This document shows positions 1-58,403 of a stretch of 58,403 nt of DNA, piece after piece. The DNA lies in the NCBI GenBank assembly GCA_050329955.1, contig JBHJOH010000053.1, positions 1-58,403 of the forward strand. The letters are read 5' to 3'. The translations under genes and the position numbers were made by a program. Below the pieces are notes generated by a model that saw nothing but the letters and a program-made list of their open reading frames with translations, searched no databases and was not told the DNA's origin. The first letter of the stretch is position 1, and each line of letters opens with the position of its first letter. Source of the DNA: Acidimicrobiia bacterium (GTDB lineage Bacteria > Actinomycetota > Acidimicrobiia > Spongiisociales > ZC4RG35).

Positions 1-234
1 CAACGTGTCGTCACCGCTGATGGCATCGATGGCTTCGCCCAGGAGGAGGGGTTCCTCGACGGTGATCCACCCGGCCGGGCGGTCGGCTCGATGGCGGGCG
101 ATCCGTTGCGCCATCTCGGCATCTCCCGGCTGCGCGGTGGCGAGATAGTGGACCGGCGCCGCCGTCGCCGAGGCCAGACGCACCGCGGCCGACGACTTGC
201 CGCTCCGGGCGCCGCCCGTCAGCAGCGTGAGCAT
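1..234 (-). CDS. cobU: Adenosylcobinamide kinase/adenosylcobinamide-phosphate guanylyltransferase (CobU/CobP), 3' end runs off the window
   Basis: Not in ORF track. Manual translation from ATG at 234 gives MLTLLTGGARSGKSSAA...YLATAQPGDAEMAQRIARHRADRPAGWITVEEP, with the GGARSGKS P-loop and the EM..RI..H...RP..W.T.EEP motif. Start overlaps the cobO stop. Confidence 0.93.
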   Translation of the reverse strand, partial: MLTLLTGGARSGKSSAAVRLASATAAPVHYLATAQPGDAEMAQRIARHRADRPAGWITVEEPLLLGEAIDAISGDDTL

Positions 235-812
235 CAGAAGTCGATGCCCTTCTTCGCGGCGATACCCGAGTCGTAGGCGTGCTTGATCTTCACCATCTCG
301 GTGACGGTGTCGGCCAGGTCGATGAGCGGCTCGGGGGCGTCGCGACCGGTGACGATCACATTCACCTTCTCGGGCCTGGTGCGGATGGTCTCGATCACCT
401 CGGCCGAATCGATCCAACCCCAGTTCATGGGATAGGTGATCTCGTCGAGGAGCACCAGGTCGTAGTCACCCGACCGGATCACATCCGCCGCGAAGCGCCA
501 TGCCTCCTGGGCGATGGCCTGCGACTCGGATATGTCGGTGGAGTCCCAGGTGAAACCGTCGCCGATCGCCCACCAGTCGACTCCGAGATCGCGTCCGATC
601 TTCTCCTCGCCGACCTTCCAATCGCCCGACTTCAGGTACTGGATGACCGACACCTGCCAGCCTCTCGCCACCGCTCGGATCATCGTCCCGAACGCCGCCG
701 TCGACTTGCCCTTACCGTCTCCGGTGTTGACGATCACGATCGAGGGCGCCCGAACCGAGCCCGGGTCGGGTCGTTCGACTGGTGGGGTGGAGACTCGGTC
801 TTCGGCGCTCAT
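234..812 (-). CDS. cobO: Cob(I)yrinic acid a,c-diamide/cob(I)alamin adenosyltransferase (CobO/BtuR)
   Basis: VNTGDGKGKSTAAFG, YDLVLLDEI, VTGRDAP and KHAYDSGIAAKKGIDF motifs. Start taken at MSAEDR (812). Confidence 0.93.
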   Translation of the reverse strand: MSAEDRVSTPPVERPDPGSVRAPSIVIVNTGDGKGKSTAAFGTMIRAVARGWQVSVIQYLKSGDWKVGEEKIGRDLGVDWWAIGDGFTWDSTDISESQAIAQEAWRFAADVIRSGDYDLVLLDEITYPMNWGWIDSAEVIETIRTRPEKVNVIVTGRDAPEPLIDLADTVTEMVKIKHAYDSGIAAKKGIDF

Positions 813-822
813 GGGTGTCCAG

Positions 823-1638
823 TCATGGGAGGGCGGCCATGCTCGCACCTTCGGCGCCAAGTCGGGAATCGCGCACGGGGATCACGACCACGCCCCCCAG
901 ACCGTCGTCGAGCACCCGGACTGCCGCCCCGTAGTGTGCACGGATGGTGCCTTCGGTGAGCACCGAACGCGGGGATCCTTCGGCCACGATACGACCGTTG
1001 GCGATCATGATGAGCCGGTCACAGAACTGAGCCGCCAGCGTCAGATCGTGGAGGGTGGCGACCACCGTGAGCTCACATGACCGCCGGATGCCATCGACCA
1101 GATCCAGGACCTGCTGGGCATGGCCCACGTCCAACGCCGCCGTCGGCTCGTCGAGCAGCAGGATCGGCGACGCCTGAGCCAGCGCCCGGGCGAGAACGGC
1201 CCGCTGCAGCTCGCCTCCTGACAGGGCCGACAACCGCCGGCCGGACAGCTCCGTCAGGTCGAGCGACTCGATGGCGTTGGCAGCAGCTTCGAGGTCGCTC
1301 CGGCCCTCCACCGAGAAGTAGCCGAGATGGGGCGAACGCCCCAACAGGACGTAGTCGATGACCCGCATCTCGTGGGGTACCTCCGGCCGCTGCGGGAGCA
1401 ACGCCACCTGCCGAGCCCGGGCAGCTCGGTCCATGGTGGCGAGGGGCCGGCCGCCGATCTCGACGTGTCCGGTGGCGGGGACCGCCCCCACCATGGCCTT
1501 GAGGATGGTGGTCTTGCCGGCGCCGTTGGGTCCGACGATTCCGACGAACTCACCCCGGGACACCGCCAGGTCGACGCCGGCCAACACGGTCCGTCCGCCC
1601 AGTGCCACCTGCACCCCACGCATCGACACGGTGCTCAT
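823..1638 (-). CDS. ABC transporter ATP-binding subunit (BtuD/FepC-like)
   Basis: C-terminal part of the 852-aa track ORF: Walker A GPNGAGKTT, signature LSGGELQR, Walker B LLLDEPT. Start MSTVSM overlaps the permease stop. Confidence 0.9.
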   Translation of the reverse strand: MSTVSMRGVQVALGGRTVLAGVDLAVSRGEFVGIVGPNGAGKTTILKAMVGAVPATGHVEIGGRPLATMDRAARARQVALLPQRPEVPHEMRVIDYVLLGRSPHLGYFSVEGRSDLEAAANAIESLDLTELSGRRLSALSGGELQRAVLARALAQASPILLLDEPTAALDVGHAQQVLDLVDGIRRSCELTVVATLHDLTLAAQFCDRLIMIANGRIVAEGSPRSVLTEGTIRAHYGAAVRVLDDGLGGVVVIPVRDSRLGAEGASMAALP

Positions 1639-2669
1639 ACGACCCCCCGGGTGGTCCGCAGCACCAGCACGAAGAACGGCGCCCCCAGGAATGCGGTGAC
1701 CACTCCGATCGGGAGTTCCGCCGGGCTCAGCACGGTCCGGGCCACCAGGTCGGCACCCACCATGAACGCTCCCCCGGCGATCGCCGCCAGCGGCAGCACC
1801 ACCCGATAGCTGGAACCGGCCAGCAGGCGGACGGCGTGGGGCACGATGATGCCCACGAAGCCGATCAACCCTCCCACCGCTACCGCCGCCGCCGTTCCGA
1901 GGGTGGCGGCCGCCACCACCGCCAGCCGCACCCTGGTGATCGGCACTCCCAGTCCGGCCGCCTCCTCGTCGCCCAGTGCCAACACGTCGAGCAGCCGACG
2001 ATGGAGGAGGATCACGATGGCACTCACCGTCACGTAAGGAAGGATGAGCAGCACCTCGCTCCACCCGTCGGTCGACAACCGCCCGAGGATCCACGAGAAC
2101 ACCTCCCGCACCGTCTCGGCGTTCCGTTGCTGGACGTAGGTCTGCAGGGCGGTCAGGAACGATGCCACCGCCACTCCCGCCAGGATGAGGCTGGTGGTCG
2201 AGCGGGTACGTACGGTCCGACCGAGCCCGTAGGTCATCAGCACCCCCACCACCGCACCCACGAAGGCGGCAACGGGTAGGAAACCGGATGCCCCCGACAC
2301 GATGACGATGGTGGCCCCGAGTCCGGCACCCGCCGCCACCCCCAACAGGTACGGGTCGGCGAGGGGGTTGCGGAACACTCCCTGGAAGGATGCGCCGGCC
2401 AACGACAGCATGGCACCGACCAGGGCACCGAGCACCACCCTGGGAAAGCGCACCAGCCACAGGATGTCGAGCTGACGTTCGTCGAGGCCGCTGTCGATCG
2501 ACACCCACGGCAGCCGATCGAGAGCCGCCAACATGGCCGCGCCCGGCCTGATCGCCGCCGGACCCGTCACGGCCGACGCCACCATGACCATGACTAGCAG
2601 CCCGATGGCGGCCAGCAGCCATGACGGGCGGATCCGGGTGGGGGCGGCGACAGGCCGGAGGGCGGTCAC
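1635..2669 (-). CDS. FecCD-family ABC permease (BtuC-like)
   Basis: RFPRVVLGALVG, QGVFRNPLADPYLLGV and FVGIIVPH motifs; many hydrophobic helices. Confidence 0.92.
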   Translation of the reverse strand: MTALRPVAAPTRIRPSWLLAAIGLLVMVMVASAVTGPAAIRPGAAMLAALDRLPWVSIDSGLDERQLDILWLVRFPRVVLGALVGAMLSLAGASFQGVFRNPLADPYLLGVAAGAGLGATIVIVSGASGFLPVAAFVGAVVGVLMTYGLGRTVRTRSTTSLILAGVAVASFLTALQTYVQQRNAETVREVFSWILGRLSTDGWSEVLLILPYVTVSAIVILLHRRLLDVLALGDEEAAGLGVPITRVRLAVVAAATLGTAAAVAVGGLIGFVGIIVPHAVRLLAGSSYRVVLPLAAIAGGAFMVGADLVARTVLSPAELPIGVVTAFLGAPFFVLVLRTTRGVV

Positions 2670-3676
2670 GTCGGGTTCTTCTCGTCGATCGCCCGGGAGA
2701 TGCCGCGCAGGAACTCGACGATGCGCGGCCCCCACCGTGATGACACGTCGGTGTCGAAGACCACCACCGACTGACTGCGAACCGCCGAGAGCCCGGACCA
2801 GCCGGGGCGTTCCGCCACCGTTGCGGCGGTATCTCCACAGCAGTCGGTGATGAAGATGAAGTCCGGATCGGCCTCGATGATGAACTCCTCGGACAGCTGC
2901 GGGTATCCGAACGCCTGACCGTCGGCATCGGCCGGGTCGGCGATGTTCTCCAAGCCGAACAGCGAGTAGAGATACCCGATGAAGGTGGTGGAGGTGACCG
3001 TGTAGAAGGTCGAGTCGAGCTCGTGGTAGTACGTGAGCCCCGTGTCGGCCTGGTCGATCCCGGCGAGCAGGCTCTCGACCTCGGCCCGCATGTCGGCGGT
3101 CGTCTCGGCTGCCTGCCGGGCATGGCCGGTGGCGATACCGACCGTCTCGATCTGGCGGTAGACGTCGTCGAGCGATGTGACCTCGAAACCGGCCAACTGC
3201 AGGGTGGGGATGCCCAGACCGGTGAGTGCGCCCACCAGGCCGTCGATGTCGTCGGACAGAACCACCAGATCGGGGTCGTAGGCTGCGATCGCCTCCACGT
3301 TGGGCGTGAAGCCGGACAGGTCGGTGACGGGGGCCTCGGCCGGGAAGTAGGAATACTCGTCGACCGCCGCCACCTGATCACCCGCCCCGACCGCGAACAG
3401 CATCTCGGTACCGCTGGGAGAGATCGAGACGATCGTCTCCGGCCGTTCCTCGATGGTGACCTCGCCGTTGCTGGCGGAAACGGTCACCGGGAACTCCGTC
3501 TCCGCCACGACGACGGTCGTCGGGGCGGAAGTGGTCTCGGTCGTGGCGCCGGTGGAGGCGACCGTGGTATCGGTGGTGTCAGTGATGTCGGCAGTGTCAG
3601 TGGCGTCGGTGCCGGCCGAGCCCATACAGGCAGCCAGGGTGATGGCAAGCGCTGCCACCCAAGCGGTTTTTCTCAT
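2666..3676 (-). CDS. ABC substrate-binding lipoprotein (BtuF-like, probably corrinoid)
   Basis: Lipobox LAAC, Thr-rich linker, IVSISPSGTEMLFAVG and PNVEAIAAYDPDLV motifs. GGAGGA RBS; directly downstream of a cobalamin riboswitch. Confidence 0.88.
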   Translation of the reverse strand: MRKTAWVAALAITLAACMGSAGTDATDTADITDTTDTTVASTGATTETTSAPTTVVVAETEFPVTVSASNGEVTIEERPETIVSISPSGTEMLFAVGAGDQVAAVDEYSYFPAEAPVTDLSGFTPNVEAIAAYDPDLVVLSDDIDGLVGALTGLGIPTLQLAGFEVTSLDDVYRQIETVGIATGHARQAAETTADMRAEVESLLAGIDQADTGLTYYHELDSTFYTVTSTTFIGYLYSLFGLENIADPADADGQAFGYPQLSEEFIIEADPDFIFITDCCGDTAATVAERPGWSGLSAVRSQSVVVFDTDVSSRWGPRIVEFLRGISRAIDEKNPT

Positions 3677-3721
3677 GACATCCTCCGTGTCAGGAGGATG
3701 AAGGGGTAGGTCGGCAGCTCC

Positions 3722-3862
3722 CTGTGCCGACGAACGGAACCTTCACCTCGAGGTTTGTTCGTCACCACCACGGAAGGCGACCTGGCTCATCCGCCGAAGC
3801 GGCTTCACAGTTGCGGGACAGCACCGGGTTCACACCGGACTTCGCTGCCGTGGCGGTCGGCC
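3722..3862 (-). ncRNA. Cobalamin riboswitch (compact form)
   Basis: Minus strand reads GAAGTCCGGTGTGAACCCGGTGCTGTCCCGCAACTGTGA...GAGCCAGGTCGCCT (B12 box). CCGCCACGG/CCGTGGTGG closes the aptamer and a GACGAAC/GTTCGTC hairpin follows. Boundaries approximate. Confidence 0.9.
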
Positions 3863-3932
3863 GCAATCGGCGGCCGGGGCGGAGGTTAGCGCATGGGAAG
3901 GTCGACGGGCCGAGACGCGGAGGGCAGAGGAA

Positions 3933-3995
3933 GGCGGAGGACGGAAGCCAGAAGCCCGAGGCCGGAGGCCCGAGGCCCGAGGCCCGAGGCCCCGG
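3933..3995. repeat. Intergenic heptamer tandem repeat (GCCCGAG-type)
   Basis: GCCAGAA GCCCGAG GCCGGAG GCCCGAG GCCCGAG GCCCGAG GCCCCGG. Confidence 0.8.
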
Positions 3996-4007
3996 TATCG
4001 TCAGTCG

Positions 4008-5663
4008 ATGACATCGCCTTCCATTCCCGCTACCGCTCTCGCCGACGAGTTCGTTGGGTTCCGCCTGGAAACGGAGCACGACTGGGCCTTGTGGGCTGGT
4101 GACCTCACCTATCTCGAGCGCTGGCCGGATCTGTCGGATGCGGGGCTCGCCGAGAGGCTCGAACGCCTCGAGTCGTTCTCCGAGCGCGCCGGGGTGCTGG
4201 CGCCTGAGAACCCACAGGATGCGCTGTTGCTCGAGACGATCGTGTTCACCGGTCGGTCGCAGGCGGCGCAGCTCCGTTGGCAACCGGAACTGGAGTGGGT
4301 GAACCATGCCACCGGGATCGTGCCTCAGATCTACACGTTCCTGCCCCGCTATCCGTTGGTGACCGCCGAACACGGCGAGCGCTACCTCGAAAAGCTGCGA
4401 GCGCTCCCGTTGTTCGTCGAGCAATGGACCGAGCGGCTGCGGGCGAGCGAAGTTGCCCCGATCGGCCATCTCGTGTCTTCGACGATCGCCACCGTCGACC
4501 GGCACCTGGCCGGCCGGTTGTCGTCGGGGCCGCTCGGTCGACAGCCGGCACCCGCGGGGATCGACGCTTTCGATACCGAGGACTGGGAGCGATCCGTCCA
4601 CGGACTGCTCGACACCGTGGTGGCGTCCGCACTCGACCGGCTCAGCTCGGTCCTCCGGGAACACACCGCATCGATCGCTCGCCCTGACGACCGGCCGGGA
4701 CTGGCGTATCTCGCCGGCGGCCGCGACCACTACGAGCGGCTGGTGTGGGCGCACACAACGATCGACGTGTCGGCCGAGGACGTACACCGCATCGGGCTGG
4801 AGCAGGTGGCACGGCTCGATGACGAGTACCGGTCGATCGCAGGACCGCTGATCGGTACGGACGACGTCGCCGCCATCTACCGGGCGCTCCGCAACGACCC
4901 GGCCCTGCACTACACCGACGTCGACACCCTGGTGGCCGATGCGTCGGCAGCGCTCGCCAAGGCGACCGCCGCCGTGGCCGACTGGTTCGGGGTATTGCCC
5001 CATGCCCCCTGCACCGCCAACGCCATCGAGCAGGGCGCCCTCGCCTTCTACTCCCGTCCGGCGGCCGACGGCTCCAAGCCGGGCCGGTTCTTCTTCAACA
5101 CGGCCGACCCGTCGATGTGGGGAACCTTCCAGCTCGAGGCCGTCACCTACCACGAAGGGGTGCCGGGCCATCACCTCCAGTTGGCCATCGCCCAGGAGGA
5201 CACCACCCTGCACCCGTTGCTCGCCGACTACTACGTGGCGGCCTACAACGAGGGATGGGGGCTGTACACCGAGCGCCTGGCCGACGAAATGGGCCTCTAC
5301 TCATCGGAACTCGACCGGGTGGGGATGCTCTCGGCGGACTCGATGCGCGCCTGCCGACTGGTGGTGGACACCGGCATGCATGCGCTGGGTTGGTCACGCC
5401 GGGAGGCCATCGACTACATGCTCGCCAACTCCCCGATGACCGAAACCCAGGTGGTCGGCGAGATCGACCGTTACATCGGTCACCCCGGGCAGGCTCTGGG
5501 CTACATGATGGGACGCCTCGAGATCGAGCGGATGCGAGCCGGCGCCGAGGCGAAGCTCGGCGACCGGTTCGACATCAGGTCCTTCCACGATGCGGTGCTG
5601 TCAACGGGTTCGGTGCCGATTTCGACCTTGCAACGGGTGGTCGACCACTGGGCCGGTAGCTGA
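4008..5663 (+). CDS. DUF885 family protein (putative zincin metallopeptidase)
   Basis: YHEGVPGHHLQ, AYNEGWGLYTE, RACRLVVDTGMH, EIDRY and PGQALGY motifs. Confidence 0.9.
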   Translation: MTSPSIPATALADEFVGFRLETEHDWALWAGDLTYLERWPDLSDAGLAERLERLESFSERAGVLAPENPQDALLLETIVFTGRSQAAQLRWQPELEWVNHATGIVPQIYTFLPRYPLVTAEHGERYLEKLRALPLFVEQWTERLRASEVAPIGHLVSSTIATVDRHLAGRLSSGPLGRQPAPAGIDAFDTEDWERSVHGLLDTVVASALDRLSSVLREHTASIARPDDRPGLAYLAGGRDHYERLVWAHTTIDVSAEDVHRIGLEQVARLDDEYRSIAGPLIGTDDVAAIYRALRNDPALHYTDVDTLVADASAALAKATAAVADWFGVLPHAPCTANAIEQGALAFYSRPAADGSKPGRFFFNTADPSMWGTFQLEAVTYHEGVPGHHLQLAIAQEDTTLHPLLADYYVAAYNEGWGLYTERLADEMGLYSSELDRVGMLSADSMRACRLVVDTGMHALGWSRREAIDYMLANSPMTETQVVGEIDRYIGHPGQALGYMMGRLEIERMRAGAEAKLGDRFDIRSFHDAVLSTGSVPISTLQRVVDHWAGS

Positions 5664-5677
5664 CGCCGGGCTGCTGC

Positions 5678-6829
5678 TCAGCCTGCGCCGAGCGTCGCTT
5701 CCACCTGAAGGGTCTCTTCACCGCGGATGAAGGTGAGCGTCACCGACTCGCCGGCCTGGAATCCCCGAATCTCGGCGGCGAGATCGGCGATGCCCGTCAC
5801 CGACTTGTCGTTCACCGCCACCACGACGTCACCGGCCCGCAGGCCGGCCTCCTGGGCGGCCGATCCCGGGGTGATGTCACCCACAACGGCTCCGGGCACC
5901 TCGCCCACGCCGGCATCGTCGCCGCTGATGCCCAGCAGGCCGGGGACGAACTGCCCGCCCTCCACCAGTGTGGTGGCGACCCGGAAGGCACGATCGATGG
6001 GGACGGCGAAGCCCACGCCGTCGTTGGCACCGGACTCCGAGTAGATGGAGACGTTGATTCCGATCACCCTACCGACCCGGTCGACCAGCGCTCCACCGGA
6101 GTTGCCCGGATTTATGGAGGCATCGGTCTGGATCATGTTCACCAGTTTGCCCTGGTTGTTGTCGAGCGGACGGTCGACGGCGCTGACGATTCCCGAGGTG
6201 ACGGTGGCGTCGAGACCCCACGGGCTTCCCACCGCAATTGCCAGCTGGCCGGGGCGGAGCGGTTCACCCACGGCGAGCGCCGCCGCCCGCAGGTCGACAC
6301 GATCGACCTCCAACACGGCGATGTCGTTGCCGCTGTCGGATCCAATCACCTCAGCCGGGATCACGGTCCCGTCGTTGAGACGGATGAGGAGAGAGGCTGC
6401 GCCATCGACGACATGGGCGGCGGTCAGGATCATCCCATCCGGGTCGTAGATGACACCGCTACCCACGCCGGCCGGGAACCCGGAGGCATCGAGCACCTCG
6501 ATCTGCACCATCGAAGGCAGCACCGCGGCGGCGATGTCGGCGATCGGTTCGTCGCCCGTTGCGATGGGAGGGGCGGTGACGACCGGAGGGGCAGGGATGT
6601 CGATCGGATCGATCACCACCGGAGCCAACGTGGTCACCGTCGTCGACGACGTGGGGACGACCTCGATCGCGGTCGGCTCGATACCGACCAGCGGCTCTGA
6701 GGACACCACCCAGCCGATACCCACGCCCGAAACGAACAGCACCATTGCCGCCAGCAACGACAGAAACACCCGTCCCTTCGGACGCTCACGGGAGGCTGTG
6801 GTGTCTTCCAACATGGGTGACTGGTACAT
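5678..6829 (-). CDS. Membrane-anchored HtrA/S1C serine protease with PDZ domain
   Basis: TM helix, LTAAHVV, DIAVL, QTDASINPGNSGG, C-terminal PDZ (SAAQEAGLRAGDVV). Confidence 0.93.
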   Translation of the reverse strand: MYQSPMLEDTTASRERPKGRVFLSLLAAMVLFVSGVGIGWVVSSEPLVGIEPTAIEVVPTSSTTVTTLAPVVIDPIDIPAPPVVTAPPIATGDEPIADIAAAVLPSMVQIEVLDASGFPAGVGSGVIYDPDGMILTAAHVVDGAASLLIRLNDGTVIPAEVIGSDSGNDIAVLEVDRVDLRAAALAVGEPLRPGQLAIAVGSPWGLDATVTSGIVSAVDRPLDNNQGKLVNMIQTDASINPGNSGGALVDRVGRVIGINVSIYSESGANDGVGFAVPIDRAFRVATTLVEGGQFVPGLLGISGDDAGVGEVPGAVVGDITPGSAAQEAGLRAGDVVVAVNDKSVTGIADLAAEIRGFQAGESVTLTFIRGEETLQVEATLGAG

Positions 6830-6874
6830 GACTCCCCTGTCAACAACTCGAGGACGAATCCGATTCCATCCCCA

Positions 6875-6907
6875 TCAGTATCGGACAATCGCTAAATCAC
6901 CGGTAAA
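6875..6907 (-). promoter_or_regulatory. Putative OmpR-family direct-repeat site and -10 element for htrA
   Basis: TTTACC-N5-TTTAGC-N10-TACTGA; same geometry as the site at 8050-8082. Confidence 0.5.
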
Positions 6908-8040
6908 GCAGACATGGGAGGATGGTCGGATCCGGTGCCCGCCCCCAGCGGAATCCACATGGCAACCACCGCTCCCCCACCCTTGCGCTTGACCGCGTCC
7001 AGCACGCCACCGTGCAGACGACAGATCTCGCGCACGATGGCCAGCCCGAGATGGCCACGAACGGCTCGCTCGCCACGGACGATGGCCGGATCCACGCCGG
7101 GACCGCGATCGAAGATGGCCACGAAGCCCCAGTCCTCGACCCTGCCGCTGACGACGGTGACCTGGGCGCCCTGCTCGGAGACATTGACGGCATTGTCGAT
7201 CAGGTTGCCGACCGCCCGGCCGAGGGCGGTTCGGTCGCCGAGAACCAGGGCGGGTTGGGCCATGACTGCGAGCGAGGCGCCGGCTTCGGAGGCGCGAGCA
7301 CCCAGATCCTCGGCGGACTGCCGGACCAGGACGGCCAGGTCGACGTTCACCAGCGTTGGTGCTCCCGCTTCCATGCGGGCGGCCGCCAACAGGTCGTCGA
7401 TCATCGCCGTCATCCGCTCGGTGGCGCGGAGGGCGATCGCCCCGGTTGCCCGCCAGTCCTGAACGTTCACGTCCGGATCACTCATGGTGACGTCGAGGTT
7501 CGATCGGATGATCGCCAGCGGCGTCCTGAGGTCGTGGGAGGTCTGGGCGAGGAAATCCTTCTGGCTCCGGAAGGCGTGATCGAGCCGGTCGAGCATCGAG
7601 TCGAACGTTCCCGCCATTCGTGTCAGCTCGTCGTCGGGGCCTTCCAGGGCGATACGGCGACTCAGGTCGGTGGCCTCGATCTCCTGGGCCACCTGCGTGA
7701 TGGTGTCGACCGGCCCCAGGGCCCGGGCGGCCACGAACCACCCCACCACCAGACTCGCCACGAACAGCGCTATCAGGACCACCAGGATGATAAAGGCGAC
7801 CTGGTTGAGGATCTCCTCCCGGACGAAGCTCTCGAACGTCCGGTACTCGTTCTCACCGAGCTTGAGCACGAAGTCGCCCACCGGAACGCCCACCACCACC
7901 CGTTCCGTGAGGCTGCGGATCTCGGTGAGGACCGCCAGGTAGATGAGGCCGAGCATGAGGCCGCCCACGCCGAAAACCACCCCGGAGGTCATGCCGGAAA
8001 GGCGGAACCGCAACGACTTGGTGACGGGAGGCAGATTCAT
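6892..8040 (-). CDS. HAMP-domain sensor histidine kinase (CutS-like)
   Basis: Two TM helices, HAMP (EGPDDELTRMAGTFDSML), H-box SHDLRTPL, N-box NLIDNA, DRGPG. Confidence 0.92.
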   Translation of the reverse strand: MNLPPVTKSLRFRLSGMTSGVVFGVGGLMLGLIYLAVLTEIRSLTERVVVGVPVGDFVLKLGENEYRTFESFVREEILNQVAFIILVVLIALFVASLVVGWFVAARALGPVDTITQVAQEIEATDLSRRIALEGPDDELTRMAGTFDSMLDRLDHAFRSQKDFLAQTSHDLRTPLAIIRSNLDVTMSDPDVNVQDWRATGAIALRATERMTAMIDDLLAAARMEAGAPTLVNVDLAVLVRQSAEDLGARASEAGASLAVMAQPALVLGDRTALGRAVGNLIDNAVNVSEQGAQVTVVSGRVEDWGFVAIFDRGPGVDPAIVRGERAVRGHLGLAIVREICRLHGGVLDAVKRKGGGAVVAMWIPLGAGTGSDHPPMSALPVI

Positions 8041-8049
8041 GGCGCCCCA

Positions 8050-8082
8050 ACGCTATCCGGCGATCGGTAAGGAGGGGGTAAA
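8050..8082 (-). promoter_or_regulatory. Putative OmpR-family direct-repeat site and -10 element upstream of the kinase
   Basis: TTTACC-N5-CTTACC-N10-TAGCGT, 9 nt before the ATG. Confidence 0.5.
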
Positions 8083-8088
8083 CAAGCC

Positions 8089-8769
8089 TCAGCCGGGTGA
8101 GCGCACGACGTAACCACGTCCAGCCACCGTTTCGATCACCTGGGGCTCACCGAGCTTCTTTCGTAGGTTCGAGATCGTGACCCGGACCGTGTTGGTGAAC
8201 GGGTCGGCCATCTCGTCCCACACGTGCTCGAGCAGCGTCTCCTGGCTCAACACCTCATCGGGATGGCGCAGGAAGTACTCGAGAAGGGCGAACTCCTTCA
8301 CCGTGAGCGACAACGCCACCCCGGCCCGCGAAGCCACGAACTTCACCGGGTCGAGCTCGATGTCGGCGAGCACCAGCACAGGGGGGGCGTCGTCGTCACG
8401 GCGCAGCAACGCCCGCACCCGTGCCTCGAGTTCTGCGAAGGCAAACGGCTTGACCAGGTAGTCGTCGGCACCCGCATCCAGTCCGGCAACGCGGTCCTCG
8501 ATGGAGTCCCGGGCCGTGAGCATGAGTATCCGGGGCCGGAGCGGCCCCAGGACCTCCAGGTCGCCGGAAGACAACCGGCGGGCGATGTCGAGCCCCGACC
8601 CGTCGGGAAGGTTCCAGTCGAGCACGGCCAAGTCATACTCGCCGGCCGTGAGCCGCAGCTCTGCCTCGACCACCGATCCGGCCACATCGACTGCATGCCC
8701 CCGTCGCCGCAGCCCACGAGCCACCGCGTCGGCTAGATCGACTTCGTCCTCGACAACGAGCAAGCGCAT
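8089..8769 (-). CDS. OmpR-family response regulator (CutR-like)
   Basis: LLVVEDE, LDWNLP, LMLTA, GADDYLVKPF. The C-terminus DPFTNTVRVTISNLRKKLGEP recalls Streptomyces CutR. Confidence 0.93.
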   Translation of the reverse strand: MRLLVVEDEVDLADAVARGLRRRGHAVDVAGSVVEAELRLTAGEYDLAVLDWNLPDGSGLDIARRLSSGDLEVLGPLRPRILMLTARDSIEDRVAGLDAGADDYLVKPFAFAELEARVRALLRRDDDAPPVLVLADIELDPVKFVASRAGVALSLTVKEFALLEYFLRHPDEVLSQETLLEHVWDEMADPFTNTVRVTISNLRKKLGEPQVIETVAGRGYVVRSPG

Positions 8770-8830
8770 CAGCGAGAGGATAAGCGGCGGGAAGGTAGGT
8801 CAGCAGCAGGATGCCTTCTCGCTGGGGCAG

Positions 8831-8954
8831 GTGAGGGGCGAGAAGCGAGGGGCAGTAGGGCTGCTGGCTCCTGGCCGGTAGGGAGGAACGTCGCAAGTCG
8901 CAAGTCGCAGGTAGCCAGAAGCCAGAAGCCAGAAGCCAGCAGCAAGCAGCCAGC
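8831..8954. repeat. Intergenic heptamer-repeat element with inverted arm
   Basis: (GTCGCAA)2, (GCCAGAA)3, GCCAGCA. GCTGCTGGCTCCTGGC can pair with GCCAGAAGCCAGCAGC. Confidence 0.8.
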
Positions 8955-8962
8955 CTCACCGC

Positions 8963-8989
8963 TTCACTGTCGCCGCGCTCGGCCGACAG
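8963..8989 (+). promoter_or_regulatory. Putative sigma28/FliA-WhiG-type promoter
   Basis: TTCA-N15-GCCGACAG, with ATG 7 nt downstream. Confidence 0.55.
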
Positions 8990-8996
8990 GTCTCTC

Positions 8997-9173
8997 ATGC
9001 CCGAAACGATCATCGTTCGTGAGTTCGACAGCTTCCGCACCTACAGCGGGTGGGTGATCAACCGGACCGCCGACACCGTGGTGGTGGCCGTGATCTCCGG
9101 GGCGACCGGAGAGCCGGTGGCCACGCTCATCCCGGCGGCGGCGATCGTTGCCGAGGTGCTTGCGGCGGCGTGA
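8997..9173 (+). CDS. 58-aa hypothetical microprotein (below track cutoff)
   Basis: MPETIIVREFDSFRTYSGWVINRTADTVVVAVISGATGEPVATLIPAAAIVAEVLAAA*. Strong GC bias at third codon positions; fills the intergenic gap; promoter-like motif upstream. Confidence 0.7.
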   Translation: MPETIIVREFDSFRTYSGWVINRTADTVVVAVISGATGEPVATLIPAAAIVAEVLAAA

Positions 9174-9254
9174 CTCCGCCCTGCCGGTCGCGATAGTCGG
9201 CACCCGCTCTCTCCCGATCTCCGCCTAGCCTGACCACATGCTCCCGGGCCCGCG

Positions 9255-11588
9255 TTGATCGTCCGAAACCGCACCGACCTTCCCGCCGACCTGTACCCGC
9301 ACGACCCGTGGGTGCTGGCCGAGGAGGCGTTCGCACCCCGCTTCAGCTATCTCACCGAGACGATTTTCGCCCTGTCGAATGGGCGGTTGGGGATCAGGGC
9401 GACGCTCGACGAGGGCGAGCCCGCCCACGCCCACGGAACCTTCATCAACGGGTTCCACGAGACCTGGCAGATCGTGCATCCCGAGAACGCCTATGGCTAC
9501 GCCAAGGTGGGCCAGACCATTGTCAACGTGCCCGACGCCACCGTCGTGGACATCGAGATCGACGGGAAGCGGCTGGCACCGGAGGCATCACACCGGTTCC
9601 GCCGTTGGCTCGACTTCCGCACCGGGATCCTGGAGAGAGTGACCTCGTGGACGACGACCTCGGGCATCGGCGTCGCCGTGTGGAGCAGGCGGCTGGTGTC
9701 CCTGGCCCACCCCGACACCGCCTCGTTCTGGTTCAGAATCGAAGTCGACCGGGATTGCGACCTCCGGATGACCTCCCGTGTGGTGAACCGCCAGGACACA
9801 AACCGACGGGACTTGCCCGAGGATGACCCACGTCTTTCGGCCAGCCTGCCCCACCGCGTGTTCGAGCCTCGGGCTGCCACGGTGGATGGACCGAGGATGG
9901 TGCAGTCGTGGATCACCGCCCGCTCGAGGATGGGGCTGGTGGTGGCCATCGACCACCAACTCGAGGGCGCCGAGGCAACGGTCACCCATCGCCGCGACGT
10001 CAACGACTTCGCATTCGAGTTTGCCACCACCGCCCGGGCGGGTGAGGCGATCACCCTCACCAAGCACGCCGTATACGTCCAGTCCGAGTCCGAGCCCGGC
10101 CCGATGGAACGCGCCCGGGCCGAGGACGACCTCGACGCCGCGCTAGGGCTCGGGTTCGATGGTCTCGCAGCCGCCCAACGGCTCGCCCTGGAGCGGTTCT
10201 GGGCGGAAGCCGACATCGAAGTGGAGGCCGGCGCCGAAGTGCAACGCGCCATCCGATGGACTCTGTTCCAGCTCCTTCAGGCGTCGGCCAACCTCGACGG
10301 ACTGTCCATCCCCGCCAAGGGTCTCACCGGGCAGGCGTACGACGGCCACTACTTCTGGGACACCGAGATCTACGTGCTCCCCTTCCTCGCCTACACCCGA
10401 CCGAAGCTGGCGGCGGAGATCCTGAGGTTCCGGTACGGGCTCCTTCCGGCTGCTCGCCACCGAGCCTCCGAGATGGCACTCCATGGCGCCCTCTTCCCCT
10501 GGAGGACCATCACCGGTGACGAGGCCTCCGCCTACTTCCTGGCGGGGACGGCGCAATACCACATCAACGCTGACATCGTCTATGCCCTTCGCAAGTACGT
10601 CGAGGTGACCGGCGACACCGACCTGCTGTGGGACATCGGGGTCGAACTGGCGGTCGAAACCGCCCGAATGTGGTTCGATCTCGGCTTTTACCGCAGTGGC
10701 CGCTTCCACATCCACGGGGTCACGGGACCCGACGAGTACACCGCCCTCGTCGACGACAACGCCTACACCAACGCCATGGCACGTATGAATCTTCGGTTTG
10801 CGGCCCAGGCGGTCGACCGGATGCGCCAGGAGGTGCCCGAACGCCGCGCACGCCTCGCTTCGCTGCTCGGACTGACCGAAGACGAGGTGGTGGCGTGGAG
10901 ACTGGCGGGCGACGCCATGTTCATCCCGCACGACATGGATCTCGGGATCACTCCCCAGGACGTGAACTTCCTCACCAAGGAACCCTGGGACTTCGAGGGC
11001 ACGCCGGCGTCGCAGTACCCCCTGCTGCTCCACTTTCATCCCCTCGTGATCTACCGGTTCCAGGTTCTCAAGCAGGCGGACGTTGTCCTGGCCGATTTCC
11101 TGTTGGGCGACGAATTCTCGCCTGAACTGAAACGGTCGAACTTCGAGTACTACGACCCGATCACCACCGGCGACTCGTCCCTGTCGGCATGCGTCCAGTC
11201 GATCATGGCGGCCGAGATCGGCTTCGACGAGGCCGCCTCCGCCCACTTCCAGCATGCGCTGTTCATGGACCTGGCCGATCTGGCGGGCAACACCACCGAC
11301 GGCGTGCACATGGCATCCGCAGGCGGCGTGTGGATGGCGCTCGTATTCGGGTTCGCCGGAGTCCGCGACCACGGTGGCGCGATCAGCATCGACCCGCGGT
11401 TACCCGCCACCTGGGGACGGCTGCGGTTCCGACTGGCGGTCCAGGGTCGCCGCCTCACCGTCGACGTCACCACGACGAGCACGCGGGTCGAGGTGGTGGG
11501 AGAACCGCTCAGGGTCAGGGTCAACGGCACTGCGGTGGTGGTCGACCAGGACACCGCGGTCGAGATCGACAACCCCAGAAGCGGGTGA
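9255..11588 (+). CDS. Glycoside hydrolase family 65 (maltose/trehalose/kojibiose phosphorylase-like)
   Basis: ETIFALSNG, KGLTGQAYDGHYFWDTE, GALFPWRTI, VTGPDEY, KQADVV, DSSLS motifs. TTG start uncertain. Confidence 0.92.
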   Translation: MIVRNRTDLPADLYPHDPWVLAEEAFAPRFSYLTETIFALSNGRLGIRATLDEGEPAHAHGTFINGFHETWQIVHPENAYGYAKVGQTIVNVPDATVVDIEIDGKRLAPEASHRFRRWLDFRTGILERVTSWTTTSGIGVAVWSRRLVSLAHPDTASFWFRIEVDRDCDLRMTSRVVNRQDTNRRDLPEDDPRLSASLPHRVFEPRAATVDGPRMVQSWITARSRMGLVVAIDHQLEGAEATVTHRRDVNDFAFEFATTARAGEAITLTKHAVYVQSESEPGPMERARAEDDLDAALGLGFDGLAAAQRLALERFWAEADIEVEAGAEVQRAIRWTLFQLLQASANLDGLSIPAKGLTGQAYDGHYFWDTEIYVLPFLAYTRPKLAAEILRFRYGLLPAARHRASEMALHGALFPWRTITGDEASAYFLAGTAQYHINADIVYALRKYVEVTGDTDLLWDIGVELAVETARMWFDLGFYRSGRFHIHGVTGPDEYTALVDDNAYTNAMARMNLRFAAQAVDRMRQEVPERRARLASLLGLTEDEVVAWRLAGDAMFIPHDMDLGITPQDVNFLTKEPWDFEGTPASQYPLLLHFHPLVIYRFQVLKQADVVLADFLLGDEFSPELKRSNFEYYDPITTGDSSLSACVQSIMAAEIGFDEAASAHFQHALFMDLADLAGNTTDGVHMASAGGVWMALVFGFAGVRDHGGAISIDPRLPATWGRLRFRLAVQGRRLTVDVTTTSTRVEVVGEPLRVRVNGTAVVVDQDTAVEIDNPRSG

Positions 11589-11596
11589 CGGGAACG

Positions 11597-13810
11597 TCAG
11601 GGTGTCGAGGTCTCCGGTTGCAGCGCCGAATCACCCGAGGACACCGTCAGACGGATCAGTTGACGCTGATCGTCGTACTCCAGAGCGTAGGTCACGCCGT
11701 TGCGGGAGGTGGAGCCGCCGAGACCTTCGACCACCGGGTTGCCCACGTCGAGCCCCATGTCGAGGAGAATCGAACTCAGCTCGGGCCCGGTGGCTTCCGG
11801 CTCGGCGACGTTGATCGCCACCCCGAACGCCTGGATCCCGAGTTGGTCGTCCTGTGGATCGCCCAACGGGTCGACGACCACTGTGTACGAGTCGATGAGG
11901 CCGCCGTCGCCCACCATGCCTTCCAATCCCAGGTAGCGGGTGAACCCGAGGCCGAACGCCCCAACGGCCGGAGCGTCTTCGATGACCAGACTGTCGGTCA
12001 CGCGTGAACCTGTGTCATTCCAGCGATCGACGAACCCGGCCGAGTCGAGTTCGAAGACGGGACGCGAGTCCACCACCTCGATGCCGCCCGTGGTTGTCTC
12101 GTCCTCGGGCACTGTGGTGGATGGCGCCACGGTGCCGCCGGCCGGGATGGTGGTTGCAGGTACCTCCACCTCGGCTTCGGCCTGCACCCGGTCGACCAGG
12201 AAACCGATCACGGTCGGGGTGATGAGGACGAACCCGGCCACGATCGAGAAGATGACCAATCCGATGGTGATCCTCTTGACGAGTGCCGGGGTGAACCGGA
12301 CCACTTTCGACCCCGACCGGAGCTGTTCCTGGGAGGCCAGGATCTGATCGGCGACAGAAACGGAGTCGTCGTCTTCGTCGAGCTCCGGCTGATCCCGAAT
12401 GGCCCCAGCCACAGCCGAGAACCGCTCCCCGGCCGACTTCGAGAAGATCCCACCCATCCCACGCCGTGCAGGGATGCGCTCCACGACGTCTTCCATCTCG
12501 ACCTGGTCGCCCGGCGTGGAGTAGCCGGCGCTGGCGGCGGCGCCTTCCAGGTCGAACTCGGACCCGCGCCTGATGCCGCGCTCCGGGTAGGCACCGTCGC
12601 CGCCGAAGTCGGGGCTGCGCGGGGCAGGCCGGTCCTGCCAGCCGCCCGGCGAGCCGCCTGTTCCGAAACCGCCGTTGCGACCATTGGGCGCGGGATGCGC
12701 CCGGCCCCCACCGGGCATGTCCTCATTGTCGGGCACGTCGTCGCTCTCGTGATCGACCACGGTGTCGTCGGGGTCGACGTCCTGATCGAGCAAAGCCTCC
12801 ACCGCTTCCGGTACCTGCTCGGTTCCTTCGAGCAGATGGGAGGCCCGCCATGAGTCCGTGAGATCCACGTCCTCAGGCTCATCGGCCTGGTACTCATGGT
12901 CAGATGAGCCGAACCCGGTCGCAGCGACGTCCTCATCGTCCTCGACCGCTCCCGGTCGCCACCGGGCGCCCAACTCCGAGCGGGCCGGCAGTGGAGTTTC
13001 GATCTCGATCGGGTCCACGTCGGCCACGCCGGCCACGCCGGCCTCGGCGACGTGAGACGGCGTCCACACGGGTACATCCTGATCCTCACCGACCCAGCCG
13101 GAGACATCGAACGACGGGGCGACAGCGGGGTGGTCGGACTCCGCCTCGGGAGGTGCAGTCGGCGCTCCGGACCACAGGTCGAAGCCGGCGTCGCCCGCGA
13201 CTGCAGGAGGCGCGGTGATCGGGTCGGTCACCGGCACCGGGTCGGGTTCACTCGCCAGGACTTCGTCGATTTCGGGCTGCGAGGGATCGGGCTGGGAGGG
13301 AGAGGGTGCGGAGGTGGGGTCGACCGCCGGCTCCGGTGCGGCGTAGAGGTCGGCGTAAACGGCGGTAACCACCTCGTCGTCCGTTTCTTCATCGATCTCG
13401 TAGTCGGGGTAGGCAGTGGCGAACAGGGCTTCGAGTGTGACGGCGATCTCGGCCGCCGACTCCTCGGCCAGTCCCGGCACCTGATAGGAGGCGTTGCCAC
13501 CCAAAACCTGATCGAGGGCGGCCTCGAGGTCGTAGCCGGCGGCCGGCGGAGGCGCCTCAACCGGGGTCATGCGAGCCACTACGGCCGAGAAGGCGTCGGG
13601 GTGGTCAGGGGAGAATGCAACACGCTCTCCATCGAGGGTGAGCTCGTATGCGCCGCTTGGGAGGGCAGTGACCAGGCAGGCGTCGAGTGGCCAGGCGCCG
13701 ATCTCGGACACACCGGTGGTCAGACGCAGACGACCGCCCGCGATCTCGAGGTCGACATCGACCTCATCGCCCTCAACAAGGGCAAGTTTGCCCGGAAACG
13801 TCCCAATCAT
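11597..13810 (-). CDS. Hypothetical single-pass membrane protein: small N-terminal beta domain, long acidic linker, TM, extracellular domain (paralog A)
   Basis: 737-aa ORF with normal codon usage. TM ITIGLVIFSIVAGFVLITPTVIGFLV. Both terminal domains resemble those of 14222..15187. Confidence 0.8.
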   Translation of the reverse strand: MIGTFPGKLALVEGDEVDVDLEIAGGRLRLTTGVSEIGAWPLDACLVTALPSGAYELTLDGERVAFSPDHPDAFSAVVARMTPVEAPPPAAGYDLEAALDQVLGGNASYQVPGLAEESAAEIAVTLEALFATAYPDYEIDEETDDEVVTAVYADLYAAPEPAVDPTSAPSPSQPDPSQPEIDEVLASEPDPVPVTDPITAPPAVAGDAGFDLWSGAPTAPPEAESDHPAVAPSFDVSGWVGEDQDVPVWTPSHVAEAGVAGVADVDPIEIETPLPARSELGARWRPGAVEDDEDVAATGFGSSDHEYQADEPEDVDLTDSWRASHLLEGTEQVPEAVEALLDQDVDPDDTVVDHESDDVPDNEDMPGGGRAHPAPNGRNGGFGTGGSPGGWQDRPAPRSPDFGGDGAYPERGIRRGSEFDLEGAAASAGYSTPGDQVEMEDVVERIPARRGMGGIFSKSAGERFSAVAGAIRDQPELDEDDDSVSVADQILASQEQLRSGSKVVRFTPALVKRITIGLVIFSIVAGFVLITPTVIGFLVDRVQAEAEVEVPATTIPAGGTVAPSTTVPEDETTTGGIEVVDSRPVFELDSAGFVDRWNDTGSRVTDSLVIEDAPAVGAFGLGFTRYLGLEGMVGDGGLIDSYTVVVDPLGDPQDDQLGIQAFGVAINVAEPEATGPELSSILLDMGLDVGNPVVEGLGGSTSRNGVTYALEYDDQRQLIRLTVSSGDSALQPETSTP

Positions 13811-13847
13811 GCGTTACCTTCGACGTGCACATCCGACTTCACAAACA

Positions 13848-13875
13848 CCATCGGCGGCAGAGCGCTGGGCCTTGA
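13848..13875 (-). promoter_or_regulatory. Putative sigma28-type promoter
   Basis: TCAA-N16-GCCGATGG, 37 nt upstream of the ATG at 13810. Confidence 0.45.
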
Positions 13876-14221
13876 CCTCGAGGTCGAATTCCCACCGTTG
13901 GCGCTCGAACCGGCTTCCCCCTGGTGCGTCGAGACATCTCACCACATCCACGGTGCAAGCACCATACGCCGATCGACCCATTTGAACCTTCCCGTCGACG
14001 GTGACCCGTCGCCACTCCGCGGCCGACCGCCACGGCCAGGGCCGTGACAGCGGAGCCGTTCCCCAACCCATGGACCGGAGGGACACCAACTCCGAAGATG
14101 CCGGTCGGCGCCGCCAATCCACTCCCTTCGTGGAACTGCTCTTGGCGCAACCCTAGCGAAGGCTCTGCGATAGGAGTCTGGGATCGGGATGCGCAGGCCC
14201 TGGAGCCACGAACACCGGGCA

Positions 14222-15187
14222 TCAGCCGCCGTTCGGATCCTCCGACAGGCTGAAGAGCAGCAGTTGCTCGGGTCTGTCGACGTACCGGAGTTCGAACAAC
14301 ATGCCGTCGCCCGCCACTTCCCGCCGGGCGCTGCTGAGGCCCAGTTTGTCCGGGTAGGCCTCGAACCCGAGCCTGCGAAGCAGCTCCACCCCATCGTCGG
14401 TGCTCATGTTCGGTTGCGCCACCGCCAATGCCACCCGTATCGCCTCCACTGCCAACACGCCCTGGTCGGCGTTCCCGGTGACCGTGATGGCGATCTTGAT
14501 GTTCTCGACGGTGCCGTCGGCATCGGTGTTGCCGTCGAAGAGAATCTGATCGGTCACCTGTTCACGGAACTGCTCCGCACTGAACGGAGTCGAGATGGCG
14601 AGTCCGGGAGCCATACGGGCCGAGACGGCGTTCCATCGTTGGCGATAGACTTCGGGAGTCAACGTGAAGACTTCGGGGCCGGTGACGGTCATCGCCGCCA
14701 CCGTTGTCGGCACCGATACCGCCGCCACGGTGGGAGCTGGTCCGAGTTCGCTTCGACCCGCTAACGCGATCAGAGCAGCGGCCGCCACAACGAGAGCTGC
14801 GATGGTGAGGGGAGCTCGGGGCCCGGCCGCGGCGACGGGTGGATCGGTAGGTGCCAGCTGGCGAGGCTCGACAACCACCACCTGCGGTTCGAGCGGCATG
14901 CTGCGGATGACGTTGATGCGATCAGCGAGCGACGAAGCCGAGAACCGCTCGGCGGCGGCCTTGGCAAACCGGAACGCGTCGACGGGAAGGAACGTCGTGG
15001 GTTCACCGTCGATGGTGATGACGAACTCAGATTCATTGAGCCTGGACACGCGGCAGTATTTCAACGGCCATGTCCCGACGGTCATCCCCTCCGCCGCCAC
15101 ACTCAACGTGTCCTCGGACAAATTGAGTACGGCACCCACGATCGTTCCGTCCTGGAGCGTCAATTTGCCCATGAACGAATCGATCAC
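14222..15187 (-). CDS. Hypothetical single-pass membrane protein (paralog B)
   Basis: GTG start at 15187 (MIDSFMGKLTL) chosen by alignment to paralog A. TM LTIAALVVAAAALIALA. Confidence 0.8.
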   Translation of the reverse strand: MIDSFMGKLTLQDGTIVGAVLNLSEDTLSVAAEGMTVGTWPLKYCRVSRLNESEFVITIDGEPTTFLPVDAFRFAKAAAERFSASSLADRINVIRSMPLEPQVVVVEPRQLAPTDPPVAAAGPRAPLTIAALVVAAAALIALAGRSELGPAPTVAAVSVPTTVAAMTVTGPEVFTLTPEVYRQRWNAVSARMAPGLAISTPFSAEQFREQVTDQILFDGNTDADGTVENIKIAITVTGNADQGVLAVEAIRVALAVAQPNMSTDDGVELLRRLGFEAYPDKLGLSSARREVAGDGMLFELRYVDRPEQLLLFSLSEDPNGG

Positions 15188-15264
15188 ACGGAAACCGTAC
15201 TGGCTCGTGCCCCTCAACGCCAGGTTTCTTCGCGAACCGCGCCGATCCCGATACCCTCGCCACC

Positions 15265-17673
15265 GTGCATCTACCCGTCGAGGCGTCGATCCCAGAGCTG
15301 TGCCAGGCCCTCCGGTCATCCGGGTCTGCTGTCCTGTCGGCTCCTCCCGGCTCCGGGAAGACGACCGTCGTCCCTCTCCGGCTGCTCGAGAACGGCATAC
15401 CCGCAACGGGAACCATCATGATGCTCGAACCGCGGCGGCTCGCCACCCGGGCGGCCGCCCGTCGGATGGCGTCGCTCCTTGGAGAAGAGGTAGGGCAAAC
15501 GGTCGGCTACGTCACCCGGGATGACCGTCAGGTGGGGCCGGAGACGCGTATCGAGGTCGTCACCGAAGGCATCCTCACCCGCAGGCTGCAACGCGACCCG
15601 GAGCTTCCCGGTGTGGGTCTGATCATCTTCGACGAGTTCCACGAGCGGAACCTGCAAACCGACCTGGGTCTGGCCTTCACCCTCGAGACCCGGGCCAGCA
15701 TCCGTCCCGACCTGGCTGTGGTGGTCATGTCGGCGACGCTCGACGCCGACCGCGTCGCCGGGATGCTCGATGCCCCGGTGATCTCCTCCGAGGCACGGAG
15801 CCACCCGGTCGAGATGCGTTGGGTGCCCCCGAAGCGATCGGGCCGCACCGAGGACCACGCCACCGCCATCGTGCTCCGTGCGTTGGAGGCCGACGTGGGC
15901 GATCTGCTCGTCTTCCTCCCCGGAATGGGCGAGATAGAACGGGTGGCCCGTGCGCTCACCGAAGCCGGTGCCGCCGCCGAGATCCACCGACTCCACGGTT
16001 CGCTGCCCGCAGCGGACCAGGACGCGGCCATAACCCCCTCGACCCGTCGGAAGGTGGTGCTGTCGACCGACATCGCCGAGTCCAGCCTCACGGTGGCAGG
16101 AGTGTCGGTCGTGATCGACAGCGGCCTGGCACGGGCGCCCCGATTCGATGTTCGCACCGCCATGACGCGCCTCCAGACCGTGTCCATCTCCCGTGCCTCC
16201 GCCGATCAGCGGGCCGGACGGGCGGGAAGAACCGGACCCGGTGTCGCCTACCGGTTGTGGTCGAAGGTGGAGCACGCAACCCGCCGGGCACACATCGCAC
16301 CCGAGATCACCCAGGTGGACCTCGCAGGGGTGGTGCTCGAGCTCCGGGCGTGGGGAGCGCTCGACGCATCGACGCTGTCATTCCTCGACCCGCCCGCTCC
16401 CAAGAGTCTCGAAGAAGCGACCAGGCTCCTCACGGTTCTCGGTGCCATCGAGGAGGGCCGGCCCGGCCTCACCGGCCTCGGGGAGAAGATGGCCCGCCTC
16501 CCCGTCCATCCGCGCCTGGCTCACATGATCACCGCCTCCGGGGCCGATGCGGGGCTGGCCTGCGTTTTGGCCTCCGTTCTCGAGGATCGGGACCCCATGC
16601 GCGGCCGATCCGACGAGCTTCCCGTCGACATCGCACTCCGCGTGTCGTTGGTGACCGGTCGCTCATCACATGGCGCCGCCGATCGCCGAGGCCTCGAACG
16701 CGTGCGACGCACTGCTGCCGACCTCGCCCGCCGCGTGGGAGCACACATCGACGACGCCGATCCCGACCGTTCGGGATCACTGCTGGCGCTGGCCTTCCCC
16801 GACCGGCTGGCGATTCGTCGGGGCACGCCGGGTCGGTTCCAGCTGCGAACCGGCACGACCGCCTGGGTCTCCTCCAGCGACCCGCTCGCACCCGAGTCGT
16901 TCCTGGTCGCCGCCGACCTCGACGGAAAACGCAAGGACTCGCGCATCCGGCTGGCGGCGGCGATCGACACCGCCGACGTTCTCGAACGCTTCTCATCCGA
17001 GATCGAGATCGGCACGACCCTCATCTGGTCGGGGAATCGACTCGTGTCACGTTGGTCCTCGCGCCTGGGAGGAATCGTGCTCGAGGAGACCGAGCAGCGG
17101 GCCGAGCCCGGACCGGACACGGTTCGTGCCGTGCTCGAGCGCGTCTCCGCCAAGCCGACGCTCCTCCAGTGGACCGACCACGCCCTCTCACTCCGCCAGC
17201 GGGTCGAGTTTCTGCGCCGCCACGACGAGCGCTGGCCCGACTTCTCCGATCGGGGACTCGTGGCCTCCCTCGCCGATTGGCTCGGCCCCGAACTCACATT
17301 CGTCACCGGCCTCGACGAACTCGCCGTGATCGACCTGGGTCGGGTCCTCGAGCGTCGTCTCGGCCACGCGGCCAGAGCGGAACTGGAACGAAGGGCACCC
17401 GCCGAGCTCACCCTCGACAAGACCCGGCGACGGCTCCGCATCGACTACTCCGCCGAGGCCCCGGCGGTGGCGGGAAAGGTCCAGGACTTCTTCGGGACCG
17501 CCACCACCCCCACCGTCGACGGGCGACCGGTGGTCGTGACACTGCTCTCGCCGGCCGGGCGTCCCGTGCAGGTGACAACGGATCTGGCGGGCTTCTGGAC
17601 AGGGAGCTGGCAACAGGTTCGCAAGGAGATGGCGGGCCGCTACCCGAAACACCACTGGCCCGAGCGGCCGTGA
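15265..17673 (+). CDS. hrpB: ATP-dependent RNA helicase HrpB
   Basis: APPGSGKTT, EPRRLA, FDEFHER, MSATL, QRAGRAGR and the C-terminal LLSPAGRPVQVTTDLAGFW...EMAGRYPKHHWP. Confidence 0.95.
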   Translation: MHLPVEASIPELCQALRSSGSAVLSAPPGSGKTTVVPLRLLENGIPATGTIMMLEPRRLATRAAARRMASLLGEEVGQTVGYVTRDDRQVGPETRIEVVTEGILTRRLQRDPELPGVGLIIFDEFHERNLQTDLGLAFTLETRASIRPDLAVVVMSATLDADRVAGMLDAPVISSEARSHPVEMRWVPPKRSGRTEDHATAIVLRALEADVGDLLVFLPGMGEIERVARALTEAGAAAEIHRLHGSLPAADQDAAITPSTRRKVVLSTDIAESSLTVAGVSVVIDSGLARAPRFDVRTAMTRLQTVSISRASADQRAGRAGRTGPGVAYRLWSKVEHATRRAHIAPEITQVDLAGVVLELRAWGALDASTLSFLDPPAPKSLEEATRLLTVLGAIEEGRPGLTGLGEKMARLPVHPRLAHMITASGADAGLACVLASVLEDRDPMRGRSDELPVDIALRVSLVTGRSSHGAADRRGLERVRRTAADLARRVGAHIDDADPDRSGSLLALAFPDRLAIRRGTPGRFQLRTGTTAWVSSSDPLAPESFLVAADLDGKRKDSRIRLAAAIDTADVLERFSSEIEIGTTLIWSGNRLVSRWSSRLGGIVLEETEQRAEPGPDTVRAVLERVSAKPTLLQWTDHALSLRQRVEFLRRHDERWPDFSDRGLVASLADWLGPELTFVTGLDELAVIDLGRVLERRLGHAARAELERRAPAELTLDKTRRRLRIDYSAEAPAVAGKVQDFFGTATTPTVDGRPVVVTLLSPAGRPVQVTTDLAGFWTGSWQQVRKEMAGRYPKHHWPERP

Positions 17674-17693
17674 CCAGGGGGCTGTCGCACCCG

Positions 17694-19151
17694 TCAGCAA
17701 CGGACGGCGTCCAGGGTCACCACGAACTCGGTCCGCCCTGCCCGCTCGTACCCGAGCAATCCTCCCATTCGCTCGACGAGCGCCCGCGCCACGGATAGTC
17801 CGATGCCAACTGAGTCCGGGCTGTCCATCCTGGGTTGCCGACCGAACGGTCGGAACACGGCCTCGACGTGGGCCGGGTCGATACCCGCCCCACTGTCGGC
17901 AACGATGATGACCACGCGATCGCCTTCGAGGTGGACGTCGACCTCGAAGGGAGCGGCTCCGTGTCGGACTGCGTTGTTGACCAGGTTCCGCAGCACCTGT
18001 CGAAGCCGGGTCTTGTCGCCCAAAGCGTGGATCGGGTCCGCCGGAAGCGACATCCCGATCGGCCCATTCGTGAGTTGGAACGGCCGGAGCACCGAGGTCA
18101 CCACGTCGAGGACTTCGATCTCCTGGCGCGCAACGATCAGAGTGTCATTGTCGATGCGGGCGACCACCAACAGATCCTCCACCAGCGAGGCCACCTCGCG
18201 CGCCTGCTCGGCGATGATCTGATGGAACTCGGTGATCTGGGCCAGATCGAGGTCGCGTCCGGTGAGAAGCTCCTCGGACAGACCGAGGATGGCGGTGAGC
18301 GGAGTCCGCACCTCGTGCGAGACCATGGTGATGAGCCGGAGATTCTCCTCGGCAGATCGTTGCAGGGCGGCACGTTCGGCGATGAGCTGCGAGACGTCGC
18401 GGTGCAGCACGACACAGCCGCCGCCAGGCAGGCCGCTCACCTCACATGAGTACCAAGTGACACTGTCGCCGTCCGGGCACGGATACTCCATCGACCACTG
18501 TCCACCGTCTGCCAGGATCCGGTGGATCCCTGTCTCGATGGCCCGCACGGCGGGCGACCCCGGATCGCTGGCACACACAGCCAGGTAGTCGATGCCCTTG
18601 CCCACGGCCTTCGGGTCGGCTCCGTTCTCGGTGGCGTAGCGCGCCCACTCCCGGTTCACGGCGATGATCAAGCCGTCGGCGTCGAGTATCACGACCGATG
18701 TCGGAAGGGCGTCGAGCACCAGCGTCGCCAGCTCGCCCTGACGTCGCGCTTCGGCCTCCGCCCGTTGCAGGGGAGTCAGATCGACCGAGATCCCCACCAC
18801 GCCCACCGAAGCACCCGAGCCATCACTCACCAGGCTGTTCGAGACGTGTGCCTGGAACGTGGATCCGTCCTTGCGCGACACCGTGAACTCGCCAGCCCAG
18901 GTTCCTCCGGACCTCACCACATCCATGATCTCGGATGCCTGGGCGTTCTGGTCGGGACTCACCGTCAACTCACCGATGTGGCGGCCCAACGCCTCGTCGG
19001 CGGTCCACCCGTACATCTCGGTGGCATAACGGTTCCACAGGATCACACGGCCGGTGAGATCGGTGACGATGACGGCGTTGCGGACCTGATCGAGCAGCAG
19101 GGCGCGCAGCACTGAAGGATCGATGTTCGCCCCTCCATCGAACGGTGACAC
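17694..19151 (-). CDS. Cytoplasmic PAS-PAS histidine kinase
   Basis: Two PAS domains (WNRYATEMYGW...RKDGSTF; VNREW), SHEVRTPL, NLVNNA, DSGAG, GIGL. AGGAGG RBS. Confidence 0.9.
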   Translation of the reverse strand: MSPFDGGANIDPSVLRALLLDQVRNAVIVTDLTGRVILWNRYATEMYGWTADEALGRHIGELTVSPDQNAQASEIMDVVRSGGTWAGEFTVSRKDGSTFQAHVSNSLVSDGSGASVGVVGISVDLTPLQRAEAEARRQGELATLVLDALPTSVVILDADGLIIAVNREWARYATENGADPKAVGKGIDYLAVCASDPGSPAVRAIETGIHRILADGGQWSMEYPCPDGDSVTWYSCEVSGLPGGGCVVLHRDVSQLIAERAALQRSAEENLRLITMVSHEVRTPLTAILGLSEELLTGRDLDLAQITEFHQIIAEQAREVASLVEDLLVVARIDNDTLIVARQEIEVLDVVTSVLRPFQLTNGPIGMSLPADPIHALGDKTRLRQVLRNLVNNAVRHGAAPFEVDVHLEGDRVVIIVADSGAGIDPAHVEAVFRPFGRQPRMDSPDSVGIGLSVARALVERMGGLLGYERAGRTEFVVTLDAVRC

Positions 19152-19278
19152 TTACGCCTCCTATGCCGTAGGCCGACTCGACGGTCACAGCACGGCGACC
19201 ACCCTGGCCGCGGTGTGCGTGCCCCCTTCGACCGCCTACCTGCGGTCGGCAGCCTACCCTCCCCCACAGGATGCGGAG

Positions 19279-20412
19279 ATGAACACCATTCCAGACCACG
19301 AGCCATCCGCCCGATTCTTCGACACGCGGGCTGCATACACGATGTTCGTCACCGCCACCGACGAGAAAGCGCGGGTAGCAGAACGCCTCGGCGACCAGGC
19401 CGACATGATCGAGGTGACTCCACCCGGGCTGCGCCTGTTCGATGCCGGAATGGGCGATGCCTCCGTACTCAGCCACCTCATGCGTCGGTTGCACCGCAAT
19501 CTCCCCCACATCCCATGGCTGGTGGTCGCCAAGGAGATCTCGATCGAGGACGTGCGTCAGGCACTGGCCAAACTCCCCGATCGGCTGGTGGAACATCCCG
19601 AGACGGTGTTCGTCGTCACCAACATGCGTTTCTCCGAAGCGCCCGGGTTGGAGCCGCCCGACGGGCAGGCCACCCTCATCTGGCGTGACGTACCCCTCGA
19701 CGGTGACACCAGCCTCGACTTCACCGAGCAGATCCGGGGCATCCTGCCCGGCCTCACCGACGATTGGCAGGTGAAGACCAGTCCGGTGAGCGGCAACCCT
19801 GTATACGTTCGGCCGGCCGTGGTGGTCCTCTACCGCCGCGACCGCGAATTCCTGCTTCGTTCGATGATCCCCAAACCGGGCAAGGTGGATGGGCGGTACG
19901 ACCTGATCGTGGCGGCGCAGAGCTACCGAGCCCGCACACCGGTGGCCACCAAGGTCGCCAATGTGCTCGTGCCGTTGGCCCGCGCCCTCGCCCCCGGAGG
20001 TCGCATGGTCGGCATCCACTCCTACGGCAACGACCCCGGCCTCGAAATCACCTGTGGCGTGTGGCCCCAAGAGCGTCCCTTCCCGCACCGGAGGGCCGAG
20101 ATCCTGTCCGAAGCGCGACGCCAACTGAACGCTCCCGGAGATTCCTCCCTCGAGTTCCCGAACCTGAGCGATGAGGAGTCCCTGTTCAGCTACCGACTGC
20201 ACACCATGCCATCCGACGAAACCGAACACATCGGCACCTCGACGCTGGTGGCCGCCTTCACCGCCGCCGCCTACGTCGCCCAGATCGACGAGGCCCGCCT
20301 CTCCACCGCCATGTCGAGCGGCACCTACCTCGAGGCGACCCGCCAGGTGATCGACCGCCACGGAGCGGTGTGGTTCAACGATGAGATGTACCTCATCACG
20401 CGACGTGGGTGA
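19279..20412 (+). CDS. Conserved hypothetical protein, possible class I SAM-dependent methyltransferase fold
   Basis: LRLFDAGMGDA (motif I-like), YDLIVA, LARALAPGG. Confidence 0.65.
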   Translation: MNTIPDHEPSARFFDTRAAYTMFVTATDEKARVAERLGDQADMIEVTPPGLRLFDAGMGDASVLSHLMRRLHRNLPHIPWLVVAKEISIEDVRQALAKLPDRLVEHPETVFVVTNMRFSEAPGLEPPDGQATLIWRDVPLDGDTSLDFTEQIRGILPGLTDDWQVKTSPVSGNPVYVRPAVVVLYRRDREFLLRSMIPKPGKVDGRYDLIVAAQSYRARTPVATKVANVLVPLARALAPGGRMVGIHSYGNDPGLEITCGVWPQERPFPHRRAEILSEARRQLNAPGDSSLEFPNLSDEESLFSYRLHTMPSDETEHIGTSTLVAAFTAAAYVAQIDEARLSTAMSSGTYLEATRQVIDRHGAVWFNDEMYLITRRG

Positions 20413-20445
20413 GTTTGGCGGAGTGAGTGCGTCACGGCGACCACT

Positions 20446-20552
20446 GCAGAACGCAGAACGCAGAAGGCAGAACGCACAAGACAGAAGGCAACGACGCACC
20501 GCCAGAAGCTGGATTGGGCGTTCGGCGTTCGGCGTTCTGCGTTCTGCGTTCG
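20446..20552. repeat. Inverted heptamer-repeat element (GCAGAAC)n/(GCGTTCT)n between convergent genes
   Basis: About 6 purine-rich units, short spacer, 5 complementary units; could form a long hairpin. Confidence 0.85.
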
Positions 20553-21992
20553 CTACCAGCTCTCATCCAACGGCTTGCCTTCGCTGTAGCCGCTGGTGGA
20601 TTGCATGCCGATGACGGCGTTGGCGTGGAACTCCTCGATGGTGCGGGCGCCGGCGTAGGTGCAGGCCGAGCGCAGGCCCATCACGATGCGGTCGAGGATG
20701 TCCTCGACACCCGGTGACGAGCTCGACAGGTACATGCGGGACGACGAGATGCCTTCCTCGAACATCTCCTTGCGGGCGCGCTGGAAGGCCGACTCCGATC
20801 GCGAGCGCCCGGTGACGGCTCGTTTCGACGCCATCCCGAAGTTCTCCTTGTAGAGGCGGCCAGAGGCGTCGCGGAGGGTGTCGGCGGCCGACTCGAAGGT
20901 CCCGGCGAACCACGATCCGATCATGACACTGGCGGCACCGCCGGCGAGAGCCAGAGCAACGTCGCGCGGGTAGCGGACACCGCCGTCGGCCCAGATGTGC
21001 TTGCCACGCGCCCGAGCAGCGGCGGCGCACTCGACGACGGCTGAGAACTGCGGCCGACCCACCCCGGTCATCATGCGGGTGGTGCACATCGCCCCCGGGC
21101 CCACGCCCACCTTCACGATGTCGGCTCCGGCCTCGATCAGGTCGATGGTCCCGGATGCGGTGACCACGTTGCCCGCCACCACCGTGTGGTCGGGTGCCAC
21201 CCGACGAACGGTGCTCAACGCCTCCAGGGTCTTCTGCTGATGCCCGTGGGCGGTGTCGACCACGATCACGTCCACACCGGCCCCCACCAGCTCCGCGGTG
21301 GCGGCGGAGACATCGCCGTTGACACCCACTGCCGCCCCCACGAGCAGTCGACCAGAGGAGTCGATTGCCGGCGTGTAGACCGTGGACCGCAGGGCGCTCT
21401 GTTCGGTGATCACGCCGGTGAGACGCCCCTCGGCGTCGACCACCGGAGCCATGTGAACCCGACGCTCGGCAAGCTCACGGAACATCTCCTCGACCGCCAA
21501 CGAGGCGGCAAGCGTGATGGGGTGGCGTCGCATCACCTCGTCAAGCGGGGCGAACCGATCGAAGCCGGACCCGTCGGACTCGGTGTAGATACCGACCGGG
21601 CGCTGGTCCTCGTCGACGACGATGACGGCACCGTGCGAGCGCTTGTGGATGAGATCGACGGCGTTGTTGATCGTGTCGGTGGGGCTGAGCGTTATGGCGG
21701 TGTCGAGCACCAGGTGGCGGCTCTTGACGAAGGCGGTCATGTCGGCGATGGCACCGGCCGGGGCATCCTGGGGGAAGATGGCGATGCCGCCGCGGCGTGC
21801 GATGGTCTCGGCCATCCTTCGACCCGAGACGGCCGTCATGTTGGCAACCACCACCGGGATGGTGGTGCCCACCCGGTCCGGGGTGGTGAGGTCGACGTCC
21901 ATTCGCGAGGCCATGTCGCTGAACGCCGGCGTCAGGAACACATCGGAGTAGGTCAGGTCGTGGCTGGGGGTCAGGTCGTTCAGGTACCGCAT
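20553..21992 (-). CDS. guaB1: GuaB1 family IMPDH-related protein with CBS pair (GMP reductase in mycobacteria)
   Basis: DLTYSDVF, VANMTAVSGRRMAET, DTAHGH, KVGVGPGAMCTTR, WADGG, EEGISSSRM motifs. Confidence 0.92.
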   Translation of the reverse strand: MRYLNDLTPSHDLTYSDVFLTPAFSDMASRMDVDLTTPDRVGTTIPVVVANMTAVSGRRMAETIARRGGIAIFPQDAPAGAIADMTAFVKSRHLVLDTAITLSPTDTINNAVDLIHKRSHGAVIVVDEDQRPVGIYTESDGSGFDRFAPLDEVMRRHPITLAASLAVEEMFRELAERRVHMAPVVDAEGRLTGVITEQSALRSTVYTPAIDSSGRLLVGAAVGVNGDVSAATAELVGAGVDVIVVDTAHGHQQKTLEALSTVRRVAPDHTVVAGNVVTASGTIDLIEAGADIVKVGVGPGAMCTTRMMTGVGRPQFSAVVECAAAARARGKHIWADGGVRYPRDVALALAGGAASVMIGSWFAGTFESAADTLRDASGRLYKENFGMASKRAVTGRSRSESAFQRARKEMFEEGISSSRMYLSSSSPGVEDILDRIVMGLRSACTYAGARTIEEFHANAVIGMQSTSGYSEGKPLDESW

Positions 21993-22087
21993 CGAAGCCG
22001 CAGGGTATCGGCATTCGGGTAGGTCGGCAGGCCTGAACCCGGCCGATGCGTCTGGGAAACGTCGTGCGGCCGGGTAACTTGATGGTC

Positions 22088-23005
22088 ATGGCATCCACCG
22101 AGATTCCCAGCGAACGCGCCCGTCCCCTCACCCATGTCGGCCATGGGCTCATGATGGGCGTGGCGGACTCCATCCCTGGGATCAGTGGCGGCACCATCGC
22201 CTTCGTGGTGGGGATCTACGACAAGTTGCTGGACTCGATCGGTCAAGGGTTCCGAGCCATCATCTCCATCGTTCGCTTCGATATCCCAGGAGCCAAGCTG
22301 CACTTCGGGCTGGTGCAGTGGAAGCTCATCCTCCCCCTGCTCGCCGGCATCGGAACCGCGCTGATCATCGCCGCCGGCATCGTGCCCGGTCTGCTCGAGC
22401 AGTACCCCTCCCAGGCCCGGGCCCTGTTCCTCGGGATGGTGGGCGCCTCGATCGCCGTTCCCTGGTCGAGGATGTCCGAGCGCACCAGGTTCCACCTCGC
22501 CGCCGCCATCGTCTCGGCCGTCGCCGCCTTCGTCCTGTCGGGTCTGCCGCCGGGGACGGTGTCGGATCCGTCGCCGACCCAGGTGTTCCTGACCGCCATG
22601 ATCGCCATCTGCGCCATGATCCTGCCGGGCGTGAGCGGAGCCTTCCTGCTGTTGGTCTTTGGCATGTATGAACCCACCCTGGAGGCTCTCCACGAGCGCG
22701 ACCTGGGATACGTTGCCACCTTCGCCGGCGGAGCTGTGATCGGTCTCGGTTCCTTCTCCATCGTCCTCGGCGCCGCCCTGCGCCGCTACCACGACACCAC
22801 CATGGCCATTCTGATCGGCCTCATGGTCGGATCGCTCCGGGCATTGTGGCCGTGGCAGACCGACGATCGGGGTCTGCTCGGGCCCGAGGGCGGCTCATCC
22901 CTGGCTACGGCGCTGGGCTTGGCGGCGGCCGGGTTCGGCATCGTGTGGGCGATCGAGCGCTTCGGATCGAAGAAGGCCGTCGCCACGCCCCCTACAGCTC
23001 GCTGA
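22088..23005 (+). CDS. DUF368 membrane protein (undecaprenyl-phosphate translocase family)
   Basis: MGVADSIPGISGGTIA, AMILPGVSGAF and GSLRALWPW motifs. Confidence 0.9.
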   Translation: MASTEIPSERARPLTHVGHGLMMGVADSIPGISGGTIAFVVGIYDKLLDSIGQGFRAIISIVRFDIPGAKLHFGLVQWKLILPLLAGIGTALIIAAGIVPGLLEQYPSQARALFLGMVGASIAVPWSRMSERTRFHLAAAIVSAVAAFVLSGLPPGTVSDPSPTQVFLTAMIAICAMILPGVSGAFLLLVFGMYEPTLEALHERDLGYVATFAGGAVIGLGSFSIVLGAALRRYHDTTMAILIGLMVGSLRALWPWQTDDRGLLGPEGGSSLATALGLAAAGFGIVWAIERFGSKKAVATPPTAR

Positions 23006-23067
23006 GAAACCGGCGGAACGCTCGAGGGTCGGCGCGACCGCCACCATTCGTGGCGTCCAGCCCCGGT

Positions 23068-23195
23068 GCGAGGAGCAAGGGGCGAGAGGCGAGGAGCCAC
23101 CAAGCCGACCCCTGACCGGCCCGTATCCGGGGTCGATGCCAACGCCGTGGTTCTTCGGCTCCTCGCTCCTCGCTCGTCTCGTCCCTCGTCTCGTC
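23068..23195. repeat. Inverted heptamer-repeat element (GCGAGGA)n/(TCCTCGC)n
   Basis: GCGAGGA GCAAGGG GCGAGAG GCGAGGA GCC, about 58-nt spacer, then GGC TCCTCGC TCCTCGC TCGTCTC. Confidence 0.75.
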
Positions 23196-23210
23196 GACGC
23201 CGACTCGGGC

Positions 23211-23237
23211 TAAACCCCCGCCCTCCCGAGCCGATAA
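23211..23237 (+). promoter_or_regulatory. sigma28 (FliA/WhiG) promoter
   Basis: Exact match to the consensus TAAA-N15-GCCGATAA, upstream of the HDOD gene. Confidence 0.75.
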
Positions 23238-23295
23238 GAGTGGAGAGCATCCCGGCCATCCGAGGCCATCGACGAGTCAGTACCAGGAGCGGGGA

Positions 23296-24441
23296 ATGAG
23301 TGTCCAGGCTTTGTTCATCGACGACGACCCACGCGTGCTGGCGGAGTTCGAGCAGCTGGTGTCATCCGGGAGCCTGGGCATCGACGCCACCATCGCTTCC
23401 TCCCCCGAGGAGGGACTGAACGCCCTCAGGTCCGGCACCTACGAGGTCATCGTGGCCGGTGCAGGGTCGCCCACCGACAAGACCGTCGGCGTGCTCCGGG
23501 AAGCGGCTTCGAACCATCCGGCGGTGGCCCGCCTGCTGGTGACATCCGACCGCAACGCCTCGCGCAGTGGCCTCGCCGAGCAGTACCTGTGGCGCCCCTT
23601 CGACGCCGACAAGCTACGGATCGCCGTGCTCGCCGCCACCCACCTGCGTGGTCGAGTCACCCCTGAACGGCTGGCCGCACTGGTCAACGGCTCCACCAAG
23701 ATTCCCACGCTTCCCGACATCTACGTCAAGATCCAGGAGGAGCTCCGTTCCTCGGATCCGTCGATGGCGAAGGTCGGTCTCCTCGTCAAGAACGACCCGG
23801 CCATCTCGGTCAAGGTGCTGCAGACGGTGAACTCGGCGATGTTCGGCCTCCGCAACGAGGTGGGTGACGTGGCCCAGGCCACCGCCCTGCTCGGTCTCAA
23901 CACCATCACATCGCTGGTGCTGGCCGTTGGGGTTTTCCAACAGGCTTCCGGTCTCGACCGCAAGCTGATCGAGGAGCTGTGGCAGGAGTCGCTCCGTGTC
24001 AGCGCAATCGCCCGCCGTATCGCCTCAGCCGAGGGACTCGACCGCCGCTCCACCGAGGAGAGCCAGCTGGCCGGACTGCTGCATGACATCGGCGAGCTGG
24101 TGCTGTTCCAGAACTGGCGCAACGACTACCTGGAGATCAGCACAACCAACCGCCTCGACGACGAACGCAAGCGTTTCGGAGCCACCCACGCCGACCTCGG
24201 TGGATATCTGTGCGCACTCTGGGATCTTCCGTCCGAAGTGATCCGGGCCGTTGCCAACCATCACATTCCTTCCGCGGTCCCCGCTTCGACGGTCACCGCC
24301 ACGACGGTGGTCCATGTGGCCCGTGCTCTCGTCGACGCCGGTGGCGACCACGAGAACGCCGCCTTCGACACGGCCCACCTCGAGCAGATCGATGCGTACG
24401 GCCGCTGCGAGGTGTGGGCGAAAGCGGCCCAGGAAGCCTGA
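23296..24441 (+). CDS. Receiver-like plus HDOD domain signalling protein
   Basis: ALFIDDD receiver start; IPTLP, DPAISVKVLQTVNSAMFG, AGLLHDIG and E...FGATHADLG...W.LP...AVANHH. Confidence 0.9.
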   Translation: MSVQALFIDDDPRVLAEFEQLVSSGSLGIDATIASSPEEGLNALRSGTYEVIVAGAGSPTDKTVGVLREAASNHPAVARLLVTSDRNASRSGLAEQYLWRPFDADKLRIAVLAATHLRGRVTPERLAALVNGSTKIPTLPDIYVKIQEELRSSDPSMAKVGLLVKNDPAISVKVLQTVNSAMFGLRNEVGDVAQATALLGLNTITSLVLAVGVFQQASGLDRKLIEELWQESLRVSAIARRIASAEGLDRRSTEESQLAGLLHDIGELVLFQNWRNDYLEISTTNRLDDERKRFGATHADLGGYLCALWDLPSEVIRAVANHHIPSAVPASTVTATTVVHVARALVDAGGDHENAAFDTAHLEQIDAYGRCEVWAKAAQEA

Positions 24442-24446
24442 GCCGC

Positions 24447-25229
24447 TCAGGCCGGCCGATCGCGCCGGAAGCTCAGTTCAACATCGACCAGTCGGAACCC
24501 GGCCCGTTCGATGTTTCGTGCCGAACCTCCACTCGTTGCCGCCGTGCAGCAGGCAATGTCGCAACCCATCTCCGCCGCCAGCCAAAGTCGGTACCGGAGC
24601 AGCGTGCTCTGCAGCCCACGCCCCCGGAACGCCGGATCCGTGGCGGCGCCACCCAGCAACCCGCGTCCGTCCCGCACGATCAGTGAACCCACTCCCGCCG
24701 GCTGATCGTCGCACATGGCCAGAAGGTCGACGGCGCCCTCGATCGAATGTGCCGCCAGCGCGAATGCGTCCGACACCGACCGGTCGGGAAACTGGCAGGC
24801 GTGAACGTCCATCCAGTCCGCCAACCGTTCGGCGTCCACCTCGACGACACCGGGTGCTTCCCGACCCTCACCGGCGGGAAGCCCGATCACGTACACATTG
24901 TCGACCGCAGCCAGCCGGTAACCGGTTTCGGCCAGCTGCTGCAGGGTCTCCTCCTCCACCCCGCCCGGTAGCACCACTTCCGGTGTCACCCCGGCGGATT
25001 CACAGACCTGCGCCGCTCGCTCCAGGTCGGCAGCCGTCAATCCGGCAGTTCCGACGCCCCGCAGCCCGTTGAGGAAAGAGCCCGGACCCGTGACCAAGAG
25101 CAGCCCCGGACCGATGGCCTCCACGATCCCGCCATACGCCCGGGTGATCGCTTCGTCATCGGCCAACGCCGCCAGCCGGAGCCGTTCCGCCAGATCCGGT
25201 GAGGTGGCCAAAGATGCGAGGGTCGACAT
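24447..25229 (-). CDS. GNAT family N-acetyltransferase
   Basis: ATDPAFRGRGLQSTLL and SARNIERAGF. Confidence 0.85.
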   Translation of the reverse strand: MSTLASLATSPDLAERLRLAALADDEAITRAYGGIVEAIGPGLLLVTGPGSFLNGLRGVGTAGLTAADLERAAQVCESAGVTPEVVLPGGVEEETLQQLAETGYRLAAVDNVYVIGLPAGEGREAPGVVEVDAERLADWMDVHACQFPDRSVSDAFALAAHSIEGAVDLLAMCDDQPAGVGSLIVRDGRGLLGGAATDPAFRGRGLQSTLLRYRLWLAAEMGCDIACCTAATSGGSARNIERAGFRLVDVELSFRRDRPA

Positions 25230-25318
25230 GGCGGGAGACGCTACCCCCGCGGAACGTCAGACGCCTCCGGCAAAGACCCCGTCGTGCGATACTCGATCGG
25301 CAACGACCGGGAGGACGC

Positions 25319-26344
25319 ATGAAGCTGGGTCTGGTGATCGGATACTGGGGCGCAGGGCCACCCGATGGGGTCGAGGATCAGATCCGCACGGCCGACGAGT
25401 TGGGTTTCGACTCGATGTGGAGCGCCGAGGCCTACGGCTCCGATGCCTTCACCCCTCTCGCCTGGTGGGGCTCGCAAACCCGTTCCATCAAGCTCGGGAC
25501 GGCCATCGCCCAGATGTCGGCCCGGGCCCCGGCCGCCACCGCAATGGCGGCCATGACCATGGACCACCTCACGCAGGGTCGCTTCATCCTCGGCCTCGGA
25601 GCCTCGGGGCCACAGGTAGTGGAGGGGTGGTACGGGATGCCCTATCCGAAGCCGCTGGCCCGTACCCGCGAGTACGTCGAGATCGTGCGCCGGGTCATCG
25701 CCCGCCAGGATCCGGTCTCGTTCGATGGCGAGCACTTCACGCTGCCGTACCGGGGTGGAGCCGGGTTGGGCAAGGCCCTCAAGTCGACCATCCACCCCTA
25801 CCGACCCGATCTGCCCATCTACCTGGCAGCGGAAGGCCCGAAGAACGTGGCCCTGGCGGCCGAGATCGCCGATGGGTGGCTGCCGTTCTGGTTCTCGCCG
25901 TCATCGGACGCGTTCTACCGCTCGGCCTTGACAGAAGGGTTCAGCCGGCCCGGCGCCCGTCACGATGCCGCCAGTTTCGAAGTCGCCTGCCCGGTCCCGG
26001 TGGTGATCGATGCCGATCCGGAGAAGGCGGCCGACACCATCCGGCCGATGCTGGCGCTGTACGTGGGCGGGATGGGCGCCAAGGGTGCCAACTTCCACTT
26101 CGATGTCATCGCCCGCATGGGATACGAAGAGGAGGCGAACCGCATCCAGGAGCTGTATATGGCGGGCAGGAAGGCCGAGGCGATCGCTTCGATCCCCCTC
26201 CACATGATCGAGGACATCGCCCTGGTGGGCCCACCCGCCAAGATCAAAGAGGAGCTCCCCCGCTGGGAGTCGACCGTCATCACCACCATGCTCATCTCGG
26301 GACCGCCACCGTTGCTCGAGGCGGTGGCACGGCTCCTTGGGTGA
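25319..26344 (+). CDS. LLM-class F420-dependent oxidoreductase
   Basis: MKLGLVIGYW, AEAYGSDAFTPL, GRFILGLGASGPQVVEGW, AAEGPKNV. GGAGGA RBS. Confidence 0.9.
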   Translation: MKLGLVIGYWGAGPPDGVEDQIRTADELGFDSMWSAEAYGSDAFTPLAWWGSQTRSIKLGTAIAQMSARAPAATAMAAMTMDHLTQGRFILGLGASGPQVVEGWYGMPYPKPLARTREYVEIVRRVIARQDPVSFDGEHFTLPYRGGAGLGKALKSTIHPYRPDLPIYLAAEGPKNVALAAEIADGWLPFWFSPSSDAFYRSALTEGFSRPGARHDAASFEVACPVPVVIDADPEKAADTIRPMLALYVGGMGAKGANFHFDVIARMGYEEEANRIQELYMAGRKAEAIASIPLHMIEDIALVGPPAKIKEELPRWESTVITTMLISGPPPLLEAVARLLG

Positions 26345-26382
26345 GGGACCGGACCACTCGGGAGCGCCGGTAGCCTGCGCCG

Positions 26383-27825
26383 GTGAATGCTCCCAGCGGC
26401 GATGAACCGGCGCCGGAGGTCGACTACTCGAAGAAGTGGTACTCGATGGCCGCCGTGGGGGTGGGCGTCCTGCTGGCCACCATCGACGGCTCGATCGTCA
26501 ACGTGGCACTGCCGACGATCCGCACCCAGCTCGACACCACCCTGCCGGTGGTGCAGTGGGTGTCGGTGGCGTACCTCCTGACCCTGGCGAGCCTGACGCT
26601 GAGCGTCGGCCGTTGGGGTGACATCGTCGGCAAGAAGCGCATCTATGTATGGGGCTTCATCCTCTTCACGATCGCTTCGGTGTTGTGCGGGGTCGCTCCC
26701 AGCATCGAGTTCCTGATCGGGTTCCGAGTGCTGCAGGCGCTGGGAGCGGTCATGGTGCTGGCCCTCGGCGCCTCGATACTCACCGAGGCGTTCCCGCCAC
26801 ACGAGCGCGGCAAGGCGTTGGGCCTGATCGGGACGTTCGTGTCGGTCGGGATCGTGAGCGGCCCCGTCGTGGGTGGCCTGCTGATCGAATCGTTCGACTG
26901 GCGGGCCATCTTCTTCGTGAACCTCCCGGTGGGCCTCATCGGCACCATCATCGCCATCAAGTACGTCCCCGCCACTCCCCCACCCGGCGGCCAGACCTTC
27001 GATGTGCGCGGTTCGGTGACGTTGACGGCTGCGCTGGCGTGCATCGCTCTGGCGGTCACCGCCGGCCAGGAGTTGGGGTACGGCTCCGGGCTCATCGTCG
27101 GGGGGCTGATCACCGGGTTGGCGCTCGGATTCGCCTTCATTCGCATCGAGCGAACAGCGTCATCGCCGATGATCGACCTGGCCATCTTCCGGAATCCGGT
27201 GCTCACCGTGAGCGTCGTCAGTGGCTATCTGGTGTACGGGGGGCTGTCCGGGGTGTTCTTTCTGCTGCCGTTCTACCTCGAAGGCGTGCTCGGATACAAC
27301 ACCCGCCAGACCGGCCTGGCACTGGGCATCGCACCGCTGATCCTGGGAATGGTGGCGCCGATCGCCGGGAGCTTGTCGGACCGCCTGGGGATTCGCCGCA
27401 TCACCATGATCGGGTTGGTGATCCTGGGATTGTCCTACGGGGCCTTCTACACCCTCTCCACCGAAACCACACTCCTGCAGTACGTCCTCATCGCCATTCC
27501 GATCGGCGTGGGGTTTGGGATGTTCCAGTCCCCCAACAACAGCGCCATCATGGGCTCGGTCCCCCGGGAGCACTCGGGCGTGGCGGGCGGCCTGCTCACG
27601 CTGACCCGGCTTCTCGGCCAGGTCACCGGTATCGCCGTGCTGGGCTCGTTCTGGGCCGCCCGGGTCTCCGCCCGGGATGACGGATCGATGGTCGGCGACG
27701 CCGTGACGGCACCGCCCGACATCCAGGTTGCGGCCCTGCATGACACCGCCCTGGTGATGGCCGCGCTCAGCATCGCCGCCATCCTCATCGGTGCCTGGGG
27801 ACTGAGGCGCGAGCAGCACGGCTGA
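26383..27825 (+). CDS. DHA2-type (14-TM) MFS efflux transporter
   Basis: DGSIVNVALP, GRWGDIVGKK, WRAIFFVNLPVG, FQSPNNSAIM. Confidence 0.9.
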   Translation: MNAPSGDEPAPEVDYSKKWYSMAAVGVGVLLATIDGSIVNVALPTIRTQLDTTLPVVQWVSVAYLLTLASLTLSVGRWGDIVGKKRIYVWGFILFTIASVLCGVAPSIEFLIGFRVLQALGAVMVLALGASILTEAFPPHERGKALGLIGTFVSVGIVSGPVVGGLLIESFDWRAIFFVNLPVGLIGTIIAIKYVPATPPPGGQTFDVRGSVTLTAALACIALAVTAGQELGYGSGLIVGGLITGLALGFAFIRIERTASSPMIDLAIFRNPVLTVSVVSGYLVYGGLSGVFFLLPFYLEGVLGYNTRQTGLALGIAPLILGMVAPIAGSLSDRLGIRRITMIGLVILGLSYGAFYTLSTETTLLQYVLIAIPIGVGFGMFQSPNNSAIMGSVPREHSGVAGGLLTLTRLLGQVTGIAVLGSFWAARVSARDDGSMVGDAVTAPPDIQVAALHDTALVMAALSIAAILIGAWGLRREQHG

Positions 27826-27831
27826 CGCGTC

Positions 27832-27862
27832 GAGTGGCTCCCCTCGACGAGGGGAGCCACTC
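27832..27862. terminator. Hairpin between convergent genes, probable bidirectional terminator
   Basis: GAGTGGCTCCCCTCG-A-CGAGGGGAGCCACTC perfect inverted repeat. Confidence 0.7.
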
Positions 27863-27874
27863 AGATGCTCGTGC

Positions 27875-28216
27875 CTACAGGATCCAGATCAGAAGGAACG
27901 TCAGCGCAGCCACGAAGGCGACACCGGAGAACAGGGTTCCCGACGTCGCTCCTCCGGTCCACGCCCCGTCAACCAGATAGGCCTTCCGAGCGTAGATGGC
28001 CAATGCCGTTCCGATCAGGGTGCCGGCCGCCACGAACATGGCGAACCACCATCCCTCGACCAGTCCTCCCATGAACCAGTCCGCCGGCACCGAGTACATG
28101 TACAAGCCGATCAGACCCGCAATGGTTCCCACGATGCCGAGCGTCCACTCCATGGTGTGACGGACGACCGGCGTGTGCAGCACCTGAAGGTGCTCGCGAT
28201 CACGAAGCAGTGTCAT
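27875..28216 (-). CDS. Small hypothetical membrane protein (3 TM)
   Basis: AAAGGAGGTG RBS before ATG at 28216; three hydrophobic segments. Confidence 0.75.
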   Translation of the reverse strand: MTLLRDREHLQVLHTPVVRHTMEWTLGIVGTIAGLIGLYMYSVPADWFMGGLVEGWWFAMFVAAGTLIGTALAIYARKAYLVDGAWTGGATSGTLFSGVAFVAALTFLLIWIL

Positions 28217-28290
28217 CGTCACCTCCTTTCAGATCCATGGTGCGGCACCTCGGCGGCGTGGGGTAGGGCCGAAGCGCCAGAAGAGACCAT

Positions 28291-28481
28291 GCAGAACGCA
28301 GAACGCCGAACGCAGAACGCCCAAGGCAGCGACCTCGGCAACCGCGAGCCCTGGCAGTCGCAGAAGCGATGGGCCTTCTGTCGATATGGTGCGCTAGCGG
28401 CGAGCGTGTCGGTGAACCCGCTCCTGCCGGCGTCACGCTCGGCGAGGCGTTCTGCGTTTTGCGTTCTGCATTCTGCGTTCT
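28291..28481. repeat. Inverted heptamer-repeat element with about 125-nt spacer
   Basis: GCAGAAC GCAGAAC GCCGAAC GCAGAAC GCC ... GGCGTTCT GCGTTTT GCGTTCT GCATTCT GCGTTCT; same unit as 20446-20552. Confidence 0.85.
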
Positions 28482-29716
28482 CAGGCCAGCACGTTCTTGG
28501 CGTCGACTCCGATCGGGTCGCGGTCGATGGCGAACAGGGCCATGGGGACGGTGGTATCGAACTCGTGGCGGGCGGCGCCGAGGGCCTGGGCGACCATCGA
28601 CCCGATCATGGGGGCGAGTTTGAAGCCGTGGCCGCTGAAACCGTTGGCCAGCCAGAAGCCGTCGACGCCGCTGGGGCCGACCACGGGGTGCACGTCCTGG
28701 CGGTTGATGGTGTAGAGGCCGGCGATGCCGGTGACGTTCCCGCGGGCGGCCACGGCCGGGAGGCGGTGGGCGAAGGCGGCCAGGGTGGTGTCGCGGAAGC
28801 CGGCGCTGGGGCTGCGGGCGAATTCGTCAGGGTCGGCCACCTCCTCGCGTTCGTCCTCCTCGCGTACCGATCCGATCCACACCATCGACGAGGCGCGTTC
28901 GGGACGGGCATACACGCCGGTGGCGACATCGATGGTGACGGGGATTTCTCCTGCCTCCTGGGACGGCCACGGCCGGTACAGGGTCTGGATGCGGGTGGGC
29001 ACGAAGCTCCAGCGGTGCTCGACGCCGGCCAGGGCATTGAGCTGATTGCACCAGGGGCCGGCGGCGTTGACCACCAGGTCGGCGGCGATCGACCCGCCGT
29101 CGGCCAGCCGGACACCGTGCACCCCGGAGCCATCGACGTCGACTCCCACCACCTCACTCGAGAAACGGAGGTCGACCCCTGACGCAGCGGCCGATACCAG
29201 CAAGTCCGAGAGGGTATCCATGGGGTCGATGTAGCCGGCCCGATCCTCGAACAGAAAGGCGGGGCTCGACTGGCAGTGGTGTTCGGTATCCCAGTCGAGG
29301 GGTGCGGCGCAGGACGAGATGGCAGGGAAGCGCTTGGTCAACTCGGTGCCGTCGAGGAGACCGGCCCCGGCTCCGAGCGCCTGAAGCCGCTGCACCTCGG
29401 AGGCCACCTCGTCGTGGGTGCGATCGGCGATCCACAGCACACCGGTTTCCACGAACGAGGCCGTGCTCGAGGTGGTTCGCAGATACTCGGACCACCGGCG
29501 GTAGGCGTCAAGACCGTCGATGGCCAGCCGCACCACCGCCGGATGGGTGTAGCGGGTTCGACAGATCGACGACGACGCACCGGTGGAACCCTCCCCCGGT
29601 CCGGGAGCCTTGTCGAACAGCACAACCCGTCCCAGCCCGTGCCGGGCGACTTCCAGGGCGATGGATGCGCCGACCACGCCGCCGCCGATGACGACGACGT
29701 CGGCACCGCGACTCAC
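28481..29716 (-). CDS. FAD-dependent oxidoreductase (DAO/sarcosine oxidase beta-like)
   Basis: DVVVIGGGVVG, GSTGASS, VVNAAGPW, GFSGHGFKLAP. Confidence 0.9.
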   Translation of the reverse strand: MSRGADVVVIGGGVVGASIALEVARHGLGRVVLFDKAPGPGEGSTGASSSICRTRYTHPAVVRLAIDGLDAYRRWSEYLRTTSSTASFVETGVLWIADRTHDEVASEVQRLQALGAGAGLLDGTELTKRFPAISSCAAPLDWDTEHHCQSSPAFLFEDRAGYIDPMDTLSDLLVSAAASGVDLRFSSEVVGVDVDGSGVHGVRLADGGSIAADLVVNAAGPWCNQLNALAGVEHRWSFVPTRIQTLYRPWPSQEAGEIPVTIDVATGVYARPERASSMVWIGSVREEDEREEVADPDEFARSPSAGFRDTTLAAFAHRLPAVAARGNVTGIAGLYTINRQDVHPVVGPSGVDGFWLANGFSGHGFKLAPMIGSMVAQALGAARHEFDTTVPMALFAIDRDPIGVDAKNVLA

Positions 29717-30738
29717 GGGATGGTCACCAGGTAGTCGCTGGCTTCATCATTCCACTCCAGCTCGACCAGTCCCCTGGTCTGGGCGGCCTTGACGAACTGG
29801 AGGAATCCGCCGTACCCGAAGTTCTTCTCGCTGAAGCCGGGCTGACGTTTGCGAACCTGGTTCTTGAGACCCGAGAGCACCGGACCGCCGTTGCGACCGG
29901 CCAGCGCCTTCACCACTTCCACCAGCACCCCGAAAGCCTCGTCCTCATTGGGGTTGTTGGCCAGCTCCACCATCGGGTCGCCCTTGGCGGGACCTTCCGC
30001 CAGAGCCACCACGTCGTGGTTCTCGAGGTGGCGTAGCAACTCGCCGAATGCCCGGAAGCCGTAGTCGGCCTCGCTGAAGGTGGGGTCCTTGCGGATGAGC
30101 GCCCGCTTGAGCGACGAGGCGAGCACGGCCTCGCCACCGCTGCGCTGCAGACCGGTGACGGTGGTGGTGATGAGGCGCACCAGATCGTCGAGCCCCACCT
30201 CGGCGCCGGCTCCTTTGGCGACCACCTGCACGGGGGGGTCGTCGGAGCGCCCGCGATCCACGCCGTCGAGGTTCTCGTAGAAGAGGAACTCGTCGCAGGC
30301 GGGGGGAAGCATTGCCGAGGTGGAAGCGCGGATGCCCACGCCGATCACCCGCTTGTTCAGCTCACGCAGCTTGTGCACGAGTGGGGTGAAGTCGGAGTCG
30401 CCGGTTCCGATCACGAACGTGGTGATGTACTCGCGTTCGAAGGCCAACTCGATGGCGTCGACCGCCATCTTGATGTCGGCGGCGTTCTTTCGCACCGCCC
30501 CCATCCGTTGGGTGATCTCGATCAGTTCGACGTGGTTGCGGGTGAGCATGCGCCGGTCCTCGTCGAACATCGACCAGTCGGCGTAGGCCTTGCGGGCCAC
30601 CACCCGGCCGCGTTCTGCCAGGGCATCGGAGATGGGTTTGAGGTCGAAGGCCGCTCCGGAGAGGGCTTCTCTGGTTCCGATCGCCAGGTTCTCGTAGTCG
30701 AGGAACAGTGCGATGCGTTCGTCATCGGGTGTGGTCAC
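29713..30738 (-). CDS. NYN/LabA (DUF88) nuclease-fold protein with two OST-HTH/LOTUS domains
   Basis: FLDYEN, KNAADIKMAVD, GTGDSDFTPL; DPTFSEADYGFRAF and QPGFSEKNFGYGGF repeats. Confidence 0.88.
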   Translation of the reverse strand: MTTPDDERIALFLDYENLAIGTREALSGAAFDLKPISDALAERGRVVARKAYADWSMFDEDRRMLTRNHVELIEITQRMGAVRKNAADIKMAVDAIELAFEREYITTFVIGTGDSDFTPLVHKLRELNKRVIGVGIRASTSAMLPPACDEFLFYENLDGVDRGRSDDPPVQVVAKGAGAEVGLDDLVRLITTTVTGLQRSGGEAVLASSLKRALIRKDPTFSEADYGFRAFGELLRHLENHDVVALAEGPAKGDPMVELANNPNEDEAFGVLVEVVKALAGRNGGPVLSGLKNQVRKRQPGFSEKNFGYGGFLQFVKAAQTRGLVELEWNDEASDYLVTIP

Positions 30739-30841
30739 AAGCCCGAGGCTACACCGAAGCGCCGGTTGGGCAGGCGGTGCCGCATGCGATTGGGGTCGAA
30801 GGGCCCATTCGGTCGGGCCCGAGACGAGCCGATGGAAATCG

Positions 30842-31768
30842 ATGCGCTCCGTTCACAAGGTGGTTGCCGCCACGGTGCCCGGCGCGGTTGCTCTGGCAGT
30901 CGTCAGGTACCGCCAAGCCGTGCGCCAGTTGGACTCTCTCCCGGTGCAACCGCCGGCGCTGCCGGGCGTGGTCCGCAGCCTCGCCACCCGGTGGGGCCGC
31001 ATCAGCTACCGGTTGATCTCGAGACCGGAGTCGCCGCACCCGGCGATCGTGCTGGTGCACGGGTGGGGCCGAACCGCCGACTCGGCATGGTGGCCGGTGA
31101 TGCTTGAGTCCAACCGCAGCATCCTGGCCATCGACCTGCCCGGGCACGGCCGGTCGGTGATCGAACGCAGATTCTCCTTCTCACTCGCCGCCGAGTCGAT
31201 CCTGGCGGCCATCGACGACGCCGGCGTCGACCGTCCATTGCTGGCGGGCCATTCGATGGGTGGCCCGGTGTGTCTGACCACCATCCTGTGGGCGGGGGCT
31301 TCGACCTTCACCGGTTTCGTGGCGCTGGCCACCTCGGCCTACTGGGTGCGACCCCGCCAGATGGTGATGGTGGCGTCGGCACCGTACGTGTTGGGTGCCC
31401 GCTCGCCGGTGATGCTTCGCACCCAGCGGAACGAGGCACGGCGGATGCCGGACGACACCTCGCGCATCGCCTGGGAGTACGCGGTGCGCCCGGATCGACA
31501 GGTGCTGTTGGACACCGCCATGGAGCTGCGCCGCTTCGACGCCCGCCGATGGACCGGCTTGCAGATGCCGCCCACCACCTGGGTGATCACCACCCGCGAC
31601 GGCGTGATCGACGCCGAGGATCAACGAGTGTCCGCCACCATGTTCGCCCAGCACCGACTGGAGATCTCGAGCGAGCATTCGGTGGTGATCGAGGCGCCGA
31701 CCCAGGTGACGCGTATTCTCGACGCCGTCTCGGCCCGTCCGGACGGCCCCGCCCTCATCGCCATCTGA
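30842..31768 (+). CDS. Alpha/beta fold hydrolase
   Basis: VLVHGW, IDLPGHG, GHSMGG nucleophile elbow. Confidence 0.85.
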   Translation: MRSVHKVVAATVPGAVALAVVRYRQAVRQLDSLPVQPPALPGVVRSLATRWGRISYRLISRPESPHPAIVLVHGWGRTADSAWWPVMLESNRSILAIDLPGHGRSVIERRFSFSLAAESILAAIDDAGVDRPLLAGHSMGGPVCLTTILWAGASTFTGFVALATSAYWVRPRQMVMVASAPYVLGARSPVMLRTQRNEARRMPDDTSRIAWEYAVRPDRQVLLDTAMELRRFDARRWTGLQMPPTTWVITTRDGVIDAEDQRVSATMFAQHRLEISSEHSVVIEAPTQVTRILDAVSARPDGPALIAI

Positions 31769-31833
31769 CCACTGGCCCTCGGGGTCGACTCAGCGCAACA
31801 ACAGCATGGCCGTCCCACCGGGAAAGGACCGAC

Positions 31834-32025
31834 TCAACTCGCCAGCGCCCGCACCGGAACCGCCCAGACCGGTTCCGGCACCCGGAGGTCGACGACCGAG
31901 GTCACCGCCAGACGGTGCATGGTCATGTCGAGCCCGTGGCTCGAGCAGTAGTGGGCACCGGCGATGATCACGACCGAAGGCCGTTCGCACCGTCCGCAGA
32001 AGTGAGTCACACCTATGTGATTCAT
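31834..32025 (-). CDS. 63-aa putative zinc-binding microprotein (CxxC-x13-CxxH)
   Basis: MNHIGVTHFCGRCERPSVVIIAGAHYCSSHGL...VVDLR...VRALAS*; promoter-like motif 7 nt upstream. Confidence 0.7.
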   Translation of the reverse strand: MNHIGVTHFCGRCERPSVVIIAGAHYCSSHGLDMTMHRLAVTSVVDLRVPEPVWAVPVRALAS

Positions 32026-32032
32026 ACATCAG

Positions 32033-32059
32033 GTATCGGCGTGGTCGAGCCGGAGTGAA
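32033..32059 (-). promoter_or_regulatory. Putative sigma28-type promoter
   Basis: TTCA-N15-GCCGATAC, ATG 7 nt downstream; same geometry as 8963-8989. Confidence 0.6.
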
Positions 32060-32094
32060 GATCTTTTCGAGGTTCCGGATCGGACTCGTGATCG

Positions 32095-32120
32095 GGTTTG
32101 GGCGGCCGAACGGCGGGTAG
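32095..32120 (+). promoter_or_regulatory. SigF/SigB-type promoter
   Basis: GGTTT-N15-GGGTAG upstream of the DUF4383 gene. Confidence 0.6.
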
Positions 32121-32149
32121 CCCGACAGAACACCACAGAGAGGCCCACC

Positions 32150-32650
32150 ATGGACCCCCGCCAGCGACGTGCCGACCTGCGCACCGGACACCACCCCACA
32201 CCCGTCTCGCCAGGCGGGCTCGATTCGATGCCGGCCGTTCAGAAGGCGGCGATCGCGACTGCGGCGGTGTTCGTGGTGCTCGGTGTTCTCGGGTTCATCC
32301 CGGGAGTCACCACCAACTATGACCGGCTCGACTGGTTCGGACCCGAATCCGAGGCGCTCCTGCTGGGAGTGTTCCAGGTGTCGATCCTTCACAACCTGGT
32401 TCATCTGGGCTTTGGCCTCCTCGGCGTGGCGGCCGCCCGCGCCATCGGCTCCTCACGGGTCTACCTGATCGGCGGCGGCGCTCTCTACGCCGTCCTTTGG
32501 CTGTACGGCTTCGTCGTGGACAAGGACAGCGAAGCGAACTTCGTGCCCCTCAACGCCGCCGACGACTGGCTGCATCTCTTTCCGGCCGTTGTCATGGTCG
32601 GCTTGGGGCTGGCGCTCACCGACCGCCGGCGGGGAGACGTTCGACGGTAA
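32150..32650 (+). CDS. DUF4383 membrane protein
   Basis: GVLGFIPGVTTNYD, LLGVFQVSILHNLVHL, ANFVPLNAADDWLH. Confidence 0.88.
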   Translation: MDPRQRRADLRTGHHPTPVSPGGLDSMPAVQKAAIATAAVFVVLGVLGFIPGVTTNYDRLDWFGPESEALLLGVFQVSILHNLVHLGFGLLGVAAARAIGSSRVYLIGGGALYAVLWLYGFVVDKDSEANFVPLNAADDWLHLFPAVVMVGLGLALTDRRRGDVRR

Positions 32651-32697
32651 CGCTCGATCGGGGCGACCCGGGACAGGCCCCGAGGCCCCGACCGAAC

Positions 32698-32725
32698 GGT
32701 TTGTGGGGTCGGCCGCGTCGGGTAG
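32698..32725 (+). promoter_or_regulatory. SigF/SigB-type promoter
   Basis: GGTTT-N17-GGGTAG, ATG 9 nt downstream. Confidence 0.55.
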
Positions 32726-33024
32726 TGCGCCCCCATGACCACTTCATGGATCTCCTGGCCACCCGAGCAACAACCAAGCGGGAACAGCCTCGACGCCCAC
32801 GTCGCTCCGTCCCCCGTACCCCGGGGTCCGTAGGCGAGACTCACCTTCGGAGACACTGGGGCACCCGCCTGAAGACTGCGGCCCATTCGAAACGGCGTCT
32901 CCAGGCGGCCCTGGTGGCCGCACCGACGCCGCCTCCGGCCCCGGATGCCGGCACAGACGATCTCGTATCATCCCGCCATGGCTGACCCGACCCTCAGCCC
33001 TCCGCCCGACCCAGGAGTATCCAC

Positions 33025-33783
33025 ATGTCCCCAGCCAGTGACCGCCGTGTCCTCGTCACAGGCGCCGCCCGGGGCATCGGGGCAGCTACCGCCCGGGCAT
33101 TCGCCGCCGCCGGCGCCGACGTGGCCATCGTCGACGTCGACCCCGGCCCCGAGGGGGCACAGGTGGTTGCAGACATCGAAGCGGCGGGCCGTCGCGGTTT
33201 GGCCATCCAGGCCGATCTGACCACAGTGGAACAGTGCCGTCACGCCGTCGCCTCCGCCGTCACGTTCCTGGGCGGAATCGACGTGCTGGTCAACAACGCC
33301 GGCGGCAACCTGGGCATCTACGCCACATTCGAGGAGCTGTCCGAGGACCAGTTCGACCGGATTCTGTCACTGAACCTCAAGAGCACCTTCTTCGTGTCAC
33401 AGGCGGCCATCCCCCACCTGCGGAAACGGCCCGGTGGTCGCATCATCAACCTGGCGTCGGAGCTCGTCTGGGTGGGCTACGAACTGATGCCGGCCTACGT
33501 GGCTGCCAAAGGTGCCGTGGTGGCGTTGACCCGCTCGATGGCGCGAGCGGCGGCTCCAGGAGTCACCGTCAACGCCGTTGCCCCTGGTCCCACCGCCACC
33601 GAGCGGTTCAAACGCGGCAAGTGGTACCGGGAGGAGAAGGAGCGCCGCGAGGCCGACATACCCCTCGGTCGATTTGGCGAACCCGAGGACATCGCCCGCT
33701 TCATCGTGTCGCTGGCGGGCGACACCGGCGACTGGTGCACGGGTCAGACCTTCCACGCCAACGGTGGCGTCGTCATGCCGTGA
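33025..33783 (+). CDS. Short-chain dehydrogenase/reductase
   Basis: TGAARGIG, LVNNAG, YVAAK. AGGAG RBS. Confidence 0.92.
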   Translation: MSPASDRRVLVTGAARGIGAATARAFAAAGADVAIVDVDPGPEGAQVVADIEAAGRRGLAIQADLTTVEQCRHAVASAVTFLGGIDVLVNNAGGNLGIYATFEELSEDQFDRILSLNLKSTFFVSQAAIPHLRKRPGGRIINLASELVWVGYELMPAYVAAKGAVVALTRSMARAAAPGVTVNAVAPGPTATERFKRGKWYREEKERREADIPLGRFGEPEDIARFIVSLAGDTGDWCTGQTFHANGGVVMP

Positions 33784-33798
33784 TCGTCGGCGTCGGGG

Positions 33799-34023
33799 TC
33801 AACCGGTCCGGGCGCGGCGCGGCGTGTGACTTCCGTCGCACAGTGGAGCCATCCTCGAGCGGCCACATCGACACAGGGCGATGACGGCACGTTCTGGGTC
33901 TACCGATGCGACGGCTGAGCCGTCGGCATGCTCGAGCGCGAAGGCACCGCTCACCAGAAGCGGCCCGTCCGGATAGGCCCGGATCGACACGGGTGCGGGA
34001 CCGGCGTTCTGAGAGGATGTCAT
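33799..34023 (-). CDS. CDGSH iron-sulfur domain protein
   Basis: DGPLLV...LCRCGRSRMAPLCDGSH. GGTTG-N15-GGGTAG (34033-34058) lies 9 nt upstream. Confidence 0.88.
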   Translation of the reverse strand: MTSSQNAGPAPVSIRAYPDGPLLVSGAFALEHADGSAVASVDPERAVIALCRCGRSRMAPLCDGSHTPRRARTG

Positions 34024-34072
34024 GGTGTACTGCTACCCGCCGTTGCCTGTCCGCAACCGTCAGGAGTTCCTC

Positions 34073-34681
34073 ATGCCAGACAGCACGACCCCCACCGTCC
34101 ACTTCCTGGCCGAGGCTCCCCCGGGGCCGGAAGCCGAGGCGATGTTCGGAAACGACGTCAAGGAACTGGGATACGTGATGAACCTGACCCACCTGTGGGC
34201 CCACCAACCGGCTGCGTTCACCTCGCTGTTCGACCTCCTCGGCACCGCCGCGGCAGGCGGTGATCTGAGTCTCCGCCAGAAGGGCATCCTGGTGGGGGCC
34301 GCTGCCTCGTCGATCAACGACTCGTACTGCTCGCTGGCCTGGGGCAGCCGCCTCGCCGGGGTGGCGGGCAATGCAGCCGCGGCAGGGGTGCTGCTCGGCG
34401 ATGACACCGAGCTCGACCCCTCCGAAGCGGTCATGGCCCGCTGGGCCCGGAAGGTGGCCCTCGACCCCACCGCCACTACCCCGGCTGACGTCCAGGAACT
34501 GCGTGAAGCCGGACTCGACGACGCCCAGATCTTCGCCATGACGCTCTACGTGGCCCTTCGGGTGACCTTCTCGACCGTCAACAACGCCCTGGGCGTCCGG
34601 CCGGACTCCGCGCTCGCCGACGCCGCTCCCCCGGCTGTTCGCCATGCCGTCACGTACGGACGCCCGGTCGCCGACATGTGA
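34073..34681 (+). CDS. AhpD/carboxymuconolactone decarboxylase-like protein
   Basis: GYVMNLTHLWAHQP, INDSYCSLAWG, DVQELREAGLDDAQIF. AGGAG RBS before ATG at 34073. Confidence 0.75.
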   Translation: MPDSTTPTVHFLAEAPPGPEAEAMFGNDVKELGYVMNLTHLWAHQPAAFTSLFDLLGTAAAGGDLSLRQKGILVGAAASSINDSYCSLAWGSRLAGVAGNAAAAGVLLGDDTELDPSEAVMARWARKVALDPTATTPADVQELREAGLDDAQIFAMTLYVALRVTFSTVNNALGVRPDSALADAAPPAVRHAVTYGRPVADM

Positions 34682-34686
34682 GCGAA

Positions 34687-34983
34687 TCACCAACCGGTGA
34701 TGAGGACAACGACCGCTCCGAGCAGCACACCGCCGGCCACCGCCTCGACCGTGGCCCTCATCAGCCTGCCTTTCCGTGATCGGACGGCGGACACCGGTGC
34801 CACGCCTGCCGCAAAACCCAGTCTGAACACCTCCCAATCCCAGAGCGGATCACGGGGACAGGTGCCGGTCCCCTTCCATCCGGCACAGTCCCCGAAGATG
34901 AACGCCAACCCGAGCGCTCCGACTGAGAACACCACGGCCACGAACACGAACAGAGCTCGAACGACCCTCGGGAGCGATCTCAT
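34687..34983 (-). CDS. Small hypothetical membrane protein
   Basis: AGGAGG RBS, MRSLPRVV start, hydrophobic segments, Cys-x7-Cys loop. Confidence 0.6.
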   Translation of the reverse strand: MRSLPRVVRALFVFVAVVFSVGALGLAFIFGDCAGWKGTGTCPRDPLWDWEVFRLGFAAGVAPVSAVRSRKGRLMRATVEAVAGGVLLGAVVVLITGW

Positions 34984-35135
34984 CGTGCCTGCCTCCTGCC
35001 GTCGACCGGTCATCCCTCCCCGCCGAGGCATGGCTACCCGGCACTGCCGGGACAGCAGGATAAGCCGGCTGGTCGACCCCGGACAGTCCGTATCCAGGCG
35101 TTTGGCCGGGTCGGCGGAAGGGAAGTCCCCACTCC

Positions 35136-35738
35136 ATGAACGGTCACACCACCGCAACGCCTGTCGCCCGCCAAGAGATTCGAGCTCCCGAGTGGCTCCG
35201 TGACTGGGTGCGCCGCCTCGAGTCCGACCAGCGCCTCGACAAGGCGGCGACGGTACTGCAACCCGTCGCCACGAGTGTCGGCGCCGGGCGACGTGGGTTG
35301 GTGCTGCAGGGAAGGGCGATCGGACACGCACTCCACCCGCTCATGACCGATCTACCGCTGGGATGTTGGATGTCGGCCGGTCTTCTCGACCTGTTCGGCG
35401 GCAAGCAGTCGCGTACGGCCGCCCGCCGACTGGTCGGGTTCGGTCTGCTGGCCGTGCCGGGCACCGTGGCCACTGGCATGGCCGACTACGCCGATATCGC
35501 CGATCAGCCCGACCGACGGGTGGCGGTGGTCCACGCCGCTGGGAACGCCGCCGTCGCCGCCCTGTACTTCGCATCGTGGCGGGCCCGCCGACGGGGCCGC
35601 TTCGGCTCTGGAAAAGCGCTTGGTTTGGCCGGGGGCCTGCTCGCCATGGGGACCGGATACCTGGGCGGGCATCTGTCGTTCGCCCGATCGGTGGGGACCG
35701 GGGCGCGGGGACTCGAATCGGGCGTAGCCGGCGACTGA
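35136..35738 (+). CDS. DUF2231-like membrane protein
   Basis: GHALHPLMTDLPLG, TGMADY, VHAAGN, GYLGGHL. CGTTT-N16-GGGAAG at 35099-35125. Confidence 0.85.
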   Translation: MNGHTTATPVARQEIRAPEWLRDWVRRLESDQRLDKAATVLQPVATSVGAGRRGLVLQGRAIGHALHPLMTDLPLGCWMSAGLLDLFGGKQSRTAARRLVGFGLLAVPGTVATGMADYADIADQPDRRVAVVHAAGNAAVAALYFASWRARRRGRFGSGKALGLAGGLLAMGTGYLGGHLSFARSVGTGARGLESGVAGD

Positions 35739-35808
35739 CTGAGCGGGTGACCACCGTTTCCTGGACTCGCGGGCGGGTAGAGACCCCCGCGACGAAGTGG
35801 AGGATCAC

Positions 35809-36315
35809 GTGGAAGAGTCACTCACCCGAAACCAGGAAGTTGCCGTGGTCGGCGCCGCATTCCCGGATGCGCCTTCGGCGGTGGCTGCCAGACAGGACCT
35901 GGGACGGTTGGGACTGGACGAGGACGACGTCCGGACGGCGGTGTGGACCGACGGGCGATTCGTACCCAGCGATTACGCCGGTCAGCACATCTGGCGCAGC
36001 ATCGCCCGATCAGCCGTCTTCGGGACGATCATCGGAACGGTGGCGACGACCGCCCTGTCGTACTTGATCTGGCCGGGCAGTTCGTTGTTGCTCCTGCTCA
36101 TCGTCGGAGCCAGCTTCGGAAGCGCCGTCGGCGTGATCCTCGGCGGGTACCACGGTCTCAACCAGAAGCGCGGCGAACTCTGGTTCGAAAACGACTGGAG
36201 GGACTCCACCGATGTCGAAGGCACCACCCTGCTGGTGTTTCGTCCCATGGCCCACCTCGGTGAGGCAACCCAGGTTGTGAGGAAGCATGGCGGCCGGATG
36301 CTGACGGGATCCTGA
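35809..36315 (+). CDS. Hypothetical 2-TM protein, general-stress-protein-like architecture
   Basis: GGAGGA then GTG; Gly-rich TM hairpin. CGTTT-N15-GGGTAG at 35755-35780. Confidence 0.65.
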   Translation: MEESLTRNQEVAVVGAAFPDAPSAVAARQDLGRLGLDEDDVRTAVWTDGRFVPSDYAGQHIWRSIARSAVFGTIIGTVATTALSYLIWPGSSLLLLLIVGASFGSAVGVILGGYHGLNQKRGELWFENDWRDSTDVEGTTLLVFRPMAHLGEATQVVRKHGGRMLTGS

Positions 36316-36339
36316 GACCGGCCCTCCCGGGGCCACGGC

Positions 36340-38682
36340 TCAGACGGTCGGCGGGTCCATGGCACGTTCCCAGTTGCGATGCCGGGAAAGCGCATCGATG
36401 AATCCACCGGTGTCGGCGGTCATCGCCCAGTCGGCGTCCCGCTCGAGGGGAATACCTGCCGCCTCGAACAGTGCTTCCGCCGCCCCCAAGGCGAGGATCG
36501 GCTTGCAGTGGCGGTACTGATCGCGGACGAACTCGACCGCGTGCCCGAGCGAGGCGAGGTTGACGGCGGCGGATCCGTCTGGGATGACAGCCGCGTCGAA
36601 CAGCACCGACGGCATGGTCTCGAAGGTGGCGTCGGGTGAGATGCTGCCTCCGCCGGCATCGAGGGTGGCGAGCCGCTCCGCCACCAACCTCGGCACCGCT
36701 CCACGCGCAGCCAGGGCGGTTCGGACCGACTCGACCGATGACGCATCAACCCCGGGAGCCAGCAGGATGGCCACCTTGCGGCCGGCGATCGACCCGTCGC
36801 CGGGACGGGCCGTCAACGAGAGAGCCGGCGACGTCTCGACCTCGGGTTCGAGCGGCTCGGCCGCCCGCTTCATGGCGCGAGGCAACGCCATCCCGAGTCC
36901 CCTCGCCACCGCTCCGGCCAGTTCGTCGGACACGTTGCGCAGCATCGCCACCGTCCGGGTCCTGATGGCCGGGATCTGGACCTTGGTGAGCTCGAAACGG
37001 AACGCCCGGATGATGTGCGACTGTTCAGCCGGGGTCTGACTCTCCCAGAACAGGCGGGCCTGGGTGTAGTGGTCGGCGAACTTCTCGGGCTTGCTTCGCA
37101 CCTTGTCGGCGGCGATCGGCTCGGGGAACGAGGCGTACCCGGCCGTCCCGGCCTGGAACGGGCATCCACCCGCCAATGAGTTGGGCTCATAGGAGACCCG
37201 ACCGCGATGAATTGCCTGGCGGTGGAAGCCGTCACGCTGGTTGTTGTGCACCTGGGCGACCGACGAGTTGATGGGGATCTCGTGGAAGTTGGGCCCGCCC
37301 AGCCGCAGCAACTGCGTGTCGAAGTAGGAGTGGATGCGACCGGCCAACAGCGGATCGTTGGAGAAGTCGATGCCGGGAATCACGTTCTGTACCCCGAAGG
37401 CGACCTGCTCGGTCTCGGCGAAGAAGTTGTCGGGGTTGCGGTTCAACACCATCCGACCCACCGGGAGGATCGGCACCAACTCTTCGGGGATGATCTTGGT
37501 GGCGTCGAGCACGTCGAAGCTGAAGCCCTCGGCCTGCTCCTCGGTGAAGATCTGGAACCCCAACTCGAACTCGGGGTGGACGCCGGCTTCGATCGACTCC
37601 CACAGGTCGCGCCGGGTGTAGTCGGGATCGGCTCCCGAGATCTTGACGCACTCGTCCCAGTCGAGTGAGTGGGTGCCCGCCACCGGCGTCCAGTGGAACT
37701 TCACGAACACCGACTGGCCCCGGGCGTTCACCAGCCGGAAGGTGTGCACGCCGAAACCCTGCATCATGCGGAAACTTCGGGGCAGTGCCCGATCCGACAT
37801 GACCCACATGAGCATGTGGGTCGACTCGGGCATCAGCGAGACGAAGTCCCAGAAGGTGTCGTGGGCGCTGGCAGCCTGGGGCATGGCGTGATGCGGCTCC
37901 GGCTTGAGGGCATGCACCAGATCGGGGAACTTCATGGCGTCCTGGATGAAGAACACCGGGATGTTGTTGCCGACGATGTCGAAGTTGCCCTCGTGGGTGT
38001 AGAACTTGGTGGCGAACCCGCGCACATCCCGGGGTGTGTCCGTCGATCCCCGCTCTCCTGCAACGGTCGAGAAACGCACGAACACCGGGGTTCGTTTGCC
38101 GGGCTCGGCCAGGAACGAAGCCCTCGTGTACTTGGCGAGTGACTCGTAACACTCGAAGTACCCGTGTGCACCGGACCCTCTGGCGTGCACGATCCGCTCG
38201 GGGATCCGTTCGTGGTCGAAGTGGGTGATCTTTTCCCGGAGGATGAAGTCCTCGAGCAGGGCGGGTCCCCGCAGCCCGGCCCGCAGCGTGTGCTGGTTGT
38301 CGGCCACGGGGAGGCCGAAGTTGGTGGTGAGGGCGCGCCCACCCGAGTCCACCCTGACCCGGTCGAGCGGGTCGTTCCCGGGGTTGGTGCCGGGAATCGC
38401 CTGGGTGCCCACCTTGTCGGAGTCGTGACTCTCGGTGAGGGTGCTGGCGGTGACACTCGGATCGTCGATTTCGACGGTCGCTCCCACCTTGGGCTTGCGG
38501 GAAGCCTCCCCGTACTCGCCCCGCTTGTTCGGGTTGGCGGGAAGCGCTGCCGCCGTGGCCTCGGTGGCTTCCATCTGGCGTACGGCCGCTCCCTCGCCTC
38601 CGGGCGGGGACGCCGGCCCGCCGACGGTGGACTTTTCGGCTTCGCTCTTGGATGCGCTCGGCTTGCCCTGCTCATTCGCCAC
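36340..38682 (-). CDS. katE: Large-subunit catalase HPII
   Basis: [36 protein letters not shown]-terminal DJ-1-like domain. Confidence 0.95.
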
Positions 38683-38715
38683 GGTTCGACCCCTTGTAGT
38701 TCGCCGGCACGGCGG

Positions 38716-38743
38716 CTACCCCGAAGAGCCGGAACCTCAAACC
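38716..38743 (-). promoter_or_regulatory. SigF/SigB-type promoter of katE
   Basis: GGTTT-N17-GGGTAG. Confidence 0.65.
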
Positions 38744-38867
38744 CACTCCTACCTCGATGCCCTGTGTTCGCAGCCACCCCTCCGGAGCGAACCACCACTG
38801 ACCGACGAGTTCCAGATTCACTCGGTGAAGCGACCAGCTCGGGTAGCCCGCCCCTCGACTCGTAATC

Positions 38868-38894
38868 GGTTTCCCATCTTGGACCGTTGGGTAG
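38868..38894 (+). promoter_or_regulatory. SigF/SigB-type promoter of the PRC-barrel gene
   Basis: GGTTT-N16-GGGTAG. Confidence 0.65.
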
Positions 38895-38934
38895 CGCACG
38901 GGTACATCCCACAAGCGACCGCAGGAGGACGCTC

Positions 38935-39303
38935 ATGTATGAGGACATGTGGACATATCGACAGGACGCCCACACGGAGTCGGTTACCGGCTCCGACGTC
39001 ATCGGCTACTCGGTCGAAGCCATCGACGGCTCGATCGGCAAGATCGACGAGGCGACCCACGACGCAGGCTCGAGCTACCTGGTGGTCGACACCGGGCCGT
39101 GGATCTTCGGCCGGAAGGTGATGCTTCCAGCCGGTGTCATCCGCTCAGTGGACTCGGCGAACGAGACGGTGTTCGTCAACCGGACCAGGGACGAGATCAA
39201 GGACTCCCCCGAGTTCGACGAGACCCGGCGCGAGGACACCGTGTTCCGCGATGAGCTGGGGACCTATTACGGACCTGAAGGCAGGGGTCATCGCTCCTGG
39301 TGA
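38935..39303 (+). CDS. PRC-barrel domain protein
   Basis: GYSVEAIDGSIGKID, YLVVDTGPWIFGRKVMLPAG, TRDEIKDSPEFD. AGGAGGA RBS. Confidence 0.88.
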   Translation: MYEDMWTYRQDAHTESVTGSDVIGYSVEAIDGSIGKIDEATHDAGSSYLVVDTGPWIFGRKVMLPAGVIRSVDSANETVFVNRTRDEIKDSPEFDETRREDTVFRDELGTYYGPEGRGHRSW

Positions 39304-39328
39304 TTCCGGGACTCGACCCGCCCTCACA

Positions 39329-39368
39329 GACCGAGGGGCCCCCACCGGGGCCCCTCGGTCTTTCGTGT
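39329..39368 (+). terminator. Intrinsic terminator
   Basis: GACCGAGGGGCCCC-CACC-GGGGCCCCTCGGTC followed by TTTCGTGT. Confidence 0.75.
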
Positions 39369-39471
39369 GCCGGCTTTTCGTGTGCCGGTTTTTCGTGGGC
39401 AGGCGCACTCTGTCGTCACTCATCCGGTTGAGTTGGCCCGCTCTCCGCTCATCGCCCGCCGCTCACCGATC

Positions 39472-40050
39472 TCACTGATCCTCGCGGCCCGATCGCCACG
39501 GGCGGAGATGGGGTGGCGTGGTCCGCCACAGCAGGAACACCGCCACCACCTCCACCAGGTGAATCAACTCGCCCAGCGGGCCCTGGTGTCCGGTGACCAC
39601 ATCGATGACGGCGGTCAGCACCGTGAGGCCGGTGACGGTGAACGCCAGCGCCAGCATCGCCTGGGACAGTCGCGACATCCAGCCTGCCACGAGGAGGCCC
39701 GCCCCGAAGCCGATCTGCCAGGTCGCCAGGTGACGGGCTGCGTGTGCTTCGGCATCGGTTCCGCCGAGGAAGGCCGGGGCACCCTCGGCCACGAACACCA
39801 TCGCCACCACCATCAATGCGCGCCGACTCCAGACACCCCGTAGCCAGTGGTCCTCGGCCGGGTCGAGCCGGTCGGCGGGTAACGGGAGGGGGGCGGCCTC
39901 GAAGGGGTTCGACGCCAGCGCGGGCGTGTTCGCCATCGCGTCGCACTCGTCGCAGGTGGCGAGGTGGGCGTCGACATCCGAGCGCGATCGCCTCGAGTTC
40001 TCGTCGTCGAGTGACGCCGAGACGTCTTCCCACCAGTCGCAGGTGTCCAT
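39472..40050 (-). CDS. zf-HC2 (ZAS) zinc-finger membrane protein, probable anti-sigma factor
   Basis: C...EDVSASLDDE...DAHLATCDEC (HxxxCxxC) followed by about 4 TM helices. Confidence 0.8.
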   Translation of the reverse strand: MDTCDWWEDVSASLDDENSRRSRSDVDAHLATCDECDAMANTPALASNPFEAAPLPLPADRLDPAEDHWLRGVWSRRALMVVAMVFVAEGAPAFLGGTDAEAHAARHLATWQIGFGAGLLVAGWMSRLSQAMLALAFTVTGLTVLTAVIDVVTGHQGPLGELIHLVEVVAVFLLWRTTPPHLRPWRSGREDQ

Positions 40051-40061
40051 GCCGAGCGCCC

Positions 40062-40892
40062 CTACGGTCTTCTCTCGGCATGACGGTACCGGTTGGACAG
40101 GCCGAGAGCGACCACGGCGAACACCACCGCACCAGTGAGCACGATCGCCGGGCCGCTGGAGACGTCCCGGTAGTACGACACGTACAGGCCGATCACCGCC
40201 GAGGCGACGCCGATCACGATCGAGGCCACCGTCAGGCGGCCGAAGGAGCCGAACACCAGCGAGGCAGTGGCGGCGGGAAGCAGCAGAGTCGCCGCCACCA
40301 ACAGCACTCCCAGCACCTGCAGAGCGGTGACCACGGCCAGGGCCAGCAGCAGGTTGAACAGCAGCTCCATCATCCCGGTGCGAACCCCGTGCGCCGCCGC
40401 CACCGCAGGGTTGTGGGTGGTGGCGAGCAGCTGCTTGTAGTTGGCGCCCAGCAGCAGCGCCGTCACCACCACCACCACTGCCACCAGGATCAGGTCCCCC
40501 TGGTTGACGCCGAGAATGTTGCCGAACAACAGGTTGGAGATGTTGAGACTGCGGTCGCGGTTCGCCGAGATCGCCGCCACCCCAGCGGCGAACATGGTCG
40601 CCGCCACGATGCCGATGGCGGTGTCGGCCGGGATGCCCCTCCTGCGGGTGACGTGGATGGCGAGAGCGGCCACGATCGTGGCCGCCGCCGCCCCGACGTA
40701 CAACCCGGCGCCGAGCACCAATCCCACTCCCACGCCGCCGAGGACGCTCTGGGAGAGGCCCTGGCCGATGTAGGCCATGCGGCGCACCATCACGAAGGGC
40801 CCCAGGGCGCCGGTGACGGCACCGATGAGGACCGCCGCCGCCAGCGCCCGCCCGAAGAAGTCGTAGGTGAACGGTTCGAGGACGATGTTCAT
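40062..40892 (-). CDS. Zn/Mn-type ABC transporter permease (ABC-3)
   Basis: RRMAYIGQGLSQ, DTAIGI, LLFGNILGV, QVLGVLLV. Confidence 0.9.
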   Translation of the reverse strand: MNIVLEPFTYDFFGRALAAAVLIGAVTGALGPFVMVRRMAYIGQGLSQSVLGGVGVGLVLGAGLYVGAAAATIVAALAIHVTRRRGIPADTAIGIVAATMFAAGVAAISANRDRSLNISNLLFGNILGVNQGDLILVAVVVVVTALLLGANYKQLLATTHNPAVAAAHGVRTGMMELLFNLLLALAVVTALQVLGVLLVAATLLLPAATASLVFGSFGRLTVASIVIGVASAVIGLYVSYYRDVSSGPAIVLTGAVVFAVVALGLSNRYRHAERRP

Positions 40893-41668
40893 GCCGGCCC
40901 GATCAGCGCGGCCGAGTCGACCACGACAGGCCGACCGTCGTGTTCGAACACCTGCATGTCGGCGTCGAACGTCTGTTTGAGGACCGATGGAGTCAACACC
41001 TCGAGCGGCCGCCCATCGGCCTGCACCGAGCGGTTGAGACAGACCACCCGGGGCAGGTGGGCGGCAACCCAGTTGAGGTCGTGGGTGGTGAGGACCACTG
41101 TCAACCCGCCGGCGACCAGCTCACCGACCACGCCCAGCATGTCGGCCCGTGTCTGGAGGTCGATGCCGCTGGTGGGTTCGTCGAGGAGCAACAGTGTCGG
41201 CTCGGCCACCAGGGCACGGGCGAACAGCACCCGTTGGAACTGCCCTCCCGACAACTCGTGCAGCCCACGCGAGGCGAGGTGGTCGATGCCGAGCCGTCCG
41301 AGAGCATGGTGGGCGGCGGCACGCTCCGCCCGCGAGAACCAGGGGACGCGGGCGCTGGAGGCGGCCGCCCCCAGCTCGACGGCGCCCCGCACGGTCAACG
41401 GGAAGGTCCGTTCGCTGGCATCGAGCTGGGGTACGTAACCGACCGCCGGGCGCTTGCGCTTCCCGATGGCGACGCCGTCACGGGTGATGGTTCCTTTGGT
41501 CGGCTCGATCTCCCCGAGAACGATGCGCAGCAGCGATGTCTTTCCCGCCCCCGACGGACCAACGATGCCCACGAACTCCCCGGGCTCGATCGTCAGGTCG
41601 ACATCGCGCAGCGCCCATGTCGAACCGTACGCAACGCCAACCCCGTCGAGCGCAAGGGCGGCCGTCAC
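40889..41668 (-). CDS. Zn/Mn-type ABC transporter ATP-binding protein
   Basis: GPSGAGKTS, VGYVPQ, LSGGQFQR, LLDEPT, TTHDL. Confidence 0.92.
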   Translation of the reverse strand: MTAALALDGVGVAYGSTWALRDVDLTIEPGEFVGIVGPSGAGKTSLLRIVLGEIEPTKGTITRDGVAIGKRKRPAVGYVPQLDASERTFPLTVRGAVELGAAASSARVPWFSRAERAAAHHALGRLGIDHLASRGLHELSGGQFQRVLFARALVAEPTLLLLDEPTSGIDLQTRADMLGVVGELVAGGLTVVLTTHDLNWVAAHLPRVVCLNRSVQADGRPLEVLTPSVLKQTFDADMQVFEHDGRPVVVDSAALIGPA

Positions 41669-42720
41669 GGCAGCGCTGGGTCGACGGTGTCGAGGATGGC
41701 GGGGTCGCCCCCGAGCGCACCGACGATGGTGCGAACGTTGGCGACCATCATCCCGATGTAGCTGTGCTCGGGCGCTCCGGGCTCGCCGGGCAGCCGGTCG
41801 TCGGAGAGATCGGCCACGTACTCGGCACCGGTCTCGGCGGCGATTACGTCGAGCACGTCGGAAGGGAAGACCTCACTCCCGAAGAACGCCGGCACCGCCG
41901 CGTCCCGTACCTGGTCGATGGTGTCACGCAACTCGGAGGCGGAGGGCTCGGAGAAGTCCACCGGCTGGATGGCGCCGATGACGGGGATGCCGTAGCGCCG
42001 ACCGAAGTACGACCAGCTGTCGTGGTACACGACGAGTTTGCGGTTGTCGACCGGGATGGTTTCCAGCGCTTCGGTGAAGGCGACATCCATCTCCTCGAGT
42101 GCCATCTGCAGTTCGGCGGCCCGGGTGTCGTACTCCTCGGCCCGGGCGGGGTCGAGGTCGATGAGGATGTCTTTGATGCGCCGTACGTAGGCGATGGCGT
42201 ACACCGGATCCGGCCAGAGGTGGGCATTGAAGGTATGGGCATGACCGTGGGCGGCGATCTGTTCGGCTGTTTCGTTCGAAATGAGCTCGGACTCGGCGAT
42301 TGCATCGCTGAGCTGAAGATGTGGTGTCCCCTCCGGGTAGTTGGTGGCAGCGAACTCCGACACCACCGCATTGAGATCCATCCCGTTTTCGATATAGACA
42401 TCGGCATCGGCGAGGGTACGGGCATCCTCGGGCCGGGGCTCGTAGGTGTGACCGTCGGCGCCGAGCGGTACCACGCTTGCCACCGCGATCTCGGGACCGC
42501 CCACCCGGCTCACCAGGTCTGCGATCGGCGGATCGGACACCACGACGTTGAGCCTGGTCTCGGTCGTGACAGTGGCGGCGTTTGTGGTCGCGCTCGCAGT
42601 GTCAGCCGTTGCCTCTGCTCCCGAGCCGCAGGCGCCGAGAAGCACCGAAGCGGTGGCGATTGCGGCGAGAGCTCGAACCGGTCGATGGACGCGATGGGAG
42701 TTCCCCGTTGTGGTTTGCAT
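41665..42720 (-). CDS. Zn/Mn-type ABC substrate-binding lipoprotein (ZnuA/TroA-like)
   Basis: Lipobox LGAC, DGHTYEP, HGHAH loop, NAHLWPDP, YHDSWSYF. Confidence 0.9.
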   Translation of the reverse strand: MQTTTGNSHRVHRPVRALAAIATASVLLGACGSGAEATADTASATTNAATVTTETRLNVVVSDPPIADLVSRVGGPEIAVASVVPLGADGHTYEPRPEDARTLADADVYIENGMDLNAVVSEFAATNYPEGTPHLQLSDAIAESELISNETAEQIAAHGHAHTFNAHLWPDPVYAIAYVRRIKDILIDLDPARAEEYDTRAAELQMALEEMDVAFTEALETIPVDNRKLVVYHDSWSYFGRRYGIPVIGAIQPVDFSEPSASELRDTIDQVRDAAVPAFFGSEVFPSDVLDVIAAETGAEYVADLSDDRLPGEPGAPEHSYIGMMVANVRTIVGALGGDPAILDTVDPALP

Positions 42721-42813
42721 GTCTCATGTGTCCGTCTTCAAAGCGGATTAGTTCCATCCGATCTCAGACTTGGCGTTTTGGCCTACCCGGCCGAGCAGGC
42801 CAAGATCGGTGTA

Positions 42814-43341
42814 ATGACAGACGCCGCCACCCGTGCGTTGCTGGCCGCCCAGGATGGCGACCCGGCGGGATTCGAGCGTTTCGTACAGCTCACCCTGCTC
42901 GACGTGACCCGATACTGCCGGTAGCTCGGCAGCAGCGACACCTACGAGGATCTCGTCCAGGACACCTACCTGCGGGCGTTGCGGAGCCTCGCCGGCTACC
43001 GCCACGAGAGCCCGGCGCTCCGATGGCTGCTCACCATCGCCCGGCGTTCCTGCGTCGACGCCATCGAGCAGCGGCGACGAGCGAACCGGACTGCGCTGAC
43101 GCCACCAGCGTCACACGACCACGCCGCCGCCACCAATCTGACGTTGCTGCTCGACTCGCTGACAGACGAGCAGCGAACCGCCTTCGTCCTCACCCAACTC
43201 CTCGGCTACGGCTACGAGGAAGCCGCCGAACTGTGCGAGTGCCCGGTGGGGACAATCAGGTCTCGGGTGGCCCGAGCCCGCGCCGCCCTGTACGGACAGG
43301 TCAACGCGGCCGACAGCAGGAGACCACGCTCCACGGCGTGA
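42814..43341 (+). pseudogene. SigC-like ECF sigma factor with in-frame TAG at codon 37
   Basis: MTDAATRALLAAQDGD...YCR*LGSSDTYEDLVQDTYLRA...WLLTIARR...AFVLTQLLGYGYEEAAELCECPVGTIRSRVARAR; TAG at 42922-42924. Confidence 0.85.
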
Positions 43342-43716
43342 CTCCGAGCGAAGCGACTGCGGAGGCGCAGGTACAAGCGACGACTGCGACAAACGCGTCA
43401 CCTGCACCTGCTCTCGACCGGATGTCGGCCGAGGCCGGGTGACGAGACCTCGACATCGAGAGCCGCATCGTCGATGCCAACGCCGCCAACGCCTTCGGCG
43501 CCGACGCGTTCGACCTGGGAGATCCTCGTCCACGAGAGGCGAGCTCGCCCCAAGGGGTCCGCCACCGACGGCCATCAGGTCGACGACGTGTGGTCCTCCG
43601 GGCGAGAAGGGTCGCCTGAGCGGCCTGCAAAGCGCCGCTTGCGACTGCGCGAACCCACCGACGACTCTGGTGACGGCCGTTCGATCGTCGCAGTGTGGAG
43701 GCGAAAGGAGGTCGGT

Positions 43717-44508
43717 ATGCGACAGATACTCGCTGTTGCACTGGCCACTGCACTGGCGGCCTGCGGTACGGGCACCGGACTCGATGCCGGCGCCGCCCCG
43801 CCGATCAGCGCTCCGGAACCGATCGTCGAACAGCTCGTGCCCACCACGACGGAACCCACGGTCATCGTCGATGAACCCGGTGGCCCACCCAGCATCACCG
43901 TCGGGGGCAAGGGATCGGCCTTCGACACGCCCGACAGATGTGTGGTGACACTCGGGATCAGCACCAGGCGCTCGACGGTCGCCAAGGCCGGCAACGCCGC
44001 CGCCCACTCCGCCCGGGCGCTGGTGGGAACCCTGACGGCGGCCGGTGTCGCCGAGTCGGACATCCAGATGTCCGAGTTCAACATCTACCCGTACTACGGC
44101 ACCACCTGGGAGGAGAGCACCCAGCTCGAGGGCTACCAGGCCGACTTCGGCTACCGGGTGGTCCTCACCGACACCGAGTCGGTTGGTGAGATCCTGGGAA
44201 CAGCTATCGAGTCGGGCGGTGACGACGCCCGTGCGTGGGGCATCTCGTTCGAGACCGATCCCGACGGACTCATCGACATTGCACGCCTCGAGGCGTGGAA
44301 GGACGCCGCCTCGAGGGCGGCGGCGCTCTCGGAGCTCATCGGCAAGCCACTCGGTGAGGTCCTCGATGTGCACGAGAAGGTGATGATGACCACCCCGAGC
44401 GGTATGTCGCAGGGCGGCCAAGGCGACGCCGCACCGTTCGACATCCCCGTTGCTCCGGGCGTCGCAGGCGTGATCGTGCTGCTCACGGTGACCTACGAGC
44501 TGGCGTGA
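43717..44508 (+). CDS. SIMPL (DUF541) domain lipoprotein
   Basis: AAAGGAGG RBS, lipobox LAAC, ITVGGKG...PD, GVAESDIQ, A..DA..RA..L, IPVAPG. Confidence 0.85.
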   Translation: MRQILAVALATALAACGTGTGLDAGAAPPISAPEPIVEQLVPTTTEPTVIVDEPGGPPSITVGGKGSAFDTPDRCVVTLGISTRRSTVAKAGNAAAHSARALVGTLTAAGVAESDIQMSEFNIYPYYGTTWEESTQLEGYQADFGYRVVLTDTESVGEILGTAIESGGDDARAWGISFETDPDGLIDIARLEAWKDAASRAAALSELIGKPLGEVLDVHEKVMMTTPSGMSQGGQGDAAPFDIPVAPGVAGVIVLLTVTYELA

Positions 44509-44573
44509 GGATCGTCGGGCACCCTTCGGGCGGGCCCGTCATCCCGTCAGGTGGCGTGGAGGTTCCTGGCGGT

Positions 44574-45188
44574 TCACCCGTCCCGCACGTCCCAGCGCAT
44601 GCTGTGGATCAGGAGACCGGCGGCGTCGTGAACTCCTGTGAGCCGGAACCCCCAGTTCTCGTACATGGCGACGTTGGCTGCGTTCTCGGTGTCGAGGGCA
44701 ACGCCAATCGATCGGGGGTGCGTCCGGGCCAACCCCGTCACCTCCTCGACGAGCCGACGCCCGTGTCCGGCTCCTCGATGGGCAGCCGAAACCCCGATCA
44801 TGGTGAGGTAGTGGTGCGGCCCGACAGGAGCGGCGCTTCGGGCCACCCGCATGTAAATGTTGAGCGTCGAGCTGGTGCTGAGGGGAAGCCGAACCGCCAC
44901 CGTGAGAAACATCGCCGCCGCCGCCACCATTCGCACCGGCCCACCAACTCCCCGGGGCGGCTCGACCAGGGCCGCCCCTGCCAGCCGGTCGTCGACGAAC
45001 AGACCCAACCGGGCCCCGCCGAGCACGCGGGTGGCACCGAACAGGTAACGGACCAGGGCCCGGCCGTGCTCGACGCGCCCCAGTACGTCCGTGAACAACG
45101 GGTCGGCGGCGAAGGCCGCTGCCACGACGTCGACGAAGGCGTCACGGTCACCGCGGCCGAGCTCCCGAATCACCACCTGACCCATCAT
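44574..45188 (-). CDS. GNAT family N-acetyltransferase
   Basis: HYLTMIGVSAAHRGAGHG, LDTENAANVAMYENWGF. Confidence 0.85.
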   Translation of the reverse strand: MMGQVVIRELGRGDRDAFVDVVAAAFAADPLFTDVLGRVEHGRALVRYLFGATRVLGGARLGLFVDDRLAGAALVEPPRGVGGPVRMVAAAAMFLTVAVRLPLSTSSTLNIYMRVARSAAPVGPHHYLTMIGVSAAHRGAGHGRRLVEEVTGLARTHPRSIGVALDTENAANVAMYENWGFRLTGVHDAAGLLIHSMRWDVRDG

Positions 45189-45745
45189 CGGACCTCCTGT
45201 CCAGCGTCGCGGTAGTGGTCGACCGCGAAGGCGTACGTGACCTTCACCATGAACAAGGCAGCAACCGACGCCATCAACAGACCGAGGTCGGGTGTGAGGG
45301 CGATCACCACCAGGACGCCGAGCGCCAGCGCCACGCCACCCACCATGGCCTGAAGCGGGGAGCGCTGCAATCGGTTCACCAGCAGCGCCGAGAGAATCGA
45401 GTAGGCCCACACGAGGGCGGCTGGGCCGAGCGGGCCGGCGAGCAGCCAGGCGATGGCGAGCAGGTGCACGTGGACGGCGATGAACACCAGCCGTTTGCGC
45501 GACCGCAGGGCGTAGTAGCGGCTCGTGCCGCGGGTGAGGTTGGCGACGCTTCCGGCCACCACGTCGAGGATGAGGAGGGCAGCGAGCACTGCTCGCCACA
45601 CCGCAACCTCGGACAGCGCCTGTCGACCGGCCGTCAGCAGCACGGCCGTCACCCCGATGCCGAAGGCGGCAACGATCACCAACTCGCGCCGCGTCTGGTG
45701 CTCGCCGAAGACGTCGTACAGCGACCCGGGCATGCGCACCGTCAC
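45185..45745 (-). CDS. Hypothetical membrane protein
   Basis: Multiple TM segments; overlaps both neighbours. Start 45745 or 45733. Confidence 0.7.
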   Translation of the reverse strand: MTVRMPGSLYDVFGEHQTRRELVIVAAFGIGVTAVLLTAGRQALSEVAVWRAVLAALLILDVVAGSVANLTRGTSRYYALRSRKRLVFIAVHVHLLAIAWLLAGPLGPAALVWAYSILSALLVNRLQRSPLQAMVGGVALALGVLVVIALTPDLGLLMASVAALFMVKVTYAFAVDHYRDAGQEVR

Positions 45746-46302
45746 TACGACCACATCCCGGCGAGCAGCTTCCACGCCACGTCAGGGTTCGCCGACTCAC
45801 CCCGGGCGAGCGCATCGACCACCCACCGGTCGGCGGCATGGATGACCGAAGCGGTGGCGATCACCAGCAGCTCGGAGTCGAGGTCAGACCGGATCACCCC
45901 GAGCCGCCGCCCATCGGCGACCATCGCCCGGACCCACGAGTGGCTGCCGTGTGCCACCACCTCCTCGTACCAGCGCCCCATTACCGCCGCGTCGCTCGGA
46001 TGCGCCATCAGGTGGCCGGCCAGTCGATCTCCGTCGGCGCGCAGCCGGACCCAGAACTCATCGGCGCCCTCCGCCGGGCTCCAGGGGCCGAGCACCCCGG
46101 CGAGGTCGGCCGCCAGGTCCCGGAGCACCTCGTCGACCAGGTCCTGTTTCCCGTCGAAATACAGGTAGGCGCTGGTCTTGGAGATCCCAGCGGCGGCGAT
46201 GATCTGGTTGTAGGACGCTTCCTGGGCCAGCTCACGCCGGGCCACGTCGAGGATGTGACGACGCTGGTCTTCGGGAAGTCGGGTGAAGCGCGGCAATGGC
46301 AT
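45745..46302 (-). CDS. TetR family transcriptional regulator
   Basis: ASYNQIIAAAGISKTSAYLYFDGKQDL HTH. Confidence 0.88.
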   Translation of the reverse strand: MPLPRFTRLPEDQRRHILDVARRELAQEASYNQIIAAAGISKTSAYLYFDGKQDLVDEVLRDLAADLAGVLGPWSPAEGADEFWVRLRADGDRLAGHLMAHPSDAAVMGRWYEEVVAHGSHSWVRAMVADGRRLGVIRSDLDSELLVIATASVIHAADRWVVDALARGESANPDVAWKLLAGMWS

Positions 46303-46316
46303 GTACCAATGGTACA
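46302..46316. promoter_or_regulatory. Palindrome at the TetR start, probable operator
   Basis: TGTACCA-A-TGGTACA abutting the ATG. Confidence 0.6.
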
Positions 46317-46403
46317 CACCACTGGTACCTAAAGCTGCGTCAGAGAGCAGAAACTGCGCACCCACCCCGGGATGCGGGGGCCAGGTGCACAACATCGGGT
46401 GGG

Positions 46404-47057
46404 TCAGTCTTCGGCGGGGGTGAGAAGCTTACGTTCGTAGGCTGCCGCCACCGCCGCAGCGCGGTCGTTCACGCCGAGCTTGGCGTAGAGATGCAGGAGA
46501 TGCGTCTTGACCGTGGCCTCCGAGATGAACAAATGCTCGGCGGCCGCCTTGTTCGTCGCTCCCCGGGCGATGAGTTCGAGAATCTCGTGCTCGCGTTCGC
46601 TCAGCGCGGTCCGGCTGGGCCGCCGCACGTTCCCGATCAGCCGGGACAGGACCGGGGGCGACATCACCGATTGACCCCGGGCGGCGGAACGAACAGCCCT
46701 GATGAGCTCGTCACTCGGGGCGTCCTTCAGCATGTAGCCAGTGGCTCCTGCTTCGATCGCCGGCAGCACGTCGTTGTCGGAGTCGTAGGTGGTGAGCACC
46801 AGCACGTGGGCGCTCAGGCCTCGCCGCTTCATCTCCTGGATGGCGTTGACACCGTCTTCCTCGGGCATACGCAGGTCCATGAGGACGACGTCGGGTTCGA
46901 GTGCGGCGGCTCGCGCAACCGCTTCACGGCCGTTCGCCGCCTCTCCGATCACCTCGATGTCGGGACGTCCGGCGAACATGCCCCGAAGCCCGTCGCGGAC
47001 CACGGGGTGATCGTCGACGATCAGCACTCGAATCTTCCGATCGGAATCCTCAGTCAC
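46404..47057 (-). CDS. NarL/LuxR family response regulator
   Basis: VDDHPVVR, LMDLRMP, VLTTYD, GYMLKD, LFISEATVKTHL. Confidence 0.93.
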   Translation of the reverse strand: MTEDSDRKIRVLIVDDHPVVRDGLRGMFAGRPDIEVIGEAANGREAVARAAALEPDVVLMDLRMPEEDGVNAIQEMKRRGLSAHVLVLTTYDSDNDVLPAIEAGATGYMLKDAPSDELIRAVRSAARGQSVMSPPVLSRLIGNVRRPSRTALSEREHEILELIARGATNKAAAEHLFISEATVKTHLLHLYAKLGVNDRAAAVAAAYERKLLTPAED

Positions 47058-48294
47058 CTGGGCCCTCGTCCTCGGGCGTGGCAATGATCGCAGAGATGGC
47101 GGTTCCGACGCCGGGTTCGGATTCGATGCCGAACGTCCCGCCCACATGTTCGACCCGTTGGCGCATCACACCGAGGCCGAAGCCACCGACGCTCGGGCGG
47201 GGCTGGAAGCCGATCCCGTCATCGCGCACGTCGAGTGAGACCGCCTCATCCATGAACGACAACGTCAGCATCGTGCGGGATGCCGCGGCGTGTTTGCCAA
47301 CGTTGGCCAACGCTTCCTGGGCGACCCGCAGCAGCGTGACCTCGATATCGGGATCCAGGTGGCGAACCGTCCCCGTCGTCGCCACCCGCGCCTCGACCCC
47401 GGAGGCAGCCGACCACCCTTCGGCCAGGTGGGCGATCGCTTCCGGCAGACGGCTGTCCTCCAGGTATGTCGGGGTGAGGGCCTTCACCGACTTCCGGGCT
47501 TCTGAAAGGCTCTCGCGGGCGAGGCTGGCGGCGATGTCGATATGTCGATCGGAGAGGGTCTGATCGTCTGTCTGACGGGCCGCTTCGAGCTGGGTGATCA
47601 CGCCCGTCAACCCCTGAGCGATCGTGTCGTGGATCTCGCCCGCCATCCGGTGGCGTTCGTCGAGGATGCCGGCCTCCCTCGCCTGGGCGATCAGTTGGGC
47701 ATGGAGCCCGGCGTTCTCGCTGGTCGCGTCCTGGAGTTCGACCAACGCCCGCCGACGCTCCTCGGCCAGTTCGGAGACCTTCTCCCCGCCCATGACGCCG
47801 AACCCGATCGCCAGCGTCTGGATGACAACCACGAGTCCGAAGAACCAGGTCGCTTCCGGGTCCGGATCGCCTCGCACGATCATCGAGTTCACCAGCAGCG
47901 ACGTGGCCGCCACGCCGACAAACGCCACCGGCCACGGCCTGATGGCGAAGGCGTGGAAGAACCCGCTGATCACGTAGACGAAGAAGATCGGGTCGTGCCA
48001 CATCATCAGGGCGGCCAGCGCGATGAACCCGACGAAGTAGACGTTGATCTGCCATCGGGGTGTACCGGACGTCGGGCCCGGTCGTGTGAACATCGCCCAG
48101 GTCCAGACGAAGGCGGCCGCGGCGAGGCCGAACGCCATCGCCTTGTGCTCCAAGGTCCGTTCCGAGATCAGGATGATCCCGGTGGATATGGGCAGCAGGA
48201 CGTAGGAGATGAGGCGCACACCGCGTTCCATCCACCGTTCCCAGTTGCTGGTGGCTGTCAGCAGTGCGGGCGGATCGGTGGAGATCGAACTCAT
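47050..48294 (-). CDS. HisKA_3 membrane sensor kinase
   Basis: ERHRMAGEIHDTIAQGL, QEALANVGKHA, DDGIGF, FGLGVMRQRV. Confidence 0.92.
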   Translation of the reverse strand: MSSISTDPPALLTATSNWERWMERGVRLISYVLLPISTGIILISERTLEHKAMAFGLAAAAFVWTWAMFTRPGPTSGTPRWQINVYFVGFIALAALMMWHDPIFFVYVISGFFHAFAIRPWPVAFVGVAATSLLVNSMIVRGDPDPEATWFFGLVVVIQTLAIGFGVMGGEKVSELAEERRRALVELQDATSENAGLHAQLIAQAREAGILDERHRMAGEIHDTIAQGLTGVITQLEAARQTDDQTLSDRHIDIAASLARESLSEARKSVKALTPTYLEDSRLPEAIAHLAEGWSAASGVEARVATTGTVRHLDPDIEVTLLRVAQEALANVGKHAAASRTMLTLSFMDEAVSLDVRDDGIGFQPRPSVGGFGLGVMRQRVEHVGGTFGIESEPGVGTAISAIIATPEDEGPGD

Positions 48295-48298
48295 GGCG

Positions 48299-49042
48299 TC
48301 ACTCCCAACGGAAGAGCCTGGCGGCGACTCCGCCGGCTACCACCGCGAAGCCCGCCATCACGGCAACACTAGACAGGGACGGCCCAGCGCCCGCCCAGAC
48401 GTCGCTCATCGCTTGTACGGCGGCGCCGGCGGGGGTGAAGTCGCTCACCCTCCGAAGGCTCTCGGGCATGCCCTCGCGCGGGAAGTAGATGCCGGCGAAG
48501 AACAACATCGGGAAGTACACCGCCATCCCGATGCCCTGCCCGGCCGAGGCGGTCTTGGCAACAGACCCGATGAAGAGACCCATGGCGAGCATCGACGCCG
48601 CCGCCAACACGAACACGGCCACGAAGCCGAGCATGTTGGCGGGCAGTTCGATGTCGAACGCCAAAACACCGATGGTCAGGGTGAGCAGCATCGCGGCGGT
48701 CGCCACCGCCACATGAACACCCAGCTGGGCCGCCAACAGCCGGCCCGGGTGGACCGGTGTCGTCCGCATTCGACGAAGGATCCCGAACTCCCGATAGGTG
48801 GCGAGCATCACCGGCAGGGTCGTGAAGGCCACCGTTGCCAGGGCGAGAACCAGGACGATCGGAGCGTAGAGGTCGATGAGGCGTCGGCCCCCGATCTCGG
48901 GAACCGGATCCCGGAATCCGGGAAAGAACGCCCCGAGGGCGACGAACACGACCGCCGGGAACGCCAGCCCCCAGAACAGGGCCGCCCGGTCGCGTACGAA
49001 GAGCTTGGATTCGGTGATGACGAGTTTGGTCATCGCTGACAT
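48299..49042 (-). CDS. ABC-2 type exporter permease
   Basis: YREFGILRRMRTTP, FPMLFFAGIYFP. GAGGAG RBS. Confidence 0.88.
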   Translation of the reverse strand: MSAMTKLVITESKLFVRDRAALFWGLAFPAVVFVALGAFFPGFRDPVPEIGGRRLIDLYAPIVLVLALATVAFTTLPVMLATYREFGILRRMRTTPVHPGRLLAAQLGVHVAVATAAMLLTLTIGVLAFDIELPANMLGFVAVFVLAAASMLAMGLFIGSVAKTASAGQGIGMAVYFPMLFFAGIYFPREGMPESLRRVSDFTPAGAAVQAMSDVWAGAGPSLSSVAVMAGFAVVAGGVAARLFRWE

Positions 49043-49052
49043 GGTGAACTCC

Positions 49053-49997
49053 TCACAGGACAACGGATTCGGCGTCGATGGTGCGGCCGGTCAGAGCCAC
49101 GAAGGCGTCGTCGAGGTTGGGCTGGTCGAAACGCAGCTGTTCGGCGACGATGTGATGGCGCACCAGAACGGTCACAACCGCGTGCAGCAGGTTCCCGGTG
49201 CCGGTGACGTGGATGTGCGAACCCTGCTCCTCCACCCGGGTCACCTCGGGCAGCTCAGACAACACGGTGTGATCGAAAGGCTGGGACGGCTTGAAGCGGA
49301 TCCGCTGTTCGGCATCGACCCGGGCCACCAGCCCGGACGGGGTGTCGACCGCAACCAGCTCACCGCCGTCGATGAGGGCGAGCCGATCACACAGCCGCTC
49401 GACCTCCTCCATGAAGTGCGACACCAGGACGATCGTCACTCCGTCGTCGCGGATGGACTCGATCAGATCCCAGGTGTCGCGACGGGCCTGAGGGTCGAGC
49501 CCGGTGGTCAGCTCGTCGAGGATTGCGATCTCGGGGTCGCCCACCAGAGCCAGCGCCACCGACAACCGCTGCTTCTGCCCACCAGAGAGGTCACCGAAAC
49601 GGGCCCTGTGCTGATCGCCCATGCCGAGTCGCTCGAGCAGCTCCGGCCACGGCCTCGGCTTCGGATAGAACGAGGCGTAGAGGTCCATTGCCTCCCAGAC
49701 CTTCAACCGGTCGGGAAGGCGGCTCTCTTGGAGCTGGCACCCGAGCCGTTCACGAAACGGGCCGCCCGCCCTCCGGGGGTCCATCCCCAGCACGTCGATG
49801 GTGCCTTCGTCGGGTGTCCGCAGGCCGGCGATCATCTCGACGAGGGTGGTCTTCCCGGCGCCATTGGGCCCGAGGACCCCGAAGATCTCACCACGCTCCA
49901 CATTCAGGCTGACCCCGTTCACGACGGCGCGGCCGTCGTAGCGCTTCACGAGCCTGTCGACTCTGATGACCGTGCCCCCAAACGGATGTGTGTCCAT
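49053..49997 (-). CDS. ABC exporter ATP-binding protein
   Basis: GPNGAGKTT, LSGGQKQR, ILDELTTGLDP. Confidence 0.92.
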   Translation of the reverse strand: MDTHPFGGTVIRVDRLVKRYDGRAVVNGVSLNVERGEIFGVLGPNGAGKTTLVEMIAGLRTPDEGTIDVLGMDPRRAGGPFRERLGCQLQESRLPDRLKVWEAMDLYASFYPKPRPWPELLERLGMGDQHRARFGDLSGGQKQRLSVALALVGDPEIAILDELTTGLDPQARRDTWDLIESIRDDGVTIVLVSHFMEEVERLCDRLALIDGGELVAVDTPSGLVARVDAEQRIRFKPSQPFDHTVLSELPEVTRVEEQGSHIHVTGTGNLLHAVVTVLVRHHIVAEQLRFDQPNLDDAFVALTGRTIDAESVVL

Positions 49998-50029
49998 GTG
50001 CACACCATGCCGACGACGCCGAGTCGCCA

Positions 50030-50095
50030 CATCGCCCCGTCGGATGGTTCACCGCCAGTCGACAGGTGGATCACCCATCCACCGATCAGTTGATG
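50030..50095. promoter_or_regulatory. Putative NarL-type operator array
   Basis: Imperfect palindrome CATCCACCGATCAGTTGATG (50076-50095) with weaker copies starting at 50053 and 50030 (23-bp spacing). Confidence 0.45.
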
Positions 50096-50224
50096 AGAAC
50101 CACGACCGGCTGACCGGACCGAAGTGGATCAGCCCCGACACCGACCAGCGAGCACCTTCGAGCCGTCGAGGAGCGACGCTCACGTGGCGCGCCTTTGCCG
50201 CCTGTCCGCCGCCCGCCGATTCGC

Positions 50225-52063
50225 TCATGCCGGCGGGGTGTGGTCCCACGACAGGAGGCGGCGCAGCAGGCTGCGCTTCTTGTGTTGGTGATGTTGCATG
50301 CGGGTCAGGATCGAATCGAGGGTGCGGATGGCGTCGGTGATGTGGGGGCCCTTGTTGAGCATCACGCACTCGGCACGTTCGGACATGGCGGCATCGGTGA
50401 TCTCGGCGCGCGACGGTTGCCCGGTTCGGGCCAGGATGTCGAGGACCTGGGTGGCCCAGATCACCGGGACGTGGGCCGCCTCGCAGGCCCACAGGATCTC
50501 CTCCTGGACCTCGGCCAGGCGTTCGAAGCCGACCTCTACGGCGAGGTCGCCGCGGGCGATCATCACGCCGACCTTGCGGGTTCGCATCGCAGCGAGCAAC
50601 AGGTTCGGGAGTTGCTCGAAGGCGGCGACGTTCTCGATCTTGAGCACGATGCCGATGCCGGCACCGTCGCGTTTGTCGAGTTCCGCCTGGAGTCGTTCGA
50701 CATCGGCGGGGTGGCGGACGAAGGACAGGTTGACCATGTCGGCGTGGTGGGCGACGAAGTCGAGGTCGACGAGGTCCTTACCCGTCAGGGCGTCGAGGCG
50801 GAGGTCGGTGTCGGGGAAGTTGATGCCCTTGCCGGCCTTCAGGTTGACCCCGCCCGGGCGGACATCGGTCACCCGCAGGTCGATCTCGTCGGGACTCACC
50901 CCCACGATGACGCCGCCGATCTTGCCGTCGTCGAGCCACACCCGCTCTCCCGGCTTGGCCTGATCGAACACCTCGGGCAGAGTGCAGCCAATGCGATGCT
51001 CGCTCCCCGGGGCGGTGGGCGTCGCCGGCTCCAAGCTGCGGGTGAGGGTCAGGTGGTCACCGTCGTCTACACGATGCACCTGCTCCACCTCGGGCAGATC
51101 GCCGATGACGACGCGGTCTTCGAGGTCACCAGGTGGGCAGATCAGCTCGAGCCCGGAACTCACGTAGGCGGTCTGGGTGGCAGCCACCAGGCAGCCATCG
51201 CCCCCGGCTTCAACCACCACCCAGTGCCGTGTTGCCTCCCGGCTGTCGACCAACTCCAGTGGGTCGCCCGGCCGTCGGCGTCCGAGCCAACCGGCGTCTT
51301 CCACCCGCACCACCGTGACCCGAGGGGCGACGGTGACGGGAGCAGCATCGGCGGTGAGCCACACGAGCGCCGGCGCCGTGACGACACCCAGGCGGTCGCG
51401 TCGCGGCGAGATACGCACCACCCGTGGACCCGGCTGTAACGGGCCGGTGCGGAGCTTCGGACCGGCCAGGTCCATCGCTACCCGCGGCCGATGGCCGTTG
51501 GCGCGCCGTGTCGAGCGGACGCGGTCGATCATCCGCTTCCAGACCTCGGGGCCGTCATGGGCGCAGTTGACCCGGGCGATGTCCATACCGCACTCTGCCA
51601 TCCGTTGCACCAGATCCGGGTCGTCGGCTGCGGCGGTCGGCAGTGTGACCATGATCCTGGTGCCACGCGTACCGCCGCTGGTGCCGAGCAGGGCTTCGGC
51701 GTTGGCGGCGAGGAACTCGTGGCCCTCGTGCATCGCCACAGCGGCGGTGCACGGTGGCGGAACGTGCCCGTTCAGTCGGGCCAGCACCGACAGGACTTCC
51801 TCGACCGTCGCCAGCACGTGCGCCTCGGACCGGCCCAGCGAGGACAGCCCTGATGCGGCGAGTCGCGCCTGAAGATCACGAACGTCGTGCTGTCTCAGCT
51901 CGAGGTAGTGGACCAGGTTGGCGGCGGAGCGTCGGTGCGCCGGGTGGGTGGCGGCGATGGCAGCGGCCCTGGTCGTCTCGGCCGCGAGCATGGCGTCGCG
52001 CACCGTCCGGACGTCGGCCTCCAAGACGTCGAGGGCGTCACGCCCGTTCATGGTCTCATCCAC
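50225..52063 (-). CDS. pyk: Pyruvate kinase, atypical long form
   Basis: TRIMVT, ARVNCAHD, MDLAGPKLRTG, LDDGKI, KGINFP, LKIE, MIARGDLAVE, ATQVL, PSRAEITDA, CVMLNKG. Start 52063 or 52051. Confidence 0.9.
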   Translation of the reverse strand: MDETMNGRDALDVLEADVRTVRDAMLAAETTRAAAIAATHPAHRRSAANLVHYLELRQHDVRDLQARLAASGLSSLGRSEAHVLATVEEVLSVLARLNGHVPPPCTAAVAMHEGHEFLAANAEALLGTSGGTRGTRIMVTLPTAAADDPDLVQRMAECGMDIARVNCAHDGPEVWKRMIDRVRSTRRANGHRPRVAMDLAGPKLRTGPLQPGPRVVRISPRRDRLGVVTAPALVWLTADAAPVTVAPRVTVVRVEDAGWLGRRRPGDPLELVDSREATRHWVVVEAGGDGCLVAATQTAYVSSGLELICPPGDLEDRVVIGDLPEVEQVHRVDDGDHLTLTRSLEPATPTAPGSEHRIGCTLPEVFDQAKPGERVWLDDGKIGGVIVGVSPDEIDLRVTDVRPGGVNLKAGKGINFPDTDLRLDALTGKDLVDLDFVAHHADMVNLSFVRHPADVERLQAELDKRDGAGIGIVLKIENVAAFEQLPNLLLAAMRTRKVGVMIARGDLAVEVGFERLAEVQEEILWACEAAHVPVIWATQVLDILARTGQPSRAEITDAAMSERAECVMLNKGPHITDAIRTLDSILTRMQHHQHKKRSLLRRLLSWDHTPPA

Positions 52064-52189
52064 CGTCGGAGCCTACGAACTCCGATTGAACAAAAGCTGA
52101 ACGGCTGCCGACCGGTGGTTCCCACTCGCTGGGTCTCGTATCAGGTGAACGCTCGACACCGGGGCCGGTGTCGGATCAACCCATAGGCC

Positions 52190-52798
52190 TCACAGCTCGT
52201 TCGCCACGTTCTCCCGCCACTGGAAGATGACCAAAGCGGCCATGGCCACCAGCAGCACACCGAGGACAACGAGGGCCCTGATTCTCGACCGTTCGCGTGG
52301 TGTGAGCGGTCTCGCCTCGATCGGATCCCGCCACGCTCTGACGATTCGTACGACGAGACCGGCCGCTACCAGCGTCGTCGACACCACGATGCCGGGAGTG
52401 GCGATCGCCCACCTGAGCGAGAGCATTCCGGACCAGGCGCTGAGCACCGACACCGCCGGACTCACCCACCAGGCGAAGGCAGGAATCAGCAGAATCGGTG
52501 GGCCCGCCAGGGCCTCACGCTTGGTCGTTGGGGAGCGCACCAGCAGCAGAAAGCCAGCCAACCCGCACAGCGCCCCCACCGCACCCGAGACCGCCGACCG
52601 CATCTGCCATTCAGCGACACGGACGATTCCCTGTCGAACCGACTCCTCGGCGGTGCGGAAGGGTTCGAAGCCGTCCCCGACGACGATCTTTTCTTCCGAA
52701 TCGCCAACCTCGGCGTCAGCGCCGTACGTCAACGAGATGGAGAGACCGACCGACAGAGCGAGCAGCAATGCCGCCCACAGAACAGCGAACCGGTGCAT
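52190..52798 (-). CDS. Hypothetical membrane protein
   Basis: GAGGAGG RBS; several TM segments. Confidence 0.6.
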   Translation of the reverse strand: MHRFAVLWAALLLALSVGLSISLTYGADAEVGDSEEKIVVGDGFEPFRTAEESVRQGIVRVAEWQMRSAVSGAVGALCGLAGFLLLVRSPTTKREALAGPPILLIPAFAWWVSPAVSVLSAWSGMLSLRWAIATPGIVVSTTLVAAGLVVRIVRAWRDPIEARPLTPRERSRIRALVVLGVLLVAMAALVIFQWRENVANEL

Positions 52799-52929
52799 CG
52801 TCCCTCCTCACAACACCACGCCGTGTCCGTCACCAGCGCCGGGATGCTACTCCCAGCATCACTGGTAGGCCCCAAGCACCGACCCAAAGGGAGCCGAATA
52901 CCAGCCCCGGACCGGCGGAGGCGCACGAA

Positions 52930-53152
52930 CCGCTCACCCGGCCACGCCCGCAGGTCGTCCACCGCCTGACCTGCCGTAGTCCCATCGATCAGGCCACGAA
53001 GGTGATGGGCCCGGATGACACCGATCACCTCGGCGTCGATCAGGTGCGGAGCGGCATGGTCGGTGTCGCCCACAAGCACTTCTCGGACCGTGTCCGCACC
53101 CGGGGGCATCGACCAGCACCTCGTACAAGCAGGAGGCGTCAACCACCAACAT
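52930..53152 (-). pseudogene. VapC PIN-domain toxin, frameshifted and truncated
   Basis: MLVVDASCLYEVLVDAPG continues in another frame as ADTVREVL...APHLIDAEV...DLRAWPGERF, with an extra base in the C/G run near 53100. Similarity then ends before the C-terminal catalytic Asp region. Confidence 0.8.
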
Positions 53153-53384
53153 CGGACCACGGCCCGCGCAACTCGTCGAGGGCATCGACGATGTCCTGGG
53201 ACGAAATCTCCGACGGTCGCCGATGTGTCCGTTCGAGCCACTGGGCGACACTCGGCCGGGAAGCCAGACGGGTGGCCTCACGCCGCAGCAACTCCGGCAC
53301 GGTGAGACCCAGCTCGGCAGCACGCAGGGACAAAACCCGGTAGACGTCGTCGTCGATGTCGCGAATCTGCACGGTTCGGGGCAT
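53139..53384 (-). CDS. Ribbon-helix-helix antitoxin (VapB/FitA-like)
   Basis: RTVQIRDIDDDVYRVLSLRAAELGLTVPELLR; overlaps the vapC start. Confidence 0.8.
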   Translation of the reverse strand: MPRTVQIRDIDDDVYRVLSLRAAELGLTVPELLRREATRLASRPSVAQWLERTHRRPSEISSQDIVDALDELRGPWSDVGG

Positions 53385-53589
53385 CAGCGCATTGTGACAT
53401 GCACGCGCGCGTGTCCGCTTCTGCACATCCTCGGGCTGTTGTGCTGTACAACTTCGGGCTTCAGCTGGTCACTCACTCTCGGGCTGATCAGCTGGACCTC
53501 TCTGGCAGCCAGAATCCGCGAATGCCGGAACGAAACCGCGAGTCACCACCAAACCCGGAGCAATCCACGACCCGACGGACAGGACGAGT

Positions 53590-54957
53590 TCACGTCTCTG
53601 TGTGCCGGGTGGCGTAGTAGAGACGCTTGGGATCCTGCGGGCTGGTACCAACCTCAACAACGAGACCCCTCTCGATCAGTTCGACAAGCCGAGTACGTGT
53701 CGCTCGGGTGCTGCGCCCGATCACTGCGGCGAGATCGCTGGTGGAACGTCCCTCGCTACCGGCCAGAGCTCCGAGGATGGCACGGTCGACGCCATCCAGC
53801 ACCACCTCGTTCACGGGCTCCGTGAACAGGGTGACACGGAATCGGGTGGCCATCTCCTCGAACACCGGGGGCGGCAGGCCCGCATCCCGACAGGCGGCTG
53901 CCATGCGCTGAACGCCAGAACCCCACTGCTCGATCAACCCCAACTCGTGGAAGACCCGGCCGATCACACGGTTCCGCAGCTTCGACACTCCGCGAGGCAG
54001 GTCCTCGACCGTGAGCCCAAAAGGCAGCAGACCCGGATTCTCGACCTCGAGTCGATCGTCATACATCGCGATCCGGATCGGCGCGCCGAACTGGCCATAG
54101 TCTGCGTGCGCGACGGCGTTCACCACCGCTTCACGCACCGCCACAGGGGGCACGCTGGGTCGTTCGCGGCGTCGTACCGCGCCGATCTCCGCGCCATGAA
54201 GCGTGTGGCGATGCACGAATGCAACCGCCTCCTCCACCGCCCCCGGAAGGGGACCCCGGATCTCCACCCGATCCAGAATCCGGCTGCGATCGGACCCGGC
54301 AAAACGACCCGCCTGTATCCAGGCGTCGGGGAAGTGGTGCTCGCGGTTCACGCCGAACAACAGCATGCCACCCACCGTCGGCACCCTCTTGCCCTGGTAC
54401 GCCACCACCAGCCGAAGGGTCTCGAGATCGGACCGGCGCAGATGTCGCACCGCTGAGAACGACTCGGAAGCTGCTATGAAGTCGACCGCTTCCGAGTCGA
54501 GGTGCGGCATCGGCTGCTCGTCGTACGCAACGCCACGTGCGTAGCGGCCGAGCTCGGCGATCATTTGGGGGTCGGCACGCCGATTGGTGGATCCAACCCT
54601 GACGTACACCCCCCGATCAGCACCTTCCCGACTCACATGATGCGGCCTCAGCGAACTCGAGTGCACCTCCACCGCCACCACATATAACCCACGCCATTGG
54701 ACGATCTCCACGTCCGGCACCAACCGAGGCTCGATCCCGTCGGAAACCAGACTCGCGAGCCTTTCCTCCAAATCCAGCACGTCCTCGACACCACGCACCT
54801 GGGCGGTCGAATCGTCCACGCCCACCAGCAACGTCCCACCAGCCGTGTTGGCGAACGCCACCATCGTCTTGATCACACCAGCGGGCGAGGACAGGTCCCG
54901 TTTGAACTCCAACGTCTTGCCCTCAGGCCGTCGCAGCAACTCCGTCAGCGCTTCCAT
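53590..54957 (-). CDS. AlbA_2 (Schlafen-like) + HATPase_c_4 + HTH protein
   Basis: EGKTLEFKR, VAFANTAGG.LLVGVDD, YVRVGSTNR, REAVVNAVAHADY, DRLEVENPG, RNRVI, IEQWGSGV, C-terminal HTH. Confidence 0.88.
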   Translation of the reverse strand: MEALTELLRRPEGKTLEFKRDLSSPAGVIKTMVAFANTAGGTLLVGVDDSTAQVRGVEDVLDLEERLASLVSDGIEPRLVPDVEIVQWRGLYVVAVEVHSSSLRPHHVSREGADRGVYVRVGSTNRRADPQMIAELGRYARGVAYDEQPMPHLDSEAVDFIAASESFSAVRHLRRSDLETLRLVVAYQGKRVPTVGGMLLFGVNREHHFPDAWIQAGRFAGSDRSRILDRVEIRGPLPGAVEEAVAFVHRHTLHGAEIGAVRRRERPSVPPVAVREAVVNAVAHADYGQFGAPIRIAMYDDRLEVENPGLLPFGLTVEDLPRGVSKLRNRVIGRVFHELGLIEQWGSGVQRMAAACRDAGLPPPVFEEMATRFRVTLFTEPVNEVVLDGVDRAILGALAGSEGRSTSDLAAVIGRSTRATRTRLVELIERGLVVEVGTSPQDPKRLYYATRHTET

Positions 54958-55587
54958 ACTCGGAAGACTACTATGAAGCGCTGACGCCGGCCTCACTTCA
55001 GAGCAACCGCCTGGCAGTCGCTCGAGCGTCGTTCGCCTCCCGGCAATCACCTGGCCCCGCAGCCCTTCGAAGCCCAATCACTATTTCCAGGAGGAACACC
55101 CCCCGACCACCGCGGAGACATGGAGCCCCGACCCTCTATGAACTCCGGGTTGGCTCAGACCCTCGATCTAGGGGCAGTTTCGCAAGACCGCTATCGGCAG
55201 TTTCGCAGACATGTGAGGCGACTTCCCAAGGATCCGGGCCGCTGCCATTCGACTCCTGCCCACATCGCTCTCGTTGGTCTGGCCGCCAGCGGTTCCCGAC
55301 CCCAACAAGTCGACGTTCAGGACTCGGCGCACCGGGCTGCGTGATGAGACGCTTGGGATCCTGTGCAGCACCTACAGGATCGGCACGGCCAGGCTGCGAC
55401 TGTCAGCCACATAGAGGACGCTCCGAACATCGCCGAAGCAGTCCCTCTCCCACCCCACAACCGCCCTCGACACCCCCAGCGAAGCCAACCCAGCCAGCCC
55501 CCACCGGTGCCGCTGCTACCCTCCCCCGAGCAGTGAACACAGGCCCGTTCACCACCCCAAACCCCTTGTCCCACAAGGTAAACCCAC

Positions 55588-55628
55588 GCCCTCGTAGCTC
55601 AGGGGATAGAGCGACTGCCTCCTAAGCA
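55588..55628 (+). tRNA. 5' half only of tRNA-Arg(CCT), non-functional fragment
   Basis: GCCCTCGTAGCTCAGGGGATAGAGCGACTGCCTCCTAAGCA covers the acceptor 5' strand, D arm and anticodon loop CT-CCT-AA. No T arm (GGTTCGA) follows. Confidence 0.85.
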
Positions 55629-56100
55629 CACCCCACCCAACGCTGTGCTACCAACCCGTTTCCCCACGTCAACGCCCTCCAGCCGCCAACGCAACACACC
55701 GAATCAGTCGCTCCGTCGGCAACATCCGTAGCCCGACCGACAAGCCGATCCCCGCACACCTGCAGAACATCATCTAATTCGGCCGCGAGCATTGCCCCGC
55801 CCTCCGCCACGACCTCACGCCCTGCCCGATCTGCTCGTGGGCAGCAACCAAGAACGTCAGCGCTCCGGCCGTTGAGACCGCTTCCCGGCGGGACCGGCGG
55901 AGCGGTGACAGCAAACCCGGGCGGGTGGCATCGGCGCTTGCCACCGTCACCCCCGAACGAACACCAGAACCCGCTGCCGGGAAGGTGATCGTCTCGGCCC
56001 CGGTACGATGTCGGCGATCTTGGCGTCGAGATCGAAGAGGTGGCTTTCCGGTTGCCCGCAGCCGGTGATAGGGTCGGATCGGAGCGACGACGGAGATCGA

Positions 56101-56415
56101 TTGACGGGTCAAGAGACGAAGCTCATGGTCTGGATCGACCAGGATCTGTGCACCGGCGACGGGATCTGTGAGGAGATCGCACCTGACGTGTTCGTGGGGC
56201 GCGACGACGGACTGTGGGTGGTGAAGGAAGAGTCGAAGCATTTCGGCCGGACCATGTTGTTCGACGGGATCGAAGGCGAGGGGCACGGCCCCGAAGGATC
56301 GCGGGGATTGGCCCGCGTCCCCGATTCGCTGATCGAGGACACAATCGAGGCTGCCGAGGAATGCCCCGGCGAATGCATCATGATCGAGCCGTACAGTCCG
56401 GAGGCGGTGACATGA
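56101..56415 (+). CDS. Monocluster ferredoxin
   Basis: VWIDQDLCTGDGICEEIAPDVF...AAEECPGECI (CxxDxxC...CP). Start is TTG 56101 or ATG 56125. Confidence 0.9.
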   Translation: MTGQETKLMVWIDQDLCTGDGICEEIAPDVFVGRDDGLWVVKEESKHFGRTMLFDGIEGEGHGPEGSRGLARVPDSLIEDTIEAAEECPGECIMIEPYSPEAVT

Positions 56416-56729
56416 CCGAAACGCCCTTGCGACCGCTGGAGCGGGTGATCCTCCGGATGCGCGACGACGGACGTTCCTTGCCGGCGATCGGGCTTCGGGT
56501 CAACCGCCGGCCCGGGACCGTGGGCCGGATCCTCGAGATGATCGAGCACAAGGCCGGAATCCCCGGGCGGGCAGCCACCCCCGTGACGCAACTGCGCCCG
56601 GTGGAGCGAGTGGTGCTGCGGCTCCGGGACGAAGGAGAGAGCTACGGCCAAATCGGCAATCGGCTCCGCATGAGCGGTGCCCATGTGCGGCGCATCGAGG
56701 CGTATTCGCAGTTGAAGAACGACACCTGA
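56412..56729 (+). CDS. Small protein with two tandem sigma70 region-4-like HTH repeats
   Basis: LRPLERVILRMRDDGRS..AIG and LRPVERVVLRLRDEGES..QIG repeats; GGAGG RBS; ATGA overlap with ferredoxin. Confidence 0.8.
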   Translation: MTETPLRPLERVILRMRDDGRSLPAIGLRVNRRPGTVGRILEMIEHKAGIPGRAATPVTQLRPVERVVLRLRDEGESYGQIGNRLRMSGAHVRRIEAYSQLKNDT

Positions 56730-56733
56730 CCCT

Positions 56734-57330
56734 TCACCGGGAGTGGCGCCAGCGAAGCCGTGGGCTGAGGTGGGGTGGACGCCTCCCTCCCGAGGGAAGA
56801 GAACCGCGACCCCTTCGTCGCCGGAGGCTCTTGGCTTCCTGCTTTGTCCCTCCGAAGCGGGGACGGCGTCGCCAAGGCAGAGCAGGGTCCCATAGGGAGG
56901 AAATGTGTCGACGTCGGCGCGGCCGGCGGCGACGGCGGCTCCAGGGCAAGTGCTCCGTATACGCGTCGAAGTGCGGCGATTGCGAGGTGGGTACGGGGCT
57001 CACGAGTGCCGTTTCCGAGCGCAGCTCTCGTCGATGTAGCTTGATGTCGTTCTTGTGAAGTGTAGGAAGGTGGGCGACTAACACGAACACTCGGCGAAAG
57101 GCAGCGAGGAAGTGGACTTTGTCGGTGTAGCCGGTGACCGCGGTCCCGCCTCGGGGGCTGGTCCATGCGGTGACGAGTGGCGCGGCGGTGATGCCGACGA
57201 GTTGCCAGCCGTCGCCGCCGAGCTGGTTGAATCGGTCTTGGACGTCGGTGGTGATGGCTGGTCCGGTGGGGGCGGGGTAGACCGGCGTTCCTGTCCACGA
57301 CCCTCCCCCTACACCGCGATGCCCAGCCAT
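56734..57330 (-). CDS. Possible DUF4177-like gene remnant
   Basis: FNQLGGDGWQLVGI motif in the N-terminal half; the remainder looks non-coding. Confidence 0.3.
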   Translation of the reverse strand: MAGHRGVGGGSWTGTPVYPAPTGPAITTDVQDRFNQLGGDGWQLVGITAAPLVTAWTSPRGGTAVTGYTDKVHFLAAFRRVFVLVAHLPTLHKNDIKLHRRELRSETALVSPVPTSQSPHFDAYTEHLPWSRRRRRPRRRRHISSLWDPALPWRRRPRFGGTKQEAKSLRRRRGRGSLPSGGRRPPHLSPRLRWRHSR

Positions 57331-57358
57331 CTATCGCGTCTGGACTTACGATCAACCT

Positions 57359-57684
57359 ATGGTCGATGACACCACTCCGTTCATGCTTGAAGACGTCTTC
57401 CGAAGCCCGGAGCCTGGTAGGGACAAATTCCTTTCGCGTCTGTTCGGGCTCTCCAACGAGGAAGTCGTGCGCGCCTGGGCCGCCGATGAGCGGGCGCCCT
57501 ACGAGGACTTAGGGAGGCCCACCCTTCGTTGGCCCGCGGATGCCGCCTGGCACACCCTCGACTTCACACTCCGCCGCCGATCTGATGGTGCCGTCTTCGT
57601 TGCCGAGATGAAGTGCGATCTTGAGTTCGAGGGGTATCGCTACATCCGATTGAGTGACGTCCACCATGTCGAGCGCCATCTAGG
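57359..57684 (+). pseudogene. Putative PD-(D/E)XK nuclease gene interrupted by IS481
   Basis: TLDFTL...VFVAEMKC motif; the reading frame runs into the IS end. Confidence 0.6.
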
Positions 57685-58403
57685 TGTACCCGGCCGGGAC
57701 GTTGGTGACAGTTCTTGGATGAGTGAAGACCTCCGAGTGGAGTGGTGATTGCAGCCATCACTCACAAGGAGGTCTTCATGGCTCACCGTAACGCACGGCT
57801 CACCCCCCATGGGCGTCGTCTGGTTGTCCGTCGCGTCCGCGAGGAGGGCTGGCCGGTGGCTCATGTGGCCAAAGCAATGGGGATCTCCCACCAGTGCGTT
57901 CACCGGTGGCTGGCACGCTGGGACGCCGAAGGCGACGCTGGCTGGAGGATCGGTCGTCGCGGCCTCACACGTCGGCGAACCGGACCCCCGTTGAGGTCGA
58001 ACAGGTCGTGGTGGAGGCACGTCGCCGGCGGGAGAGGGCCCCGATGTGCTGGGACCCAAACTGGGGGTGGCACCGAGAACGGTGACCAGGATTCTGTGCC
58101 GCTACGGCGTTCCCCGCCTGGCTGAGTGTGACCCGCTCACCGGTGAGGTGATCCGGGCGTCCAAGACCACCGCGGTGCGCTACGAACGGCCGACACCAGG
58201 GGACCTGGTCCATGTCGACGTCAAGAAGCTCCGTCGGATCCCTGACGGGGCCGGCTGGAAAGCTTGGGGCCGCCACGGTGCCGGCCCCCGACAGCGGGTC
58301 AGTTTCGACTACATCCACTCAGCCGTCGATGACCACACCCGCCTCGCCTACTCCGAGATCCACCCCGACGAAACCGCCGACACGTGCGCGGGGTTCATGG
58401 CCC
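57685..58403 (+). mobile_element. IS481-family insertion sequence (partial, transposase frameshifted twice)
   Basis: End TGTACCCGGCCGGGACGTTGGTGACA after TCTAGG. Transposase from 57778: MAHRNARLT...RW...G / LEDRSSRPH / RYERPTPGDLVHVDVKKL...YIHSAVDDHTRLAYSEI. Confidence 0.92.

Follow-up and report, generated by a model that had tools for sequence, protein, structure and literature searches.

The window analysed here, a 58,403-nt stretch of DNA from an Acidimicrobiia bacterium, carries GCCGA-type motifs upstream of four genes, two of which encode putative microproteins of 58 and 63 amino acids. Are these motifs promoters, and does one sigma factor of the sigma-28 family control all four genes, as an earlier note had proposed? 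We found that they are real promoter-like sites, which form two sequence classes instead of one regulon. Two related sigma factors, arranged in series, probably read them.

Promoter-like sites of the window

All four motifs are present. CTTCACT-N13-GCCGA-N10-ATG occurs at 8962-8986 on the plus strand (ATG 8997) and at 32060-32036 on the minus strand (ATG 32025), TAAA-N15-GCCGATAA at 23211-23237 upstream of the HDOD gene, and TCAA-N16-GCCGATGG at 13875-13848 on the minus strand upstream of the 737-aa gene. The 4.09-Mb genome, which is 89.6% complete, contains no matches to the CTTCACT and TAAA-N15-GCCGATAA patterns beyond the two and the one given here.

The loose pattern proposed for an intergenic scan was poorly specific, with 449 matches in the genome, 81 of them intergenic. 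It was given up for two-block models, as plain GCCGA showed just a small excess of start codons at d=10 (51 vs about 35). A first single-class model picked up class W and not the flagellar sites. The F model was seeded by hand from flagellar genes of this genome, a point against our main reading, and the 8982 site was scored with an F model trained without its contig. Class F has the consensus CTTRAC-N14-GCCGACNGG and class W the consensus CTCAA-N15/17-GYCGATR. The supposed enrichment over background was confirmed: at 17 bits or more there were 47 intergenic F sites (4.9 expected) and 66 intergenic W sites (5.5 expected). Spacer sweeps of the whole genome, made without gene calls, show the coupling of the -35 and -10 elements. 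A -35 element and a GCCGA-type -10 element at fixed spacing are enriched in intergenic DNA, as for sigma-28 promoters. The two sets have only one site in common and differ in their distribution across genomes; a single motif class for both sigma paralogs was not found.

Class F sites lie upstream of flagellar genes, early (the flgB-fliG, flhB and fliM operons) as well as late, and of the 58-aa ORF. Class W sites precede genes for pili, chemotaxis and secreted proteins as well as the 737-aa gene; the 63-aa ORF probably has one too. The idea of one sigma factor for all four genes was not supported, since the 58-aa gene has an F site, the 737-aa gene a W site, the 63-aa gene a W-like or hybrid site and the HDOD gene an intermediate one.

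Features of the window, with scores in bits for promoter-like sites
Position	Strand	Feature	Remarks
8962..8990	+	class F (flagellar WhiG1-type) promoter-like site CTTCACT-N13-GCCGACAGG	predicted +1 at 8997
8997..9173	+	58-aa ORF, predicted leaderless	coding score 31.7
11597..13810	-	737-aa acidic single-pass membrane protein	no known family
13846..13876	-	class W (WhiG2-type) promoter-like site GTCAAGG-N14-GCCGATGGTG	leader ~30 nt
15333..15362	-	additional F-like site, absent from the earlier note	F 15.3; tentative
23210..23239	+	textbook sigma-28 site CTAAACC-N13-GCCGATAAGA	intermediate between classes; F 15.0 / W 14.7
23296..24441	+	HDOD-domain protein, receiver-like N-terminus	leadered, with SD; PF08668
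31834..32025	-	63-aa ORF, predicted leaderless	CxxC-x13-CxxH putative zinc site (alignment)
32031..32060	-	hybrid or W-class site CTTCACT-N13-GCCGATACCT	predicted +1 at 32025

Above-chance occurrence was established for three of the four sites, with the HDOD site relying on its orthologs, and not for the 32040 site by itself. The 8982 site scores 24.3 bits (F) and ranks fifth among all intergenic sites, with 0.0 expected in all intergenic DNA. The 13855 site scores W 18.2 and F -1.0, with 2.5 expected at this W score; the orthologous sites reach W 18.2 in G001 and 21.8 in G003, and none was recovered for G002. The scores of the HDOD site are expected 15 (F) or 26 (W) times by chance, yet the site is kept in 3/3 orthologs. 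Its tail is W-like in G001 and of the F-type GCCGACTGG in G002 and G003 (19.3 bits), and this change of class between orthologs argues against a clean division. The 32040 site (F 5.8 / W 10.3, with 225 expected by chance at the W score) is weak alone and depends on its orthologs, which score W 19.3 in G002 and G003, 15.0 in G004 and 21.5 in the distant G344. It is hybrid or weak in three of six close genomes, again contrary to clean classes.

The 737-aa protein has its only hydrophobic segment near residue 514 and no match in Pfam or NCBIfam. Its N-terminal 74 residues share 35% identity with a 321-aa ORF that lies upstream (14222-15187). This ORF is preceded by the additional F-like site, which scores F 18.3 in G001 and was not found in G002 or G003. 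Residues 6-130 of the HDOD protein weakly match response regulators. Three long minus-strand ORFs overlapping features of the window (8633-9040, 13839-14222 and 31790-32404) were rejected, with negative coding scores of -59 to -71.

Microprotein genes and predicted leaderless starts

The CTTCACT box, thought to be common to both microprotein genes, is identical in this genome; the orthologs have no conserved shared box. Two of three 58-aa orthologs have CTACAG in its place and two of five 63-aa orthologs have CTCAAT, and there is a consistent difference in the -10 tails (GAC[AT]GG vs GATA[CT]).

The leaderless geometry fared better. Neither gene is preceded by an SD-like word or a TANNNT -10 box, and both start codons stand at the predicted +1. 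The N10 spacing is kept in all close orthologs examined, 3/3 for the 58-aa gene (together with GCCGAC[AT]GG) and 5/5 for the 63-aa gene, and the GCCGA-N10-ATG geometry is enriched genome-wide. A start codon follows GCCGA by 10-13 nt at 25 of 46 F sites, at 16 of 33 when the training seeds are left out, and at 20 of 185 controls; five of the 25 starts open ORFs with negative coding scores, which counts against our main reading. The Pseudomonas aeruginosa fliC promoter is numbered (-15)GCCGATAA(-8), which places +1 exactly N10 after GCCGA (PMC12784957). The geometry, as read from the sequence, matches this known sigma-28 start-site spacing, and leaderless starts are predicted with good confidence. 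Both sigma factors would initiate 10-13 nt past GCCGA, so many of their targets, both microproteins included, would be leaderless, a frequent arrangement in this genome.

The 58-aa ORF is conserved in three of four congeners (60 relatives searched). Its structure model (pLDDT 91.7) predicts a five-strand small beta-barrel of the Sm/Hfq/SH3-like fold, with Z scores of 9.4 for the Kustd1711 C-terminal domain, 7.8 for GerQ and 7.2-7.3 for Hfq, the last within the range seen for common folds, of which this is one. It superimposes on Hfq chains with an rmsd of 1.0-1.5 Å over 46-49 residues. In the model it has five strands, as Hfq/Sm barrels do; unlike them it has no N-terminal helix and no sequence match, and none of its best structural matches (Kustd1711, GerQ, biotin ligase) is an RNA chaperone. 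Pfam and NCBIfam searches gave no match, Foldseek none at E <= 0.001, the alignment found no relative in metagenome contigs, and ESM Atlas gave only unnamed entries at 0.75-0.76. That the protein binds RNA or protein in the motile phase is a weaker guess, and RNA binding is more doubtful than not.

The 63-aa ORF is conserved in 4/4 congeners and in G023 (same 60 relatives). A profile search gave only 17 matches, none named, and the alignment found three loci in metagenome contigs; a weak homolog in G373 has no promoter site. The structure model (pLDDT 68.9) gave no Foldseek match at E <= 0.001 and only weak zinc-finger matches (E >= 0.4) in structure comparison, and ESM Atlas gave no usable match. 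A zinc-binding adaptor is a tentative proposal, and a weaker one.

Could GCCGA stand before the microprotein genes by chance, given the GC-rich DNA, or could the short ORFs be untranslated? The genome contains 34,955 GCCGA occurrences, and the 63-aa ORF combines a weak site with a low coding score (9.0). This explanation is nevertheless very improbable, as the exact N10 persists in every close ortholog while the proteins are 57-91% identical and the spacers have diverged, the distant G344 has the same geometry before its 63-aa homolog, and the Cys/His residues of the 63-aa protein are conserved.

The two sigma-28 factors

The expectation of sigma-28-family control was supported, since the genome encodes two sigma-28 factors, flagella including flagellins, and RsiG. 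In a profile search with TIGR02479, the factor on contig C161 (WhiG2) scored 280 bits, above the cut-off, and its flagellar WhiG1-type paralog on C119 scored 178 bits. The C161 gene lies in the order xerC-whiG-rpsB. Aligned to Streptomyces WhiG, its product keeps VKFVAGR, which covers the c-di-GMP-contact residues K57/G61/R62; together with the co-occurring RsiG this places it in the WhiG2 clade. The RsiG (PF22802) is of the twin-motif type, with two copies of ExxxSxxRxxx[HQ]xxxD, which we take to be the RsiG motif. The C119 gene is located inside the flagellar cluster beside flhA, flhB, csrA and flgL, and its product has GHIVSEV in place of the contact residues, both features of the WhiG1 clade. 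In a quick tree built without named Actinoplanes or Geodermatophilus WhiG1 references it fell in a non-WhiG2 clade (SH-aLRT 96) and its own subclade (99). FlgM gave no PF04316 match in this 89.6%-complete genome, which does not in itself demonstrate its absence.

Across 61 genomes, class W tracks WhiG2, and class F is abundant only where the flagellar paralog and flagellin both occur. The F pattern was found 114 times (24 in the control) in the eight genomes with flagellin and WhiG1, which represent only four genera and are not independent, and 39 times (79) in 41 WhiG2-only genomes. The W pattern was found 276 times (81) in these 41 and five times (6) in four genomes where no WhiG was found. 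Near whiG1 itself, 80 loci contain 82 F sites, with 5.4 expected.

A W site precedes whiG1 in 44 of 78 related loci (shuffles 13/1560, reverse strand 5/78) and whiG2 in 0/9 genes, which suggests a cascade from WhiG2 through WhiG1 to the flagellum. It is also the sole W site of at least 17 bits on the four flagellar contigs. Against the cascade, 34 of the 78 loci have no W site of at least 14 bits, and seven have an F site of at least 14 bits.

We propose that WhiG2 would be freed from RsiG as c-di-GMP drops, would read class W and would turn on whiG1, whose product would in turn recognise class F. Targets of class W would be the genes of Tad and type IV pili, of a CheA-like kinase and of secreted proteases, along with the 737-aa gene, whiG1 and probably the 63-aa gene. 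Class F would serve the complete flagellum, in its early as in its late operons, together with signalling genes and the 58-aa gene. Co-occurrence makes the assignment of each sigma to its class very likely. That two separable sigma-28 promoter classes are read by two paralogous factors in series is probable, and the WhiG2-to-WhiG1 step has a comparably good chance of being right. The c-di-GMP gating is suggested by analogy with Streptomyces.

Alternatively, both paralogs may read both classes in one overlapping regulon, with F and W as mere preferences and the W site of whiG1 reflecting autoregulation or shared control. The GCCGA core common to both classes, the cross-complementation reported by Denis et al. 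(PMC13595943) and hybrid sites (the HDOD and 63-aa promoters, CTCAAGT-GCCGACAGG at C130) would fit, as would a flagellar locus of a sister WhiG1 lineage (G611) with four W and no F sites. The almost disjoint site sets, the background level of F in the WhiG2-only genomes and the 16 F sites against one W site on the flagellar contigs make such an overlap rather unlikely. Candidate specificity segments are DELR/DSTR in region 2.4 and ESR..QIH/EAR..QIR in region 4.2. The region 4.2 residue most clearly fixed as different between the sigmas is a Ser-to-Ala change, and the corresponding mutation in P. aeruginosa had no noticeable effect in vitro, which counts against our main reading.

Class F could also be read by a different factor that accompanies the flagellar cluster, either an ECF sigma or some activator acting together with WhiG2. 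There are 39 Sigma70_r2 matches in the genome, and the eight genomes with a WhiG1-like gene and no flagellin lack a genome-wide F excess (21 vs 18), a result that also speaks against our preferred reading. We regard this as quite improbable, because class F retains sigma-28 geometry and core, F sites stand beside whiG1 in 53 of 80 loci, including those of the flagellin-negative G060, G015 and G020, and the stretch of C119 covered here shows no further sigma gene.

Relation to known systems and significance

Denis et al. 2026 describe, as here, an RsiG/c-di-GMP-gated WhiG2 clade and a flagella-linked WhiG1 clade without FlgM (PMC13595943; preprint PMC12871210), with a GCCGA core and motility, chemotaxis and pilus targets (PMC13595943). 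Geodermatophilus WhiG1 and WhiG2 each complemented Streptomyces whiG, and their conclusion that both read similar promoters is at odds with two classes (PMC13595943). Unlike here, the regulons were not separable when both sigmas were present, and overlap was left open; most F sites of the CTT type would escape their search pattern XT(C/A)AX-N16-GCCGA (PMC13595943). Two Acidimicrobiia rows in their Table S1 lack WhiG1, and the accessible text describes neither a WhiG2-to-whiG1 cascade nor leaderless use (PMC13595943).

In the unicellular actinobacterium Rubrobacter, WhiG2 promoters of the RsiG-(c-di-GMP)-WhiG switch, confirmed by start-site mapping, likewise precede type IV pilus genes; RsiG is single-motif there and twin-motif here, and the available part of the report mentions no additional, flagellar sigma-28 that has a promoter class to itself (PMC8325347). 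The FliA paralogs of Actinoplanes missouriensis are WhiG1-clade factors that control genes for flagella and pili through partly distinct regulons, as predicted here; unlike here all are WhiG1, and their reported consensus CTCA-N16/17-GCCGAACT resembles class W and not class F (according to PMC12871210 and PMC13595943). The FliA/SigD-FlgM systems of Pseudomonas, Salmonella and Bacillus share the TAAA-N15-GCCGATAA geometry and a +1 ten bases past GCCGA (PMC12784957). There, sigma-28 serves late genes under a FlgM checkpoint, whereas F sites here also precede early operons and FlgM was not found in the incomplete genome. A literature search, which excluded most subscription papers, found no account of distinct promoter classes for WhiG1 and WhiG2, nor of WhiG2 acting on whiG1 in a cascade.

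We lean slightly towards an actinobacterial flagellar sigma-28 lineage with an orthogonal promoter code, which would govern the entire flagellum as a master regulator without FlgM, directly under c-di-GMP-gated WhiG2, in a largely leaderless sigma-28-to-sigma-28 cascade that includes an Sm/Hfq-fold microprotein. The lineage offers a testable answer to whether co-existing sigma-28 factors control separate gene sets, since separable promoter sequences and the conserved WhiG2-type site on whiG1 allow a test with the two sigmas in purified form on a handful of templates. If true, this would account for a possible control of motility transcription by c-di-GMP in uncultured Acidimicrobiia, and the sequence rule would assign unknown genes, overlooked leaderless microproteins included, to the motility or the pilus programme.

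Two sigma-28 factors and two promoter classes

The earlier note had attributed four genes of the window to one motility or developmental sigma factor. Sigma28-family genes and flagellar genes were sought in the genome (4.09 Mb, GC 67%), and both are present. A TIGR02479 profile search scored the sigma gene on contig C161 at 280 bits and that on C119 at 178 bits, below the cut-off. The C161 sigma, WhiG2, is encoded between xerC and rpsB and retains the residues given as c-di-GMP contacts in the sections of Denis et al. covered here (PMC13595943). The C119 sigma, a flagellar WhiG1-type paralog whose gene we call whiG1, is encoded inside the flagellar cluster, lacks those residues and has homologs labelled mostly Acidimicrobiia. 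In a quick tree, built without named WhiG1 reference sequences, it fell within a non-WhiG2 clade (SH-aLRT 96) and there formed a separate subclade (support 99, 16 rows) where DSTR/DATR replaces DELR. The genome also encodes flagellins and a twin-motif RsiG, and no FlgM was found in the 89.6% complete assembly.

Identical stretches link C133 with C182 and the end of C93 with that of C119; the assembly thus holds parts of the flagellar region twice. In the window, an in-frame TAG near position 42922 breaks an ECF-type sigma gene, pointing to a pseudogene or an assembly error. A group-2 sigma gene on C142 carries both motif types upstream and is a possible further regulatory tier.

We modelled a flagellar-type motif (class F) on 14 hand-picked seeds from flagellar contigs, leaving out the window's contig, and a WhiG2-type motif (class W) on 26 textbook-like sites, all outside the window. 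Both were enriched over background, with 47 intergenic F sites of at least 17 bits against 4.9 expected (Markov background) and 66 W sites against 5.5; the intergenic counts, like the start positions, rest on the 4,191 genes called with a dicodon model. The F (at least 16 bits) and W (at least 15 bits) sets had one site in common. Whole-genome spacer sweeps made without gene calls agree with this split. CTT-N17-GCCGACNGG occurred 21 times against 3-10 at other spacers, except N19 (18), and CTCAA-N15/16/17-GCCGATR 7, 6 and 5 times against 0-2, with zero excess of crossed F/W block combinations.

We scanned 51 proteins encoded downstream of F sites and 37 downstream of W sites, picked from 100 and 65 in fetched regions. 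Behind F sites lie flgB-flgC-fliE-fliF-fliG, flhB, fliM, fliN, motA, flbD, flgN, both flagellins, HDOD and HD proteins and kinases, and, beyond the flagellar cluster and training seeds, a YjfB motility protein and ComFB. Behind W sites lie a CheA-like kinase, a CpaB/Tad operon, a PilT-family ATPase, four subtilases, kinases and an HDOD paralog.

The four genes of the window and leaderless starts

Features and promoter scores (bits under each class model)
Feature	Location	Strand	F	W
Short tandem repeats (GTCGCAA, AGCCAGA) 5' of the 58-aa promoter	window 8895-8955
58-aa ORF	window 8997-9173	+	24.3	5.9
737-aa gene	window 11597-13810	-	-1.0	18.2
321-aa membrane ORF	window 14222-15187	-
HDOD gene	window 23296-24441	+	15.0	14.7
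63-aa ORF	window 31834-32025	-	5.8	10.3
GAAAA tract just 5' of the 63-aa -35 box	window 32060-32070	-
Broken ECF-type sigma gene	window 42815-43341	+
Group-2 sigma gene	C142 414-560		17.6	20.1
Identical stretch	C133 1-60
Identical stretch	C182 35788-35830

All four motifs are where they had been described, and the motif observation is real and extendable. A single co-controlled set is not supported, since the scores, with those of orthologs, spread the genes over both classes. Upstream of orthologs, the class is kept for the 58-aa gene (F-type at 22.0, 15.2 and 13.8 bits) and, in two of three, for the 737-aa gene (W-type). The HDOD site switches to F in the congeners G002 and G003. The 63-aa site is unambiguously W-type in G002, G003, G004 and the distant G344 (21.5 bits) and weak in G001 and G023. 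In ortholog alignments the CTTCACT common to both microprotein sites is not a conserved box. The GAAAA tract, kept in all five close orthologs of the 63-aa gene, is possibly a UP-like element or activator site. The 321-aa ORF has an N-terminal domain in common with the adjoining 737-aa protein and a tentative F site. Runs of 7-mers like those before the 58-aa promoter are also present elsewhere between genes of this genome, and in G001.

The genome is strongly leaderless overall: TANNNT precedes a start codon by 6 nt in 374 cases and by 7 nt in 278, whereas any other offset has about 20-55. In the part of PMC12784957 used, the P. aeruginosa fliC promoter carries the numbering (-15)GCCGATAA(-8), which places +1 ten bases past GCCGA. 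The GCCGA-N10-ATG arrangement reported for the microproteins was exact in 3/3 orthologs of the 58-aa gene and 5/5 close orthologs of the 63-aa gene, and from this geometry, as distinct from mapped 5' ends, leaderless starts are predicted for both. Genome-wide, after removal of one duplicate, ATG/GTG stood at 10-13 nt for 25 of 46 F sites, compared with 20 of 185 sites without the -35 block, and for 16 of 33 with the seeds left out (p 2e-6). Starts at 9-12 nt, a range picked after the profile was seen, followed 30/66 W sites against 57/412. In flagellar regions of relatives, 17/47 F sites had leaderless geometry.

The 58-aa protein has a confident predicted fold, a five-strand small beta-barrel resembling Hfq/Sm, GerQ and others (Z 7-9); this fold is common and does not demonstrate function. 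In the 63-aa protein a CxxC-x13-CxxH motif is conserved, and the structure model is modest. This protein had 17 matches, all unnamed, in a profile search of 1.84 billion representatives, and was matched in 7/401 genomes of the order. The C-termini of both microproteins are conserved and rich in Ala (-AA invariant; -ALAS nearly so), reminiscent of ClpX C-terminal degrons.

A putative cascade from WhiG2 to whiG1

At a threshold of 17 bits, the four flagellar contigs hold a single W site, 45 nt upstream of whiG1. Among 78 of 80 whiG1 loci (two dropped for short upstream sequence), 44 had a W site of at least 14 bits within 250 nt, mostly 40-65 nt upstream, against 13/1,560 shuffles and 5/78 reverse strands; at 60% identity or more it was 22/28. 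Seven loci had an F site upstream of whiG1, one of them also with a W score, and whiG2 genes had a W site in 0/9 (best 8.2).

Sixty-one genomes were compared (WhiG2 in 57, a WhiG1-like gene in 16, FliC-type flagellin in 8), counting pattern/reversed-pattern control. Genomes with flagellin and WhiG1 (n=8) gave F 114/24 and W 80/23, without a p-value since they represent only four genera; those with WhiG1 and no flagellin (n=8) gave F 21/18 and W 71/22. WhiG2-only genomes (n=41), including G014 with only an FlgL-like match and G050 (F 1, W 7; the outcome is unaffected by it), gave F 39/79 and W 276/81, and those with no WhiG found (n=4) F 5/5 and W 5/6. The 80 whiG1 loci, several from genomes already in this comparison, contained 82 F sites where 5.4 were expected; 53 of the loci had at least one.

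Since class W is abundant where WhiG2 is alone, we infer that WhiG2 transcribes whiG1: it would read the upstream W site and switch on the flagellar sigma. WhiG1 may additionally read class W. As to a possible basis of specificity, both factors have the arginines and aspartate that read GCCGA at aligned positions, and in region 4.2 WhiG2 has ESRVCQIH where C119 has EARVSQIR. The Ala of C119, found in all 74 motif-matching loci of the 78, aligns to P. aeruginosa S224. According to the part of PMC12784957 used, S224 contacts -35 bases, and mutating it made no noticeable difference in vitro. In a sister WhiG1 lineage keeping Ser and DELR, one flagellar locus carries four W sites and no F site; as a lead only, this may reconcile our two classes with the shared promoters published.

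Six loci (L051, L053-L057, in G040, G060, G051, G015, G023 and G020) keep WhiG1-like genes with a W promoter and nearby F sites; no linked flagellin was found in those genomes or, in the case of G023, at the locus concerned, which is a second one. These genes may be what is left after flagella were lost.

Sigma-28 regulons as such are already known. In the sections covered, Denis et al. define WhiG1/WhiG2, report similar promoters and leave regulon overlap open; the two Acidimicrobiia rows consulted in Table S1 are without WhiG1, and the supplementary target tables could include whiG genes with such sites (cluster 26 comprises WhiG homologs; PMC13595943). Its main text has 0 occurrences each of 'Acidimicrob' and 'leaderless', and the part of PMC12871210 used states 'unable to predict individual regulons'. 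The portions of the literature searched held no description of a two-promoter-code split, such a cascade or wide leaderless use.
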